Virus record (IMG/VR): IMGVR_UViG_3300025141_016046
Span: 1 to 64,000 of that record
Source: a virus
Length of the DNA: 64,000 bases
Strand: one strand, 5' to 3'
Part shown: positions 1 to 64,000 of the stretch, one piece after another
Numbering within the stretch: position 1 is the stretch's first letter
Layout of the letters: each line of letters starts with the position of its first letter
The notes under the pieces: model-generated
The model's input: only the letters and a program-made list of their open reading frames with translations
The model's database searches: none
What the model was told of the DNA's origin: nothing
Position numbers and translations under genes: made by a program

Positions 1-1
1 C

Positions 2-1948
2 TTAGATAACGTCCATATCCATGACTGTAACTGTACCGTAGAAGTCAGCACGAACCATCTTCTTGCCGTATCGGGTCATCACGCCCTTACGGGGTGTGAA
101 GTCTTCCGGCTGGAAGATAGTAGGAGTGACGATCAGCGGTACGTAAGGTGCATATACGTAGCCTGTCTCTAGGTAGCTTCCACCCTTATAACCGACGAGG
201 ACCTTGTTCCGTGGGAAGTATGGATCCTTGTAGACTGTGAAGCGGTTGCTTAGAGAACCGATCTGTGCAGCACCAAGTGAGAATGGAACACCGACCTGTC
301 CGTCGCCGTCGATCTTAAGGGCTGGCTTATAGAGCACTGATGCCTCGAAGATTGTAGCAACGTCCGGGGAGACCACGATGAAGTTAGCGGAACCACGAAG
401 TGTCTTTCTGTGGATCTCATTAGCAACGTCGATGATTGTCTCAACGAGTGTCTCGTACCATTCGCGAACTGTACCAGTGAACTGAGGACCGGAAGCCAAT
501 GAAGAGCTCTTGGTTGCCTCTGCACCTGATTTCTTGTTAACGAACTTACCTGGTAGACGTGACCAGTAGTAGTTAGCACCCTGTGCCTCAACAAGTAGAT
601 CATTCAAGATCTCTCTATCAATTTCAAGTGCAACCTGCTCTGAGAGGATCTGAGTAAGCTCAACCTCAGCGTCAAGGCTGTGGTAGGCGTTCAAGTCCTG
701 AGCGAGTTCTGGTGACCAGCGAGCGCGGAGCTTACGGGTTACCGCTGTAACAGCGATTGACTCGATCTTGATGTCGATTTCTGGGATGATCGGTGATGGT
801 GAGGATGTGCTGAAGTTGGACTCAAACGATGGAATCGTAAGAGCTGCACCGTCAGAACTGTCAACAGTAAGTGTTGGTGAAACAACATATGATGCTGTTA
901 GGTTCAACTGGCTGGCATCAAGTCGTGTAGTGGAATCAACACCTGAAACAACTGTTAGAAGAACACCGTTTGTTGTGTTTCTATCAGCGAAAGGATCAGC
1001 TGAGAAGATACCTGTACTTGAGTTGTATGTACCGATCTGGTTTAGGCGACGAACATTCTTGATGTTGTTACCACCCTGAATTGAATCAGGAATGTTTCCA
1101 ATCTGCATCTCAGATCCAGCAGCAGCGTCGGAAGGCGTGGTTGTCGAGAAGATACCAACTTCCTTTGCCATTGTAAGATCGATGCTTGATGGGAACTTGC
1201 TTAGGTTGAATAGAACGAACTGGAATCTTCCTGTTCCTGCCTGTCCGGGATCTTCCTCAATAAGCTTGGTAAGCTGTGGGTCGAACTGAATAAGCTTTCC
1301 ATCTGTACCTGTAGCAACAATGGCTGTCTTTGCAGTAATTGCATCTGCACTGTTTCCATATGCACCTGAAGCAGCAACTGCTCCAATGTCAAAAACTACT
1401 GACTTGTGAACCTTTGAAAAGCCTGCACCGACGAGGTCATACTGACCACCAACTGCAGTTGATCCTGAACGAACACCCTTTCCTGATGGAAGGTTGTAGA
1501 TTGAAGATCCTGCCTTATATGTCTGTGCGTCAGCTGTTCCAGCTGAGCCATCTGCATTTGATGTATCACCACCGCGACGTGTGCCGTATGTGTAATCCAG
1601 ATAGAATAGCAGTCCTGAAGGAAGGCTCATTGGCTGAATTGAAACAAGCTCATTTGCAACCAGGCCACCGAAAACACGGCGAACGATTGGGAAAGCGATG
1701 TTGGTGAAACCTTGAAGGTCACCTGAAGCTGAACCGGCAGCGTTGCCAGTTCCGACTGAGTTAGCTTCTCTAAGAAGCTGTGCAGCCTGATTTTCCAGAA
1801 GGCTAGCCATGTTCTCCCGATGCTGTCCATCTAGACCTCTGAGAAGACCGGTACGGGACCACTTCTCAATAAGTCTACGATTCTGTGCACCGAGGTGACG
1901 CTGGCGTATACCTTCTGTCAATTGATTTAACGTAAAGGATTTACTCAT
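2..1948 (-). CDS. gp23: Major capsid protein (T4 gp23 family) with a large central insertion
   Basis: gp23 motifs KWSRTGLL, LLENQA, VRRVFGGLVANELVSIQPMSLPSGLLFYLDY, TRKLRARWSPELAQDLNAYHSLDAEVEL, YAPYVPL, FTPRKGVMTRYG; AGGAG RBS upstream. Confidence 0.97.
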   Translation of the reverse strand: MSKSFTLNQLTEGIRQRHLGAQNRRLIEKWSRTGLLRGLDGQHRENMASLLENQAAQLLREANSVGTGNAAGSASGDLQGFTNIAFPIVRRVFGGLVANELVSIQPMSLPSGLLFYLDYTYGTRRGGDTSNADGSAGTADAQTYKAGSSIYNLPSGKGVRSGSTAVGGQYDLVGAGFSKVHKSVVFDIGAVAASGAYGNSADAITAKTAIVATGTDGKLIQFDPQLTKLIEEDPGQAGTGRFQFVLFNLSKFPSSIDLTMAKEVGIFSTTTPSDAAAGSEMQIGNIPDSIQGGNNIKNVRRLNQIGTYNSSTGIFSADPFADRNTTNGVLLTVVSGVDSTTRLDASQLNLTASYVVSPTLTVDSSDGAALTIPSFESNFSTSSPSPIIPEIDIKIESIAVTAVTRKLRARWSPELAQDLNAYHSLDAEVELTQILSEQVALEIDREILNDLLVEAQGANYYWSRLPGKFVNKKSGAEATKSSSLASGPQFTGTVREWYETLVETIIDVANEIHRKTLRGSANFIVVSPDVATIFEASVLYKPALKIDGDGQVGVPFSLGAAQIGSLSNRFTVYKDPYFPRNKVLVGYKGGSYLETGYVYAPYVPLIVTPTIFQPEDFTPRKGVMTRYGKKMVRADFYGTVTVMDMDVI

Positions 1949-1975
1949 CTTAATTTACTCCTAAGTTTGATGAAT

Positions 1976-3478
1976 TTATTTGTTTATTCCCGCGAGCGTT
2001 GCCCATCTACTAACTTCAGCAACCTGACTGCTAGTAGAAGAAGCTTGACGTGTAGCTCGCGATGCGGAACCGAGATTTCTTCGGACCGCTGACTCATTCA
2101 GCGTTCTTCCATTCTTTCGATTCCCGATAGACTCAGCAAGGCTCTTATAAAGAAGCTTTACCTCTCTAAGACTTCGAGCACTATCGAGTGCCTCAATTAT
2201 GGATCGACGCTGCGATGAAGAAACGTCTCTATTCTGAAGCATTTTATTCACATAAAGCAGCTTCGCATTGAATAGATTCATCTCTGTTAATTGCTCACGA
2301 AGTGATACAACTGCACTTCTGTATTCATCGAGCTTAGAGCTCATGGCACGACTATTCCGGCCCTGATTTAAGATAGCTCTACGCAACTTTCGATTCTCTT
2401 TCTTGACGGAGCCGTCTTCTCCGTCCCCTTCTTCTTTTCCTTTTCCATCGTCTTCGTCAGCCTCATTCATGTCATCTGACATGTGATGGCCTTCATCTTC
2501 TGTCTCTGGCATGTGACCGGCTTCGGAAAGACGTCTCATTCTTTTAATTTCTGATCTAAGCATATCGAGATCAACTTCAACTGTTTCTGCAAGATCTTCA
2601 ACACCTGCTCCTGCTTCTTCACCTTCAGCAGGAAGAGGTTCTTCACCTTCTGCTGGTGCAGCTCCCCCGACCTGTGCGGCAATTGCATCTTCTAGTGCTG
2701 CTATTGCATCGTCAATTTCTGGAGGAAGCTCTGGGCCCTCATCAGCAGGTAATTCAGCAGCAGCTGGATCAGCAGCTGGATCGGCACCCGGTTCTGGAGG
2801 CATGTCATCTTGTTCAAAAAGGCTGTAGAGCTCTGAGAGGTCCATATCTGCCTCTTCCTTTTCGCCCTTTTCTTCATCACCTTCAGTGTCTAGCTCTGCC
2901 ATTATCTCACGAAGTGTAGCCTCTTCAGTTTTTTCATCCTTGCTTTCAGAAAGCATGGACGTAATGTCATTGAGATCAATTTCATAAAGAACCTCATTGT
3001 TTCTTGACATCTTAGAATTCTCCTTAATATTAATAGAATTTAATTCCTGTCCTATAACTATTCCATCAGAAGGTAAAGTTCTTGAATCTTCCTTAAGCTT
3101 TCTAGTTATATCTACAAGTTTTTGTTGATGTTTTCTACCTAGCACGCTTGCAGACTCATGAAGAGCATCTAGGACTTTTGTTTTTTGACCAGATTTTGGG
3201 TTAAAAAACTCCATCAGTGTTTCCAGTGCTGTTTCATCTAAAACAACATCTGACTGTTTTGTATTTTTTCTCTCTTTACTTTTCAACCTGGTGTTAGTAA
3301 AAATTTCAGAAATATCATGTGACGATGAATCTTCAGATCCATTAATTAGCTGATCTTCTATAAGCTTTCTAATTTTTGGTGTAACGGATTCAATAATTGC
3401 CTGCTTTGCATTTTTCTCAGCAATTTCTCTAAGTTTTTTAGCGTCAGCAATTGCTTCATCATAAAGTGTATTAGACAT
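1976..3478 (-). CDS. Prohead core/scaffold protein (functional gp22 analogue)
   Basis: Immediately upstream of the capsid gene; acidic Pro/Ala-rich centre; C-terminal coiled coil (LREQLTEMNLFNAKLLYVNK); many L/I-x-E sites; GAGGAG RBS. Confidence 0.75.
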   Translation of the reverse strand: MSNTLYDEAIADAKKLREIAEKNAKQAIIESVTPKIRKLIEDQLINGSEDSSSHDISEIFTNTRLKSKERKNTKQSDVVLDETALETLMEFFNPKSGQKTKVLDALHESASVLGRKHQQKLVDITRKLKEDSRTLPSDGIVIGQELNSINIKENSKMSRNNEVLYEIDLNDITSMLSESKDEKTEEATLREIMAELDTEGDEEKGEKEEADMDLSELYSLFEQDDMPPEPGADPAADPAAAELPADEGPELPPEIDDAIAALEDAIAAQVGGAAPAEGEEPLPAEGEEAGAGVEDLAETVEVDLDMLRSEIKRMRRLSEAGHMPETEDEGHHMSDDMNEADEDDGKGKEEGDGEDGSVKKENRKLRRAILNQGRNSRAMSSKLDEYRSAVVSLREQLTEMNLFNAKLLYVNKMLQNRDVSSSQRRSIIEALDSARSLREVKLLYKSLAESIGNRKNGRTLNESAVRRNLGSASRATRQASSTSSQVAEVSRWATLAGINK

Positions 3479-3499
3479 ACGTTATGCTCCTCAACTAAT

Positions 3500-3507
3500 T
3501 TAATTAT
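3500..3507 (-). promoter_or_regulatory. Candidate late-promoter motif ATAATTAA upstream of the scaffold-capsid genes
   Basis: Matches the ATA(A/T)TTA motif seen before other virion genes; 21 nt upstream of the ATG. Confidence 0.35.
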
Positions 3508-3546
3508 TTCACATCATCATAAACTACAAGGACAATTCAATTTAAG

Positions 3547-4203
3547 TTATACTTTAGATTGTTTTTTTTGCTTTTCAGCTGAAATTCTTGCCCTGGCAAC
3601 AGCTTTATCATCAGGATATAGAATATCTTCTAATGTGTAAGCTGTTATATCTTCTCCAGGATCCTCTTCAACAGAACCTAGATAAAGAGGTGCCCTAGAT
3701 GTCCCATATTGAGTTCCAGTTCTCTTATATGTACCTGGGTTAAATGCTACATTTGTAGAAGATCCGCCAAGAGCTGGTCCGTCAAAGCTTCCATAAAGAG
3801 ATTTTTTAGGTATTGGCGTCATAGTTCCATAAAGACTGTCACCTTTTCTCATAGGAGTGCCAGATTCAGGAATTCTAATTCTCTGATTTGATACAAAAGA
3901 AGCTCTATCTGCCCTTCTAGATGGATCGTTTCTGAATGCTCCTAGATTTACCATTCTTACAAATTTATCTAACGATGCAGAGTCTTCTTCAAATGGTCCA
4001 TCGATATCATCATCATCATCAACTGGAGGGTTAACATATGGATATATGTCTCCTCTTTGATAGGATATATCAAACTTAGGATTAACGGTTCCATATCCTC
4101 CGCCGCTTCTTCCATCGTACGGTGTATATGCTGTAGAGGGAGGGCCTTCTTCATTTAAGGCTAATCTCCTTCTGCGATTTATTCGATTAACCTTGTATTT
4201 CAA
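3547..4203 (-). CDS. Hypothetical Gly/Pro-rich head-module protein
   Basis: 218-aa ORF in the head operon; basic N-terminus ending in LNE. Confidence 0.7.
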   Translation of the reverse strand: MKYKVNRINRRRRLALNEEGPPSTAYTPYDGRSGGGYGTVNPKFDISYQRGDIYPYVNPPVDDDDDIDGPFEEDSASLDKFVRMVNLGAFRNDPSRRADRASFVSNQRIRIPESGTPMRKGDSLYGTMTPIPKKSLYGSFDGPALGGSSTNVAFNPGTYKRTGTQYGTSRAPLYLGSVEEDPGEDITAYTLEDILYPDDKAVARARISAEKQKKQSKV

Positions 4204-4205
4204 AA

Positions 4206-4736
4206 CTACACCTTACCGTCAGAACCCTCGTAAGATCTTCCTGAAATATATGATCCAATGGCCTGACTAGAAATTCCCTTAGACGTGCTAGATGGTTCTG
4301 CAAGGCCTCCTAGCCCTGTACCAAACTCCACACCTGCATCTGGAATCTCTCCAGTATATGCATCTTGATCACTTGCAAATACACTTCCCGGTCCGGGAGA
4401 TGTTGGATTGGGAACATATGCAGAAGCAGGAAGACCTCCCCCACCTGTTTCAACATTTTGCATATTTGGAGAGTTTGAATAGTTTAAATCATACGTTCCA
4501 AATGTGTGACCTGCATCATTGACTACTCCATTAGCTACGCCTGTAGCCTTGTCTCCCTTTCCGCCACCGCCGTTTAATGAAGAAACACCAATATTAAGTA
4601 CTGTTTCTTCATTATAGTCATTGTATAAAGGAGACTTAGAGAACGAAGCCTTAAGATTTACATCGTTTCTACTTCCAAGGCCGCCATCTCCAGATGGTCC
4701 CATGGGTAATACTGTTCCTTGCTTATGAGTTGGCAT
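4206..4736 (-). CDS. Hypothetical Gly/Ser-rich head-module protein (start moved to MPTHKQG)
   Basis: ATG at 4736 lies 1 nt after the upstream gene's stop; low-complexity G/S/N composition. Confidence 0.7.
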   Translation of the reverse strand: MPTHKQGTVLPMGPSGDGGLGSRNDVNLKASFSKSPLYNDYNEETVLNIGVSSLNGGGGKGDKATGVANGVVNDAGHTFGTYDLNYSNSPNMQNVETGGGGLPASAYVPNPTSPGPGSVFASDQDAYTGEIPDAGVEFGTGLGGLAEPSSTSKGISSQAIGSYISGRSYEGSDGKV

Positions 4737-4737
4737 C

Positions 4738-4974
4738 TTACAGATCACTCATAATTTTTTTCTTAACTCTTGCCTTTTCTTTAAGAACTCTTTTAAGCTT
4801 TAATGTCAAACTTGCCTCATGAATCTTAAGTGCCTTAAGATAATCAACGTTCTTTGCAAGTGTATTAGCCATATCCTTGGCATCAACTTCTTCTGCTTCG
4901 ACTTTAAGCTTTGCCTTCTCTTCAAGGACAAGCCTTTTAAGATAGTTCGATGTAAGTTTTTTAACCCTAGCCAT
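4738..4974 (-). CDS. Small basic coiled-coil protein, probable internal head protein (start MARVKKL)
   Basis: AGGAG RBS at 4981-4985 precedes the ATG at 4974; N-terminal KLTSNYLKRLVLEE motif. Confidence 0.7.
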   Translation of the reverse strand: MARVKKLTSNYLKRLVLEEKAKLKVEAEEVDAKDMANTLAKNVDYLKALKIHEASLTLKLKRVLKEKARVKKKIMSDL

Positions 4975-5039
4975 TTCTTTCTCCTGTGCGATGGGCACGT
5001 TACAACTATACATATTATGCACAGTCAAAAATAAACGAG

Positions 5040-5567
5040 CTACTTTCTAGGAGATGACTGAAATGCAAGAGATGCCCATCTGTCTGCTGCACCGGCAAAC
5101 ATCTCCATTGGGTCAGAACTTGCTGCTGCCTTTGCTGCAGTGTCTCCTTGTGTAAGGACAGCTGTCTCATGAGACACGGGCCCAGATCCTGTTTCTGAGC
5201 CGGTTCTTTGCTCTTGAAGTGTAGTTCTTGCTGTATCTTGAAAAATAGAGGATAAAACTGGATCAGAAGTTAGGTTTCTAACTGCATTGTCGACATTTTT
5301 CTCAAATTTTTCATTAATCGGTTTGTCAGTATTTAAGCCATATGAGACTGCATCGAGGCCGGGCCTCCTACGAGAAGAGCCTCCATTGCTTAAAGATCTA
5401 GAAGCTCCGTTTAATGAAGGTGAACTTGATCTCGGTGGTCTTGACACTCTAGATTCTGATATCATCGATCTTGAGCTGTCTCCCTCGCTTAAAATTCCCT
5501 CATTTAGAATTTCAACAAGACACTCTTTTACAACGGACTTTAAAGCGCTTCTTGAAAGCTTAGCCAT
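5040..5567 (-). CDS. Hypothetical head-associated protein
   Basis: N-terminus MAKLSRSALKSVVKECLVEILNE; coupled to the upstream gene by TAATG. Confidence 0.75.
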   Translation of the reverse strand: MAKLSRSALKSVVKECLVEILNEGILSEGDSSRSMISESRVSRPPRSSSPSLNGASRSLSNGGSSRRRPGLDAVSYGLNTDKPINEKFEKNVDNAVRNLTSDPVLSSIFQDTARTTLQEQRTGSETGSGPVSHETAVLTQGDTAAKAAASSDPMEMFAGAADRWASLAFQSSPRK

Positions 5568-6022
5568 TATCCAACTCCCTCGAACAAAGGATAGTTTACA
5601 CCTGTCTGGCTGCCAGACATAGTACCTGTTAGAACAGGAAACTGACCGGAGTCAACGCCAGAAAGACCGGCAGTAATGCTAAATGCTGTTTTGGAATACT
5701 CGGATCTCACAAATAGTGTCTTACATCTTATCTCAAGACGAGGAGAGGATCCAGAAGCAGAAACTAGAAAATAATTACTAACCTCTCCCTGGCCCTTGGC
5801 ATTGACACCATTTAAAGTAAATCCAACACGCATTGGAACGGGTCCATGATTTTCAACAAAAAAGAATCTAGTTGCATATGGAAAATCTATCCGTTGCGGT
5901 GTTGTAGTAAGAGATCCTTCAGCTCCAAGATTTTGAAGTGATGAAGTTACAAAGGGAACACCTGAAACTTGATAAGCAGGAACAAAGTTAGCTCCTGCAC
6001 CTTTTGGCCAATGTTGAGCCAT
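5567..6022 (-). CDS. Hypothetical beta-rich virion protein (possible capsid decoration protein)
   Basis: 151 aa, beta-strand pattern, SGS/SAS motifs, located in the head operon. Confidence 0.6.
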   Translation of the reverse strand: MAQHWPKGAGANFVPAYQVSGVPFVTSSLQNLGAEGSLTTTPQRIDFPYATRFFFVENHGPVPMRVGFTLNGVNAKGQGEVSNYFLVSASGSSPRLEIRCKTLFVRSEYSKTAFSITAGLSGVDSGQFPVLTGTMSGSQTGVNYPLFEGVG

Positions 6023-6642
6023 TATTCACCTTCCCATGAAAGTATTTCATTAAATATTCTATCAACCCTGTCACTCTTAGTAAAAATCTTATCTAGGTCA
6101 TCTCTTTTTACTTCTCTACTTTCATTCATCATAAATGCACCAGGTGTAGATGGTTCAGAAACCATGTCAAAGCATATTAGTTGAAAATCATCCTGGACTA
6201 TTTGTGTATCTCCCTGGCGTTTTGTTGTACCAACACCCCTTGAAGATATTCCTAATGTTACACCGGACTCGACTAAGCTTTTAAGAATCTTACCGCTAGG
6301 TGTATCAAGCAACTCAACAGCACCGTAGCATACATCATCTTGCATATATGCCTCCCTAACAATATGAGATGCATTCTTTAGCTCTACTACAGATGAGTCT
6401 GGGTGATCACATTCCCCCAGAGCTCTATTTTCTCTTATAAACTTTTGATAGTTTCTTATTTCTCTTTCTAAGATAGATTTTGGATAGATTCTTCCATTCT
6501 GATTTAAGGTGTCAGATTTTTGAAGAACACCCTTGAGAACAATCTTTCCTCCATTTCGCTGCATATCCTCTTTGAGCGTGTCAGCGTCAATTTTGAGAGG
6601 AAGCCACTCTGTTAAAAGTTTTAGCTTATCATCACTGCTCAT
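6022..6642 (-). CDS. gp21: Prohead maturation protease (T4 gp21 family)
   Basis: NQNGRIYPKSIL, ALGECDHP, ASHIV, LDTPSGKILK, LGISSRGVG, FDMVSEPSTPGA motifs. Confidence 0.95.
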   Translation of the reverse strand: MSSDDKLKLLTEWLPLKIDADTLKEDMQRNGGKIVLKGVLQKSDTLNQNGRIYPKSILEREIRNYQKFIRENRALGECDHPDSSVVELKNASHIVREAYMQDDVCYGAVELLDTPSGKILKSLVESGVTLGISSRGVGTTKRQGDTQIVQDDFQLICFDMVSEPSTPGAFMMNESREVKRDDLDKIFTKSDRVDRIFNEILSWEGE

Positions 6643-7487
6643 TATTCCTCCATTAGTTCGTGCTTGAGCTTAGACACTAAAAGAAATTTAGATATTGTAG
6701 TGTCATTAATCTCATTTGAATTTGTCTCTTGAATATTTTTTCTAACATCAGATATCTTTTCTAAAATAATATCACTTTGAGCAGTTGTCTTTAGATTATC
6801 AATTTGACAAACTGTAGTCTCTTTTATCATATCTAGCATTTTTCTTATTGACTTGCCGTCATCATTGCTTATTGAAAAAACATATGTTTTAATAATTTCT
6901 TTCTGCTCTTCATTTAGTCTGTCATTATACTTTTTATTAAATTTTTCAGTCAATATCTTAACAACTAAATTATCAACATTTGAGTTAGGTTTATCTTCTT
7001 GAGGGTTGGTATCTTTCTCTTTAAGCAGATTTTCAACTATTCTTGACTCATATACAGCAACCTTTGAGAGGTTTGATAAGTCACCTCGTCTCCACTCATT
7101 AAGCAATGTTTGAATTGTGGCATACATCGTGTAATCTGGAACTCTTCTATGGTAAAACTGATCATCATCAATATTGTAGTTAATTTCTTTAATTAGATAA
7201 GATTTCTCTCTATCTAGCTCTGAGTAGTTTCGTCTTTTTGAAGCATTTTTTGCTTCTGTGAGTATTGCAGCTGCAACAGCAGTTGAGCTAACAGTAGACT
7301 TGGCAAGTGCATTAAATAGTCTAAATTCCTTATAAAGCTCTGTGCTTTCATTAAAATACTTTTCAACAATGTTTAATGCAACTTGTGCTTCATCGTTTTT
7401 TGACTCAATAAGCTTATCAGAGACATGTCTCAAGAGAAGTTCATATATTATTCCAACATTTCTTTTTTTATTGTGAGAATTTTTCAT
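6642..7487 (-). CDS. Hypothetical helical head-module protein between portal and protease
   Basis: 281-aa ORF coupled to the protease gene by TAATG; N-terminal HNKKRNVGIIYELL. Confidence 0.75.
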   Translation of the reverse strand: MKNSHNKKRNVGIIYELLLRHVSDKLIESKNDEAQVALNIVEKYFNESTELYKEFRLFNALAKSTVSSTAVAAAILTEAKNASKRRNYSELDREKSYLIKEINYNIDDDQFYHRRVPDYTMYATIQTLLNEWRRGDLSNLSKVAVYESRIVENLLKEKDTNPQEDKPNSNVDNLVVKILTEKFNKKYNDRLNEEQKEIIKTYVFSISNDDGKSIRKMLDMIKETTVCQIDNLKTTAQSDIILEKISDVRKNIQETNSNEINDTTISKFLLVSKLKHELMEE

Positions 7488-7488
7488 T

Positions 7489-9612
7489 CTATGCTAACTC
7501 TTCGTCCTCATCTTTGGCTTCACCAAGAATTTGACTGTTACTAATATTTATTCTACTCTCAAGTGATTTCAAAGTTGATCTTAAATCTGATGTCATCTTT
7601 GCTTGATATTGTGACTTTTCATTAAAGAAATTCTCAAAAAATGACTCTTCGTCTATTTCAAGTGATTCCTCTGATTCTGCTAAGGGATTTGGGTTCAAGA
7701 GCCCTTTGAGATCTCTTCCAAGAGTTTTTGTACCATACGGATCTCCAAAGTTAGACCCCTTGCTTCGATCTATTCCTGTACCGCCCATTGGGTCTGGAAA
7801 CATGCCTCTATCACCCATTGCTGTGACAGCATTTTTTACCCTTCTCCTTCTGTTTCTTTTTTCTCTTTCGACAGGTGTGTAGTCACAGCCCTCATCAGCA
7901 TCCTTTTTATCATCCCCTGACTCTTTCTTGTCATCATCATTGTCATCTCTTCCATCTTCAGAGATTAGAGAAGAATATTTTTTAATTTTATTTTGAGCTC
8001 TAATTGGAGCTGATTCGTCATCTAGCCTAAACTTAACAACGTTGTCACTATCTACATCACTTTCATCAAGATCTGTTTGAGGCTGAGGAGAAGAAGATCC
8101 AATAAGAACAGGAAGCCCTCTTGTGTTCATATCATCAGATGCCATTTCTTCTTCTGGACCCTCGCCGCCCGCATCTTCATCACCGCCTTCACCACCTTCA
8201 CCGCCAGACTCAGGAAGCTTTGCTTCTTCAATTTGAAGATCTATAAGCTTATCCTCCATCTTTCCTTTTTCTATCTCGTCTATTTGCTTATCAGTTAGCC
8301 CAAGAATTGTCTTTCTTAAAAAGTTTCTATCAACCATTCCTTCAGGTGCATTTCCTGCTATCTCAAACCTAGATCTAAAAAGCTCGAGTTTCTGCTGTTG
8401 TGCAACTGTAGATGGATTAGAAAGGCTTAGACTAAAATCTAAAAGATCTTCACCCTCGAACCCAAAAGTATAAAGATGAATTATTGCGACTTTGTTTAGT
8501 TCAGAAATTATTGTTCTCTGAATTTTATTAATTGCACGGGAGAATCTTATGTCTTCCTGTGCAAGTGTGGCTTTTGCGCCTAGTCCTTCATCATAGCCAA
8601 GATAGGCTTTTGGAATCTTAAGCGCTGCAAAAAGCTTCTTTTGAATATACTGAACATCTTCAATTGCAGTAGCATTTTGACCACCTGCTAGGGTGTCAAT
8701 AGTTGTGCCTGACTCAGAGCCACGGACAGGAAGATAGTAATCCTCATCAACTGAAAGTGGGTTATATCTCAGGTCAACTCTTCCCGTGTTCTTATCAACA
8801 ACCTGTGCCCTCTTTAATGTTGACTGAACCTGCTCCATATAATTTGGAATATCTTCTGGCGGGACATTTCCTACGTCTATTTTAAAAACTCTTCTCTCTG
8901 GAGATCTAACAACACGATAGACTAGCATTGCGTCTTCCACAAGAATTAACTGTCTCCATATTCTTCTAGCTGATTCAAGAACAGAAGATCCGTATGGAAG
9001 AAATGCATCATTTCCAAGAAGCCTAAAGTGAGTTACTTGCCAATTTTCTAAAACTTGGTTGCCTTGTGTTACCCATCTGTATCTAACAGCCATTGGATCT
9101 TGTGGGTCGAAACCCTCTTCTCTTTCTATCTCATTGACTGGAATTGGCAAGACGTTTATGACACCATGCTCTGGGCTTAAATCGTTAAAAAGAAAAAAGT
9201 CTCCGTACTTACAGAGATTTCTTACCCAAGATGTTAGATTAAATTCAATATTAATCGTGTCAAGAAAAAGATCTTCAAGAAGCTGCTTAATTTTAGGATT
9301 TTCTGAATGTATGTGTAGACAGTGTCCATTTTCATCAGTAGCGGCAGACTCTTCAGCGTATACATCCAGAGCACTTGCTATTTCAGGTGTATACTCCATC
9401 TCGCTGAAATCAGAATATCTAGCCATTCTGTCATATGTTCCATATGCACTCATCGCAGTGCTATAGACGTGGCTTTGAGTCTTTCCAAATACGTCAAACG
9501 CAGAAGAAGGGCTGTCACCTCTAGTTGCCTTAATTCTTCTCTTTACAACCGGTCCGCTTCTAAATAGCTTTGTCAGCCTTCTAAAGAGACCTTCTCTATT
9601 ACTTTCTGCCAT
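7489..9612 (-). CDS. gp20: Portal protein (T4 gp20 family) with long C-terminal extension
   Basis: EDAMLVYRVVRSPERRVFKIDVGNVP, EDYYLPVRG, IDTLAGGQN, DVQYIQKKLFAALKIPK, EDIRFSR motifs. Confidence 0.95.
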   Translation of the reverse strand: MAESNREGLFRRLTKLFRSGPVVKRRIKATRGDSPSSAFDVFGKTQSHVYSTAMSAYGTYDRMARYSDFSEMEYTPEIASALDVYAEESAATDENGHCLHIHSENPKIKQLLEDLFLDTINIEFNLTSWVRNLCKYGDFFLFNDLSPEHGVINVLPIPVNEIEREEGFDPQDPMAVRYRWVTQGNQVLENWQVTHFRLLGNDAFLPYGSSVLESARRIWRQLILVEDAMLVYRVVRSPERRVFKIDVGNVPPEDIPNYMEQVQSTLKRAQVVDKNTGRVDLRYNPLSVDEDYYLPVRGSESGTTIDTLAGGQNATAIEDVQYIQKKLFAALKIPKAYLGYDEGLGAKATLAQEDIRFSRAINKIQRTIISELNKVAIIHLYTFGFEGEDLLDFSLSLSNPSTVAQQQKLELFRSRFEIAGNAPEGMVDRNFLRKTILGLTDKQIDEIEKGKMEDKLIDLQIEEAKLPESGGEGGEGGDEDAGGEGPEEEMASDDMNTRGLPVLIGSSSPQPQTDLDESDVDSDNVVKFRLDDESAPIRAQNKIKKYSSLISEDGRDDNDDDKKESGDDKKDADEGCDYTPVEREKRNRRRRVKNAVTAMGDRGMFPDPMGGTGIDRSKGSNFGDPYGTKTLGRDLKGLLNPNPLAESEESLEIDEESFFENFFNEKSQYQAKMTSDLRSTLKSLESRINISNSQILGEAKDEDEELA

Positions 9613-9657
9613 GAATATCTCCAGATCAAATATACTATAATAGTCGATCTACATAAA

Positions 9658-11283
9658 TTATTTATACACCCAATCATATTCAGGAGGTATAATGTTCCTT
9701 TCTCCCCACTTATCTTGCCATTTTCCTGGCTTTTTTCCATCTGTATCTGTCCTTACTGGGTTATAAGGTCTTGCTTCTGTGAGTGCACCTGGCATATCCC
9801 TGGGCATATCGAAAGTATTCTGCTTTACAGACATAGCCTCCAGCATTGCCTTATTTAAGGCTGCTGAATTTCTACTATGATCAGATGCTGAGTCATAAAG
9901 CCATAGGCCTATTGCAAGGCTCATGACAAGATCGTCATTATAGTTTCCCCGCATTGCCTGAGCCCTGTTCCCTTTCCAGATAAAGGTCTTCATTTCTTCA
10001 TAAAACCTAGAAGAGTAGATTCTAATCTGTTTATTTCTAATAACCTCTTCAAGCTTTGTCAAGATCATTCCGCGTGTCTTTCCGCTGGTAGTGAATCCTG
10101 CTATAGATGTATCTCCAGGTGGGATATAGTCACCAATTGTAACAGCTTTTCTTCGCCTGTAATAAAGTGCTGGATAGTTTAAGTCTTTTAGCTTTATAAT
10201 TGTAGCAAATCCATAGCTGTTATTTTCTGGACATACAAGAGCTTTATTGTATTTCAAACCAAACTGATTGATAAGAACAGCGAAGTCATCTGGGGGAATT
10301 TTTCCCTTATACTCAGCCACTACTTCTCCCTCATCAATATCAATAATATGAAAGGAGGAATAGTCCTTAGAATCACCTCTTGCAACATCTGCAGATAATA
10401 CATACCTGTGATCTGATAGTGGGTACTTCCATATCCAGACACTCATGTCACGCCCGTCTCTGTCAATTGGACTTCTTATCTGTGAGTGAAGGTATTTTAA
10501 ATCTTCATCAGTAAGAAACGTTTCCCCAGAAGAAGCAAAGTCACAAAGATACTCTTGTGCAACCTTTCTAGCAGAAAAGTTTCTCGTTTCTTTATCAAAC
10601 CATTCTTGATCTCTTTCTGGGTGAACATCCCATGGAAGTCTGATAGCTTTGAACTCATTTAGCCCAGCCTCAGCATTTGTAAAAAGCTCATGATATTGAC
10701 CGCCAACTCCGTTAGGTGTAGACAGAATAACGACTCGACCACCTGTTGAAATTGTGGGATATAATCCCATCCAAAGCTCGTCAAAATTTCTAACAAATGC
10801 AGCCTCATCAACGATAAGCAAAGACAGTGCTTCTGATCGTCCAGCATCCTCAGAGGTTGGGATAGCTTTAATTGATGATCCATGACTAAACTCTAAAAGC
10901 TGCTTATTATTAGTAACAATTTGAGGAAGAACTAGCCACGGTGGCAGATTTCTTATCATTGTTTTAACTTTTTTAATAAAGTTCTGAGCAACACTTAGCT
11001 TTGTTGCAATAACAAGAATATTCTTATCTTTTTGAAAGATTGCCAGCCATGTAGCGTATGCAGCCGTTAAAGTAGAGAGGCCTAGCTGTCTGGACTTGAC
11101 TATTATTGAAAATCTATTTTGAATAAAGTCATCTACACATTGATCCTGAAATGGATATGTGTCAAAGGGTATTAAGCCTCTGACTGGATGCTGGATCTTG
11201 GTATATTTGTTAAAGAAGTATACGGGATCCTTTCCGCACTTAATGATCTCTTTAATCTGTCTTGACTTATTTGTGGACGCCAT
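9658..11283 (-). CDS. gp17: Terminase large subunit (T4 gp17 family)
   Basis: CGKDPVYF, Walker A variant KSRQLGLST, Walker B LIVDEAAF, STPNG coupling motif, nuclease DVARG...DYS, ENN, DDLVMSLA. Confidence 0.96.
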   Translation of the reverse strand: MASTNKSRQIKEIIKCGKDPVYFFNKYTKIQHPVRGLIPFDTYPFQDQCVDDFIQNRFSIIVKSRQLGLSTLTAAYATWLAIFQKDKNILVIATKLSVAQNFIKKVKTMIRNLPPWLVLPQIVTNNKQLLEFSHGSSIKAIPTSEDAGRSEALSLLIVDEAAFVRNFDELWMGLYPTISTGGRVVILSTPNGVGGQYHELFTNAEAGLNEFKAIRLPWDVHPERDQEWFDKETRNFSARKVAQEYLCDFASSGETFLTDEDLKYLHSQIRSPIDRDGRDMSVWIWKYPLSDHRYVLSADVARGDSKDYSSFHIIDIDEGEVVAEYKGKIPPDDFAVLINQFGLKYNKALVCPENNSYGFATIIKLKDLNYPALYYRRRKAVTIGDYIPPGDTSIAGFTTSGKTRGMILTKLEEVIRNKQIRIYSSRFYEEMKTFIWKGNRAQAMRGNYNDDLVMSLAIGLWLYDSASDHSRNSAALNKAMLEAMSVKQNTFDMPRDMPGALTEARPYNPVRTDTDGKKPGKWQDKWGERNIIPPEYDWVYK

Positions 11284-11663
11284 TATTCCACGCGAAAAGT
11301 TGTTATTCTCTTATAGTATGCATTTCTTCTAGGTGAAAAGGCAGATGCAGTAATTACATCAACAACATCTCTTGAATTTAGCTCCTTAACTTTTAGCGAT
11401 CTATCTGCTCTAGACTTAAATTCTTTTTTTATGCTTTTCATATAGTCGTTTATTAGCTTTATCGACTCCTCTTCATGCCTCTCAGCAAGCTTTCTTGTCT
11501 CATATACAGAACCTAAGTTTACAATTGTCATGTACGTAACAGAAAATTTATCATCCTGCAAGCTTGTTTTAATTGATACCGTTGGAGACATAACTGTTGA
11601 AGACTTTCCAAATGTTGTATCACAAATATCTCCCAGTATATTGACTTCTCTAAAGTTTAACAT
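11283..11663 (-). CDS. Hypothetical protein translationally coupled to the terminase
   Basis: 126-aa ORF, AGGAG RBS, TAATG overlap with the gp17 start. Confidence 0.75.
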   Translation of the reverse strand: MLNFREVNILGDICDTTFGKSSTVMSPTVSIKTSLQDDKFSVTYMTIVNLGSVYETRKLAERHEEESIKLINDYMKSIKKEFKSRADRSLKVKELNSRDVVDVITASAFSPRRNAYYKRITTFRVE

Positions 11664-11692
11664 AGTTGTTTACTCCTTCTTCTATATATTTT

Positions 11693-12001
11693 CTACAGAG
11701 AGAAAGAAATAGAATCAGTAGCTCTTCTATTCTTTTCTTCTTTTATTTTATTGGCTTCTGGTCGCCATCCACTAAGCCAGGCATCTTGATTTCCATCTGC
11801 CCATAATGATCCACAAGAAAAACAGCAGCTATATTTTTCATAATACTGTCTATCTAATTCACCATTCATACAGATTTCACATAGCTCACAAAAAATAGGA
11901 ACAACCTTAAAGGACTCAATAGGCTTTATAATAGTAAATCCAAGCCTATGGTTAATTTGAATAGTGTCGTTTGAAATTTTAGTTGTACGTGATTTTGGCA
12001 T
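11693..12001 (-). CDS. Small Cys-rich (probable zinc-binding) hypothetical protein
   Basis: FCELCEIC...SCCFSC...W pattern; overlaps the end of the SbcCD gene. Confidence 0.7.
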   Translation of the reverse strand: MPKSRTTKISNDTIQINHRLGFTIIKPIESFKVVPIFCELCEICMNGELDRQYYEKYSCCFSCGSLWADGNQDAWLSGWRPEANKIKEEKNRRATDSISFSL

Positions 12002-15000
12002 CTTTTCCGCTAGATAATATATCTAAAGTATTGTCAACAGCATCTTTAACTCCATCAACATGAGAAATTATCATAATATTTTTAAACCACTTTCTCATAG
12101 AATCCAAAAGCCTATTGCATGCTGCAACATTGTTCTCATCTAGTGTACCAAATCCTTCATCAATAATAAATACATCAGGCTTGGGAAGTGATGACACATT
12201 AATCAGTGCAACTCTTATAGCCAGAGAAGATATCATCTTTTCCATTCCAGAGCCAAGTTCAATAACTCTTCTAGAGTCTCCATAATTTATAAATACATCC
12301 ATTGAGTTGGTGTCTGAATCAGCTTCTAGCTCAACTGTAAATCCCATCACACCCTGAAGAATCTTTGATATTTCATTATTGATGTAGGGTAGTTGAGATT
12401 TCATAATAAGTCTTGGAATTCCTTTTTTTGACACACCTTGCATAATCAGATCGTAGACTTCAAGCTCAGAAGAAATTTTATCTGACTCTAGCTTCTCATC
12501 TCTTAGATTTGCAAGCCTCAGTTCAAACTTTCCAGCCTGCTCAACAAGCGATATTCTCTTAGCATCTACTTGTGTTATTTTTTCCAAGATTTCAGAAATT
12601 TTCTTCTTTAGTTTAATTGCAACGCTGCCCTCTTCATCATCTACTACGTGTATTTCCATATTTGCAAGATCATCACGAGATCTATCTAGCTTTCTTTTCA
12701 GCTCACTAATTTCACTTTCTATTTCATGAACTCTAATTTTTGTAGATGAAATGGAGACCCTAAGAGAAGATTCTTTACCAATTAGGCTGTCATATCTTTT
12801 AATCTTCCCTTCAAGATCTTGTGATTCAAGAGACTTAATTCTCCTTCTTGACTCTCTGGCCTGAGAACTTAAAAGAGATATTAGGTCTTTTTGATCGTCT
12901 ATTTTAAGCTTATTTTTATGAGAATCCTTAATAAACTTACAGCTAGGAAATTCACTGCCACATGGAATTCCTTCTAGCTTTTTAACAGATTTTTCTTGAT
13001 TTTTTAATATAGTCTTCTGTCTGTCAATCTCATGCTCTAGCTTTAAAAGATCTGTCTTAGTAGATCTTAGTGTCAAGAGATCTTCCTTAATTTTATCAAG
13101 TGGAAATTGAGACTTAACAGAATCAATCTTAGAAATCTTATCCTCTGAACTAGAAATTGATGCTAAAAGGTTATCTAGATCTTTCTTAATTTCAGTAATC
13201 GATGCTAGCGTTGAAGATATTAAATTTTTCTGATTTTTAATATCAGACATGGTGACAACTTCTCGATCAGGAGAAACAGCAAGTTGTATTTTTAATTCCT
13301 GATGCTGTGATCTTAGCTTATTTAAGAGTATTTCAAGATTTGATATCTTACCCCTCTTGTCCTTTATTTGTTCTTCTTGAACTTTTATCTCAGTATCCCA
13401 GTCAATCTTTGGCAGATTCTTTGCCCTAAGTCTGATCTGAGAAGACTCCTCCTTTGCCATGAAAAACATCTGATCGAATATTTCTAAATCAAGAAATTTA
13501 TTTAAAATATTTTTTCTAGAAGTAGCCTTTTCCTTAATAAATGCATTCATCTCTCCCTGAGATGATAGAGAAGTTAATAGGAAGTCATCAGAAGATCCAA
13601 TCAAGCTTTGAATAATCTTTTCTGTGTCTCTTCTTTGCTCTCCAGACATGTCTTCTATTACAAACCCATCTTCATTAATCTTTGATAGAGAGAGATTTGT
13701 AGTTGAATACACATGTCCCTTTCTTGCTTGGTGCTTAACAGTGCTTCTTTCAATTCTATATCTGATACTGTTTACATCAATATCAACCTGTGCGTGACAG
13801 TGCTTCTTTCTAGTGTTGATAATGTGAATATTTTTAATACTCCCTCTATCAGTAGTATTATACAGGCAATACATTAGAGATCCAATTATAGAAGATTTTC
13901 CTTGTCTATTTTTTCCAAATATTCCTGTAATTCCACCTAGCTTATCAAAGTTTAGTAAATTACCCTTACCGTATCCAAAAGTATTATCAAATCCTAGACG
14001 TCTAATAGACCATCTAATATTTCTAGATACAGACTCTTTTTTTGAGATTTGACTTATGTAATTGGAAATCTTTTCTTCAATTTTTTCCCACGTATCATTA
14101 GAGATATCTGTATTCTCATAGTAATTTCTCATAAGCCGCTGATGGACAGAAAAATCTCTAAGATTTTTCTTTGAAAAAGACTCACCATCTGTTTCAATTA
14201 TTCCTGGATCAACTGCGTGATCCATTTTAAATACAATCTCTGTTGCACTTTTTTGATCCTTTAGGCGTTTATACAGTGTTGTAATGTCAGACTGATGTAT
14301 TTTTCTATCAGATCTGATTCTAAACCTAGATCTATCAAACAGGCTTCCAGTTAGTGCAAGAGTAGAATCTACACTTCCTAGCCAGTCTATTGTAACAAAG
14401 GGCTGCTTGTGCTGAATTTCATAGAACTTGACGTCAAAATCGTCTTTAGATCTAATATCCCAAAATAAGAATCCTTTTCCTGGATCTTCGCCATAGTTTT
14501 GTTGAATTGATGAGCCACAGTATGCTATTGTCTTTTCTTCATTTAAAAACTGAGATTTATGAATATCGCCTAAAAGTGCAAAGTCATAGTCAGAAAAGAA
14601 TTCAAGATCAACTTCACCCTCTATCTCCCAGTCAATGTCTGTCTTAGAGCCCCAGACACCTCCATGATAAAGTGCAATATTTACCTCATCTTTAACAGGT
14701 GTAACATCCTTCCACCCCTCTTCGTCAAAGCATGAAAAGACGCACCAGTTAAACCCTGTTACACCCGTAGGGTAAACGCCTGATTCCTTATAGAGATGAA
14801 CTCTGTGATTATCCAGAGCTGACAGGATTGGACTAATAGCATCCTGGCGATCTCTATTGTTAAGAAGGCCATCGTGGTTTCCTAAAATAACATGAACTTC
14901 ACATATTTTAGACAGCTCAGTAAACCACCAGCAAAGACAATCAATCAACTCAGGAGAAATCCCCTGGGTCTTAGAATGAACTATATCCCCACCTATATAG

Positions 15001-15116
15001 ATAACATCTGGGTCGAGTTCCCTAACTTGCTTTATAAAAGCTGAGAACGACTCTATGTATTCTTCATGACGAGAAAGTCCACGCCAGTGGACATCTGCTA
15101 TGTGGACTATCCTCAT
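11979..15116 (-). CDS. Fused SbcD/Mre11 nuclease and SbcC/Rad50 ABC ATPase (gp47-gp46-like recombination nuclease)
   Basis: Phosphoesterase motifs ADVH, GGDIVH, GNHD, YHG, LGDIH; Walker A GKNRQGKSS; long coiled coil; signature variant GSGME; Walker B/D-loop IIDEGFGTLD; H-loop ISH. Confidence 0.93.
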   Translation of the reverse strand: MRIVHIADVHWRGLSRHEEYIESFSAFIKQVRELDPDVIYIGGDIVHSKTQGISPELIDCLCWWFTELSKICEVHVILGNHDGLLNNRDRQDAISPILSALDNHRVHLYKESGVYPTGVTGFNWCVFSCFDEEGWKDVTPVKDEVNIALYHGGVWGSKTDIDWEIEGEVDLEFFSDYDFALLGDIHKSQFLNEEKTIAYCGSSIQQNYGEDPGKGFLFWDIRSKDDFDVKFYEIQHKQPFVTIDWLGSVDSTLALTGSLFDRSRFRIRSDRKIHQSDITTLYKRLKDQKSATEIVFKMDHAVDPGIIETDGESFSKKNLRDFSVHQRLMRNYYENTDISNDTWEKIEEKISNYISQISKKESVSRNIRWSIRRLGFDNTFGYGKGNLLNFDKLGGITGIFGKNRQGKSSIIGSLMYCLYNTTDRGSIKNIHIINTRKKHCHAQVDIDVNSIRYRIERSTVKHQARKGHVYSTTNLSLSKINEDGFVIEDMSGEQRRDTEKIIQSLIGSSDDFLLTSLSSQGEMNAFIKEKATSRKNILNKFLDLEIFDQMFFMAKEESSQIRLRAKNLPKIDWDTEIKVQEEQIKDKRGKISNLEILLNKLRSQHQELKIQLAVSPDREVVTMSDIKNQKNLISSTLASITEIKKDLDNLLASISSSEDKISKIDSVKSQFPLDKIKEDLLTLRSTKTDLLKLEHEIDRQKTILKNQEKSVKKLEGIPCGSEFPSCKFIKDSHKNKLKIDDQKDLISLLSSQARESRRRIKSLESQDLEGKIKRYDSLIGKESSLRVSISSTKIRVHEIESEISELKRKLDRSRDDLANMEIHVVDDEEGSVAIKLKKKISEILEKITQVDAKRISLVEQAGKFELRLANLRDEKLESDKISSELEVYDLIMQGVSKKGIPRLIMKSQLPYINNEISKILQGVMGFTVELEADSDTNSMDVFINYGDSRRVIELGSGMEKMISSLAIRVALINVSSLPKPDVFIIDEGFGTLDENNVAACNRLLDSMRKWFKNIMIISHVDGVKDAVDNTLDILSSGKDAKITYN

Positions 15117-15123
15117 ATAATTT

Positions 15124-15152
15124 ATATTATTCTATTGGGCTCTCATTGTACA
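15124..15152 (-). promoter_or_regulatory. Sigma70-like promoter TGTACA-N17-TAATAT, 7 nt before the SbcCD ATG (leaderless)
   Basis: Hexamers and spacing read directly; no SD sequence before the start codon. Confidence 0.55.
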
Positions 15153-15157
15153 AGGTA

Positions 15158-15592
15158 CTAGCCTTTCATTCTATTAAGCTTGTACTCAAGATAGTGCTTA
15201 ATTTTTCCAATATCATTATCCATTACAGATATTTTTGATTGAACCCATTCAGGAAGATCATCGTCGTCATGGAGCATATCGTGAAGGCTTTGAGCATATC
15301 TTGCAACCTTGAATAGCTGGCTCCTTGTCATTCGTGCCTCTCTATCTCCTGAAGGGCTGTCACCATAGCTTAGGTTTCTTCCGTCTTCATCATGATCAGA
15401 ATGCCTTGCACCACATGGTCCGACAGGATGACCCAGTTTACATTTTTTACAAGTAGGGTTTGGTGACTGTCCCGGGATGTCTCTTTCTGGCTGAAGGCCT
15501 AAGACATCAGGCCTTGAAAAAACAGCATCCTCTTCAAGATCTGCCATTACTTCTCTAATAATATTTCTTAGCTGAGACTTGCTTATCTTCAT
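15158..15592 (-). CDS. Hypothetical protein, probable head-associated protein with a Cys/His cluster
   Basis: N-terminal MKISKSQLRNIIRE; CKKCKLGHPVGPC; C-terminal LHDDDDLPEWVQSKI helical domain; GAGG RBS. Confidence 0.75.
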   Translation of the reverse strand: MKISKSQLRNIIREVMADLEEDAVFSRPDVLGLQPERDIPGQSPNPTCKKCKLGHPVGPCGARHSDHDEDGRNLSYGDSPSGDREARMTRSQLFKVARYAQSLHDMLHDDDDLPEWVQSKISVMDNDIGKIKHYLEYKLNRMKG

Positions 15593-15614
15593 CTTATTCC
15601 TCTCGCATACAAAG

Positions 15615-15622
15615 ATAAATAT
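15615..15622 (-). promoter_or_regulatory. Candidate late-promoter motif ATATTTAT
   Basis: Lies in a 36-nt intergenic gap, 22 nt before the ATG; same core as the motifs at 22131 and 46015. Confidence 0.45.
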
Positions 15623-15628
15623 TATGAA

Positions 15629-16591
15629 CTAGAGAAGAGATCCACTTCTAATGGCGCCAATTCTCATCTTAAGCCTCTGATTTGGATTCCAGGGTGCGGA
15701 TTCTTTCTTAATATTTTTAAACTCTTCTTTTGACATGGAGCCAACATCTGAAAAATCACCCAAGCACGCCATTCTAACATCACACCCATAGGAAGTTAGA
15801 AGCTTAGCTATTTCCTGTTCTTTTATTTTCATATCTGAATCCATTGCTAGAATGACTGGTGTTTGATTGGATACAATTCTAGAAAATAAAAGGTAGTCAT
15901 CTCTTAAGCTTGACCCTAACATGCACGTAGAGTTTTCTCCTGCTTTAAACATGTCAAATGGACCTTCAACAATGACAAGCTCTTTTTTCCAGTCGATATC
16001 AATCTCATTAAAGACAATATTCTTTTTATTGTTGTTGGAGTTGATATACTTTCTTCTAACCCCTCTATCAACAGCCCTGGTTACAAAATAATTTAACTCA
16101 CCAAATAAATCAAAAGAAGGAACTATTACCCTCCTTTTAAACCTTCCGCTTCTTGAAGTTCCAAGCCTATATCTCCAAAGATCTCTCTCACATAACCCAC
16201 GAGATCTAAGATACGATATGCATGATCTTATGTCCGGATCTATTGATTTTTGAAAATCTGCTAAAAGAATAAAATCTTCAGGAAGTCTAATTGCATCCTT
16301 GTCTTCAATAATTGAAATCTTATCTATTGTAGAACTAGATCCAGAATACTTTAAAAAAACCTCTATATCATCTCTTGTTCCGTGCTTCTTTAGAACAGAA
16401 AGTATTGTCTTCCCTTTTAGCCCACATGACCAGCAATGGCATTGCCATGTATCTAAATTAACATAAAACTTCTTTTTATTTCCCTTGCCGCACTGTGGGC
16501 AGGAAAATATAGCGTTTTGCTGCTTTCTATCAAGTTCACATGAGCCAAAGACTCGTCTTAGAAATGATATCTTTTGTGTAAATGTAACCAC
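15629..16591 (-). CDS. DNA primase (DnaG/gp61-type; start revised to GTG at 16591)
   Basis: Zinc-binding domain CPQC...CHCWSC; YLRSRG; RRVIVP; TOPRIM VEGPFD and DSD. Confidence 0.9.
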   Translation of the reverse strand: MVTFTQKISFLRRVFGSCELDRKQQNAIFSCPQCGKGNKKKFYVNLDTWQCHCWSCGLKGKTILSVLKKHGTRDDIEVFLKYSGSSSTIDKISIIEDKDAIRLPEDFILLADFQKSIDPDIRSCISYLRSRGLCERDLWRYRLGTSRSGRFKRRVIVPSFDLFGELNYFVTRAVDRGVRRKYINSNNNKKNIVFNEIDIDWKKELVIVEGPFDMFKAGENSTCMLGSSLRDDYLLFSRIVSNQTPVILAMDSDMKIKEQEIAKLLTSYGCDVRMACLGDFSDVGSMSKEEFKNIKKESAPWNPNQRLKMRIGAIRSGSLL

Positions 16592-16597
16592 AATAAT

Positions 16598-16626
16598 ATC
16601 ATAACACAACTTGATATTATTTTCAA
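16598..16626 (-). promoter_or_regulatory. Sigma70-like promoter TTGAAA-N17-TATGAT with extended -10 TG, 6 nt before the primase GTG (leaderless)
   Basis: Near-consensus hexamers, 17-nt spacer and TGn extension read directly. Confidence 0.65.
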
Positions 16627-17165
16627 ATAATTAATCCTGCTCTTGAAATCACGTATGCGTCTGCCATGTCATAGCTTATAGGATCTAAAACGCACTGATT
16701 TTTTCGAGGTCCGCTTTTTAAAATTTTTGTAGGCCATTTGAAGTCATCTAGCTCACCTGATGCCCATTCTATGATTTGATCTTTTGTAGGCTTTCCGCCG
16801 TCCTTTTTTCTTTTTATCTTTATTCCGAGAGCCTTTCTTGCCGTGTTTACGTTTATGAACATTGGAGAAAAGTAAAACTCTTCTTGTGCAAGGTAGCTAA
16901 CAATTCCATTAAATCTTGCAAGTGTTAAAAGTGTCTTTGCAGAAGAAAGGCCAGGCCTAAACGCCTGTAAATTTTCTTCAATACACACCTTTTCAATTCC
17001 ATATTCAATATTCAATCTGGATAATTCACGTCTAACTTTTTGAGCTTTCTTAAATATTGTCTTATCTTTTGATAGGACAACAGATCCCATGTCAATTAAA
17101 TTACCACTTGGCCCAATAATACACCAACCTGTGCAACTAGTAGATATATCAAGTCCTAAAATCAT
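16623..17165 (-). CDS. RuvC-like Holliday junction resolvase
   Basis: N-terminal ILGLDISTSCTG, CIEE, C-terminal DMADAYVI catalytic pattern. Confidence 0.85.
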   Translation of the reverse strand: MILGLDISTSCTGWCIIGPSGNLIDMGSVVLSKDKTIFKKAQKVRRELSRLNIEYGIEKVCIEENLQAFRPGLSSAKTLLTLARFNGIVSYLAQEEFYFSPMFINVNTARKALGIKIKRKKDGGKPTKDQIIEWASGELDDFKWPTKILKSGPRKNQCVLDPISYDMADAYVISRAGLII

Positions 17166-20077
17166 TAGAAGTCCATCTTAACTCTAAAGAGAAAGTCATC
17201 ATCATCTCTCTTAACTACAGGTTGTGCAAGATTTGCCTTCATAATTACATTCATATTATCATCATGAAAGTATATTCCAGTTATATAGACAAACTCTGAA
17301 TTAACATCATTTGCATCAAGTGATGCAGAAAGAACCTTAAACCCGGGATTAGATGAGCTATTAATTAATCCAGGCTGACAGGGTACATTTACTGACATTA
17401 CATGGATGTTTTGCTCACCGCTAAAAGAAGCTTCAAATTGATTTTTTCCAAAAAGATTTAAGTGTGGAGATTTAATTAAGACTATTCCCTCGTCGTAGAA
17501 TATATTTCCTACGTTGTTGTATGTGGCCTGTTCTGTTAGGCAGTCCGCTCTATATAGAGATCCATGACCGTCATCTTTTAGAGTGATACTTACCTTTCCT
17601 CTTGATCCAGAAATATTTTTATCAGTCAGTGTAAATGTTCCAGGCTGAATTCTATTTCCATAAAATAGGTTTGGAATATTGAATATAACAATCTCATTGC
17701 TTGATGGGTCTCTTGTTGCTTGATAAACTAAAAAGTGATTGTCAGCAGTTCCTTCAAGAACCTTTCCATCAGGCCTGTCAGGAGACGCCAAGAATAAACC
17801 TCCATCAGAGCTAGTATAGTAAGCTAAAGCATGCGAAATTCTGAAAGGGTCGTGAACATCAGTAAGGGGTATGTTAGCGGGTCTAGCTGTAAACATATCG
17901 CTTAGATTTATTAGACTGGGATCAAAGTTACCATAGTCATCTCTATACAGATATCCTTCAGATGATGATGTTATTAGGTCTGAGGTGTCTGATCCTGTAT
18001 ATAGCAGTCCATAGCTTGGCTGAAACTTTCCATTATCGTTTGGAAGAACTGATAGCGATCTCTTTCTTAGTGAAGCTGTTTGAAATAGCCAGTCAGACAC
18101 CTTTCTTTCAGATGGTTCATCCCCATCATAATCTCCCTTGACATCAAATTGAGATGAAGCAGTAAGGAATAAAAGGCGAGGATAGACATCGTTGACAATA
18201 TCTTTTGTAAAATTCTCAAGATTGATCAGTGTAGCATCAACAGTCATTGAAAGACCAGCGTTGAACGGCATTGACATATACGGCTGTACAAACTTATCAG
18301 TAGGATAGCTAACACCGTCTAATGCGCCGCCAGTATCAACAAAATCTTGCCTGCGTGATGATGAAAGAGCATTTGATAAAAATCTTCTATCATGCTTCTC
18401 ATAAGTGAAGAATGGAGGAACATAGAAAAGAAGATCAGATAGATCATCTGGCCCTCTAATCGAGCTAGAGTATATCTGTGTATCTGTTCTATACGTTGAA
18501 AATATCTTAAGGTCGTGGACTTCTGCATTTAGTGGGTGGTTAAAGAAGAACCCCTTTGGATCTCCTAGCTCAATTGCTGGATCAGTACTGTTTCTGCCGT
18601 CCCAGGTTGACACCCTAGGTCTAAGTGTAAATCCTTCATTTTTTCTTGCTGTGAGATTAAAGAATCTCTCTATTGTTGTTGCATTAGATCCTGTGGAGTT
18701 TGAACCCTCATAGAAGTTACCAATAAATAATGCATTTGGATCTGCTCTTCCTGCTGGAAATCTATCCCCTATTGCACGCCCAGTGCCGTCTTCTGCTTTA
18801 GTGTTTTGATTAACAATTGGCCTGATGCTTGAAGAAGAGTCAATTGTAAATTCTGATACTGGATCTCCGTCTATGACAAAGCTACCTGTTCCACTATTGA
18901 CCTTCGGGCTCCACCGAATTGCAACATGGTGCCAGTGATCCTTCTTGAGTGAGTTATCTGGTGAAACCCACGCGTACTTAAACGGTTCAGATTTATAATT
19001 TGCTGAATTGTTTAGATATATCGGTCTATCACTATCCTTGACAATCTTAAATCTTGAAGGAGGATATTCTGCACTTTGTGAGAGCTGAAGAAGAACCCTG
19101 TATCCGCTTGCAGATCCATCTGGTGCCTTTAGTGACCCTGTAACAAGACTGACAGCGTACGCGCCACTCATGTGATAGATTGTTCCAGCTTTAAACTCTC
19201 CCTTCTTAACACCTGACGATGTTTCATTTGTATATCTTGGATTAATATAAAAGTCAAACGTAAATGCAGTCTCAGGAGCATATCTTCCATCAAATCTTTT
19301 TCTTCTTACCAGCTCTTGGGCATCACCAGACCACACCTTATTTAGAGACCCAGTAGGACAAGGGTATATTAGGACTGAGCTTGATAGTGCATGGGTAGGA
19401 TAGAGATTTTGATCACCGTTTGAAGATGTAAAGAAGTTAAGAGTGTGGTAGTTTGTATATGCGTAGTTGGGATGGCTGATTTTTGCTCGATTTCCTTTCA
19501 GCAGTATATTTCTTATCTGGTTCTTAACAATTCTCCTATTTGCAGCAAAGCTTCCTGATATGCGATTCCTATCCATGGGTTTAGTATTAAATTGCTCGTC
19601 GTCCTGAAACAGGAACGGCGGCCTAAATCTCTCAATATTAAATACTTTTGAATTTTTAGCCGATGGTGACATCGACCTTACTGCTTTCATGTATCCTATA
19701 TGATCAGGTGGATCTCCATGAGAATTTAAATTCTCAATTCCAGTGTGCGGCCAGTCTGTCGCATACCCTAGGTAGCTCTGAATATCAGTAGTTGTTCCTG
19801 ATAGCTGCTGGGCTGAATAGAGGTTTATAAGTAGAGCAGACTTTTCTTCATCATACGCAACACTGGTAGGGTCAAGCTCTCTAACGCTCTTTGACACCCT
19901 ATTTGTCCTTGCAGACAGGCTAACCTGGCCCATAGTCCCAGTAGGGCTTGTAATTCCAGAGGCCATAACGGGCTCTTCGTTTACACTATCTACAGAGGAT
20001 GAGACAAACACCCTTTTTGGGTGAGTTGTCACAGTGACCTTTTCAATCAGGTCCCTTGTAATTTTGATAATTGCCAT
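17165..20077 (-). CDS. Large virion/baseplate protein with LamG-like domain
   Basis: FTFDFYINP, WHHVAIRW, FVIDG, LFIG, VHDLKIF LamG-type strands; C-terminus paralogous to the 20098-21390 protein. Confidence 0.7.
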   Translation of the reverse strand: MAIIKITRDLIEKVTVTTHPKRVFVSSSVDSVNEEPVMASGITSPTGTMGQVSLSARTNRVSKSVRELDPTSVAYDEEKSALLINLYSAQQLSGTTTDIQSYLGYATDWPHTGIENLNSHGDPPDHIGYMKAVRSMSPSAKNSKVFNIERFRPPFLFQDDEQFNTKPMDRNRISGSFAANRRIVKNQIRNILLKGNRAKISHPNYAYTNYHTLNFFTSSNGDQNLYPTHALSSSVLIYPCPTGSLNKVWSGDAQELVRRKRFDGRYAPETAFTFDFYINPRYTNETSSGVKKGEFKAGTIYHMSGAYAVSLVTGSLKAPDGSASGYRVLLQLSQSAEYPPSRFKIVKDSDRPIYLNNSANYKSEPFKYAWVSPDNSLKKDHWHHVAIRWSPKVNSGTGSFVIDGDPVSEFTIDSSSSIRPIVNQNTKAEDGTGRAIGDRFPAGRADPNALFIGNFYEGSNSTGSNATTIERFFNLTARKNEGFTLRPRVSTWDGRNSTDPAIELGDPKGFFFNHPLNAEVHDLKIFSTYRTDTQIYSSSIRGPDDLSDLLFYVPPFFTYEKHDRRFLSNALSSSRRQDFVDTGGALDGVSYPTDKFVQPYMSMPFNAGLSMTVDATLINLENFTKDIVNDVYPRLLFLTASSQFDVKGDYDGDEPSERKVSDWLFQTASLRKRSLSVLPNDNGKFQPSYGLLYTGSDTSDLITSSSEGYLYRDDYGNFDPSLINLSDMFTARPANIPLTDVHDPFRISHALAYYTSSDGGLFLASPDRPDGKVLEGTADNHFLVYQATRDPSSNEIVIFNIPNLFYGNRIQPGTFTLTDKNISGSRGKVSITLKDDGHGSLYRADCLTEQATYNNVGNIFYDEGIVLIKSPHLNLFGKNQFEASFSGEQNIHVMSVNVPCQPGLINSSSNPGFKVLSASLDANDVNSEFVYITGIYFHDDNMNVIMKANLAQPVVKRDDDDFLFRVKMDF

Positions 20078-20097
20078 GGGCTAAACCTCCAGTAGGA

Positions 20098-21390
20098 CTA
20101 GAAGTCAAGCCTAATCCTGAAAGTCAGGTCCTTCTCGTCATTCTTCTCAACAGGTCTGCTTAGCTTGGCAACTGCAAGAAGATTATTTCTTCCGTCATAT
20201 AAGCCAATAGTGCTAACGAATGAGAATGTTCTCTGTGTAGTTTCCTCTCCTTCGTCAATCACGTTTATTCTTCCAGTGCTGTCAGTAAACGTTGGGTTAG
20301 AAGAGTAGTTAAACTCATCAGATCCAGCTCGGCAGAAGATCAATGTTGAATTAATATTTGTCACATTTTGAAATGTTATTGCAGTAAGTGATCCTGACTG
20401 GAATCTAACAGATGCAAAGTGATCTAGAATGTTATCCATTGAAGCTGATACGACAAAGTCTGGAATAAATTTGGCATTATTATTTCCGTACTCAGCGGCA
20501 TCTGCTGCACCTATTGGAGCTGCTGGTCCAAATCCAAGAATTGTCTGTCCTGAAGCTGCATCGTCAAAAGCTGCAGGAGACATGGCATCAATAACGCCAG
20601 AGGCAGCCTGAGAAGCTGATATTGCCTGTCCGAGATCTAGAAGACCTATTCCCATATCGTAGAATAGAAGGCCAACATTTCTATTTGTGTTAGATGAGTC
20701 AACTATGTTTCCAACCTCGCCGCCTACTGACGTCTCCTTGGCTGTGGCTGACCCGATATCAGTGTAGATGGCTGATCCTGACACAGTTGGAAGGTTAATG
20801 TTTGGACCCATGTTTCCTGACATCTGTGACTGTCCTGAAGCGCTTGGGTCTCCTGGTGCTCTAGATGCAGATTGATAAAACTTCATAGCGAAAGTTTCAC
20901 GCTTAATCCTGTCTCTAGAGAAAAGCCTCTTGAATGTAAAGAAGAGTGCGTGATCAATTCCGTTTGCAGTTGGAGGCTGGGTTGTATCAAAAGGAGTTGT
21001 GAATTGATACGATGCATCACCTAAAAGAAGCTGAGCAAACTGTCTATATACGTTTATCTTTTCTCTCATCATTAGAGAGTTAGAGGGAAATAGTAGCTTT
21101 CCTGCACTATCCTGTCCAGATGAGGCTGCAGCTACATCAGAACTTCCTGAGTATGCACCGTATGTAATATCAAATACTGGGTTTGCTGTCTGAAGTGTAT
21201 AGTCTTGATCGTACACAGTTTGAAAAAGAGATGATGTTACACCTGGACCGACACCTCCGGTAACGAAAACCTGATACTTCTTTCTAGTTGTTGATCCGGA
21301 GATATCCTCCTGAATAATGTCGACCAGCTGATTTAAAACAGACTTGCTAGTCTTAATATCAGCTGCGGAAATTTCTTTAAATGTAGCCAT
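20098..21390 (-). CDS. Virion/baseplate structural protein
   Basis: C-terminal EFNYSSNPTF...TIGLYDGRNNLLAVAKLSRPVEK...RLDF; multiple SGS/SAS motifs. Confidence 0.7.
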   Translation of the reverse strand: MATFKEISAADIKTSKSVLNQLVDIIQEDISGSTTRKKYQVFVTGGVGPGVTSSLFQTVYDQDYTLQTANPVFDITYGAYSGSSDVAAASSGQDSAGKLLFPSNSLMMREKINVYRQFAQLLLGDASYQFTTPFDTTQPPTANGIDHALFFTFKRLFSRDRIKRETFAMKFYQSASRAPGDPSASGQSQMSGNMGPNINLPTVSGSAIYTDIGSATAKETSVGGEVGNIVDSSNTNRNVGLLFYDMGIGLLDLGQAISASQAASGVIDAMSPAAFDDAASGQTILGFGPAAPIGAADAAEYGNNNAKFIPDFVVSASMDNILDHFASVRFQSGSLTAITFQNVTNINSTLIFCRAGSDEFNYSSNPTFTDSTGRINVIDEGEETTQRTFSFVSTIGLYDGRNNLLAVAKLSRPVEKNDEKDLTFRIRLDF

Positions 21391-21407
21391 TCTTTATCTC
21401 TTGCAAA

Positions 21408-22115
21408 TTATGATGTCTTGTTAATCTTAACAAGGAGGTTCTTTGATGCACCAGATTGCTGCCCTGTAATGGTGATATATGATCTAATAGTAGTCTTATC
21501 TCCTGCAACACCGTATGTGTCAAATAGTGAGGTTGTCAAGGATGATTTCACCTGTATGGTAGGTGCAATTGATGACCCGCCTGTAACAGTATCAAGAGCA
21601 GAGGATCTTGTGATTAGGTATGTTGCAATATTCTCTGAGCTTATTGCAATAGGTCTTACTCCAGATAGCTGAAGAAATAAATTATTCATTTGGACCCTAA
21701 ATACCTGATCAACAAGCTCAACTGGTACTAGCTGATCGCCTCCAATTGACTGCTTAATTGTAGGTGTAGAGCTTCTAGTATTGACAATATTAAGTGTAAT
21801 TGTATCTGAAGTTACACCATCCAGAGTTATCTCTGGAAGTCTAATAAGATTTGGAACAGAAATACTTCTAAGTCTAAACTTTTGAGAAAGATTTCCTCTA
21901 GTAATTCCTTCTAGAATTGGTGTATTTTTTTCAACCTTTTCTTTTCCAACTGTTCTTCCAAACTTTTGTATGATTGAATAATCAACTTCATCGTCTGAAA
22001 GTGCAAACTTAACTATAGAGAAACTTCCATCATTTCTAGCTAGAAGCTCCCTTCCCTTGTCTGTAAGAACGGCATCTAATATGATATTATTAGTGCTATG
22101 ATCAAGAAAACCCAT
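21408..22115 (-). CDS. Virion/baseplate structural protein
   Basis: N-terminal DAVLTDKGRELLA...IVKFALSDDEVDY resembles tail-fibre anchor N-termini; paralog at 31732-32709. Confidence 0.65.
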   Translation of the reverse strand: MGFLDHSTNNIILDAVLTDKGRELLARNDGSFSIVKFALSDDEVDYSIIQKFGRTVGKEKVEKNTPILEGITRGNLSQKFRLRSISVPNLIRLPEITLDGVTSDTITLNIVNTRSSTPTIKQSIGGDQLVPVELVDQVFRVQMNNLFLQLSGVRPIAISSENIATYLITRSSALDTVTGGSSIAPTIQVKSSLTTSLFDTYGVAGDKTTIRSYITITGQQSGASKNLLVKINKTS

Positions 22116-22130
22116 TTTTTACCCCTGATT

Positions 22131-22138
22131 GTAAATAT
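22131..22138 (-). promoter_or_regulatory. Candidate late-promoter motif ATATTTAC
   Basis: Intergenic, 15 nt before the ATG of a structural gene. Confidence 0.45.
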
Positions 22139-22173
22139 ATCGCTTTGTGTGTTATCCAGTAAAATAATTCTAC

Positions 22174-24204
22174 TCAGACATCTATTAGAGTTGCAACCTT
22201 TGTTGTGACAGAATAGTCTACTCCCTCGCCAACTTCAAACAAGTTATCCCTAGTGTCCTTAACATAAATATCAATTAGTTTTGATTTCTGGTTATCTAGA
22301 TTCATCATAGATAATTTATAGCTTGGATTATCATCGCTTGTTGCCATAATATTAAGATCATCTCCGTCTGAGTTTGTAACTGTTAAGTACTCTGGATCAA
22401 AGTAGATTGTTAATTGATTAAATCCAGATGTCTTTATTGTATCTTTGAACAGGTCATTTCTTAGATATAGATTTGGATATGGAATAGGTGCACCTGATTT
22501 TGACAAATATGAAACAATAAGCCTAGACTTAAATTTATCATATGATACACTAAACTGAGCAGAATAGTTTGAACAAAGACCCCTTGCGTCCACGCTAGCT
22601 ATCGAATAGATATATAAAGAATTGTGATTAAAATCCTTATCCCTATAGAGAAGTTGAGGCGAATCTGCAACCTGTATTAGAGCGCCGGATAATCTTGCTA
22701 TTGTGCTTTGAACAAGAGAGTCTGGATCTGGTATCTCTGTTGTCTTTGTAAGTGTAGTTGAGTCATTAAAGTAGTAATTTTTAATTAGCTGAAATGGAGA
22801 TGATGTATCAAGCCTTCTAAATACTCTAAACTCTTTTACATCTCTTTGTCTATTTACTGGCATTGACCACGCTATGTCTAGTGATTCTGACTTTCCATCC
22901 CAGACGAATTCAATATCTGTAGGTGGGGGTGGTGGAATTCTTTCTATGCATATAGATGTTGCAGTCTTACTAGGCCTGGATGCTATTAGAACACCAACTA
23001 CGACAGATTGATTTCTTGATTCATTTCCGGGATATACATTAATTGCACTAAATTCAAGATAAGCAATTGTTCTAACTCTATATCTGTACCCCCTTCCATA
23101 CATAATGTTTGGATCAATTGCGTCACCAGATAGGGGATTTTCAATTATAATTGGATCTAGTGTGAGTACATTTCCAGATTCATCAACCTCGTCCTTTTCA
23201 ATAAGGTATCCGACGACCCTTGCTGAATACTGGCTACCATCTGTCTGGTCAGCCATGTTTTGAGAAATTTTATATGTGACGGGCTCTGCACTGATATCAT
23301 AGTCATCATCACTTAGTGACCCAGCAGTGTTTGCTGTAACTGCTGCAGTTGATATTGAAGAAAGTATACTCTTTACTGTATTGAACTCTTCAAAGTATGA
23401 ACTTCCCCCATCCTTAGACCATGCATTTCCGCATCTTCCTGCGAGAACGTTACTTACAGAAATCCCTAGGTCAAAAACTGTCGAAGTATTAGAGAAGCTA
23501 TCGTTAATAAGAGCTGTCCTATCTTCAGACTGATTAAAAAAGCTTAGGTCACCCACAGACTGATAGCTTGCAAGAGCTGTCCTTAAAGTCTCTTTTGCAT
23601 TTGAATCCAGCCCAGTAGAAGATCCAACAGCTTCAAGATATGAATTAACAACATCGAGATTTGAATCAGATGACTCATTAGATGTTGTAGATGATGCAAA
23701 TTCAAATTCAATCTCTGATGAGTTTATTGCTATCTTTGCAACATCTGTCAGCTTTGTCAATCCTTCTGCATCCTGCAATCCAATTCCGCTATACTGATTA
23801 CTGGTCATAATATCCTCAAAGAGAATATTTTCAACATTGTCTGCTATACTAACTGTAAAGTCTACAACTTCTAGCCTGTCCTCATCTGAATCTATTACAG
23901 ATCTAAGCTCTTTTGGAGACCATGAAATTTTATTAAATCTAGGAAGCCCAACTTCAACAAGCTGTGCCCTTCTTTCAGACTCAGATGCATCATCGCTTAA
24001 AGTTGTAAATGATGTCCGAGACTCACCATCAACAACGACATCTCTAGAAGTAGTCTCATCTGCAACAAAGTAATTGTATTGAAACTCACTAGATACATTG
24101 TCTGGGATTGGTATGTCAGACTGATTGACTCCCTTGCTTGGCATAGATGAATAAGCTGATTCGTCTATCAGGTCATCATATATTGAAAATGATGATATTG
24201 TCAT
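22174..24204 (-). CDS. Acidic structural protein with fibronectin-III-like C-terminal domains
   Basis: YRYRVRTIA, PPPPPTDIEFVWD...IAWS...FRVFR...YIYSIASVDARG...SNYS Fn3-like pattern; AGGAG RBS. Confidence 0.6.
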   Translation of the reverse strand: MTISSFSIYDDLIDESAYSSMPSKGVNQSDIPIPDNVSSEFQYNYFVADETTSRDVVVDGESRTSFTTLSDDASESERRAQLVEVGLPRFNKISWSPKELRSVIDSDEDRLEVVDFTVSIADNVENILFEDIMTSNQYSGIGLQDAEGLTKLTDVAKIAINSSEIEFEFASSTTSNESSDSNLDVVNSYLEAVGSSTGLDSNAKETLRTALASYQSVGDLSFFNQSEDRTALINDSFSNTSTVFDLGISVSNVLAGRCGNAWSKDGGSSYFEEFNTVKSILSSISTAAVTANTAGSLSDDDYDISAEPVTYKISQNMADQTDGSQYSARVVGYLIEKDEVDESGNVLTLDPIIIENPLSGDAIDPNIMYGRGYRYRVRTIAYLEFSAINVYPGNESRNQSVVVGVLIASRPSKTATSICIERIPPPPPTDIEFVWDGKSESLDIAWSMPVNRQRDVKEFRVFRRLDTSSPFQLIKNYYFNDSTTLTKTTEIPDPDSLVQSTIARLSGALIQVADSPQLLYRDKDFNHNSLYIYSIASVDARGLCSNYSAQFSVSYDKFKSRLIVSYLSKSGAPIPYPNLYLRNDLFKDTIKTSGFNQLTIYFDPEYLTVTNSDGDDLNIMATSDDNPSYKLSMMNLDNQKSKLIDIYVKDTRDNLFEVGEGVDYSVTTKVATLIDV

Positions 24205-24244
24205 ATCTTTTCTCCTTGATCCATTGTTACTACCGCTGTGTTTC

Positions 24245-27200
24245 TCATGTGTTATCTAGATCACTTTGATATGGAAGAAGCTCTACAGTAACAAAAAAGC
24301 TAAATACTTCAGATAAATATGTCGTACCAGTCATTGGATAGACAGCTCCATCCTGAAGATATGCAACTGTATCTTCAGATGTTTCTTCATAATCTATTTC
24401 AAAACCATCGGGATCGACAAGAATACAAAATACTCTCTCAAATAATGTTGGACAAAAAGCCTGATTTAGATATTTCTCAGGACTGAATAAAAATGACTGC
24501 CTAAGCTTGCTTGCAACATTTTCAGATGAAGATGTTGCAAGATCTAGATCACCAAATGCACCAGCATCTATTCCCTCAGCAACCATTGATAAGATATCAG
24601 ATCTTACTTGATTATAATACCCATCGCTAGAGCTTTGAACTCCCATACTTAGGCTTAAATTTTCTGCATTTCCAGTATACCCAGTAATAAAATCAAAATC
24701 AGCTTGTTGAGTACCAAGCCCGCCACCATCAACTGAGGATGCATAGCTGCAACCCTTTTCAAAGAGTGGAAATGCCCTCTCATTTACATCTATTCCACCG
24801 ATAATTTTTAAGTACTCCTTAAGAATATAGTCTTGTAGGTGATTTCTATTAATCTCATCTGCATTAATTGAAATAGGGCCATCGTTCGCGTCAGGCCCGA
24901 GATCTGTGACTGAGGGTGCAGTGTTATATTCGTCTCCTCTTTGGATAAAAAAGTCCCATGTCAAGTTTGGATAAAGTCCTGTGAAAGTAGATGATTTTTC
25001 ATTAATTGATTCAGAGCTAGAATCATCTGCCGATGTTCCTGGAAATGTCCCATCCGGTTGATATCCTCCTGTGCCTGCTCCTAAGCCCGAGTCCAGCGCG
25101 GACTTGTCATGGGCAGAGGTAGACCAGGCTTCGTCGCATGCAGCTGCTAGAGTTTCTGCGCTAACATCTATTGCAGAAGACATTGGATCAAGCCCCCCGT
25201 ATGTTCTAGTCGATGAAAGAAGCCTTGTGTCAAATATATAATTTCTTGGCTTATACACAACATCACCTCTATCCAGATCCTTCTTATATACCTTGATGCT
25301 AATGTGAGGACTTGATGAGTAATCTTCTGGCTCATAGCCATCATAGCTAGCATAGTTCTCTGCCTCCTCTCTTAGCTTTTCAATTAGGCCGTGGGGAAGA
25401 CCGACTGTTAAAATTTCAAGCCTATCATCATCAGGATCTCCCTTTGATGTTGAGAACTCACCGGACTCCAATCCGTCTTCGTGTGTAGATGGATTAGGCT
25501 GAAGAAGACCGAGCCCAGGAATAATTCTATTGCTTAGGATTTTTGAAGGAATTACCTCACAGCTTGGTATGAGAAGATCTCTAGAGCTAGCTGTCTTTCC
25601 ATCTTCACTAAGATCTTCATCAAAAAATCCTGCTGATGATATTGTTCTAGACCCCTCTCTTAAATTTTTAACAAGGCTGTATGCCTCAGAAGTCATACAC
25701 GCGCTAAACATGGCAGATAGTGCATCATCGTAGCTTATTGACATTCCCTCATTTGCTACTGCATTTTTTGCTGAGAGATCACAATAATCTAGATAGTGGA
25801 TATGGGAGGATGGGTTGGTAGTAAAGCTAAGAATGTCTTCGTATTTTGAATTAATAACGTTTCCAACTGCGACAAGTGCCTCAGACATTGCTTCACATCT
25901 AGTGTACTCCTTTATAAGCCCTGCATGAATGTCTCTTATGGACTCCTCAATTGTGATATCGTATGCTTCACCAAATGCAGAGTTTAGTGCATTTGAAATA
26001 TTTGTACCATACCCGTTTACATTAACTGAATCATTCAAGCTGTATAGACCGCCTCTAGAGAATTTTGCGCAAGCTAGCGCGAGCTGTGTTGTTCTTGCTG
26101 TGTCTAGTCTAAGCACCGTGTAAAATTCAGCATCAAAAGATGCCTGTTGGATAAATGTTGGGCTTCCTCTTGAGAAAAGATCACCCTTTGTGGGTGGACC
26201 GCTTCCATCGGTAGACCGACCTGTCACCTCCTGAAAAATGGCAGACTCCTCTCTCTGTCCAATGGGTATGACGCTCAAATCGCCTGCAAGAACCTGTGTC
26301 TGAAATCCACCGCTGTTTGTAATCTCAATTGAAGAAAGTAAATCTCCGATTATGTAGCAGTAAGCTCTTCTACGAAGAGTGTCTGTGTAGCCTCTAAAGT
26401 CAGTAATTATATCTATTGGCTCATCACTTCCTCTGAATTCTTCTTCGAGAACTAGGCGTATTCTCTCATCATCTTTATCTGTTAGAGCTATTCCTTCAAA
26501 ATCATCACCAACAAATTCAGAATAAAATCTTAATAGCGTCAGATCGGGTAGGTCAAATATTGAACCCCTTGAAGTGCTTGTATCAATTGTTAAAAGTGCA
26601 AGGCCAACAGGAGATCTCATAAGACCGACCCTGTCTTTAATAATAGATTTTGGGCTTGTCATAGCTGTTGAAAAATCTTCCTCCTCTGATGTTACCTGTA
26701 TATTATCAACAGTTCTATGTGCAACATATCTCTTTACCCCTGAACTTGACCAGTATGCTTCATCCTGTATTTCGAGGATGCCGACGCCATCTCCAGCATC
26801 TGATACATCTAGTATTTTTTCTGTCAGCTCTAATGCCAGATTGTAGAAATCGTCATAAGATCGCTGAATTGCATCAATTTCTGAATCGACTTCTTCAGCA
26901 ACATCTTCATCTTCTATCACACCTGTTCCGGAAATAGATGACTTAATTATATCTTCCTGCTTCTTATAGAGCCTTCTCGCATCTAAAAACTGACTTAACA
27001 GGTGCGCAATTTCACTATTGCTTCCAGCCTCAATGAATATTGCAAGTCTAATGAATTCAAGCTCATCTACAGGATCTCGTGTAATTTGCTCTGTCTGATC
27101 TGACACATCACTCCAAGAAGTTCCAGTTGTGCTAAGAACAGACTGCAAGACGTCATTATCGTGAACAAATCCGTTGTCTGATAGATAGTCTGATAGCTGG

Positions 27201-28780
27201 TAACATAGTGCTCTAAAGAAGCTATTTGATGATCTGGCGCCGCCAATTAAGACCGGAACAAGTGCTGCTATTGACTGTGCTTTTGAAGTAAAATCTTTAG
27301 CAAATGCCTCAAAATTAAAGTCAGTTATTTCCCCACTTGAGGCTTGATCTGATGTTTCTATAAACTCTTGTATCTGGTGAACAAAATCTCCTGCAAATGC
27401 TCCAAATCCATGAATTGCATCTCCAAAAGAGCTGTCAACAGAAAATCTTTCAAATGAAAATATTTTTGTACCATCTTCAATTTGAGGGTTTATCAAAGAA
27501 GCAATAGACTCACCAGCAGGAGCGCTGCTAAATAGAGATCCGCCTATGTCACCAATAAGCTGGTCAACAATTGTCTCTACAGAAGGATTGGTAAATATGC
27601 CAGTAGAATTATCAGATTTGGCTCCAAATTCATCTAGCACATCATGAACGTAGTCAGTCCTCTTTAAAAATGACATGGCTATGTCTCTTGATATAATCTG
27701 AGAAATAATTACCATTCTTTCAGTGAGGCTGAGACCGTAAAGGCTATTGTCAAATATGGCAAAGTCTGATCTTGACACAACTGACCCTCCATCAACTGTC
27801 TCCATAGACTGATTTAGTGAATTCAGGCCACTGATTACTCTCTGAAAGCTTCCGCTGCTTCCATCGTCAAAGACATCGTACGGTGCAAATCCGTTTTCAG
27901 ACGTATCTCTCTCTTCCACGCCTGGGTCAAAGAGCTTAGAGCCATATAAAATACACCTTCTTAGGTCTTGAACTATCTGTGCAACTAATTTTGTGCTAGA
28001 TGAGTTTCTAAACTCATCCTCAGAATATTCCATATCACCTGTAACAAGGTTGTGAAAGTTGTCAACATCAGTTATTCTTCTTGGGCTAAAATCTTGCATG
28101 TCTAAGAATGGAGCAGACCCGCCCCACGATCCAAAGTATGTACTTGTGACAGGAAGCCACTCTGATGGCATCATTGTCTCTCTAATGGAATTAAAGACAT
28201 CAAGAAGGGCATTTTGTGATGCTAGCATGCTAGAATCTGATAGTATCTGTCTAATGTTGAAGCTTAATAGTGACATTCCGGCAAGTGCATCCAGAAAATC
28301 CTGACGGGAGCCGATTGTTATATTTGTTGCTGCTGATGTTGCATTGTCAAACTCTCCATTTTCATTTTTTATAAGCTTAATAAGACAGTTTCTAGCAGCC
28401 TCTTTAGTCAAGCTATCGAGTAGAACATTATAATATATTGCATTATAGACACCCTCATTTACTGAATCATCATCTCCGTACAGTGGGACAAAGTCAATAG
28501 AGGTTATAAGTTCGGGTGCAGACACAGAGAGGCCAACAATAGACGCTGGATTTGTGAATGAGGTAAATACAGCATCAGTCGATCCATCTGTTGCAAAGTT
28601 TGTTGTAGTTCCAAAAGATACACTTCCTTGGGCACCGAGACCAGAAGATGACACTTGATCATCCGACATTGATTTCGCAGGCTTTATAATCGAGCTAATA
28701 ACTCCAAGTGCGACATTTTGAAGAGTTGTAGACGGTAGAGCAAATCCAGAATTTGCCAGTGAATTAAAGGTAATTGTCAT
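24245..28780 (-). CDS. Very large acidic hypothetical protein (1511 aa), probably virion-associated
   Basis: Long uninterrupted ORF within the tail/baseplate module; GGAG RBS; no motif recognised. Confidence 0.65.
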   Translation of the reverse strand: MTITFNSLANSGFALPSTTLQNVALGVISSIIKPAKSMSDDQVSSSGLGAQGSVSFGTTTNFATDGSTDAVFTSFTNPASIVGLSVSAPELITSIDFVPLYGDDDSVNEGVYNAIYYNVLLDSLTKEAARNCLIKLIKNENGEFDNATSAATNITIGSRQDFLDALAGMSLLSFNIRQILSDSSMLASQNALLDVFNSIRETMMPSEWLPVTSTYFGSWGGSAPFLDMQDFSPRRITDVDNFHNLVTGDMEYSEDEFRNSSSTKLVAQIVQDLRRCILYGSKLFDPGVEERDTSENGFAPYDVFDDGSSGSFQRVISGLNSLNQSMETVDGGSVVSRSDFAIFDNSLYGLSLTERMVIISQIISRDIAMSFLKRTDYVHDVLDEFGAKSDNSTGIFTNPSVETIVDQLIGDIGGSLFSSAPAGESIASLINPQIEDGTKIFSFERFSVDSSFGDAIHGFGAFAGDFVHQIQEFIETSDQASSGEITDFNFEAFAKDFTSKAQSIAALVPVLIGGARSSNSFFRALCYQLSDYLSDNGFVHDNDVLQSVLSTTGTSWSDVSDQTEQITRDPVDELEFIRLAIFIEAGSNSEIAHLLSQFLDARRLYKKQEDIIKSSISGTGVIEDEDVAEEVDSEIDAIQRSYDDFYNLALELTEKILDVSDAGDGVGILEIQDEAYWSSSGVKRYVAHRTVDNIQVTSEEEDFSTAMTSPKSIIKDRVGLMRSPVGLALLTIDTSTSRGSIFDLPDLTLLRFYSEFVGDDFEGIALTDKDDERIRLVLEEEFRGSDEPIDIITDFRGYTDTLRRRAYCYIIGDLLSSIEITNSGGFQTQVLAGDLSVIPIGQREESAIFQEVTGRSTDGSGPPTKGDLFSRGSPTFIQQASFDAEFYTVLRLDTARTTQLALACAKFSRGGLYSLNDSVNVNGYGTNISNALNSAFGEAYDITIEESIRDIHAGLIKEYTRCEAMSEALVAVGNVINSKYEDILSFTTNPSSHIHYLDYCDLSAKNAVANEGMSISYDDALSAMFSACMTSEAYSLVKNLREGSRTISSAGFFDEDLSEDGKTASSRDLLIPSCEVIPSKILSNRIIPGLGLLQPNPSTHEDGLESGEFSTSKGDPDDDRLEILTVGLPHGLIEKLREEAENYASYDGYEPEDYSSSPHISIKVYKKDLDRGDVVYKPRNYIFDTRLLSSTRTYGGLDPMSSAIDVSAETLAAACDEAWSTSAHDKSALDSGLGAGTGGYQPDGTFPGTSADDSSSESINEKSSTFTGLYPNLTWDFFIQRGDEYNTAPSVTDLGPDANDGPISINADEINRNHLQDYILKEYLKIIGGIDVNERAFPLFEKGCSYASSVDGGGLGTQQADFDFITGYTGNAENLSLSMGVQSSSDGYYNQVRSDILSMVAEGIDAGAFGDLDLATSSSENVASKLRQSFLFSPEKYLNQAFCPTLFERVFCILVDPDGFEIDYEETSEDTVAYLQDGAVYPMTGTTYLSEVFSFFVTVELLPYQSDLDNT

Positions 28781-28781
28781 G

Positions 28782-31754
28782 TTAGAACTCTCCGGTTATT
28801 GAAATGCTTCCTGCAACACTAGTGTTTCCCTGTGTGAGGTCTGATAGTATTGGTGTAATTGAATACTCGACATCGCCCAGGATGCCTTTTTGTGATGTAT
28901 CTGTGAATGTAAAGTTACCAGAATTAGACTGAGCATGGTGCACACCTACTGGTATCGTTACACCATTTCTATTTGCTGTAATTATAAAATGATCAATTGT
29001 ATCTATATTACCTGAAATAAACCATCCAATCTTTACATCTCCCGTGCTTATAGCACTTACAGAAGGCTTCGTGATGCTTATTGACGAGCTAGGTGTTGAA
29101 ACATTTATTGATTTAACGATGCCCGTTTCACCGAGTTCAAAAGAGTTAGAAGCATGATTTGAAACAAGGGCTCCTCCATATGAAAGTGTTCCTTGTCTTA
29201 TTGCTGTCGGAGATGTAAACTTTTCAGAAAAATTTGTATCAAACTTTGTAGAACTTGAAGAAGATGATTTTTCAACTGAAAGAGACGGCATAAAGGAAGC
29301 CTGTTTTAACTCTCTAAATGCCTGTGTTGACTTTAGCTCAGAAAGAATGCCAGTTGTAGTCCTCATAAGAGGTTCTAGCTTATAAATATACTCTGATGCA
29401 GACTTAGGAGAAGGAATTCCCATAGAGGTATCTCCAACATCTTTAAAGTTTCCAGATGTCTTTATCCCAAGATCATACTCAATTCCAGTATTCACATCAA
29501 ATCTCTTAACCCTAAAGACAGAAACACTGCTTAGCTGATCCTTAATATCTGAAATATCCTCACTAAACAAATCTGAAAGATCTAAGTCATCAAGTATGGA
29601 TTTTGTAATATCAGCATCTGACTCTGGAATATTCATTGATGCATTAATCGATATTTCATATCCATCTAATGTGCTACTTCTTCTCACGCTTGGTGGATCT
29701 GCATCAATAGAAACTGAATCTCTGACGATCATTCTTTTTTCAATCGTTGATGCCTCAGATATTCTCTCTACACCTGTATTAAAAACTGCCTTACACCTAT
29801 ACTCATAAACATTTTCTTCAACAACAGATGTATCAGTAATCTGAAAGGTTTTTCCCCTTGATGCAAGGCTGTTTGATCCTGCACTATTGATTGGTATGTA
29901 CTTTCTATCTCTATTTGTTAAATTCTTTCTTAAAAAGTATATTCCAACTGGGTCTCCTGATATTATTTTTGCTTCAACTAGAATGCCTTTATTTGAATTT
30001 TTTGAATTTATAGACATTTCTAAAATCTCATCTTCAACTGGCATATCAATATTTCTTCGACTAGGCTTAACTACAATATCTGAAAATGTTGTCATTTCTC
30101 CAGACGCTGATACCGCAACTGCTCTAATTATTGTGGGATTTCCTGATGCAATGGGATATGATTTAATTACAGGGGCATTTTTTTGTGTTAGGGAGAATCT
30201 ATCAATCTGGTTAAATCCCCCTGATTGAGAAATTTTAGATGGACTTATTGTCTTTTGTAATATGATAATTTTATTAGCATTTTTATCAACTTGCTTTACA
30301 ACCATGTGCATCATAGAGTCTTCTGATTCAGCGGCTGTTATAACAGGTGGAGCTATGACAGTATAGAACTCATTTATATTTTTTTTATGATCTATCACCT
30401 TTGTTTCAGTTTGTATTGTTCTTCCCTCTGAGTCGATTAAATCTATGATAACATTAAACTCACCGGGATTTGATATTTTAGAAGTTGGAACTTGAAAAGA
30501 ATACTCAAAATCTGTATCTTCGGTTGTAGTTTCAGATATAGAAGTAACCGATAACATGCTAGGAAGATCTGAAATTGACTCTTGCGATACTGGTGATATA
30601 TTTACAAACTTACTTCTAAGGGAGTTAGATATCTGATTTAGATCATCACTGTTTAATGATTTTACCTGACTATAAGATGTATTTAATGGGCTCATCCTCC
30701 TAGACGTTCCCTCATAATTGTCTCTAGCAGTGTTTATAAAGTCTGATATTGACATTGAAACAATCTGAGAAGCAGCTACACCATATTTTGATATTGCTGA
30801 CATTGCAGCAACCTGTGGATCTTTTTCAATTGACGAGACCCCTGTCTGTCCAATTGATGCCCTTTCAAGAACACCAGATAGTTCATCTTGAGATGTTGAC
30901 TGGCTAATATTTGAAGGCGTAACAGAAGATTCAACAACTTCTCCAGTTAGTGGATCTACATTATACTCAACTGCATTTTGACCAATATTTGTACTATTGC
31001 TCGTACTTTCTCTTTGAACAAGAACAGTATCTAAAACAGGTATAGTGGATTCAGACTTTCCATTATTTGATCTTGATATTCTTCTTTTTTGTAATGTAAA
31101 TTTCACACCACCATCAAAAAATATTTCACTAGTAGTAGCACTTAAAGAGATAGAGTCTCCTGTACCTGATGTGATTGAGTTTAGCATCTTTGATCTAGCT
31201 AGCTCTTTTTTTGAAAGATCGCTTATAAAGGAGTCGATTGATCTAGTCTCACTTGCAATTTCTTGAAGAGATTCTTGTTCACTATTTTCACTAATGGATT
31301 CTTTTAATTGAATATGACTTTTTAATAGAGCTTTAGATATAGAATTATTTTTTGAAAAATTAACCTTTTTATTGTCACTGGTCGTTGTACCTCCAGAAAA
31401 ATAGCTTAAGCTGCTTGATTTTGACTCACTACTTTGAGATGATCTCTCCTCTAGTGACGAGAACCCTCTTGTGTTTAAAGATAGGATTGGACTATTATCT
31501 CCAGAAGCAATTTTTTCAAAATCATTAGTAGGGCGTGTTAGTGTTTCTGGCTGAATTGATACTTTCACGCTTACAGCATCATTGTTTAGTAGCTCATTTG
31601 TTATTGCTGTGAATGATATCTTATAGTTAAACACTATATCACCAGTTGAAGTTTTTTCTGAAGATTCAATTGTAGAAGATACACTTCCGCCGTTTATTGC
31701 AGAAATTGTGGGTAATTGAACTTTCATACCATTATTCCTCTGACTGTCTGTCAA
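28782..31754 (-). CDS. Ser-rich structural protein with Ig/Fn3-like C-terminal repeats (start may be the MKVQLP ATG)
   Basis: YEYRCKAV, YIYKLEP, VKIGW...FIIT...VEYSITPI beta-sandwich-like patterns. Confidence 0.6.
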   Translation of the reverse strand: MTDSQRNNGMKVQLPTISAINGGSVSSTIESSEKTSTGDIVFNYKISFTAITNELLNNDAVSVKVSIQPETLTRPTNDFEKIASGDNSPILSLNTRGFSSLEERSSQSSESKSSSLSYFSGGTTTSDNKKVNFSKNNSISKALLKSHIQLKESISENSEQESLQEIASETRSIDSFISDLSKKELARSKMLNSITSGTGDSISLSATTSEIFFDGGVKFTLQKRRISRSNNGKSESTIPVLDTVLVQRESTSNSTNIGQNAVEYNVDPLTGEVVESSVTPSNISQSTSQDELSGVLERASIGQTGVSSIEKDPQVAAMSAISKYGVAASQIVSMSISDFINTARDNYEGTSRRMSPLNTSYSQVKSLNSDDLNQISNSLRSKFVNISPVSQESISDLPSMLSVTSISETTTEDTDFEYSFQVPTSKISNPGEFNVIIDLIDSEGRTIQTETKVIDHKKNINEFYTVIAPPVITAAESEDSMMHMVVKQVDKNANKIIILQKTISPSKISQSGGFNQIDRFSLTQKNAPVIKSYPIASGNPTIIRAVAVSASGEMTTFSDIVVKPSRRNIDMPVEDEILEMSINSKNSNKGILVEAKIISGDPVGIYFLRKNLTNRDRKYIPINSAGSNSLASRGKTFQITDTSVVEENVYEYRCKAVFNTGVERISEASTIEKRMIVRDSVSIDADPPSVRRSSTLDGYEISINASMNIPESDADITKSILDDLDLSDLFSEDISDIKDQLSSVSVFRVKRFDVNTGIEYDLGIKTSGNFKDVGDTSMGIPSPKSASEYIYKLEPLMRTTTGILSELKSTQAFRELKQASFMPSLSVEKSSSSSSTKFDTNFSEKFTSPTAIRQGTLSYGGALVSNHASNSFELGETGIVKSINVSTPSSSISITKPSVSAISTGDVKIGWFISGNIDTIDHFIITANRNGVTIPVGVHHAQSNSGNFTFTDTSQKGILGDVEYSITPILSDLTQGNTSVAGSISITGEF

Positions 31755-32709
31755 ATATCATTGTGAACATGTTGATAAATGTTGGCTGTCCGACACTATC
31801 AATAAAAACCTTTCCAACAAAGAACACATGCTTTGGTGAACCATCATCAAGAAGAAAAATACCATAGTCTATCACATCAAGCTTTTTTAATCTTGTGTCA
31901 ACAATCCCGCCTGTCTCAAAAAATTGACACATCATATTTGATGAAAAGCTTGTATTTGTAAACTTAACAGTCTTATACTGGGGTATATATTCTTCACTTG
32001 GATACCCTGGCCATACTTTTTGAAATAAGTCATACCAGTCACTAGGCCTACTTTGATTGAGATCTGTGTATTCTCCAAAGTCTTTTTCAGATCCTGTGTC
32101 AGATTTATCTGCTGCAACAACAGGAGGTAAAAATTTAAAATTTTCAATGTGGCCAAGCCTATAATCCATAAATAGAGGCTCAACTGTATCAAGGCTTATT
32201 GTAGCACCATCAGGATCTGCAAACGGAGACTCATTGCTAATAGAAAAATCTATAAAGTCAATATCTGTATTGAACTCATTGTCACCAAGAAATGTCTTAG
32301 ATGCAATTGTCTGAAGGTTTTTAAAATTATCAATAGACGAGGAAAGAACTCCATCTACTAGACTTGAAAATACTGACCCGCTAGAGACAGAATCAAGCCT
32401 TCTATTGCCAGAGCCTTGAAAGAGCGTTCCATCAGAGCTAACTTCAATGTCACCGCCATTAAATGCAACTAAATTACCAGAATCATCAGTTTCAAATGTA
32501 ATCTGATCTCTAGGAAGGCTTACTGCCTCAAAAAATATTCTATCTGATGCGTCTGCAGATCCACTAGCAATATCTCCCTGATAGAAGGTATGACCATCGG
32601 TAAATGTTGCAAATTCAATTCTAAGCTTTCCAGATGTAATCTGACGCTTTCCCTCTTCTGTAAGGGTAACATCCATAATTCTAAGCTTGTTATCTAAAAT
32701 TCCAGCCAC
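31732..32709 (-). CDS. Virion structural protein, paralog of the 21408-22115 protein
   Basis: N-terminal GILDNKLRIMDVTLTEEGKRQI...IEFATFTDG aligns with GFLDHSTNNIILDAVLTDKGRELL...IVKFALSDD; GTG start with GAGG RBS. Confidence 0.65.
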   Translation of the reverse strand: MAGILDNKLRIMDVTLTEEGKRQITSGKLRIEFATFTDGHTFYQGDIASGSADASDRIFFEAVSLPRDQITFETDDSGNLVAFNGGDIEVSSDGTLFQGSGNRRLDSVSSGSVFSSLVDGVLSSSIDNFKNLQTIASKTFLGDNEFNTDIDFIDFSISNESPFADPDGATISLDTVEPLFMDYRLGHIENFKFLPPVVAADKSDTGSEKDFGEYTDLNQSRPSDWYDLFQKVWPGYPSEEYIPQYKTVKFTNTSFSSNMMCQFFETGGIVDTRLKKLDVIDYGIFLLDDGSPKHVFFVGKVFIDSVGQPTFINMFTMIFDRQSEE

Positions 32710-32728
32710 AGCTGCACCTCTTCACTAA

Positions 32729-33340
32729 TTATGTGTTTGTGTCATATTCCCACACACAAGTCATCCTAACTTTTCCAGAAGTACTAGCATATGGATCAAT
32801 TGATACAGCAACAGTATCTCCTGAGCTAAATGTCGAACTAGAAAAAGATACAGTTTTTGCTGTATTTGCAGCCGTTAGAGCCTTTGTCTTTGACTCTGTA
32901 GCTGATGCACTTACACTTTCAGTTCCGTCTGTACCTTTATGAAAGGCGATAGTTGTTGCGTGTCCAGGCAAAGAACCCCACGCAACATTTACCTTTATGA
33001 TCACCTTTTTAAGCTGACCGTCATGAGGCGCTTGAAATCCCACCTGTTGATCAGTTACAGTAGTAGTTTCTGTGGTTGTATTTATTGGAACATAGCTAAC
33101 ACTTGTAGATGCTATTGTAAAGTTATGATGTGTATAGTGATGTATCTTTCCGTTAATATTGTCAGTTACCTTGAGACTTCCTGAAACTATGTTGACATGA
33201 TTGAACTCTTCATCATCTAATCCAATCTGGATACGATTTGGAAATATTGTTACATCTACATTGCCTTCATCAGATCCCGATCTTACAGTAATAGATTCTG
33301 CTTTTCTAAGATCATCTGCTGTCAGGTCTGTTGTTGCCAT
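32729..33340 (-). CDS. Thr/Ser-rich beta-sandwich virion protein (possible fibre tip/appendage)
   Basis: APHDGQLKKVII...FSSGDTVAVSIDP...MTCVWEYD beta-sandwich-like C-terminal domain. Confidence 0.55.
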   Translation of the reverse strand: MATTDLTADDLRKAESITVRSGSDEGNVDVTIFPNRIQIGLDDEEFNHVNIVSGSLKVTDNINGKIHHYTHHNFTIASTSVSYVPINTTTETTTVTDQQVGFQAPHDGQLKKVIIKVNVAWGSLPGHATTIAFHKGTDGTESVSASATESKTKALTAANTAKTVSFSSSTFSSGDTVAVSIDPYASTSGKVRMTCVWEYDTNT

Positions 33341-33349
33341 GTCTTATTT

Positions 33350-36300
33350 CTACTTTTTACCAGGGCTAAGAGAAGGAGTCTGCGTTGCTACCCTGACTGA
33401 GGTTGAAAGGTCTGTGCCCTTTACAATTGCAACAGTCTTAAGTGTCGCTGGGTTTGTAATATTGACTATATCACCATCAAAATATGGAATAGATGAGGTT
33501 GAAGCAAAGCTCATATTAGAGCATGTTGTTAGATAGGGATCAACTTCATCATTTGAGCTGGGAGATGTAAATCTACAAAAAACAACTGGGTCACTAATGC
33601 TGGTTTTTGTTCTTCCACCGATGGCAAGAACCTCATGATCAGACAGGAATGGTTCAAAAAATCTTCCATCTTTTCTTTGCTCGAGCATATCTCTAAATTG
33701 TCCGAATCTATCTCTTCTAAACACAGCTGTTGGACACTCTGGAGTTATATTTTGAATTCCGTATCTATACCCTGTTGATCCAGATCCCTGAGGTGCTGCA
33801 TGTGAAAATGAATCTACAGTATACTCAAATGTCTCAGCTTTGTGCCAGGGAGTATAGTATGTAGTAGATGTTCCCCCTTTAAATCCTACTTGAAAAAGAA
33901 CCTGCTTAATTTGAAGCTGTGAACTTTGTCCATAGAGATAGCTTGAACCGATAGTAGATCCAGGTATTTGACCGTATACTTGCATATTTGTTTCATCTGT
34001 TAGCTTTCTTGTTGGATTTCCAACATAAGGAAATGGCATTCTGCTATTTCCAGCTTCTACGTAAAAGTCTGGCGGATTAAAAAGAATTGTTGACATAGAT
34101 CCAGTTGATTGAATCTTTTCAAAACCCTCAGCTCTTTTTGCATATTCCTGAATGTCTGGCATAAGAGTGTCATAGTATCTATTGCTGTAGTCTATGCTTG
34201 TAACTGATCGCTGAAATGATCCTGCTCTGTTTGGAGCTGTCCCTCTAGTGAAACTTCCTGCAACACCTCTGACTGATGAGTTGAGATTGCTACTAAACTC
34301 ACTAGTTACATCATTGTGAGGATATTCACTCGACACCATGGCACCTGTAACATAATTGTCAACATAGGTTCCAGCATTAGCTGCCTCAGATGAAATATCC
34401 CACTGATCAACAATCGGCTCAAATATTGCCTCATGAATAGCGTCAGATGAAAGAGGCTGATTGAGTGAGTGATGATGTTCCACCTCATCCTTTACCAGAG
34501 AGCCGTAAAATATAACTATCTGTCTTTCTTTCGATTGGAACAGTTCCAGGTAAGAACCTGTTAGTGAATTCTGACCTCCGAAACCACCTCCACTATTTCC
34601 AGAACCTGTTAGCTCAGAAACATTTCCTGGTGCTATCGCTGCTTCCATCCCAAAGACTATCTCATCTTCAGGAAAGAGAAGATAGGGTGAAACTGCAGAC
34701 TGATTTCTATTTGGGGTATTTGCCAGTCCAGCTTCTGCAGCTGAATTAGATCCAAACACTGTCCTAGAAGATTCTAGCGGCCCCATGGGCTTAGTTGTTC
34801 TAGGGTCAACAGCTGCTATGGAAAGATTTCTTGCAGCAAATGTTTCATTTAAAAATCCTGTGGAAGAACCTCCTGCAACATGCTCCTCATAGTATTGTCT
34901 GAATGTAAATCCAGCATTTCCGCCGTAAGATGCGTCAATTCCTACCTTTCCTGTATACTGTGAGGGGTATACCTTATCATAGTCAAATGCTCCGCTTATA
35001 CTCCCTGGAACCTTTCTTAATCCATCATGCATAAACGGGTTTATGGATGTCCCACCCGGCCAGTAGTGATAGACTGCCTTGGGAGTAGTTGTTGTCTTAT
35101 CAGCCTGGATTGTATCTCCCGGCAAGACAGACCTTCCCTTAAATCCCTTTCCTGCAACTGCCGGCTGGAGTTCTAGCTTTAAAGACCCTGTGTATTGAAG
35201 AACTAGCTGTCCTGCATACGGAGCTTGTTCTATTCCAAAATCATGTGAAAAAGCTGGAGAATTAATTGGTGCGTAAGTATAATGACCGTCAGTGCTTCTA
35301 TCTTGGGCGGCACCCGCCATGGTAAAGCAGTGACTGTTGTAAAATGACATAACACCGCTGCAAACTAAGAACCTTTGACTTCCTGAGACATCTGCTGCTG
35401 AGTCTACTCTAAACGCCTTAGATGGTGTAGGTGTGCTTGCACCTCCTCCCTTAAAGCTTCCACTTATATTTGCTCTCTCCTGCCTGTAGATAAAGAACAC
35501 ATAGTCATCTTGATGTCGATTAGCTGCTCCCTCTCTAGGTCTAGGGTGAACTCTCTGTGCCCTTCCCTCCATCTTAACGACAACCTTCTCCAGCAAAAAT
35601 GGATGAGAAATGTAGTCAGACATTCTAATTGTATTGCTGCTTGTAGCATGGTATATCGTCTTAAAGGGTGCAAATGATGTAATTGTAGGTGATCCGATAA
35701 GATGATACATTGACGACCTAAGCAAGGGAGCTAGACCTTGGTCGTGTGAGCTAGTAGCACTAAGAACGCTGTCTGTAATTACCTGGTGGTTACAAGGTAC
35801 AAACTGTTGTGGGTACGTATTTGTACCTGATGTGCATGAGTTTATATCAGTGTTTCCGCCCTTGATGGCATAATCATACCTTATAGGCTGACCCGTAAGA
35901 GGGTCAGTAAGTCCAATCTGATCCCACTTTCTATCGACATTATTCCAATATGCAAAGCCTGTCTTAGAGGGTTTTGTACTTGAAAGAGTTGGCTCTAAAA
36001 GAACATTTCTCTTTCTGTTTGCTCTCGTAAGAGTTAGAGGTGCTGACTCATCTCCTGTCGGAGTTATATCAAAGAATATGGAGGTCTTGCTCTTTAAGGG
36101 CGAGGTAAATCCATCCATAATCTCTCTCTTGGTTCCTGTTAAATAGAAGTCAGTGTCCTGGAGAGGTATAAGACTATCATCATATGGACCAAGAGATTCA
36201 CCAGGTGTAAACTGAACACGTTTGTCAGATACTCCCTTTCTTAGCTCTCTTGTGACAGTGCCTAGTGAGCTTGTCGGATATATAAAGTTTGTCGAGTCAA

Positions 36301-37459
36301 CGTCTAATACTTGAGGATAGACAGCAGCTGTATTTGTAAATAGAACTGTTTTACTATCATCAAATAGGACGTTGTATTTTCCCGTTCTAGTTCTATCACC
36401 AGTTCTATTGATGGTGGGATATGACCCAGTTGCAGAATCAAGTCTTCTCAGCTCAAGCCTGTAGGGTTCACTTAAGTATCCAGACTTATTAGAGTAAAAT
36501 CCCTTTCTTGCAGCGTACAGGGCAGATGCAGCATTTTCATTAACAAGCCTGCTTCCCTTTGGAATATCCTTCCAAAAGGCAATCTCAGACATGGATCCTT
36601 TAAAAAATTCTGAATTTGATGTAAAAACACCAGCTCCGTTTACCTGTCTTTGAGCGCCTATTGTCAAAGGAGGTAGCGGACTTGGCAGCGTCAGGCCACC
36701 CCAGCTATTTTTCGTAGTTGTAGATGACTGTCTAGTTCCGTTGACAAAAATTGCTATCACAGGATCTGATGCAGCTTTTGTCTGGTCTACATAGAGAAGT
36801 ATGTGTGCCCAGGATCCATCATGCGGCCACGAAGTGTCCATCTTCTCTTCTATAAAGTCGGCTGTTTGTGCTGCAGATCCCTCATACATTCTAAAAGTTA
36901 ATTTATCGTCATCGTCTTCAAAGTAAAGTCTGTAGACCATCTTTGTCTGTGATGCATTATTCCCATTATTTCGAGCTAGTGAGACAATGGTGTCGTCATT
37001 TGAAGAACCACCTGTTCTGTTTACCCATGCCTGGATGCAGAAACCAAGTGTTGTTGATGCTGAGGGTGTGTATTCAGAGTCTCCGACACCCGAACCGTTG
37101 TCTACAAGATATACAGTATTGGTATCATTAAAAGTTGCTGAAAGAGGTCTTTGCCTGTCTGGGCCGTCTTTGACATCAAATGGATTGTCAGCCTCTAAGC
37201 CAACATCTGAGACACCTGATAGTGTTCCGTTGTGGCTATCGTTGTACTGGTTGACTGCTGTCGGTGTTCCCCCGGGCTTTCTAAAATCCCACCAGCCAGC
37301 AAGATATCCTCCTAGCTCATACTCAAGATTCGTCTTTCCCTGTCTTCCCCTTCCAGCTCTTCCCACACCTAATGTAGAAAAATTTAATCTTAAGTCTGGA
37401 TATTCTCTAACTCTATCAACAGGCCTATTAAAATCGCCTAACTGCTTATTGTCACTCAT
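33350..37459 (-). CDS. Large tail/baseplate appendage protein with N-terminal LamG/concanavalin-like domain
   Basis: LAGWWDF, FCIQAWVN, WAHILL, IFVNG, LTIGA, FFKGSMSEIAFW Laminin_G_3-type pattern. Confidence 0.75.
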   Translation of the reverse strand: MSDNKQLGDFNRPVDRVREYPDLRLNFSTLGVGRAGRGRQGKTNLEYELGGYLAGWWDFRKPGGTPTAVNQYNDSHNGTLSGVSDVGLEADNPFDVKDGPDRQRPLSATFNDTNTVYLVDNGSGVGDSEYTPSASTTLGFCIQAWVNRTGGSSNDDTIVSLARNNGNNASQTKMVYRLYFEDDDDKLTFRMYEGSAAQTADFIEEKMDTSWPHDGSWAHILLYVDQTKAASDPVIAIFVNGTRQSSTTTKNSWGGLTLPSPLPPLTIGAQRQVNGAGVFTSNSEFFKGSMSEIAFWKDIPKGSRLVNENAASALYAARKGFYSNKSGYLSEPYRLELRRLDSATGSYPTINRTGDRTRTGKYNVLFDDSKTVLFTNTAAVYPQVLDVDSTNFIYPTSSLGTVTRELRKGVSDKRVQFTPGESLGPYDDSLIPLQDTDFYLTGTKREIMDGFTSPLKSKTSIFFDITPTGDESAPLTLTRANRKRNVLLEPTLSSTKPSKTGFAYWNNVDRKWDQIGLTDPLTGQPIRYDYAIKGGNTDINSCTSGTNTYPQQFVPCNHQVITDSVLSATSSHDQGLAPLLRSSMYHLIGSPTITSFAPFKTIYHATSSNTIRMSDYISHPFLLEKVVVKMEGRAQRVHPRPREGAANRHQDDYVFFIYRQERANISGSFKGGGASTPTPSKAFRVDSAADVSGSQRFLVCSGVMSFYNSHCFTMAGAAQDRSTDGHYTYAPINSPAFSHDFGIEQAPYAGQLVLQYTGSLKLELQPAVAGKGFKGRSVLPGDTIQADKTTTTPKAVYHYWPGGTSINPFMHDGLRKVPGSISGAFDYDKVYPSQYTGKVGIDASYGGNAGFTFRQYYEEHVAGGSSTGFLNETFAARNLSIAAVDPRTTKPMGPLESSRTVFGSNSAAEAGLANTPNRNQSAVSPYLLFPEDEIVFGMEAAIAPGNVSELTGSGNSGGGFGGQNSLTGSYLELFQSKERQIVIFYGSLVKDEVEHHHSLNQPLSSDAIHEAIFEPIVDQWDISSEAANAGTYVDNYVTGAMVSSEYPHNDVTSEFSSNLNSSVRGVAGSFTRGTAPNRAGSFQRSVTSIDYSNRYYDTLMPDIQEYAKRAEGFEKIQSTGSMSTILFNPPDFYVEAGNSRMPFPYVGNPTRKLTDETNMQVYGQIPGSTIGSSYLYGQSSQLQIKQVLFQVGFKGGTSTTYYTPWHKAETFEYTVDSFSHAAPQGSGSTGYRYGIQNITPECPTAVFRRDRFGQFRDMLEQRKDGRFFEPFLSDHEVLAIGGRTKTSISDPVVFCRFTSPSSNDEVDPYLTTCSNMSFASTSSIPYFDGDIVNITNPATLKTVAIVKGTDLSTSVRVATQTPSLSPGKK

Positions 37460-38409
37460 CTTTTTAATCCACCAAATGCTATTGAATCAGTTCCAAGGGG
37501 ATTATTATCATAATCAAATCCTGCACCTTGAGATTTGTGATGATCGTCTATCATCCCTATGTCTCTAATTGAGCCTGTTCCAACTAGTATTTTGCAAAAT
37601 TGATCTTTTGAATCAAGAAAAGGAGGTAGCTTTCTCTGAATATCTGTATTATACCCCGGGGCAAAGAGAGTAATACTCTCGTTTGATAATCCTGACTCTG
37701 CTGCGTCTATAAACGGGCTTGATGACTCTCTATGTGAGCTTGATATGTGGAGTATCTGTGTAATTAGATCTGCTCCGTTTGCACGATGTGTGCTTCCTCC
37801 TAAAATATCTGCCCTCACCTTGTGTGCAACAAATGGAGTTTCTGCAGATCTATTGCTTATAACCTCTCTAATTGCAAGCGGCTCTATTACTCCATCAAGC
37901 TGATCTGGATATTTCATTGAAACATTGTCAAGTATTACTGGATAAGATTGTGAGCCATCTTCATCCTGAATGTATGCTATTGCTCCGCCATAGGCAGATG
38001 TAACATCAGATACAATTCTAGTGTAGACCTTCATTATGCCTATATCTTCATAGGGTTCATTATCTAAAAATAATTTTGGCTGACCAAACCCTGAAACCTG
38101 CACAGAATGAATATCTACTGACTTTTCTCCATCAAAGCCATCCGATGTCATGATTGGAAGACAGCCAATTGTTCCTATAATTCCTGTTGAACCCACTGTA
38201 GATGGAGAATCTCTCCTTAGATATCTTCTTGATACAACGCTGACGCCCTGTCTAAATCTATCAATTTTAGAAGTATTCATACCCCCTTCAGCACTATTCA
38301 TTAGGCTAAATGAGGAGCTTACCCCAACCATTGCTGGCGTAGTCTTAGTAGCTGACCCTGTTAGGGCAAGAATCTTTCCAAACCTATCTTTAAATGGTGA
38401 AATTGTCAT
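37456..38409 (-). CDS. Hypothetical virion protein
   Basis: 317-aa ORF in the structural operon; ATGA overlap with the downstream gene; C-terminal GTDSIAFGGLKR. Confidence 0.65.
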   Translation of the reverse strand: MTISPFKDRFGKILALTGSATKTTPAMVGVSSSFSLMNSAEGGMNTSKIDRFRQGVSVVSRRYLRRDSPSTVGSTGIIGTIGCLPIMTSDGFDGEKSVDIHSVQVSGFGQPKLFLDNEPYEDIGIMKVYTRIVSDVTSAYGGAIAYIQDEDGSQSYPVILDNVSMKYPDQLDGVIEPLAIREVISNRSAETPFVAHKVRADILGGSTHRANGADLITQILHISSSHRESSSPFIDAAESGLSNESITLFAPGYNTDIQRKLPPFLDSKDQFCKILVGTGSIRDIGMIDDHHKSQGAGFDYDNNPLGTDSIAFGGLKR

Positions 38410-38412
38410 ATG

Positions 38413-41400
38413 TTATCCATCCGCCATCATTGAAGCAATTACAAGATTGTGTATAGCAGTAACAATGTCTGGATCTCTTTCAGAGAGCTTTAGATAAATT
38501 TCATCAGAAAGGTATCTCATCCTATGCCTTTCTAAAACGTGAGACTCTATTACAAAGTTAACACCATTAAAACTTGTCTTTTTAGGTATGAGTTGCTCAA
38601 TCATAATGCCCAACATAGAGTCAAACCATTTGAAAAATTCAAAAAATTGCTTAATGTTAATCTTATCAACAAGCCTGTTAAAATAAATCTTTCTCATTTG
38701 CTCGAGATCGGGATAGAAGTCATCGAACATTAGATTTGGGTCGCCTAGAGCATTATCAAAGAAATCTAATGATGAGAACATTGTCATAATATCTTCATCT
38801 ACTGCTTGCGCAATAGAGAAGTCTACAGCAAATCTTGTATCGTCGTCAGGAATATCATCCCTAGGGATTTCAAAAAGAGGTGCACTATATGCATAGTCAC
38901 TATCTTGAACCTTGTCACTAGAGAAGTAACTTCTAACTCTAACTTTTTCATCTGTTTCGGACATATCAAATCTAGGTGAAAGATGGCTATAGTGAAACTC
39001 TGAAGGTATTATGACTCTTTTATCTGTCTCAAACCCAGACCCTGACATATTGAAATACCTCTTCTCATCACCTCTCGTTCCATGAAGTGCAGGACGTGGA
39101 CCGAATATTCCCCACGGCCTTTCTTGTTTTCCAAATTCCTGCTGTTGTGAAAAATCAATAACGTCTATGGTTCCTAGTGTGTTTGATTCAGTTACTATTT
39201 GATCTGTAGTTGCATCAATCCTCAATCTTCCCCAAGTTCCAGTGGCGACCTTGTCAAAGTTAAAGTTCTTCTTTGGATCCTCTACCCCTAGAGACTTAAA
39301 GTTTCTAGTGTGCTCTTTAAACTCCTCCTCTGTCAAACCTTTTGACCAAAATCTAATATGGCCCACTCGTCCTGAAAAGTTTGTGTATCTTGCAGGTCCC
39401 CATCCATCAGATGTGGGTAGAGAAGACTCAGAATTTAAAAATCTTGTGTCTGTGTCTCTTATGCTTTGTGATCCAATTACTATAAATGAACCTGACTTAT
39501 TATAAAACTTACTTATATTCTGCTGACTATCTGTGCCTATTTGAAAGCTATCAAATAGACTTGCCGTAGTGTGGTATTCTCTCAGTTCTCCGAAGCCATT
39601 TCTTGCGCACCTTAAAAAGTAAGATCCGCTTGTCGGGGAGAGAGTGCCAGATACGGGATCATCTGCTCGATATCTTCCAAATGAAACATTCCACATGTTT
39701 CCATCAAATATTTCTGCACCCGTCAGCACTAGTCTTATTGCAGGTGAAGATGCGTCCCAGTTCGGTCTACCAAAGAGCTCTACTGTGCTAGACCCTGAGT
39801 ATGCAACAACATTGAATATAACAGCATGCCGCTGTAACGGTAAAGTCTGTGTTCCTGTGATGTGCATTCTGGCAAGGCTCTGTGTGGGAAAGTGTGAACC
39901 AGTTATCATCACAGGCATTTGATAGATTCCCTCATATGTCCAAGAGCCAGATGTAAATAGTCCATCGTCACTATTGTTTGAGATACCGTGAACATTATGA
40001 TCCCATCGTGTATCATCTTTACCGGTTCTATCTATGTGCTTGTTAACAAATGTCCCCTGTGGTTCAGGATATCCCGCTTCAAATCTACTTGAGCTCAAAT
40101 ATGTAGACATTAACCTCGGATATTTAAATGATCCCGTTAAAAATCCCTGTTTATTTATCTCAGAGGCTCTTAGCGTAGGATTGTCCATTGCTGATAAAGA
40201 CCCAGAAAAGTCTATCATTGATGAGACCTCTGATCTTTTTACCCTTAGGTTTCTTAATGTTTTTGAGGTTGGACCGCCGAATTCTCTAATTCTAAGTATA
40301 TTATCTGGCTCTATTCCAACTGATCTTATAAGAGACTTAATACTGTGAACAGTTCCTCGAGATACAGTAATCTCTCTCATGTTTGTTAGAATTCTTCTCC
40401 ATATTTGATTTTGCACATAGTTTAGTGAACCACCTGCCCTTGATGGATCAAGTGTTAAGTTTTCTCCATCAACCTGTTGAAGAATACTTGCGTTATTGAA
40501 AACCCTAGGGAGCTCAATTCCAAGATACTTTCCTGCAAACAATAGGAATGGATCTGATATGCTCTCGTTCTCGTAATAGTCAACATTTGTTAGATTTGAA
40601 AATTCATCTATAAACAGCTTTATTTCATCAAATTGTTTTGCATATGTGAGCAGAAGAGCTGTTAATATCTGCGCAGATCCAAGATCACCAGTTCCGGGTA
40701 TTGAAGATCCCGAATAGTTTGAAGATATATCTCCGTCAATAGTATTGAAGCCCTGTGCTTCTTGCCCTTCTTCCAGATAGTGTTGGGGAATTAGCTTTGT
40801 AATTAAGTTTGGATTGTCATTATCATATGAACTAGCTGATAATAATAGATCAGTGTTTAGGGTTGTTATGTCTTCAAGCTTAGGAAATAAAACTGGTGAT
40901 AGATCTAAATTCTCATAAATCATTGGTGAATTAATTTCAGTACCATAGAATGAGCTGGTGCCCCGTAGAGCTATGTCATTTTTCGCTGTATGATAGTTGG
41001 ATATTCTTGAGTGAAGTGACTTACCAGAGCTGTCTAACACAATATCGTTAACACCTGTTGATCCGCTTGGCTCATTAAATTTAAAGTAAAGCTTTAAGTC
41101 ATGAGATGCATAAATAGATTTTTTTGCATATTCTTTTTGATCCTCTAGTGTCCTAATGCTGTGAAAAAATCTAAACTCATCAATTGATCCGGATAGAGTT
41201 TCTGCAGGTGTAAATTGCCAATCTGATGAATCTGTCTCACTAGAAGTTCCACTGAGATACTGTATTGAGCCAGAGCCGATTGTAAAGAAGCTGTCAGGAG
41301 TAAACCCAAGCTTACCTGTCTCAATCTCTCCGTCCGACTCGCCAGCAAGAGATTCATTAATATAAAACCTAAGCTTATTGACGCCTTCTGACCTGTCACA

Positions 41401-42141
41401 AACAACACAGACATGCTCAAAAGAGCCCTTAGAGATTGTACCAGATGCAACTAGAGCGCTTGTTCCAGACACGACAGAGAATATTAAGGCTACATCAGAT
41501 GTTGATGAAGTTCCAAATGCAAGAAGACCAAATCCATAGTTTCTCTTCTCCATTCTCTGAAAGATTACCTGGTCGTTGTTTGTTGCTGACGGGATAAAGA
41601 GTTGCATCTCAGCAGAAAATGACCCTGTTGTTGGATCAAGTATTTTCTCACCAGTTGCAAGTGATGAAAATTCAGGAAATAAACTTCCTGCTTGATCTCT
41701 AACTTTGATATACGTTCCGTTATCAGGTCCGGCAGAAGCACCTGATCCTGAAAAATTAAGGTAGCCCTTATTTTTTGGAAACTTTTTAAGAATTTCCATC
41801 TCATACCCAGTAAGACTATCAAGATATGTCTCAAGCTCTCTTCTTGTTCCATCAAATGGAAATCCATTGATAATTCTATCAAATGCAACATTTACCTTGG
41901 AAACTGCTGAATTAAAAAATGTATGATTTTCAAAATGATCCCAGTCTATATTGAGCTGCTGGGTTGACTTCATTCCCTGGCCTGGGCTATCATACCTAAA
42001 TGATGATGTACTCTCTATGTCTGTGCTTTCAACATCAGAGAGTGAAGACTCGTTTGCCCTTCCGCTTCCTAGCTTAATTCCCCTTATTGTTGCAGGCTTA
42101 AAAAGTCTAGGTGTGTTTAGATCATAAAGACTATTTGACAT
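38413..42141 (-). CDS. Baseplate wedge protein (gp7-like core) with LamG insertions
   Basis: LITKLIPQHY, QIWRRILTNMREITVSRGTVHSIKSLIRSVGI...LRIREFG wedge-like segment; LSGSIDEFRFF and FSGRVGHIRFW LamG ends; lies in the gp6/gp25 operon. Confidence 0.7.
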   Translation of the reverse strand: MSNSLYDLNTPRLFKPATIRGIKLGSGRANESSLSDVESTDIESTSSFRYDSPGQGMKSTQQLNIDWDHFENHTFFNSAVSKVNVAFDRIINGFPFDGTRRELETYLDSLTGYEMEILKKFPKNKGYLNFSGSGASAGPDNGTYIKVRDQAGSLFPEFSSLATGEKILDPTTGSFSAEMQLFIPSATNNDQVIFQRMEKRNYGFGLLAFGTSSTSDVALIFSVVSGTSALVASGTISKGSFEHVCVVCDRSEGVNKLRFYINESLAGESDGEIETGKLGFTPDSFFTIGSGSIQYLSGTSSETDSSDWQFTPAETLSGSIDEFRFFHSIRTLEDQKEYAKKSIYASHDLKLYFKFNEPSGSTGVNDIVLDSSGKSLHSRISNYHTAKNDIALRGTSSFYGTEINSPMIYENLDLSPVLFPKLEDITTLNTDLLLSASSYDNDNPNLITKLIPQHYLEEGQEAQGFNTIDGDISSNYSGSSIPGTGDLGSAQILTALLLTYAKQFDEIKLFIDEFSNLTNVDYYENESISDPFLLFAGKYLGIELPRVFNNASILQQVDGENLTLDPSRAGGSLNYVQNQIWRRILTNMREITVSRGTVHSIKSLIRSVGIEPDNILRIREFGGPTSKTLRNLRVKRSEVSSMIDFSGSLSAMDNPTLRASEINKQGFLTGSFKYPRLMSTYLSSSRFEAGYPEPQGTFVNKHIDRTGKDDTRWDHNVHGISNNSDDGLFTSGSWTYEGIYQMPVMITGSHFPTQSLARMHITGTQTLPLQRHAVIFNVVAYSGSSTVELFGRPNWDASSPAIRLVLTGAEIFDGNMWNVSFGRYRADDPVSGTLSPTSGSYFLRCARNGFGELREYHTTASLFDSFQIGTDSQQNISKFYNKSGSFIVIGSQSIRDTDTRFLNSESSLPTSDGWGPARYTNFSGRVGHIRFWSKGLTEEEFKEHTRNFKSLGVEDPKKNFNFDKVATGTWGRLRIDATTDQIVTESNTLGTIDVIDFSQQQEFGKQERPWGIFGPRPALHGTRGDEKRYFNMSGSGFETDKRVIIPSEFHYSHLSPRFDMSETDEKVRVRSYFSSDKVQDSDYAYSAPLFEIPRDDIPDDDTRFAVDFSIAQAVDEDIMTMFSSLDFFDNALGDPNLMFDDFYPDLEQMRKIYFNRLVDKINIKQFFEFFKWFDSMLGIMIEQLIPKKTSFNGVNFVIESHVLERHRMRYLSDEIYLKLSERDPDIVTAIHNLVIASMMADG

Positions 42142-43682
42142 TATTCATCCACGCGAAACTTGTTTCCAACACTTGTAAAAACTCTATCAGTTCCAAAGTC
42201 CTTTATAAGAAAGTCAAATGTATAGACCCTTCCTGAAACTAGTGAATCCATGTAGAAGTCAAAGAACATTCCATCGGAGTCTGTTGAAAGAATAGTTCCC
42301 TTATACTCCTTATCGAATGGAATGACTATTTTTCCATTGAAAGCATCTCTAACCCTATAGTACATTTGTGTATAGATTTCGCTAGTTGCCTCAAGGGGCT
42401 TCTTTTTAAAGATAACTTCTTTTCCAAGATTTTCAACAAATACTCTCAACCTCACCTTTTCAAAGGCACTATATCTTGACCTAAGATTTGTAACGTTTAG
42501 AAATAGCTTGTCAGGTGCATTATCAAAGCTAGTCCGCTTGACATCTCTAACAACCAGTGTTCCTGTATGAAATCCAAGTTTATAGTCTGTAGATCCCCAG
42601 TAAGTAGAAAAAGTTGCAGATGCAGCATTGACTATCTCATTTCTTAGAGTTCCAGATGCAAATGCACCAATAGCAAAAGATGCAGAATAGACACCTGTTA
42701 CGTAGTGTGTACCTATCTTATGCTGAGATGCTGTTACTGAGTGGGTAAAGAATGTTCCTCTATCATGAGATCCAGACTCTATCCTCAATACTGCACAATT
42801 TGCACCCTTTATTTCGTTTCCTGTTCTACCGTCAAGCATGTGAGAAGGTTGATTTCTATGAAAATTATTTAAGAATATAGATCCTGTAAGATTAAAAAAG
42901 AAATTTTCATGATGGTCTATTTGTGAATCATCGTAGTGAACAACAATCTTAGGCCTATTTTCAGGAGTAGTGGCATGTCTTGATGCAAACCTTTTAACAA
43001 ACCTGGTTTTCTCATCTGTCTCCATTGTTCCTGATAGTGATATTCTTAGGCCATGATCAGGTATTTGTCCTGCAAGAACGCCAGATACAATTGTAGTAAT
43101 ATCAATATTTAAATCTTCGTTACCGGATTCAAATAGCTGATCTTTCCAAAGAAATGCAGTTGCACCGTTTCCGTCATGAAGATTTCCACTTGTAATAATA
43201 TCAATATCACCACTTCCAAGCAGGCCCTCTTTATTTGCGCCTTCAAATGTCCAGATTGTAGGAGTCTGACCTGAAACTGAAGCAGTTACAAAGTTACAGG
43301 AATCTAAATCAGAAAAAGAAATAATATCTCTCCCGACACCTTCATCAAATGCCTTTGCAAGGGGTGCAACCAAGATTCTAAAGTTAGAAGGTGTCGTCTG
43401 ACCGCCGTATACATCTGCAAGTTTTAAAAAACATTTAAAAGAAGAGTGAGAAAAGTCTAAAAAAGATCCTGTAATTGATCTTAGTGGGTCAAGATCAAAT
43501 TTAATAAGGCCTCTTGACAGCTCAGTGGGTGTTGTATCTGACCCTGATGTTGACTCTGCGTAGAGCTTAAATATATCTAATGTACCTGCCTTTCCCACAT
43601 TGGCATCTTTTGCCCTTATATCATTATTGATAATCTTATTTGTGATATAGGTGTCTTTGCTAGCAGTTAATATTCTATACAT
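42141..43682 (-). CDS. Virion structural protein (DNRLRE-like N-terminal beta domain)
   Basis: ASKDTYI...SRGLIKFDL...W...NIDITTIV...HGLRI...FASR...RPKIVVHY pattern. Confidence 0.6.
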   Translation of the reverse strand: MYRILTASKDTYITNKIINNDIRAKDANVGKAGTLDIFKLYAESTSGSDTTPTELSRGLIKFDLDPLRSITGSFLDFSHSSFKCFLKLADVYGGQTTPSNFRILVAPLAKAFDEGVGRDIISFSDLDSCNFVTASVSGQTPTIWTFEGANKEGLLGSGDIDIITSGNLHDGNGATAFLWKDQLFESGNEDLNIDITTIVSGVLAGQIPDHGLRISLSGTMETDEKTRFVKRFASRHATTPENRPKIVVHYDDSQIDHHENFFFNLTGSIFLNNFHRNQPSHMLDGRTGNEIKGANCAVLRIESGSHDRGTFFTHSVTASQHKIGTHYVTGVYSASFAIGAFASGTLRNEIVNAASATFSTYWGSTDYKLGFHTGTLVVRDVKRTSFDNAPDKLFLNVTNLRSRYSAFEKVRLRVFVENLGKEVIFKKKPLEATSEIYTQMYYRVRDAFNGKIVIPFDKEYKGTILSTDSDGMFFDFYMDSLVSGRVYTFDFLIKDFGTDRVFTSVGNKFRVDE

Positions 43683-43687
43683 TGATC

Positions 43688-45520
43688 TTACTCCACAGAT
43701 CCGATAATATCATAATTTGGATATCTCATTTGAAATATTCCACCTCCCGGGGGTGTTACTATCCCTTTAAAAGTAGCCTGTTCCATGTTTAATATTACAT
43801 TGCTATAAATTTTATTTGAAACTGTTCCGCTAAGATTTATCATCTCCAAGCTTGATAGGGATATAACACCGCCTGATTTAATAATTATTCTTTGTATTTC
43901 TGTTAAAAATAAAGGTTGGTCTATTTGAAAGTTTGCAATCTTAAAGTAGTTTTTAATTTTAGCATTAATTGACTGTATTACAGAATTCTTGTTTGCAACA
44001 GAGTTTACTACTATTGAATACTTGACTCCAACGTCTACAATTGGTGAATCTAAAATATCTATTGCATCTGATATTAGCCTATTTTGATTTAGCCATAGTG
44101 CTAGATTGTCTTTCAATGAATCTGGTGCATATTTAAGTTTTCCACTTCTGTCTCGGCATATAATGTATAGCTGTGTTGCTAGCGGATTATCTGAGTTGGA
44201 TCTTATTCCAGCCCTAAAGATTCTTCCAAACCTACTTGGCATCATGTATACATGGGATAGTAAATCATCTCTTGTGACTATTCTAGATTGTGCGTTTCTA
44301 GCAGAAACTATTAATCTCTTGAGGTCTTCAATTGAGGGTTGATTTTCACCCCCTCCTGCTGATTGAGCATTTCTCACATCTACACTTGCTCTTATTTGAG
44401 CCTTGCGTGCAGGTGATACGCCTCCCTTAAATGTCGTCAAAAGTGTTGAGATTCCATTTATAGACCCGGGTGAAACGTTATGAGACAGCCCACCTCCACA
44501 TCTATATTTTACCGTAATTGTCGTACCTATTGGAGAAATTCCCAAGCTTTTTGTTCTTAGCAGATTGTTTGGATCAATTGAAAATCTAGAAATAGTCTTT
44601 TTTCCATACATTGGAAGAGATAGCTCACTGGGATCTGGTATAATATCGTCATCGAGTGTATCGGCCCTACCAGATCCAAACTGAATAGTAGTCTTTCCTG
44701 TCTGTCTATTAAATGTTGATACATATCTGTATGGAGCCGGTAGAAGCTCAAGGTTTTCAGGAACATCGTATGCGTCTGATGAAATATTTGCAACTCTCTT
44801 ATAGACTACATTTTGTACAAGAGAGCCGACTTCATGATATTCATTTCCATTAGCATCCACTACTGCAATAATTTCTGAAACATCAGTATCTGGGATTATT
44901 ATTCTTCTAAAGGGTACAAACTTTGCGCCTATAGAAAAGTCCTTTACTCTTGTTTTTCCAGATACACACTGACCAGTTAATTTAAGAATGTATTCTTTTG
45001 GTGATTCACCTGATCCGTATGGAGTTACTTGTTGAAAGAAGTGGTTTCCCTCCTCGTCAGTTGCACCAAAGTCTAAGTCAGAAATAAGTGTGAAGCCTAT
45101 GCCGTTTGAGGACATGAGCACTGTTCCCTCTCTAATTAATGGAAGATATGAAATTTCTGGCATTGATGAATCAGATGTAGATGATGGAACCTTAATAGAA
45201 AAGACAACGTCTGCAGAAGCAGGTGATGCACCAGATACCTGTACACCTGCCTGCCTAAGAAGCCTTTGAATGTTTTGTGTCTCTGTTGCTGTTTCGATAT
45301 CAAGCTCATTAAACTGATAGTCGAGATAGTAGCTCATCACATCTCCAACATACGCAGTCATGTCAAGGAGCAGCCCACCAAGGCTTGCTTCAGAAAAGTC
45401 TTGCATCTTATCTGGAAAAAATGTCTTTGCATAAAGAAGAAGATCGGCCCTAAGGCTGTCAAAGTCTTTATTTAGATAAGATCTAAGCTCAGATTTTTTT
45501 AATTTTGTATTAACTGCCAT
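43688..45520 (-). CDS. gp6: Baseplate wedge protein (T4 gp6 / baseplate J family)
   Basis: YLNKDFDSLRADL, DFSEAS, AYVGDVMSYYLD, IQFGSG, VKYRCGGG, GGGENQPS, AQSRIVTRDD motifs. Confidence 0.9.
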   Translation of the reverse strand: MAVNTKLKKSELRSYLNKDFDSLRADLLLYAKTFFPDKMQDFSEASLGGLLLDMTAYVGDVMSYYLDYQFNELDIETATETQNIQRLLRQAGVQVSGASPASADVVFSIKVPSSTSDSSMPEISYLPLIREGTVLMSSNGIGFTLISDLDFGATDEEGNHFFQQVTPYGSGESPKEYILKLTGQCVSGKTRVKDFSIGAKFVPFRRIIIPDTDVSEIIAVVDANGNEYHEVGSLVQNVVYKRVANISSDAYDVPENLELLPAPYRYVSTFNRQTGKTTIQFGSGRADTLDDDIIPDPSELSLPMYGKKTISRFSIDPNNLLRTKSLGISPIGTTITVKYRCGGGLSHNVSPGSINGISTLLTTFKGGVSPARKAQIRASVDVRNAQSAGGGENQPSIEDLKRLIVSARNAQSRIVTRDDLLSHVYMMPSRFGRIFRAGIRSNSDNPLATQLYIICRDRSGKLKYAPDSLKDNLALWLNQNRLISDAIDILDSPIVDVGVKYSIVVNSVANKNSVIQSINAKIKNYFKIANFQIDQPLFLTEIQRIIIKSGGVISLSSLEMINLSGTVSNKIYSNVILNMEQATFKGIVTPPGGGIFQMRYPNYDIIGSVE

Positions 45521-45524
45521 TTCA

Positions 45525-45998
45525 CTATCCTATGCAATATAAAATAACTTCTATTCCCTTATTTTGTACTTTTATTTTTGGAATACTATATAAAACTCTT
45601 ATAGATATTTGAGCAACTGACTCACTATCTGGTGGGTCTTTAAATGAAGATTCAAAGGAATCTAGATTAATATAAGGCATATATTTTTTAACAGAATCTC
45701 TAATTCTCATCATTGCCTCATTGTCAAAATCTTCATGTGATAGCCGCTCTGTTGTTAATTCTCTTAGGTTTGCACCGAAGTCGTAATGACCTAATCTCTC
45801 ACCATGATTTGTTAAAAGTAGATTTTTTAAATTATCCTGAACCTGTGCCCCTAAGTCAAAATGCATTTCAAAAATACCAGATCTTCCTGTCCCATGTGCC
45901 AGTGGTGTCTTTATTCCAATGGGTGGGGTGTCAAAAGTTCTATTAAACTTTCTATCGCCTGATCTCTCACCAACGCTCTTAAAACTTCTTGTTGCCAA
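45525..45998 (-). CDS. gp25: Baseplate wedge subunit gp25 (GPW_gp25 family)
   Basis: QVQDNLKNLLLTNHGERLGHYDFGANL...IRDSVKKYMPYI; adjacent to gp6; TTG start. Confidence 0.9.
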   Translation of the reverse strand: MATRSFKSVGERSGDRKFNRTFDTPPIGIKTPLAHGTGRSGIFEMHFDLGAQVQDNLKNLLLTNHGERLGHYDFGANLRELTTERLSHEDFDNEAMMRIRDSVKKYMPYINLDSFESSFKDPPDSESVAQISIRVLYSIPKIKVQNKGIEVILYCIG

Positions 45999-46014
45999 CT
46001 TTACCTTCCCAGTA

Positions 46015-46022
46015 CTAAATAT
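46015..46022 (-). promoter_or_regulatory. Candidate late-promoter motif ATATTTAG
   Basis: Intergenic, 16 nt before the gp25 start. Confidence 0.45.
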
Positions 46023-46038
46023 ATGCTCAGATAAATAA

Positions 46039-47322
46039 TCAGCCCGCTATCTCATTTGCAACAGCATTAAAAATCTCTCCCTCACCAAAGATTATTCCAA
46101 CTATCGATACCGCTAACCACTTTACAAATCTACCGATCAAGACAACTAGTGTTGCAGCCTTTGTAATAAACTCTTCTGGATTGCCAAAAATAGCTTGAAT
46201 TATTGATAAAATAATTTCTAAAAGTAACTCAATCAACCCTACGACTCCCTTTGCAAGAGCAGCAAGGATTGATAGGATAAATTCTCCAAGAGCTACCGGG
46301 TTAGTAAAGATATTTGTAATCCAGTCGATTATTGCCTGAAAGACGCCCAATATCCTAGCTAGAATGTTCCCATCAGGTAGTTGAAGAAACATGTCCAAGC
46401 TAAGCGATGGAAGATTAATATTAAATATGTCCAGCGACAGCGTGGGAATGTTTAAGACCCACTCAGGAAGTGTAGGTAATAATGAAGGAATGTCAGGAAG
46501 AGCTAGAAGTGTTAAAAGAAAATCTAAGATTGCCTCTTTGATCTTAGAAAAAATATGATCTTGTACCCAGCTTATGATAGCTTTTAGCTTTTCCTTAATT
46601 GCGTCAATGATCTTACTTTTAAGATCTAGATCCTTTATAAATTCAATAATTTCATAAATAATTCTTGTAATATCATCTAAAAGCCCTATTATCGGCGGGT
46701 AGCCAAATAGAATCAATAGCTCGTCAACGCCATCAAGCATTGGCAGCGACTTAGCTATCATCGCTGCTAATATTATTGCTGCAGATGCAAGCTTCTCAAG
46801 AATTTCTGACAGCTTCAATCCCTCAAGATCAAATGCTATTCTATCTGCGTAGTCATCTATTTTGTCTCCAAGATGCTCTCTAAACTCCTCAAGTCTAGAC
46901 CTTATCTCATCTTGAATTAGGGGCACTGTCTCCTTTATAACCGCACCAATTTTTGCAACAATCCTTGTGGGATCAATAAATCCGACTTGCAACCCGACGG
47001 GAGAGTCAATGTTAAAGTCTAGCATTTCTGCAACTGATGCGGAAAAATCTAAAATTGTCTCATTTGCTGGTGTAAATTGCTCAGGGTCTGCCTCAATCAT
47101 ATCAGCTATGTCGGAATTTCCCTGGAACTCTATGGGAATAAGCGTCTCTGTTACACCGGGCAAGACGTATGCACTTGCAGAAGGAGAGGCACCCGATGTT
47201 CCGTTTCTAATAACATCAACTGAGTCTGTCATAATTGCAGCTTTTTGAGACTCAGTAAGTGTAGCAAGACCTGTATCGGGGTCCTCTGTTAGAATTCCAG
47301 ATGCTACAAGCGCTGACGCCAT
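46039..47322 (-). CDS. Hydrophobic/amphipathic helical protein of the baseplate hub module
   Basis: Ile/Leu-rich C-terminal two thirds with several hydrophobic segments; TAATG-coupled to the gp5-like gene. Confidence 0.65.
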   Translation of the reverse strand: MASALVASGILTEDPDTGLATLTESQKAAIMTDSVDVIRNGTSGASPSASAYVLPGVTETLIPIEFQGNSDIADMIEADPEQFTPANETILDFSASVAEMLDFNIDSPVGLQVGFIDPTRIVAKIGAVIKETVPLIQDEIRSRLEEFREHLGDKIDDYADRIAFDLEGLKLSEILEKLASAAIILAAMIAKSLPMLDGVDELLILFGYPPIIGLLDDITRIIYEIIEFIKDLDLKSKIIDAIKEKLKAIISWVQDHIFSKIKEAILDFLLTLLALPDIPSLLPTLPEWVLNIPTLSLDIFNINLPSLSLDMFLQLPDGNILARILGVFQAIIDWITNIFTNPVALGEFILSILAALAKGVVGLIELLLEIILSIIQAIFGNPEEFITKAATLVVLIGRFVKWLAVSIVGIIFGEGEIFNAVANEIAG

Positions 47323-48713
47323 TACTTCACCAGAACTTTAGTTGCCAGCGTGCTAAAATGAATTGGGGATTCAAGCTCGGGTGATCCTTCTGGATATCCT
47401 AAAATTCCCTGCGCTACTGTGAGAACAGGTGCTGCAGACACAGAGCCCTCTGTCTCTGATGTAAATGTTGGATTTGTTGTCAATATTGCCTTATCAGCGT
47501 CATCTCCTCCAAGCTTTATGACACCCTCGGGGCCTGGAATAAAGACAATATTTCCATCTGCCTTGAGAACAACAGCTGATCCTGTATCAGCATCACCAAT
47601 TGTAATCTTCATGTCCTCTCTTGCAACCAGTCTAACCTGCGTGCTCTTTAATACTATTGCTGGCTTGCCACCTTCTGACCTGTCCATTCCCTCCACATCT
47701 ATGGCGAACATACTGTCTGCGTCTGTCTTCATAGATACGTAAATTCTTGACAAGTCTAGGGAGAAATCAGGTGATCCTTCTGCGGGATTGTCAACACCAA
47801 GCAGCAATTCTTTTCTAGGGTGTTTTGATATTTCATTGTAGCCTCTTTTATTTGTTACACCCTTTTTTGTATATGCAGCAGAGGTTGAATTAGACTGCCC
47901 CCTTCCTACACAAATATCTATTGCACCCTGGCCAGGATCCTTCATGGAAGTTCCAAATGACTTAAATGGTCTATCTCCTGTCGAGTTATAGTCTGTCCCC
48001 ATGACTATGCTTGTATTGTTTGAACCCTGTAGGACAACATCGCCTACTCGTTTTGAAATTCTAGGAACGGGCTCACCAATAAATTCATTTACACTGAGAT
48101 TTCCTCCAAATGATGTTGCATTTTTTACTATTTTTCCAAACCCATGTGACCCTGCAAGTGTTCTTTTCTTTCTTGAGTGAGGATCACCATTTGGAAATCC
48201 TGGAACAGCTTTTTGATTTTTATCTCCTCCTGCACCTAGAAGGAGTGGTATACCACGATCTTTTGTAAGAGATCTATATTGATGAGACCTGTCAGCATGT
48301 GTATAATTTAAATCATCAACCTGAAAGTCTCCACATTTTCTGCTTATCCAGTAGCCTAGTGTTTTGTCATCTGTCTTCTCATAGATTACCCAAACATGCT
48401 CTCCTGGCTTAATTGGTAGACACAAATGAGGTGAAAAGAACGGATAGAATATCTCTCTCTTATCAGTAACACCCATTCCATCGTTTACTCTAACACCTAT
48501 AATACTATTCATTGGCATTCTTTTAATGAAGTTTGGATTTATTATGTTATCTCTTTTACCCCTACCTGACTTTAACTGTCTTATAAGCGTCTTTCTAACA
48601 CTAACTGGATTTGAAACAAACTCTGTTACAACAGCTGTGTGAAACAATTGTATAGATTGTTTTTGAGAATTATCTGATGTATATCCCAGGGGATCAGATG
48701 GATTAAACGGCAT
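47322..48713 (-). CDS. Baseplate central spike / gp5-VgrG-like protein
   Basis: FYPFFSPHLCLPIKPGEHVWVI (gp5 OB-fold-like); GDVVLQGSNNTSIVMG and short beta-repeat C-terminus; position next to gp25. Confidence 0.6.
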   Translation of the reverse strand: MPFNPSDPLGYTSDNSQKQSIQLFHTAVVTEFVSNPVSVRKTLIRQLKSGRGKRDNIINPNFIKRMPMNSIIGVRVNDGMGVTDKREIFYPFFSPHLCLPIKPGEHVWVIYEKTDDKTLGYWISRKCGDFQVDDLNYTHADRSHQYRSLTKDRGIPLLLGAGGDKNQKAVPGFPNGDPHSRKKRTLAGSHGFGKIVKNATSFGGNLSVNEFIGEPVPRISKRVGDVVLQGSNNTSIVMGTDYNSTGDRPFKSFGTSMKDPGQGAIDICVGRGQSNSTSAAYTKKGVTNKRGYNEISKHPRKELLLGVDNPAEGSPDFSLDLSRIYVSMKTDADSMFAIDVEGMDRSEGGKPAIVLKSTQVRLVAREDMKITIGDADTGSAVVLKADGNIVFIPGPEGVIKLGGDDADKAILTTNPTFTSETEGSVSAAPVLTVAQGILGYPEGSPELESPIHFSTLATKVLVK

Positions 48714-48716
48714 TTT

Positions 48717-49082
48717 TTAGCTTCCTATCTGATTGAATATATCTTCTGGGTTTATTACTTCATCATTTTCTTCTGCTTTTCCTACAAGCTCTGCTAACCT
48801 AAGTATCTGATCATTTGATTTTGACATTCTCTCAAGGTATTTAGACATTATAGGCCCAAATGTTGCATGATTTGCAGAATTTCCTTGTGATTGCTTCATT
48901 AAATCCATAAAAAGAATAGATGCATTCTCTCTATCATTTAAGGCATTTTCATAAATTTCTTTCCATAAAAGCTTTTTCTTATCTTTTGTGCTTTCAATTG
49001 CGTCTAAGATATCACCAAAGTCTTCTATTTTTTTATTTTTTTTATTAATTCTCTTTTGGAGATCTGATATTTTATTTGACAT
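48717..49082 (-). CDS. Small helical hypothetical protein (start MSNKISDL)
   Basis: AGGGGG RBS before the ATG at 49082; LWKEIYENALNDRE...KYLERMSKSNDQILRLAEL. Confidence 0.7.
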   Translation of the reverse strand: MSNKISDLQKRINKKNKKIEDFGDILDAIESTKDKKKLLWKEIYENALNDRENASILFMDLMKQSQGNSANHATFGPIMSKYLERMSKSNDQILRLAELVGKAEENDEVINPEDIFNQIGS

Positions 49083-49095
49083 TTTTTTAGCCCCC

Positions 49096-49836
49096 TTAAA
49101 AGAATATATCAAACTCACCCTGTTTCACGAGAGATTTATAGTGCTTTCTAATAGAAGACATGGCTATTGATAGCTGCTTGGGATTAAGATTTGATATGTC
49201 ACGTAGGTATACAAAGATTGCTCGCTTATTTAGTAGATCAATATCATCAATCTTTTCAAAAAGAGTAATGATTGCATCTATGCAAGCTAGCTCATTCTCA
49301 CCTGAGAGTTTTTGCTTTATCTCTGTCATAAGAGAGAATAGATTTTCCATAGACTCTCTTTTTATCATGTCAGTATCTTGAGGTGGAATTACCTTATAGC
49401 CTTCAATTGCACCCATATCTCTTCTACTAATTGAAAGTGGATCATCAAGACTTACCTGTCTTCTTATTTGCTTTACTCTCTGCTTGCTTTTAATTATAAG
49501 CCAATTTTTTGCAACAACGTTAAAATATGAAAAAGCCTTGGTTCCCCTTGTGTGGTCAAACTTATTTAATGTCTCATATAGAAATACGACACAGTCAGAC
49601 TTAAGATCCTCATAAGAAGAGTGTGAAGACTTAAACCCGTGAATGAAGATTAAATTTTCGACTAGCTTGTCGAATGCTGGAAATATCTTGGAGACATATA
49701 TCTTTTCTCTATCTTTTGGGCACTCCATTCCTTGAAACTTAATGATGGAATTGTGCGTCTCTTCATTGAAATAGAGAATTCTCTTTCCTTTTCCCCTCTT
49801 TCTTCTTATCTTAACGAATTTCTTTTTTCCCTTCAC
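49096..49836 (-). CDS. Phage sigma factor, probable late sigma (gp55-like)
   Basis: Sigma region 2-like segment EDLKSDCVVFLYETLNKFDHTRGTKAFSYFNVVAKNWLI; GTG start with GGAGG RBS. Confidence 0.75.
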   Translation of the reverse strand: MKGKKKFVKIRRKRGKGKRILYFNEETHNSIIKFQGMECPKDREKIYVSKIFPAFDKLVENLIFIHGFKSSHSSYEDLKSDCVVFLYETLNKFDHTRGTKAFSYFNVVAKNWLIIKSKQRVKQIRRQVSLDDPLSISRRDMGAIEGYKVIPPQDTDMIKRESMENLFSLMTEIKQKLSGENELACIDAIITLFEKIDDIDLLNKRAIFVYLRDISNLNPKQLSIAMSSIRKHYKSLVKQGEFDIFF

Positions 49837-49857
49837 TACTTAAGACCCTCCTCAAAT

Positions 49858-50151
49858 CTACTCTGATACAGCATTTTCATCAATTGATCCGAGAATATTG
49901 GCAACATGAAGAACAGACTCTCTAGTTTCCTTTATATCTCTAATAACTTGCCTAATCTCAAGACTGTCAAAAAAAACAGGTGTTTCAAGAATGCTTGTCA
50001 TTGAAGAGTATTTTTGATCTAGAACATCTAGAGACTCTTCAATACCATCTTGCAATCTTAGTATCAGTGTGCCAAATTTATAATTATAATAAACTGACAG
50101 ACATAATAACAAAGAAAGTGTAGTGGTAGAAGCAATCCAGGCCCAGGTCAA
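49858..50151 (-). CDS. Small membrane-anchored protein
   Basis: N-terminal hydrophobic helix WAWIASTTTLSLLLCLSVYY followed by an amphipathic helix. Confidence 0.65.
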   Translation of the reverse strand: MTWAWIASTTTLSLLLCLSVYYNYKFGTLILRLQDGIEESLDVLDQKYSSMTSILETPVFFDSLEIRQVIRDIKETRESVLHVANILGSIDENAVSE

Positions 50152-51314
50152 GATCTTCTCCAGTAGACTTCATCAATTAAAGCGTCATACTTCACACTGA
50201 TTGCTCTTTGAGAAAATGTTTCTTTTAACTTACTAGAAAGGTCGGAAGCCCACTGCTCAGGCTTTTTATAATTATTTCTAAATTTTGTAACTTTCTTTTT
50301 AAAGTCATCCTCAACTGGATCAGCCCATCTAAATCCCTTAAGAAAGATTCTTCCATCAACTCTGCTCTCTGGAATTGTAACTAGGTCATAATTGACAGGT
50401 ATAAATTTCCCTAGATTAAGAAAGTCTAAGTGTCCTGACCAATTTGTTGCAATGACTGGTATTTTTGCAGCAGACGCCTCTAAGAGTGGGAGTCCGAAGC
50501 CTTCGCCTCTAGTAAGACTTACAAGGCATTTTAGTGAATCTACTGCGTAAAGAGATGCAACTTCATCGCCAGTCATATTTCCATGAAGAAGGTGAACTCT
50601 GGGATACGGTCCTTTTCTGGCTTCTGCTATTACCTGGTTTATCTTTTGAAGTGTGATCTGTCTATCTATTCTTGTACCTCTCCCATGATTTGTCTTTATT
50701 ATAATTCCTACATCTGGATCATCACTAAATGATTCAAATAGCCACTTTAGTGTGAAAAGAAGATTTTTTCTATCATTGTACGGATCTCCTCCGGTAAATT
50801 GACCAAACACTAAAAAATTAAAATCAGTGTCTAGCTCAATGTCAAGAGGCATTGGATTTTCATCTATTTGCTCAATGTATGACTCAGGAACAACATGGAC
50901 AGGTGTGGTAGGTGTTCCTGTTCTCATTATAGTATCTCTAATGTGCTCAGTTGGAACTATAACAGCATCCATGTCATTAATTCTAGATATCCATTCTGGA
51001 TTGCACGTATCTGTTTCTACAAATGCACTTACGCCTATATTAAATTCTGCAAGATTTGGATCCCACTCATCTGGTAGTTGAACTTGAAAAGATATGTCAG
51101 GTTTTCCCGGAGACGGAGAGGATTTATTCATTATATCACCGATCAACCCTCCTTCCATTTCTGAATTGATCATCCATGAAGTATTTCCCCACTGGACAAC
51201 CTGTGCAAATAAATTAAAATCTTTTCTAGTCAAGAGCCACTTGAATATCTGCCTAGAGTGGGTTCCATACCCACTATAAGAAAGCAGCGGTGCTCTAATA
51301 ATAACATTCTTCAT
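50148..51314 (-). CDS. Glycosyltransferase, GT-B/GT4-like
   Basis: SGYG N-terminal loop; RKNL; EGFGLPLLEA (E-x7-E); PVIATNWSGHLDF. Confidence 0.9.
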   Translation of the reverse strand: MKNVIIRAPLLSYSGYGTHSRQIFKWLLTRKDFNLFAQVVQWGNTSWMINSEMEGGLIGDIMNKSSPSPGKPDISFQVQLPDEWDPNLAEFNIGVSAFVETDTCNPEWISRINDMDAVIVPTEHIRDTIMRTGTPTTPVHVVPESYIEQIDENPMPLDIELDTDFNFLVFGQFTGGDPYNDRKNLLFTLKWLFESFSDDPDVGIIIKTNHGRGTRIDRQITLQKINQVIAEARKGPYPRVHLLHGNMTGDEVASLYAVDSLKCLVSLTRGEGFGLPLLEASAAKIPVIATNWSGHLDFLNLGKFIPVNYDLVTIPESRVDGRIFLKGFRWADPVEDDFKKKVTKFRNNYKKPEQWASDLSSKLKETFSQRAISVKYDALIDEVYWRRS

Positions 51315-51324
51315 TCAAAAATTC

Positions 51325-52572
51325 CTATAGGCTAAAAAATTCCCAAGCTTTATAATCATCTTTCCAATTTTCAGAAAGCTCTTCAAGTGTAGTGTGCCAG
51401 CCGTCTACTGTACTTTGTAGAGAAAAGCAATCCTTTGCGTAATCTATACACTTCTTTCTAAGAGATAGCTTTTCATCTCTAGAGAGCTGAGAGATTTTAA
51501 GCAAACCTTCCGCTACTGTATCGCAAGAAACATAGTCTTCATAAATGTATGGAACTTGCTGAGATCCTACTAGTGATCTGAATTCTACTGGAAGTGCGAC
51601 TCCATTTTCCGAACCATCTCTATGATCAACAACCTGTCTTGTTAAACCACCTGTCTTTACAGCGACAATAGGACAGCCTGTCATCATTCCTTCAAGTGTT
51701 GAGAGGCCAAATCCCTCTGCATAGCTAATATTGATACATGTGTCAGATATATTATAAAGCACATTTATTTTATCAAAGTCTAATCTCTCTGTAGAAAAAT
51801 AGACATTATTTATTATTCCATGATGCTGACAGTTTTTAATTAGATTGGGACCTTCCTGATCATATGGGTCTGTATGCATAAGAAGCGTTGCATTTCTATG
51901 CCCCTCTGTCGCTTCAAGCTTATCTAAAAAAACCTTCCAGGACTCTATGACATCAGAAGGTCTCTTTCTCTTGGCATTTCTATTAATCCATATTGCTACA
52001 AAGTGATCAATCCTTTCATCACCGAGAATTTGACGCTTATAGCTTAGCCTCTCTGTTGATGACATTGGAAAAAATACATTATCAGGAACAGCATGTGGAA
52101 TAAAGTTAACTCTTCCGGGAACATTATCATTTATTAGTTCATATGTCATATGAGAGTGACAATTAATTAAGTCTGTAGATTCATATAGTACTTGATTAAA
52201 CTCAGGATAGGGTTCATTATCCCAAACATGCCACCATGCGATTGGACATATTTGATGAATTTCGTCTTCCATTTCAAAAAGCCAGATAAAAAATCTAGGA
52301 TCAGTAAAGATCAAAAGAATATCTGGTTTTTCAGTAGCAAGCGCAAGTCTTAGGAGATTTCTATCTCCAAATCCATCAATTGGTTTAATAATAAAGTCTT
52401 CATTTACAACAACTGTCTCATAATCAGTGTGCTTTAGTGCAGCTCCAAACTGTCTAAAAGTCCAGTGATTCTTTTCTAACAATCCATTAACAAGGTGTCT
52501 AGTCTGTGTGCCGACACCAGAAGTTGAAAGTGCATGATCTGATAAGATCACCACCTTTTTCTTTTCTGCCAT
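51325..52572 (-). CDS. Glycosyltransferase, GT-B/GT4-like
   Basis: TSGVG; NRNAKRK; EGFGLSTLEGMMTGCPIV...TGGL. Confidence 0.9.
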   Translation of the reverse strand: MAEKKKVVILSDHALSTSGVGTQTRHLVNGLLEKNHWTFRQFGAALKHTDYETVVVNEDFIIKPIDGFGDRNLLRLALATEKPDILLIFTDPRFFIWLFEMEDEIHQICPIAWWHVWDNEPYPEFNQVLYESTDLINCHSHMTYELINDNVPGRVNFIPHAVPDNVFFPMSSTERLSYKRQILGDERIDHFVAIWINRNAKRKRPSDVIESWKVFLDKLEATEGHRNATLLMHTDPYDQEGPNLIKNCQHHGIINNVYFSTERLDFDKINVLYNISDTCINISYAEGFGLSTLEGMMTGCPIVAVKTGGLTRQVVDHRDGSENGVALPVEFRSLVGSQQVPYIYEDYVSCDTVAEGLLKISQLSRDEKLSLRKKCIDYAKDCFSLQSTVDGWHTTLEELSENWKDDYKAWEFFSL

Positions 52573-52580
52573 TGATCTAC

Positions 52581-52622
52581 TATCCTCAGTGAAATATTAA
52601 CACTGAGATATTATAAAGTAAA
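52581..52622 (-). promoter_or_regulatory. Promoter TTTACT-N17-TAATAT with the -10 in the loop of an inverted repeat that covers the RBS
   Basis: CTCAGTG (52585-52591) / CACTGAG (52601-52607) inverted repeat, extendable with one bulge to 52581-52610; -10 at 52594-52599; -35 at 52617-52622; GAGGA RBS at 52583-52587. Confidence 0.6.
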
Positions 52623-53456
52623 TCACGTACAATGTTCTGTATTTTTAAATTGACAGTAAGTGCAGGAATCTCTATTTTTTAAAAACATTCCTCTGTATAC
52701 AGAGGCTATCATGCTATTCATCATCTTGATACCCTTCTCTAGAGTCTTAGGTCCTACAGATACTGTTACAAGCTCACAGATGCGTCCTGGCTTACCCCCA
52801 CGCTTTAATAGGATAAATCCACATCTTACGTCCTTAAGTGGCACAGAATGCTTTCTAGCCCAAAAGTGCTTATATAGAATAAGTTGCGCTGTCATTAGTA
52901 GACTTTGCTTTTTTTCTCTTCTCCAGCCATAGGATTGAGCTGTTTTCCAGTCTAAAATCCAGTAGTTATATCCCTCGTCCTTTTTCTTTGGAACCTTAAT
53001 TACTGCATCAATAAATCCTTTAAACTTTACAGTCTTTCCCTCAATCTCTTCATAGAGATATTCCTCAGCTTTTACAGGCTCCCAGTTAGGAAATGTGTCA
53101 TCTAGAAAGCTAGGAACTTCATCCCACATATTTTCTGCCCACTGGCACCATGTCTCTACAGGCGCGTACTTATACCAACCAGGCTGTTTTTCAACCCACT
53201 CAGGATTATCAAATCCGTTCTTTTCCCATGCAGATGTTATGTCATTAAAAAGCTTTTTCTTATCAACCTTTCTAGTCTCAAGAAGCGTTTCACAGCCTTC
53301 ATGAACTGCTGTTCCAAAATCAAGATAGGGTGAAGGTTCAAAAGTGTCGATCTTGTCGATGTACATAAGCTTGTGTCGCCAGGAGCACTCCTTCCATATT
53401 TTCACTTCAGAAAATGAAATATGTGGCTTTCCTGTTGGAAAATTATTTTCAGTCAT
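52623..53456 (-). CDS. PD-(D/E)xK nuclease, RecB/AddB/Cas4-like
   Basis: ISFS...C; FGTAVHE; GFIDAV; ILDWKT; QLILY; C-terminal CTYCQFKNTEHC (split Fe-S-type Cys set). Confidence 0.88.
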   Translation of the reverse strand: MTENNFPTGKPHISFSEVKIWKECSWRHKLMYIDKIDTFEPSPYLDFGTAVHEGCETLLETRKVDKKKLFNDITSAWEKNGFDNPEWVEKQPGWYKYAPVETWCQWAENMWDEVPSFLDDTFPNWEPVKAEEYLYEEIEGKTVKFKGFIDAVIKVPKKKDEGYNYWILDWKTAQSYGWRREKKQSLLMTAQLILYKHFWARKHSVPLKDVRCGFILLKRGGKPGRICELVTVSVGPKTLEKGIKMMNSMIASVYRGMFLKNRDSCTYCQFKNTEHCT

Positions 53457-53462
53457 AATTCA

Positions 53463-53490
53463 ATTATAATTAAAAATATAGAAAAGTACA
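53463..53490 (-). promoter_or_regulatory. Sigma70-like promoter TGTACT-N16-TATAAT, 6 nt before the nuclease ATG (leaderless); palindromic -10 in a divergent gap
   Basis: The AATTATAATT palindrome at 53462-53471 gives TATAAT on both strands. Confidence 0.55.
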
Positions 53491-53500
53491 TGGAGTTCTA

Positions 53501-54328
53501 ATGATTAGTGATGAAGAATACCAGGAAAGAATTCAAGATCTAAATAATAAAGAGTTTAAAAACCTATATTTTATTCATATTCCTAAGGCAGCTGGGTCAT
53601 ATATAAAACAATTTCCAATCAAGTGGGGGCAAAGTCACGAGCAATTTCACAGCTTTTCTCCAGTAGTCGGACCCTGGGGGACTACTGTTCCAGAGGAGCT
53701 TTTACTACCAAAGTCAGATCCCCAATTACTTCTTGAAAAAGGAGAAATAATATCTGGATACAAGAAGATAGAGCCGACCCAAATATCAAAAAAATTCTTA
53801 AAATTTGCAACTATTAGAAATCCGTTTGACTATCTAGTAAGTTGTTATTTTTCTAAAATGGTTGGAGTAGAATATGTCAATCTAGATGGGTGGCCGTTAA
53901 AGAAAGTTAGCACAGGGGACATAGAGGAATTCTTAATAAGCTTTTCAAAGAGTGAGAGAATGTACCTTCAATCTAGAAAAAATCTATTTCACCAAATATT
54001 CGACAATGAAGGAAGGTGTTGTGTAGATGTTCTAATTAGAGTAGAAAGAATAGATGAGGGACTCAGCCTTCTCAATAAAGAGGTATTTAGCAATAAGCTC
54101 AATATATCAAAAAAAGATCACAAAAATATTACGGGTGAAAGAGAGATAAATGGTAAAAGACAAGGATATGAGAAATTCTATACAAGTAAAACTAAAAAAG
54201 AAATCAAGAAAAAAATTAAAAGAGAGCTTAGCATGTTCGAATACAGTTTCAAGGGTCCTACAAATAAAAGACCCCTTGTATTCTTAGATAGAAATAAAAA
54301 ATACGATATTTTTAAGGATTTTAAATGA
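53501..54328 (+). CDS. Sulfotransferase family 2 protein (copy 1)
   Basis: 5'-PSB motif FIHIPKAAGS; 3'-PB motif TIRNPFDYLVSCY; C-terminal EL..FEYSF; GGAG RBS. Confidence 0.85.
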   Translation: MISDEEYQERIQDLNNKEFKNLYFIHIPKAAGSYIKQFPIKWGQSHEQFHSFSPVVGPWGTTVPEELLLPKSDPQLLLEKGEIISGYKKIEPTQISKKFLKFATIRNPFDYLVSCYFSKMVGVEYVNLDGWPLKKVSTGDIEEFLISFSKSERMYLQSRKNLFHQIFDNEGRCCVDVLIRVERIDEGLSLLNKEVFSNKLNISKKDHKNITGEREINGKRQGYEKFYTSKTKKEIKKKIKRELSMFEYSFKGPTNKRPLVFLDRNKKYDIFKDFK

Positions 54329-55152
54329 TTAGTGATGAAGAATACAAGAAAAGAATTCAAGATCTAAAAGATAAGAAATTTAAAAAGCTTTATTTTATTC
54401 ATGTTCCAAAGGCAGCCGGATCTTACGTAAGAGAGTTTCCGATTCCAACTTCTGTTCACGGAAACCATGAGCAGTTTCACAACAATTCTTCATATAGCAT
54501 CGGAAGGATAGTTGATGGAGCAATGCATTCAACAAGGCAGTTACTTGAAAGAGGTGACATAGTTACTGGATATTCAATGATAACTAAGGCCAAAAATAGC
54601 AATATAAGCCAAGATTCATTAAAGTTTGCAACTGTTAGAAATCCGTTTGACTACCTAATAAGTTGCTATTTTTCAGGAATGGTTGGTGCACCCGGTCAGA
54701 CTATTAGATGCAATAATGATCATGGCAGCTATAAGACATACTGCGAGCACTGCAATGGTTTTGGATATGAAAGGTTCTTATCTGAATTCAGCAGAGGACG
54801 GATGTTATACGAACCTTGTAGAAAAAATCTATTTCATCAAGTATTTGACAATGAGGGACGCTGTGGTGTTGACCTGCTTATTAGATCAGAGTATGTTGCT
54901 GAGGGATTGCAGCAGCTAGGTAAGATAATATCTCTTAAAGATGAAGCTAAAAATATTCCAAAAGATCATGCAAATTCTTCTTCTAAAAGAATGAAAAGAG
55001 ACTATAGAGAGTTCTACTCTCCCAAGATAAAAGATATGGTAGAGAGAAAGGTTAGAAACGAGCTTGATATGTTTGGTTACACTTTTGACGGACCAGTTGA
55101 CAAAAGACCCTTTGTATTTCTAGATAGGGATAAAAGATATGATATCTTCTAA
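54325..55152 (+). CDS. Sulfotransferase family 2 protein (copy 2)
   Basis: FIHVPKAAGS; TVRNPFDYLISCY; YREFY...ELDMFGYTF; ATGA overlap with copy 1. Confidence 0.85.
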   Translation: MISDEEYKKRIQDLKDKKFKKLYFIHVPKAAGSYVREFPIPTSVHGNHEQFHNNSSYSIGRIVDGAMHSTRQLLERGDIVTGYSMITKAKNSNISQDSLKFATVRNPFDYLISCYFSGMVGAPGQTIRCNNDHGSYKTYCEHCNGFGYERFLSEFSRGRMLYEPCRKNLFHQVFDNEGRCGVDLLIRSEYVAEGLQQLGKIISLKDEAKNIPKDHANSSSKRMKRDYREFYSPKIKDMVERKVRNELDMFGYTFDGPVDKRPFVFLDRDKRYDIF

Positions 55153-56009
55153 TCTTCGCTAACTGCTCGACCTGCCATCTTCTCCCAGTCTCGTTCATTC
55201 TCATTCCTAACCTCTAGATTCTTTTCCCACACACATCGAAGAATTCTTGGATCAACGCTATTATTTTTTGCTACCTTGATAAGTGCATTTAAATCCTTTG
55301 GAAAGCAATGCCCGCCAAATCCCATGCTTCCGTCAGGACCTGGGACTGACCAGTGTGACTTTCCAAGCCTCTCGTCATAAAGTGCATACTCAACAACCTT
55401 ATCATAATCTATGCTGAGTGGTTCGCAGATCTGATTCATCTCATTAGAAAAAATAACCTTAGTGGCAAGGAAGCAATTAGTAAAATATTTGACCATTTCC
55501 GCTGTATTGGATCCTGTCTTAACGATAGGGGTTTGCTTAAATGCCTTTCTAAAGACATTCTTCACGACCGAGGTTCCCGGTCTCGGACCTCCAACTATTA
55601 TTCTAGTCTGATTCTTAAAATCTTCTACTGCATTGGCTTCAGTTAAAAATTCAGGATTAAATACGACTTGTATGTTTGAAACTTTTTTATTTAAATATTC
55701 AGTTGTTCCCGGGGGAATTGTTGACTTAATGACTGCTACCTTGTTGTCTATTTCTTTACAAAGACTGTCAATCTCTAAAATAGTTTCTTCAACAATTCTT
55801 AGATCACAAGAACCGTCCTGTCTCATGGGTGTTGGAAGGCAGACAAATATAACGTCTACTTTTTCAACAAGAGGCGCTAACGAACTACAAGTAGATTTTT
55901 CGGATACAAACTTATCATATGTCTCAATGTTGAATGCATGCTTCATTCCCTCATTTAGAGCTCCTCCAACAAATCCCTGTCCAACTATTCCAATTGTATT
56001 TATCATCAA
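55149..56009 (-). CDS. UDP-glucose/GDP-mannose dehydrogenase family protein (short form)
   Basis: Rossmann GIVGQGFVG; CLPTP; KSTIPPGTT; FNPEFLTE; AEMVKYFTN; catalytic GFGGHCFPKD. Confidence 0.92.
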   Translation of the reverse strand: MMINTIGIVGQGFVGGALNEGMKHAFNIETYDKFVSEKSTCSSLAPLVEKVDVIFVCLPTPMRQDGSCDLRIVEETILEIDSLCKEIDNKVAVIKSTIPPGTTEYLNKKVSNIQVVFNPEFLTEANAVEDFKNQTRIIVGGPRPGTSVVKNVFRKAFKQTPIVKTGSNTAEMVKYFTNCFLATKVIFSNEMNQICEPLSIDYDKVVEYALYDERLGKSHWSVPGPDGSMGFGGHCFPKDLNALIKVAKNNSVDPRILRCVWEKNLEVRNENERDWEKMAGRAVSED

Positions 56010-56010
56010 C

Positions 56011-56340
56011 CTATCCTTTGTATGCCCTTATAGCACATATCTTGCCATCGCTATTAAACTCAATGACGTCAACAACCCGCAATGCATCATCATTATTAAT
56101 GTAGATCTCTATCTCAGATACAGTTAAATTTCCAGTTTCTGCAATATTGATTGGAACAATATTGATAGTGTCAAACATCTTAAACATTTTTTTATTTTCG
56201 TGAAGAACGTACGCAACGGGTCCAACATTAAGATCCCAATCTCTAAGCGTGATATCTTTAGAAAATAACTCCTTTAAACCGTCTGCATCCTTATTTGAAA
56301 AAGTATCAAAATACTTTAGTGTTAGCTCTTTTAAGTTCAT
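56011..56340 (-). CDS. SnoaL-like / NTF2-fold protein
   Basis: YFDTFSNKDADGLKELFSKDITLRDW...VVDVIEFNSDGKICAIRAYKG. Confidence 0.8.
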   Translation of the reverse strand: MNLKELTLKYFDTFSNKDADGLKELFSKDITLRDWDLNVGPVAYVLHENKKMFKMFDTINIVPINIAETGNLTVSEIEIYINNDDALRVVDVIEFNSDGKICAIRAYKG

Positions 56341-57389
56341 TTTATATCCTCCATTGTTAAAATTTGATCGTCAGAAATATCCTTAGACGCGAACCTTCCT
56401 AAGATCTTGTGAAGCATAGTTGGAGAAAGTCCAGTGCCTGGTCGCTTGCATGATAGATTTTTATCAGTAAGCATTTCCCCTTTTTTAATTTTAGAAGTGG
56501 ATACTATACTTCTTCTAGCATAAAGCCTTGCTCTCTCTTCGCTCTCTGTGCACTTCTTTTCTCTTGAGCCCAAGAGTGAAACTGCTAGGTTTATATTTTC
56601 AATAATCTTAGTAACTTCAGGTGGGTCAACTGATAGCCAGTGATCAGCACTTTTGTCAAGTGTCTTGTCTACTGTGTAGTGCTTTTCAAATATAGTTGCT
56701 CCAAGAGCATAGGCAAAAGCAGGGGTCCAAAGATTCATTGTGTGGTCAGATAGACCCATAATACAATCTGGAAACTCTTCTCTAAGGTGCTCTATCATTC
56801 GCAAGTTAATCTCATGATCTTCTGTTGGATACTTGAGATTACAGTGCATAACAACAATTTTATCTGTACCGCATTTTAGTACATTGACTGCAGCTCTTAT
56901 CTCATCTATTGTTCCAGCACCTGTAGAAAGCATAACTATCTTCCCCTTAGATGCTACATTTTCTAGAAGCGGATGATTTGTCAGGTCACATGATGCAATC
57001 TTATAAGCATTGATTCCAACTCTATCGAGGTAGTCTGTTGCTTCATCGTCAAATGGGGTTGACATAAACTCTATATCGTGATAGTCACATATTCGCTTAA
57101 GTTCTGCATGATCTGCCTCACCAAAAGAATCTAAATGAGAATAGGAGTCAAATTGAGATCCTTCACTTTCTATCTCACCTTCCCAATCCCAAAATCTAGG
57201 AGCATCTCTAGTACACAGATTTTTAGCTTTATATGATTGAAATTTAATTGCATGAGCACCTGCTTCAGCAGCTTCTCTAATTAATCTTTCACCGAGATCT
57301 AAAGATCCTAGATGATTTACACCTGCTTCAGCAATAAAAAATGGACTTCCTGATAAAAGACGGTTCCATAGTTTATCAACTGGTGACAT
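56337..57389 (-). CDS. neuB: Nonulosonic acid (N-acetylneuraminate-family) synthase with C-terminal SAF/AFP-like domain
   Basis: IAEAGVNHLG, AIKFQ, STPFD, KIASCD, LSTG, MHC..KYP, GLSDHT, EKHYT, DH; ARRSIV...KRPGTGLSP. Confidence 0.95.
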   Translation of the reverse strand: MSPVDKLWNRLLSGSPFFIAEAGVNHLGSLDLGERLIREAAEAGAHAIKFQSYKAKNLCTRDAPRFWDWEGEIESEGSQFDSYSHLDSFGEADHAELKRICDYHDIEFMSTPFDDEATDYLDRVGINAYKIASCDLTNHPLLENVASKGKIVMLSTGAGTIDEIRAAVNVLKCGTDKIVVMHCNLKYPTEDHEINLRMIEHLREEFPDCIMGLSDHTMNLWTPAFAYALGATIFEKHYTVDKTLDKSADHWLSVDPPEVTKIIENINLAVSLLGSREKKCTESEERARLYARRSIVSTSKIKKGEMLTDKNLSCKRPGTGLSPTMLHKILGRFASKDISDDQILTMEDIK

Positions 57390-58062
57390 TTTGATCCTCG
57401 TCTATTTTCTTTTTAAGAGACTGCCTTTCTTTGGTTTTTGAAGAAAGACTTCCAGACCTTTTAAAGTATCTGTAGTATGGTAACCTTAAATGGTACCCAT
57501 TAAAGTTCTTAATGTATCTTAAAATAAGATCATAGTCCTCTCTATTTCTTAGAGATTCATCGTATAGCCCTATTGACTCCAGATATCTCTTTCTAAACAT
57601 AATTCCTGCACCATGGTCAAGTAGCACATCTAGAGTGTTTAGTGACTGCTTTCTCTCAAATTTTTCATTTACAACTATGTGATCACAGTAAACAAACCCT
57701 ATATCATCATTCCACTCTAAAATCTCAGATAGTGTGAAGAGAAAGTTTTTATTAATAAAGTCGTCACCATCAACTCTCACTATGTACTTTCCTGATGATA
57801 GCGTGATTCCCTTGTTGGAGGCTGCCGACACTCCGCTATTCTTTTCTAGTCTGGCAGAATTTACTAGTCCAGAAAATTGAGAAATAACTTCCCAGGATCC
57901 ATCGATCGAACAATCATCTACGACAATTATCTCATATCTATCATCCGATAGTGTTTGATTAATGCAGCTATTAATTGCTCTCCCGATATGTTTTTCAAGA
58001 TTAAAGCAAGTTATAATGACGCTTATTAGTATATTGCTATCCTGCGTAGATTTTAATTCCAT
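57376..58062 (-). CDS. Glycosyltransferase family 2
   Basis: ISVIITCFN, EIIVVDDCSIDGS, NSGVSAASNKG, VDGDD, IGLYDESL...EDYDL. Confidence 0.92.
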   Translation of the reverse strand: MELKSTQDSNILISVIITCFNLEKHIGRAINSCINQTLSDDRYEIIVVDDCSIDGSWEVISQFSGLVNSARLEKNSGVSAASNKGITLSSGKYIVRVDGDDFINKNFLFTLSEILEWNDDIGFVYCDHIVVNEKFERKQSLNTLDVLLDHGAGIMFRKRYLESIGLYDESLRNREDYDLILRYIKNFNGYHLRLPYYRYFKRSGSLSSKTKERQSLKKKIDEDQNVTS

Positions 58063-58603
58063 CAGACTTTAACCATCTATCACAAATATTTTCAAAAACT
58101 TCTGGCGGTATGCCTGTTGATCCTAGCTTAGTATAGTTTGTGTTCTTAGTAAAGATAATATCAAACTTCTCTTCTATTTCAACTTCATACATTGAAAAAA
58201 GCTCATCTATATCTCTAACATCCCCTTCAAGTATGTAGTATATAGATTGACTACAGAATTTATCTGCAACCTCGCCTGCAGTTTTTTGATAAGCTTGATC
58301 TCCCTGACCCCTTAGCCTAAAGAGATCAATTCCTATAAACTTATTACAACCCCTCTCCTGAAAAAATGGCCACATTGTGCAAAATCCACATCCTAGATCT
58401 AGTACAGATATTGTATCTTCAGAATTCTTAGATTTTAAAAATGTGCTTAAGTCTCCTGATTTTTCAAATAATTCATTTAGCCTTCTCTCATGTGGAACAA
58501 TCAGCGCCCAGTTCCATAGGCTACCTCTTCCATGTTTATTGGATCTTTCAAGGAGAAAGCTTTCAATCTCCTGTATTAGATTTTCATCCTTGCTAGTTAT
58601 CAT
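58037..58603 (-). CDS. Class I SAM-dependent methyltransferase
   Basis: VLDLGCG motif I, IGIDL, EGDV, FDIIF, LKSDG. Confidence 0.85.
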   Translation of the reverse strand: MITSKDENLIQEIESFLLERSNKHGRGSLWNWALIVPHERRLNELFEKSGDLSTFLKSKNSEDTISVLDLGCGFCTMWPFFQERGCNKFIGIDLFRLRGQGDQAYQKTAGEVADKFCSQSIYYILEGDVRDIDELFSMYEVEIEEKFDIIFTKNTNYTKLGSTGIPPEVFENICDRWLKSDGIKIYAG

Positions 58604-59171
58604 TTTTATTTTCCATCTTTCTTGCTATTTTATCAATATCATCTTTTGTGTGAACGTCTATGTAGTTTGTACTTACAACTCCCTTATAAACACTTAAAGC
58701 CTTTTGATCAACACACCTGTCTAAAAGCACATGAATTGCTGAGTCTTCTATTCCATTTTGATCTACAGTAAATACTTCCCACAGATTATTTTGTATTAGC
58801 TTTTCAATACATTCATCTATCTTTATTGACTCTATTTGTGGTGAATTTGCTTGAATTCTAACCATCAGGTCAAAATAAACACCCGATTTATTTAGATGAT
58901 TTTTTGCATGTGAAAGAACATCCTGCGTCCAGACATTATCCCTTGAAAGGCTGCTAGGCCTATTAATAACGCTAATCCCTTGTGCTTCTACAATATTTTT
59001 TATTTCTTCATCTTCTGTACTGACAAATATATCTTTTTGATCAATATATTTGCTCTTCAGGCAAGCATCAATAGACCAGCAAACTAAAGGTTTGTTGAAG
59101 AGTAGATGGATATTTTTTCTAGGAAGTCTCTTGCTTCCACCTCTAGCAGGTATGACACAGACTATTTTCAA
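58593..59171 (-). CDS. neuA: Acylneuraminate cytidylyltransferase (CMP-nonulosonate synthetase)
   Basis: IPARGGSKRLPRKNI, KPL, VSTEDEEI, RP, QANSP, IDVHTKDD. Confidence 0.9.
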   Translation of the reverse strand: MKIVCVIPARGGSKRLPRKNIHLLFNKPLVCWSIDACLKSKYIDQKDIFVSTEDEEIKNIVEAQGISVINRPSSLSRDNVWTQDVLSHAKNHLNKSGVYFDLMVRIQANSPQIESIKIDECIEKLIQNNLWEVFTVDQNGIEDSAIHVLLDRCVDQKALSVYKGVVSTNYIDVHTKDDIDKIARKMENKNDN

Positions 59172-60346
59172 AGATCCTCCACAAGGATAGACTTATCTCC
59201 AGTCATTGAAGTGCATGCAATTCCAATCTTAACATCATCATCATCTGGCTTAAGGAAGCACCTCAAAAGATAGTAAGGACAAGCTGGGCAAACTTCTAAG
59301 TCTAGCTTATGATAGACTATTTCACCTGATTTTTTCTTGGTAAAGACAAATGGATTTTTCTGAAATATTTGATCTCTAAAGGTTATCATTAGACGATTAT
59401 TAGACCACCTCTCCAGCCCTATTTTTATCTCTATCGGCTTCATATTTTCACATATTTGAATTGCCTTTTTTGCATCAGACCATCTAAAGGGTATGTTAAA
59501 TTTTTTAGATGCATTTCTCAATAGGTCTATAGCATAGTACGTCTCATCTCTCATATCTCTATGATCATGACTAAAGTATGAAAGAATTACAGGGCAATTA
59601 TTCTGCCTGGCATACCCAAATGCTTCATCTACTTCCCACTGCTGTAACTCATGAAGCCTTGATTTAAGATCAACAGATCTAGCAACATATCTACGCATTC
59701 TTCCCGGAGAAAACAAGTCTCTTTTGCTTGGGTGATAATATCCCCAATGTCTTGGTGCATGAAACCAGTTAAAGTCAAAAATGTCATCTGTTTTGACTGA
59801 TGTGTACGAAGCCCTATTGGAATAGTCAATCATTAGATTTTCTTCTAGCCATTGAGAGCATTTATTATCCTCTATCGTACCTCCTGCTCTAAATGCTTCT
59901 GGAAAATCATATCTCTCAATAATTCTATGACCTAGTATTTGATAATGTACTTTGGAGCTATCCCAGTCACTAGACCATTGATCACCTATTCCGCTCTTAG
60001 GTGGTTGATGATAGTGCCAGTGAAAGCTGTCACAGTCTGTATTTAGAGACTTAATGTTGTCATATGTGTCATTATATTTTTCAATTCTATTTTTAGGATT
60101 TGTCCTAAACCCCATAAAGTCCATAATAAACCAGTTTAAAATAAAATAATTTTCGAAAGAATCCCGAGAGTCAAATCTAAACCTATCAGATGTTATATCT
60201 GACAGTGATCGCTTTATGTCGTCCCAGTTATCCATAAACTCTTTGGATCCGTCTGGTCTCCTTCTAACGTCGCCCCCAATCGGTCCTTCAGTATCCACAC
60301 AGTGAACAACTAGAACCTGAGCTTTATTTGTTGAGAAACCACCCAT
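59168..60346 (-). CDS. Polysaccharide deacetylase / carbohydrate-esterase-like metal hydrolase
   Basis: VHCVDTEG, HWHYH, FRAGG, YFSHD pattern resembling NodB-like barrels. Confidence 0.5.
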   Translation of the reverse strand: MGGFSTNKAQVLVVHCVDTEGPIGGDVRRRPDGSKEFMDNWDDIKRSLSDITSDRFRFDSRDSFENYFILNWFIMDFMGFRTNPKNRIEKYNDTYDNIKSLNTDCDSFHWHYHQPPKSGIGDQWSSDWDSSKVHYQILGHRIIERYDFPEAFRAGGTIEDNKCSQWLEENLMIDYSNRASYTSVKTDDIFDFNWFHAPRHWGYYHPSKRDLFSPGRMRRYVARSVDLKSRLHELQQWEVDEAFGYARQNNCPVILSYFSHDHRDMRDETYYAIDLLRNASKKFNIPFRWSDAKKAIQICENMKPIEIKIGLERWSNNRLMITFRDQIFQKNPFVFTKKKSGEIVYHKLDLEVCPACPYYLLRCFLKPDDDDVKIGIACTSMTGDKSILVEDL

Positions 60347-61184
60347 ATTTTACCATTCCTGAGTCTATGTTATTCTCTTTAAACCAGCAAAAAGTATCAT
60401 TTAAAATACTCCATCGCTTAGTCGCAAAGTCCTTAAAACTATCATCAATTTGATAGTCGCTATCTTTAACTTCAATACAGCCGCTTAGAGATTTTGAAAT
60501 ATCAAGATTAAATCTTGACAACATGTCAAAGTAAATTACTAGCTTGTGAAATCTATTTTTAAATTTATAGTGATTAGAAATGTTCACAATTCCTGCTGCT
60601 ACTCCAGATATTTCTCTTATACTTGCAGAAAAAGTATACCATGCGTTTTCAGCAGCACTATAATACTCATATACTGAATTTTTAAGATTTATATCTTTAT
60701 AGTTTTTTCTTATATTGTCAATTGAGGGCCTGGTAAAATGAGAAAGTGTCATTTTTTCAACCTTTCTTATGCTTCTATCAAGTGATTTTAGATATAGAAG
60801 GACCCTTCTATCACTTACATCCCAGCTCTTTAAGATAGACTCAATTAATAAAATTCTTTCCGGAAGCCACTCTAAAACTTCTATAATGTCAAAATAGTTT
60901 GAATTTACTTTTTCTACAGGTATTTCAACACCCTGAACAAGATTTAATTTAAATCTTTCAATATAGTTTATTTTAGAAAAAATATCTGAAGGCATTATGA
61001 TAACATTTCCGCCTTGCAAGAAATTACTAACATTATCGCTAATTGAAGGCTTTGAATCAAGTACAAGAAAATCTAGATCTGATATTCCAGGATGTGATAT
61101 TTCTCCAACTTGATATATTTGAAGAGATGGGTTATCCTTGCAGAACTCTAATATAGCACGGTCATAATCTTCTTTTGTTTGCAA
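60324..61184 (-). CDS. Nucleotidyltransferase-like protein (Pol-beta fold)
   Basis: IYQVGEISHPGISDLDFLV (G-x...DxD motif); helical C-terminus. Confidence 0.6.
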   Translation of the reverse strand: MQTKEDYDRAILEFCKDNPSLQIYQVGEISHPGISDLDFLVLDSKPSISDNVSNFLQGGNVIIMPSDIFSKINYIERFKLNLVQGVEIPVEKVNSNYFDIIEVLEWLPERILLIESILKSWDVSDRRVLLYLKSLDRSIRKVEKMTLSHFTRPSIDNIRKNYKDINLKNSVYEYYSAAENAWYTFSASIREISGVAAGIVNISNHYKFKNRFHKLVIYFDMLSRFNLDISKSLSGCIEVKDSDYQIDDSFKDFATKRWSILNDTFCWFKENNIDSGMVKYGWFLNK

Positions 61185-61185
61185 T

Positions 61186-62199
61186 TTAGATACCCAGTAT
61201 TGACTTCATTTCTTTAATAAGATTATACCCTCTAAGAAAATAATTTTCACCAATAATTTTCATTGCACTATCAGGAATCTCATTTGAAAGAGAGAGATTT
61301 GCTTTCCAGCCTGCTCTTAGCATAGAAGAGACATCAACTATCTCAAAATTTTCTTTACTAATGACTTTCCTACATGCCTCTATTGATTCTGGCTTTGTTA
61401 GATATTCACCCCTAATATTCATAAAATAAGAAGGAAGGAGACAGATAACAGACATAAAGTATTTCATCTGATACATGGAATTTTTATAATTTCTAAAATT
61501 ATCCATCATATAGACACCCTCATAGGCATGATGTTGAAGTGTTCCGCTCCCAAATGCACGCTCTAGGGTCTTGTAAATTGAATTAAATCTATCTATTTGC
61601 TCTTGACTTGAATCTCTCTTGTGTCCAAATAGATCGAACTCTCCAAGAAGCGATACGCTTTGCTCAAAAAGGCTTGTTGGAAGATAGAGGTCGGGATACA
61701 TTAAAAGATCTTTTTCAGCTATAAAGTGAATTCCGTGATGTTGATGATTATCAAGATTCTTAATCATGTTCTCGATTGCCTGACAGATAGACCTAAGCCT
61801 TATCATCTCAGAAGCATCATCTAGCGTCCCATCTCTTATGATTGCAATACTATCAAAGTCACTCCATCCTGGAACATAGTCCAATGTTGCAAGACTTCCA
61901 TGAAGGATAAAACCCTTAAGATAATAATGAGCATTTTGTCTAATAAAGTCAGATATCTCTAAAACAGGCTTAAGAAATGGATCTTTATATTTTTCATAGT
62001 CTATTTTGTCAATGGATGATCTAAAACTATGTGTAGAAAAATCGCTAGGATTTAGACATTTATATGATGATGATACTGACCTTGCTATCATCTCTTTGAC
62101 AAAAAATGGCTCACTATCAATACATCCAGACTTTGTGTGAAGAAACCAGTTTAAAAGACTATTTGAACTCTTTTGAAGATTTATTTGATTTCTGGACAT
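61186..62199 (-). CDS. Nucleotidyltransferase (Pol-beta fold)
   Basis: FILHGSLATLDYVPGWSDFDSIAII (GS...DxD); DNHQHHG. Confidence 0.7.
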   Translation of the reverse strand: MSRNQINLQKSSNSLLNWFLHTKSGCIDSEPFFVKEMIARSVSSSYKCLNPSDFSTHSFRSSIDKIDYEKYKDPFLKPVLEISDFIRQNAHYYLKGFILHGSLATLDYVPGWSDFDSIAIIRDGTLDDASEMIRLRSICQAIENMIKNLDNHQHHGIHFIAEKDLLMYPDLYLPTSLFEQSVSLLGEFDLFGHKRDSSQEQIDRFNSIYKTLERAFGSGTLQHHAYEGVYMMDNFRNYKNSMYQMKYFMSVICLLPSYFMNIRGEYLTKPESIEACRKVISKENFEIVDVSSMLRAGWKANLSLSNEIPDSAMKIIGENYFLRGYNLIKEMKSILGI

Positions 62200-63302
62200 T
62201 CTTTTTCTATAAAGTCAACAATTCTAGAAGATGCTCCTTCGTAATTTTTAGAAAAGTATTTCTCCTGAAATGATTGCCAGTCTCTATCATCTCTATTGAT
62301 AAGGCCTAGTACGCGATTTAACTCAGACTGCATTCTTAGTCTAAATTCAGATTCGTCATCAGTACTCTTCTTAAGAATTGTATCACAGTGAACTCCATCA
62401 AATATAGGTCCAGAGTAATATTGCTTATTGATTGGATCCATTGCCCTGAAGAGCTGCTCTCTATTTTTGTGAAGTGCTGCATGCATGTCAGAAAACAGAC
62501 AGACATACGGAACCTGAAGAAATGTTAGCTCATTAATTGCTGACGAGCAAAAGTTGAATACACACTTTGACGATGTATAGAGTCTTAAGTGAGAAACAAT
62601 ATTATCATCATAAACATATCCATCAAAATTTGTGAACTTGTGGTATGGATAGGAATATTTCTGTCTTGATTTTAGTATTAATGCATACTTGTTTCTATCG
62701 CAAAAACTTCTTAGTTCAGCTAGAAATATCTTTACATAATCCAAAAATCCACTATAGTTTGACACAAAGCTGTTGTGAGGTGCCATAAATGTTACAATAT
62801 CGAGGTCTTCTTTTATGTTTAGACTCTTAAAGTCATTTATAATTTCAAACCACGGGCTTCCAAGTGACTGAATTTTTGTATGACCTGTGAGCGTCTGAAC
62901 AGTATTTTTAGACCACTCGCTATTTGCAAATAGTGTTGAAGATCCTGAATAGTCATTTCTACTGTTGTATATCTCATTCCAGCAATATTCAACTGCATAC
63001 ACATTAGACTGTCCAGATATTTCGTATATCTCACTCCATATTTTATTGAATAGGTTAATACCTATCAGAAATCTATAGTCATTGTGATTGTTAATTACTG
63101 CCTTTCTTACTTCCTCTCTGTTCCTAAATGTCATCCAGTTTATGTCATCTAGTCTTAATCCAATCTTTGGAATATTGGACAAAGACTCTCTCTTGCATGT
63201 TGAAAAAACATCACACTGATACCCTCTAGATCTGCACTCTCTAATTAGCCCAAGAACAGACTGAACAGTTTGAGACTTATCAATAAAGAATGCAACCTTC
63301 AT
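62181..63302 (-). CDS. Putative GT-B transferase (sialyl/glycerophosphate transferase-like)
   Basis: Two-domain alpha/beta layout; LGSPWFE; LILKSR; FCSSAINELTFLQVPYV; C-terminal GASSRIVDFI. Confidence 0.5.
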   Translation of the reverse strand: MKVAFFIDKSQTVQSVLGLIRECRSRGYQCDVFSTCKRESLSNIPKIGLRLDDINWMTFRNREEVRKAVINNHNDYRFLIGINLFNKIWSEIYEISGQSNVYAVEYCWNEIYNSRNDYSGSSTLFANSEWSKNTVQTLTGHTKIQSLGSPWFEIINDFKSLNIKEDLDIVTFMAPHNSFVSNYSGFLDYVKIFLAELRSFCDRNKYALILKSRQKYSYPYHKFTNFDGYVYDDNIVSHLRLYTSSKCVFNFCSSAINELTFLQVPYVCLFSDMHAALHKNREQLFRAMDPINKQYYSGPIFDGVHCDTILKKSTDDESEFRLRMQSELNRVLGLINRDDRDWQSFQEKYFSKNYEGASSRIVDFIEKECPEIK

Positions 63303-64000
63303 TAGCTATTTAACCACTCGTCAATGTGTGCTTCATCCTTTGCTTCTGGGCTTGAAAAATCCTTTGAAAGCAATACCTGTCCATAGTCAATCTCATTATC
63401 TGGAATTCTTCTATCATCAAAAAATATCCTTCTATCCATTATAATAAGCTCTTTTGATTCATCATTAATTTCATCTATTAGCTTTGCACACTGAATTCCT
63501 GGCTCGCTATTCTTTGTTGGAAGATGATAGTCGTCAAACAAGAGAAATGCATTGTATTTATCCTTACATAGATCCCAATCGCGCTTAACACCGTTGTATG
63601 TGTGATCTCCATCAATATAAATCATATCAAAATTTCCCTCAACACTTGGCAATACACTACTAGAAGCCCCTGATCTAAACTCAATCATTGAAAACCACTG
63701 GCTTGGAAATATTGACTTTAATCTTGTTATTAATGCTTGATCAAAGTTTGGATCAACTGTTACGATTCGCCCTCGGACTCCTGAGTCACTAAATGCCTTT
63801 GCTGCACAAAATGTAGAATAGCCTCTGCCAAATCCTATCTCAAGAAATGATGTTAGCTTAAACTTTCTTATTAGTGTGTATATTAAAAGACCTCTTTCGT
63901 AGTTTGGCCTGAAGAAGCACCCGACAGACCTGTAGAGATCACTATTTTGACCTCTTGTCTTTTTTGCGGTATATTCTCCAATTGCATCAAAATCACCCAG
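63302..64000 (-). CDS. Class I SAM methyltransferase (Methyltransf_24-like), 5'-truncated by the window edge
   Basis: Frame is open from 64000 (LGDFDAIGEY...FLEIGFGRGYST...IVTVDP...) and continues into FDMIYIDGDHTY...FDDY; the ORF-track start at 63688 is internal. Confidence 0.88.
   Translation of the reverse strand: MGDFDAIGEYTAKKTRGQNSDLYRSVGCFFRPNYERGLLIYTLIRKFKLTSFLEIGFGRGYSTFCAAKAFSDSGVRGRIVTVDPNFDQALITRLKSIFPSQWFSMIEFRSGASSSVLPSVEGNFDMIYIDGDHTYNGVKRDWDLCKDKYNAFLLFDDYHLPTKNSEPGIQCAKLIDEINDESKELIIMDRRIFFDDRRIPDNEIDYGQVLLSKDFSSPEAKDEAHIDEWLNS

Follow-up and report, generated by a model that had tools for sequence, protein, structure and literature searches.

Tail genes, GT4 pair, and glycan cluster

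The window analyzed here is a 64,000-nucleotide stretch of DNA from an uncultured, aquatic, T4-like phage (positions 1 to 64,000 of IMG/VR record IMGVR_UViG_3300025141_016046) within a 75.8-kb contig that also encodes T4-like MCP, protease, portal, and TerL proteins. It carries a block of tail and baseplate genes, a gp55-like late sigma-factor gene, a core pair of genes for soluble GT4 glycosyltransferases, and a glycan cluster that extends past the end of the window (Table 1).

Table 1. Features of the window, with [ST]GS sites or profile matches
Feature	Coordinates	Strand	[ST]GS sites or profile match
970-aa tail protein	17165..20077	-	7 [ST]GS; 23 [ST][GAS]S sites
430-aa tail protein	20098..21390	-	4 sites
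676-, 1511-, and 990-aa Ser-rich proteins, without motif enrichment	22174..31754	-	1 versus about 6 expected
325-aa and 203-aa proteins	31732..33340	-	3 and 2 sites
1369-aa LamG-domain protein	33350..37459	-	8 sites; PF13385 43.4 bits (cut-off 27.6)
317-aa protein, gp8-position	37456..38409	-	2 sites
1242-aa peripheral baseplate protein, two LamG-like jelly rolls	38413..42141	-	14 [ST]GS
513-aa all-beta protein, CBM-like jelly roll and Ig/FN3-like domains	42141..43682	-	4 sites
gp6-like wedge (610 aa) and gp25-like (157 aa) core baseplate proteins	43688..45998	-	0 sites
gp55-like late sigma factor, between GT4 pair and baseplate genes	49096..49836	-	profile match
GT4 glycosyltransferase pair (388 and 415 aa)	50148..52572	-	PF00534
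PD-(D/E)XK nuclease travelling with GT4 pair	52623..53456	-	PF12705, E 1e-19
Two Sulfotransfer_2 genes, opposite strand	53501..55152	+	PF03567
Accessory nonulosonate cassette	55149..64000, onward to about 75680 of contig	-	profile matches

Among the tail proteins, the 1242-aa product had been taken in the initial annotation for the baseplate wedge; the gp6-like wedge is instead the 610-aa ORF at 43688-45520 (phrog_6, E 4.5e-18), and the 157-aa protein matches phrog_43. The 1242-aa protein scores 38.4 bits against PF13385 (Laminin_G_3), above the Pfam gathering score of 27.6, and Foldseek matched its AF2 model (pLDDT 80.5) to LamG/pentraxin folds. The 513-aa protein, whose gene lies directly downstream of the gp6-like gene, was modeled with a pTM of 0.80 and matched 8wab, a CBM. 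For the 970-aa protein, the LamG_3 match (23.5 bits) falls under the cut-off of 27.6; a C-terminal segment of 90 aa in this protein has a paralogue in the 430-aa product. The Ser-rich 990-, 1511-, and 676-aa products are likely distal-fiber proteins.

Both GT4 enzymes possess an invariant EX7E motif (residues 286 to 294 of the 415-aa and 271 to 279 of the 388-aa protein). Their genes lie upstream of the sigma-factor gene and outside the baseplate operon. The family profile of the sigma factor matches T4 gp55 (7d7c_F) at E 0.008, and its L158 homologue gives a weak Sigma70_r2 match. The nuclease gene neighbors the GT4 pair in Flavobacterium phage immuto and Microcystis phage Mel-JY01 as well, and variable glycan cassettes flank the pair in all three phages.

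As the initial annotation had described, a large glycan cluster adjoins the tail genes. It spans 50148 to at least 75680 of the contig, with about 31 ORFs, and is wholly soluble: no TM-like segment was found in any of the 31 ORFs. The cluster thus lacks Wzx/Wzy as well as a priming transferase, which requires a cytoplasmic acceptor. The part of the cassette within the window encodes a short UDP-sugar dehydrogenase, a SnoaL-like protein, a NeuB-type synthase (PF03102, E 4e-73), a GT2, a methyltransferase-like protein, a CMP-sugar synthetase (PF02348, E 1.8e-27), another methyltransferase, and four unassigned ORFs; ORF 62181-63302 gives a weak sialyltransferase-like lead. Synthase and synthetase are both intact. 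The NCBIfam scores of the synthase stay under the equivalog cut-off for NeuB and under that for PseI, so it is assigned to the nonulosonate synthases in general. A search of the 75.8-kb contig, which covers about 25% of the genome, gave no match to Maf/MptE-like transferases (PF01973) at E<=1; the rest of the genome may encode one. The Sulfotransfer_2 pair is an insertion relative to the closest long relative (L005), where no such genes separate the UDP-sugar dehydrogenase gene from that of the nuclease.

Enrichment and placement of [ST]GS

The tripeptide [ST]GS exceeds compositional expectation four- to sevenfold in eight baseplate and fiber proteins. Recounting reproduced exactly the per-protein numbers of the initial annotation, and its view that composition alone is insufficient withstood comparison with composition-preserving shuffles. 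Observed versus expected counts were 14 versus 2.05 in the 1242-aa protein (P 4e-8), 8 versus 2.5 (1369 aa), 7 versus 1.2 (970 aa), 4 versus 0.74 (430 aa), and 4 versus 0.64 (513 aa); for [ST][GAS]S in the 970-aa protein, they were 23 versus 4.2. The single site in the pooled Ser-rich proteins lies in the 1511-aa product, with none in the 990-aa product. SbcC has one site, terminase and portal have none, and the capsid protein is not enriched (1 versus 1.0 expected). When all 8000 tripeptides were ranked in the tail block, SGS came first (27 versus 10.3) and TGS second (19 versus 6.5). Both also lie above first-order Markov expectation (26 versus 13 and 18 versus 9, respectively), and SGT and TGT show no such excess. 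The 46 motif sites are encoded by 31 different 9-mers with varied codons; thus, the signal is at the protein level. Of the variants noted alongside [ST]GS in the initial annotation, [ST]AS too is enriched in the motif families (observed/expected ratio [O/E], 2.5 to 4.7) and [ST]SS weakly so (1.5 to 1.7). [DN]GS is under-represented (O/E, 0.5 to 0.7), and position 1 is nearly always S or T at conserved sites.

The excess spans at least eight protein families, almost without sequence paralogy, and the folds that bear it differ (LamG jelly rolls, CBM and Ig-like domains, sheath outer domains, and spike repeats). Family O/E is about 5.8 for the 1242-aa protein (120 homologues, across which at least nine sites are kept), 5.7 to 6.3 for the 513-aa protein (5.7 in 112 representatives), 5.8 for the 325-aa protein (22 homologues), 4.0 for the 1369-aa protein (7 of 8 sites retained at 47 to 54% identity), and 3.4 for the 317-aa protein. 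In the 990-aa family, no [ST]GS was found versus 9.2 expected, and the gp6-like and gp25-like core baseplate proteins are poor in the motif (11 versus 45 expected in 83 homologues). Eight sheath paralogues of the window's lineage contain 37 sites versus 9.9 expected, 36 of them outside the T4 gp18-aligned core. The motif-bearing subset consists of peripheral baseplate proteins, fibers or spikes, and outer tail-sheath domains, all facing outward on the virion; the initial annotation had described it as a subset of structural proteins.

Most occurrences fall in fixed alignment columns (1071/1361 and 378/498). Sporadic sites occur at 0.4 to 0.6 times expectation, like control tripeptides, and therefore give no sign of selection for site density. 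At seven sites, the G and the first S are at least 90% conserved with few S-to-T swaps, and position 3 varies (S, T, or A). Motif sites mark the boundaries of beta strands, and positions -4, -1, and +1 are hydrophobic; in the AF2 model of the 1242-aa protein, the sites are strand ends, strand starts, or tight hairpins, in agreement with the turns anticipated in the initial annotation. Four sites of this protein occupy canonical, conserved glycine turns of the Laminin_G_3/pentraxin fold; one of them, site 317, corresponds to F-S-G in human PTX3. The flanking Ser/Thr residues are nevertheless clade specific, and the motif is found outside LamG domains as well as in proteins that have none. Members of the 513-aa family that are poor in the motif show unrelated residues at the hot columns; therefore, the fold does not require the motif. 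As read from sequence, [ST]GS with hydrophobic flanks may be a conserved surface tag on the outer virion domains of a very large aquatic clade.

Co-occurrence across relatives

Motif excess and GT4 homologues are shared by three cultured phages, immuto, Mel-JY01, and Rhodothermus phage RM378. When tripeptides were ranked over each genome, SGS/TGS stood at 2/5 in the contig studied here, 1/3 in immuto, 4/23 in Mel-JY01, and 11/14 in RM378; the capsid proteins of the cultured relatives have one [ST]GS each. HTVC008M shows a weaker excess of SGS alone (rank 11), and no homologue of the 415-aa GT4 was found in it. Excess is absent from Syn9 (ranks 1069/2165), from T4 structural proteins (2 [ST]GS versus 8.8 expected), and from an outgroup record, G036 (11 versus 10.1), which has no GT4 pair in its 42 kb. 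One tagged protein alone forms more than 2000 clusters at 50% identity. The clade may correspond to aquatic "Far-T4"-like phages, a placement drawn from the T4-like genes and from the GT4 homologue and motif shared with RM378 (Far-T4 phages, Roux et al. 2015, PMC4360716; "moraphages," PMC12619734).

Of 34 related records, 31 carry the GT4 pair and the remaining three end short. The pair is present in every informative relative, usually 5 to 8 kb upstream of the baseplate genes; in one lineage (L134), it has been relocated, not lost, and we found no lineage truly without the pair by loss. These are the only transferases that track the motif. NeuB, in contrast, occurs in 10 of the 34 records and is absent from the three largest (66 to 81% complete). 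Motif O/E is 5.3 with NeuB, 5.8 without it, and 7.2 in four big NeuB-negative genomes. Relatives lacking NeuB are equally enriched, an outcome that the initial annotation had itself named as refuting; the link of the motif to the NeuB/NeuA cluster that it inferred is not supported. The nonulosonate cassette is accessory in this clade: its content differs among the closest relatives, and the kinase-like and sulfotransferase genes are confined to it.

Readings of the motif and known systems

The statistics, conservation, position, and distribution of the motif and its co-occurrence with the GT4 pair are established from sequence; that any sugar is attached is an inference. In the reading that we tentatively favor, at somewhat under an even chance, [ST]GS would tag virion proteins for O-glycosylation initiated by the GT4 enzymes, and the 25-kb cluster would be an exchangeable extension module. 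The first Ser/Thr of the motif would be the acceptor, modified in the host cytoplasm. The two conserved GT4 enzymes would start the glycan on folded beta-sandwich domains, and lineage-specific cassettes beside them would extend and decorate it, in this phage through roughly 25 kb of genes for nonulosonates and for sulfo-, methyl-, and phospho-sugars. With the cassette as an extension, NeuB-type genes would be an optional outer layer and not motif defining. Recurrence in at least eight families and different folds, confinement to outer parts, clade specificity, and the universal GT4 pair together suggest such a tag, as do the EX7E motif kept by both enzymes, the membrane-free cluster, the variable cassettes flanking the pair, and the preference for S/T over D/N at position 1. 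Against it, shared ancestry confounds the association with the GT4 enzymes: the same cultured phages have the gp6-like protein in common as well. The likely distal-fiber proteins also lack enrichment, and HTVC008M retains its SGS excess without a homologue of the 415-aa enzyme. Moreover, the predicted GT4s are no less similar to enzymes of the family that act on small molecules, such as BshA/MshA, than to any others, and their genes sit upstream of the sigma-factor gene, outside the baseplate operon.

The excess in fixed columns, at strand boundaries, and on LamG/pentraxin glycine positions also counts against an acceptor tag and is consistent with a purely structural motif, which we consider nearly as likely. 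Phi-[ST]-G-[STA]-Phi would then form a tight turn, a beta-bulge, or a strand cap (an ST-turn containing glycine) in the beta-sandwich domains that the clade's outer virion proteins consist of, passed on at constant places and left unmodified. Background levels of sporadic sites, near-invariance of G and first S, hydrophobic flanks, drift of the third position, the PTX3 counterpart, and strand-boundary or hairpin sites in two confident AF2 models all favor a turn. However, comparable beta-rich tail proteins of T4, Syn9, and G036 lack the motif, as do other beta-rich, Ser-rich proteins of the same phage. A turn also accounts poorly for recurrence across different folds without detectable paralogy, for the unrelated residues in motif-poor 513-aa members, and for the disfavoring of D/N, the usual turn-formers, at position 1. 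The same distribution (outer proteins only, clade-specific, several folds) would suit a tag whose reader is not a glycosyltransferase but, for example, a different modifying enzyme or an assembly chaperone, or a surface that the outer virion proteins share for contacts or ligand binding, and what ties the GT4 pair to the tagged proteins is co-occurrence. We judge this reading unlikely, as no universal candidate reader besides the GT4 pair was found beside the motif genes, and the kinase-like and sulfotransferase genes are accessory. More improbable still is the literal earlier proposal that the NeuB/NeuA cluster and its transferases define a system placing a nonulosonate-containing glycan on [ST][GAS]S. 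The intact synthase and synthetase, the soluble, adjacent cluster, and the weak sialyltransferase-like ORF speak for it. The 24 of 34 relatives without NeuB, including the three most complete, the lack of a Maf-type transferase in 75.8 kb, and the differing cassettes speak against it. As a determinant of the motif, this cluster is largely refuted by the equal enrichment without NeuB; it survives only as an optional glycan extension in this phage.

A broader form of the GT4-initiated reading, possible though doubtful, is that sequon-directed O-glycosylation of folded virion domains would be a core trait of this clade, which ranks among the most abundant of aquatic phages: the GT4s would start a glycan on Phi-[ST]-G-S-Phi turns of the outer tail proteins, and exchangeable neighboring cassettes would confer a lineage "serotype," here a nonulosonate-containing glycan bearing sulfate and methyl groups. 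Should the tag mark sites of glycosylation, sugars on virions would be no mycobacteriophage curiosity but a core, sequence-readable trait of a huge uncultured aquatic clade, with a defined acceptor motif, an enzyme pair, and lineage-specific glycan cassettes. Such cassettes could affect host recognition, particle stability, and grazing or aggregation in water, and their role would explain the large membrane-free sugar gene clusters of these phages. If the motif is only structural, it is a sequence signature of the clade's outer virion domains and nothing more. Cultured immuto, Mel-JY01, and RM378 share the signature, which makes the question directly testable.

Several known systems resemble parts of this arrangement. 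The autotransporter heptosyltransferases Aah and TibC O-glycosylate many Ser residues of AIDA-I and TibA in the cytoplasm with ADP-heptose. There, as here, many Ser residues lie at turns between short beta strands of folded, repetitive, beta-rich surface proteins; those sites belong to the beta-helix repeats of one protein, whereas the phage sites occur in several unrelated virion proteins, and no Aah/TibC-family enzyme was identified in this phage. In flagellin O-glycosylation, Maf proteins add pseudaminic or legionaminic acid at sites without a strict sequon. The likeness lies in a NeuB-type synthase and CMP-sugar synthetase beside surface-structure genes and in Ser/Thr acceptors on exposed domains, but here PF01973 is lacking and the accessory nonulosonate genes do not covary with the motif. 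GtfA and GtfB, the latter non-catalytic, glycosylate long disordered repeats of serine-rich-repeat adhesins. Two adjacent GT-B/GT4-type proteins and S-x-S-like acceptors with small middle residues recall the phage pair, although both phage GT4s keep EX7E with no non-catalytic partner, the sites are in folded domains, and the Ser-richest proteins lack enrichment. Chloroviruses, which infect eukaryotes, N-glycosylate their capsid protein at atypical sites with virus-encoded cytoplasmic glycosyltransferases. In the phage studied here, soluble viral enzymes would likewise glycosylate virion proteins independently of the host's membrane machinery. The best PDB sequence match of the 415-aa GT4 is a putative chlorovirus glycosyltransferase, NY-2A B736L (3oy2; E 4e-7), a weak, generic GT4 similarity.

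Mycobacteriophages offer a further known system, in which glycosyltransferases encoded by the phage O-glycosylate its virion proteins (Freeman et al. 2023, as described in PMC12619734). There, the glycans sit on the C-termini of capsid and tail-tube subunits and were chemically shown. Phage-encoded soluble enzymes acting on the phage's own virion proteins in the cytoplasm are proposed here as well. Relative to that description, the candidate acceptor here is an internal tripeptide in folded outer domains of baseplate, fiber, and sheath proteins, with no enrichment in the capsid, and the putative enzymes, predicted from sequence, form a GT4 pair. Conservation of phage glycosyltransferases together with virion genes is found here too, in the GT4 pair.

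[ST]GS counts in the tail proteins

On recount, the numbers of Ser/Thr-Gly-Ser tripeptides ([ST]GS) given by eye in the initial annotation proved exact, and the excess survived the composition correction that it had proposed as a check. Relative to shuffles preserving each protein's own composition, five tail or baseplate proteins, named here by length, carry more sites than expected, the 1242-aa protein with P = 4e-8 (see the table of counts). A smaller excess is present in the 325-, 203-, and 317-aa proteins. Summed, the Ser-rich 990-, 1511-, and 676-aa proteins contain 1 site versus ~6 expected, and homologues of the 990-aa protein (n = 6) contain none versus 9.2 expected. Within the tail block, SGS and TGS rank first and second of 8000 tripeptides, and [ST]GS is about twice as frequent as predicted from SG and GS dipeptide counts. 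SGT and TGT show no excess over the dipeptide-count prediction in this block. Hydrophobic residues are enriched at positions -4, -1, and +1 of the sites (~0.55 versus 0.31 background).

Because shuffles, tripeptide ranks, and the dipeptide-based expectation were all exceeded, a composition artifact was rejected. A DNA-level motif was also rejected, as the 46 sites are encoded by 31 different codon triplets and the motif is retained at 44 to 50% protein identity. Simple paralogy of the tagged proteins does not account for the pattern (a single 90-aa match was found among them), nor does a generic property of T4-like baseplates, given the low count in T4 and an observed/expected ratio (O/E) of 1.16 in Syn9.

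Observed and expected [ST]GS counts, with ranks of SGS and TGS among 8000 tripeptides
Protein or genome	Observed	Expected	SGS/TGS rank
1242 aa	14	2.05	
1369 aa	8	2.5	
970 aa	7	1.2	
430 aa	4	0.74	
513 aa	4	0.64	
Own contig	59	26	2/5
Flavobacterium phage immuto	111	44	1/3
Microcystis phage Mel-JY01	145	55	4/23
Rhodothermus phage RM378	45	17.5	11/14
Syn9	57	49	1069/2165
HTVC008M	56	34	11/2573
T4, 23 structural proteins	2	8.8	
Outgroup G036	11	10.1	

Conserved columns and outer domains

Database relatives of the 1242-aa protein number at least 869, and the contigs that encode them reach 375 kb; no homologue was found in GenBank phages. The best 120 of these relatives (44 to 100% identity) contain 1361 sites versus 233 expected. 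A profile search with the 513-aa family retrieved 2045 representatives at 50% clustering, and O/E was 4.7 to 6.2 across the best 150 of them. In 80 related viral contigs, O/E was 5.8 for the 1242-aa family, 6.3 for the 513-aa family, 4.0 for the 1369-aa family, 3.4 for the 317-aa family, and 5.8 for the 325-aa family. The gp6-like family gave 0.24 in the same contigs; we do not claim real depletion, as the count (11 versus 45) is about what conserved nonmatching columns allow.

Most sites occupy fixed positions. Hot alignment columns account for 1071 of 1361 occurrences in the 1242-aa family and 378 of 498 in the 513-aa family. Among the 120 sequences of the former, T-SGS-[WF] is found at residue 731 in 97%, F-SG[ST]-L at residue 646 in 93%, and G-SG[ST] at residue 290 in 94%; the third motif position varies among S, T, and A in this family. 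Sporadic sites outside the hot columns occur at 0.4 to 0.6 of expectation, equal to control tripeptides, and thus there is no sign that new sites are gained above chance. Turnover that maintains site density, as for sequons under selection, was not seen. Motif-poor members of the 513-aa family have unrelated residues at the hot columns, so the motif can be lost without disrupting the fold. For a covariation test, viral contigs offered no useful relatives of two motif-poor members, P0263 and P0192.

In an AlphaFold2 model of residues 1 to 1200 of the 1242-aa protein (pLDDT 80.5, pTM 0.73), the 14 sites lie in tight hairpins or where strands begin or end, and Foldseek retrieved LamG, pentraxin, and neurexin-LNS folds. 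From the strand pattern and multi-LNS neurexin alignments, we read two jelly rolls (residues ~125 to 330 and ~730 to 935), within which nine of the 14 sites would fall. Four sites coincide with canonical LamG_3 glycine turns, and F-S-G of human PTX3 aligns opposite site 317 in a profile alignment. The modeled 513-aa protein is all-beta (pTM 0.80) and combines Ig/FN3-like domains with a CBM-like jelly roll; here, too, the sites are at strand boundaries.

The tail sheath offers a comparison with T4. The immuto sheath, gp041, contains 7 [ST]GS versus 1.3 expected, all within residues 62 to 275, outside the part aligned to the T4 gp18 core. Four large relatives of the window's lineage (G001, G003, G004, and G005; L220-L223) encode two tandem sheath paralogues of ~1000 to 1160 aa each, versus 659 aa for T4 gp18. 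Pooled, these paralogues contain 37 sites versus 9.9 expected, 36 of which lie outside the gp18-aligned core. The non-core domains of gp18 face outward in published structures. By their placement in these alignments, the sites thus appear to mark outer domains, even in a sheath family whose T4 member has none.

The GT4 pair and explanations of the motif

The initial annotation had read [ST]GS as a virion O-glycosylation sequon tied to a NeuB/NeuA nonulosonate cluster. The link to nonulosonates fails. Only 10 of 34 related records have NeuB, with the three largest (267, 320, and 241 kb; 66 to 81% complete) among those lacking it, and motif O/E in the 1242-aa family is 5.3 in NeuB-positive records versus 5.8 in NeuB-negative records and 7.2 in four large NeuB-negative genomes. 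The constant partner is the GT4 pair, glycosyltransferase genes encoding ~415 and ~390 aa, found in 31 of the 34 records; the contigs of the three exceptions end <8 kb upstream. Of 30 informative loci in another, more varied sample, 28 have the pair nearby. One exception is a distant outgroup; the other, the L134 lineage, was rejected as a case lacking the pair because it keeps the pair 30 kb away. The EX7E motif is invariant in both enzymes, whose other database matches are generic GT4.

Only a handful of GenBank phages carry a homologue of the 415-aa GT4: immuto, Mel-JY01, an uncultured 484-kb phage, RM378, and, weakly, S-CBS4. The gp6-like protein is also common to the first three. In immuto and Mel-JY01, the GT4 pair lies together with a PD-(D/E)XK nuclease and with additional, different sugar genes. 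The [ST]GS excess of the GT4-bearing phages is concentrated downstream of the wedge protein gene, in genes with tail fiber, tail spike, or hypothetical annotations. Two immuto genes annotated as tail spike gp101 and gp102 encode tandem [ST]GSF units (e.g., SGSF-SGSF-xGD), an arrangement of repeats that the window's own proteins do not show. Outgroup G036, with no GT4 pair within its 42 kb, encodes the sigma factor and a T4-like sheath, along with a weak homologue of the 513-aa family. Pelagiphage HTVC008M has no 415-aa GT4 homologue and shows an excess of SGS only; thus, some SGS enrichment can arise without the pair. Three giant HTVC008M proteins exceed [ST]GS expectation ~3-fold.

GT4-initiated O-glycosylation of the virion would explain the motif, a reading we adopt tentatively and at somewhat less than an even chance. 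A modification tag is favored because the motif spans several folds, is restricted to outer domains, is clade specific, and prefers S/T over D/N at position 1, and because it tracks a conserved, soluble GT4 pair, apparently active and flanked by variable sugar cassettes. A purely structural motif, nearly as likely, would fit the fixed columns without an excess of new sites, the strand-boundary sites with hydrophobic anchors, the overlap of some sites with canonical LamG turns, and the near-invariant Ser, rather than S/T exchange, at several sites. The motif is also missing from likely fiber proteins, and its co-occurrence with the GT4 pair is inseparable from shared ancestry. A tag of another kind strikes us as improbable, and one defined by nonulosonates, given the similar enrichment with and without NeuB, as very unlikely.

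If GT4-initiated glycosylation is correct, the acceptor logic would presumably be nearest to autotransporter heptosylation or the modification of folded EGF/TSR domains. Neither a sequon like [ST]GS nor glycoproteomic data on the cultured relatives turned up in our literature search. The nearest known case, mycobacteriophage virion glycosylation (cited in PMC12619734), differs in sites, target proteins, and enzymes. The clade carrying the motif probably corresponds to the "Far-T4" group (PMC4360716), with a possible overlap with the "moraphages"; four glycosyltransferase groups form part of the moraphage core genome (PMC12619734).

Gene content of the contig and its sugar-gene cluster

The window comprises the initial 64 kb of one viral contig of 75,845 bp (CheckV completeness, ~25%), from a divergent T4-like myovirus. 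Its T4-like head genes encode a gp23-like capsid protein, prohead protease, portal, and large terminase; other genes encode SbcC, a primase-like protein, and a RuvC-like resolvase. The gp23-like match of the capsid ORF is limited to residues ~372 to 631 and does not cover the N-terminal half. The family profile of the 246-aa ORF matches T4 gp55 (7d7c_F; E = 0.008), and Sigma70_r2 is weakly matched by a distant homologue; with Pfam and PHROGs alone, the ORF had no match. Five transmembrane-like hydrophobic stretches are present in the 427-aa ORF of the baseplate module. Its conservation is poor (blastp, 7 of ~85 loci), and its product may resemble a tape measure or be membrane active. For the moraphage lineage, PMC12619734 reports that a tape measure was not identified.

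Coordinates of features in the contig and in related records
Feature	Position	Strand	Remark
Capsid ORF	2-1948	-	648 aa, at contig edge
Tail and baseplate block	17165-48713		includes gp25-like and gp6-like wedge protein
990-, 1511-, and 676-aa proteins	22174-31754	-	Ser-rich
gp25-like and gp6-like wedge protein	43688-45998		
427-aa ORF	46039-47322	-	
gp55-like late sigma factor	49096-49836	-	246 aa, between GT4 pair and baseplate genes
Sugar-gene cluster	50148 to at least 75680		
GT4 pair	50148-52572	-	388 and 415 aa
PD-(D/E)XK nuclease	52623-53456	-	beside GT4 pair
Two Sulfotransfer_2 genes	53501-55152	+	tandem, opposite strand
UDP-sugar dehydrogenase	55149-56009	-	286 aa only
NeuB-type synthase	56337-57389	-	
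CMP-sugar synthetase	58593-59171	-	short, 192 aa
Third sulfotransferase	66394-67158		
PD-(D/E)XK nuclease, immuto (L159)	18804-19745		beside GT4 pair
PD-(D/E)XK nuclease, Mel-JY01 (L171)	932-1828		beside GT4 pair
immuto (L169) tail spike genes	19659-22820, 19010-19645		gp101, gp102
HTVC008M (L206-L213) giant proteins	37918-43923, 46673-49735, 51699-54905		

Besides the GT4 enzymes and the nuclease, the cluster encodes three sulfotransferases, a short UDP-sugar dehydrogenase, a NeuB-type synthase, two GT2 enzymes, a CMP-sugar synthetase, several methyltransferases, a mannose-6-P isomerase cupin, kinase-like proteins, nucleotidyltransferases, and a HAD phosphatase. All 31 ORFs of the cluster are free of transmembrane-like segments. 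The NeuB-type synthase scores under the NCBIfam equivalog cutoffs (NeuB, 325 versus 400; PseI, 259 versus 340). Neither precursor enzymes of the NeuC, PseB/C, or LegB/C type nor a Maf-type transferase was seen in the 75,845-bp contig (~25% of the genome). The dehydrogenase ORF covers N-terminal-domain profile positions 70 to 177 and the central domain. The Rossmann-fold start is missing from this ORF, as is the C-terminal domain; it may be truncated or have a wrongly called start. The two Sulfotransfer_2 genes look like an insertion, judging from gene order; the closest long relative, L005, has the order NeuB, dehydrogenase, nuclease, GT4, GT4, without the two plus-strand genes. The PD-(D/E)XK nuclease adjoins the GT4 pair in this phage, immuto, and Mel-JY01, and the association is conserved.
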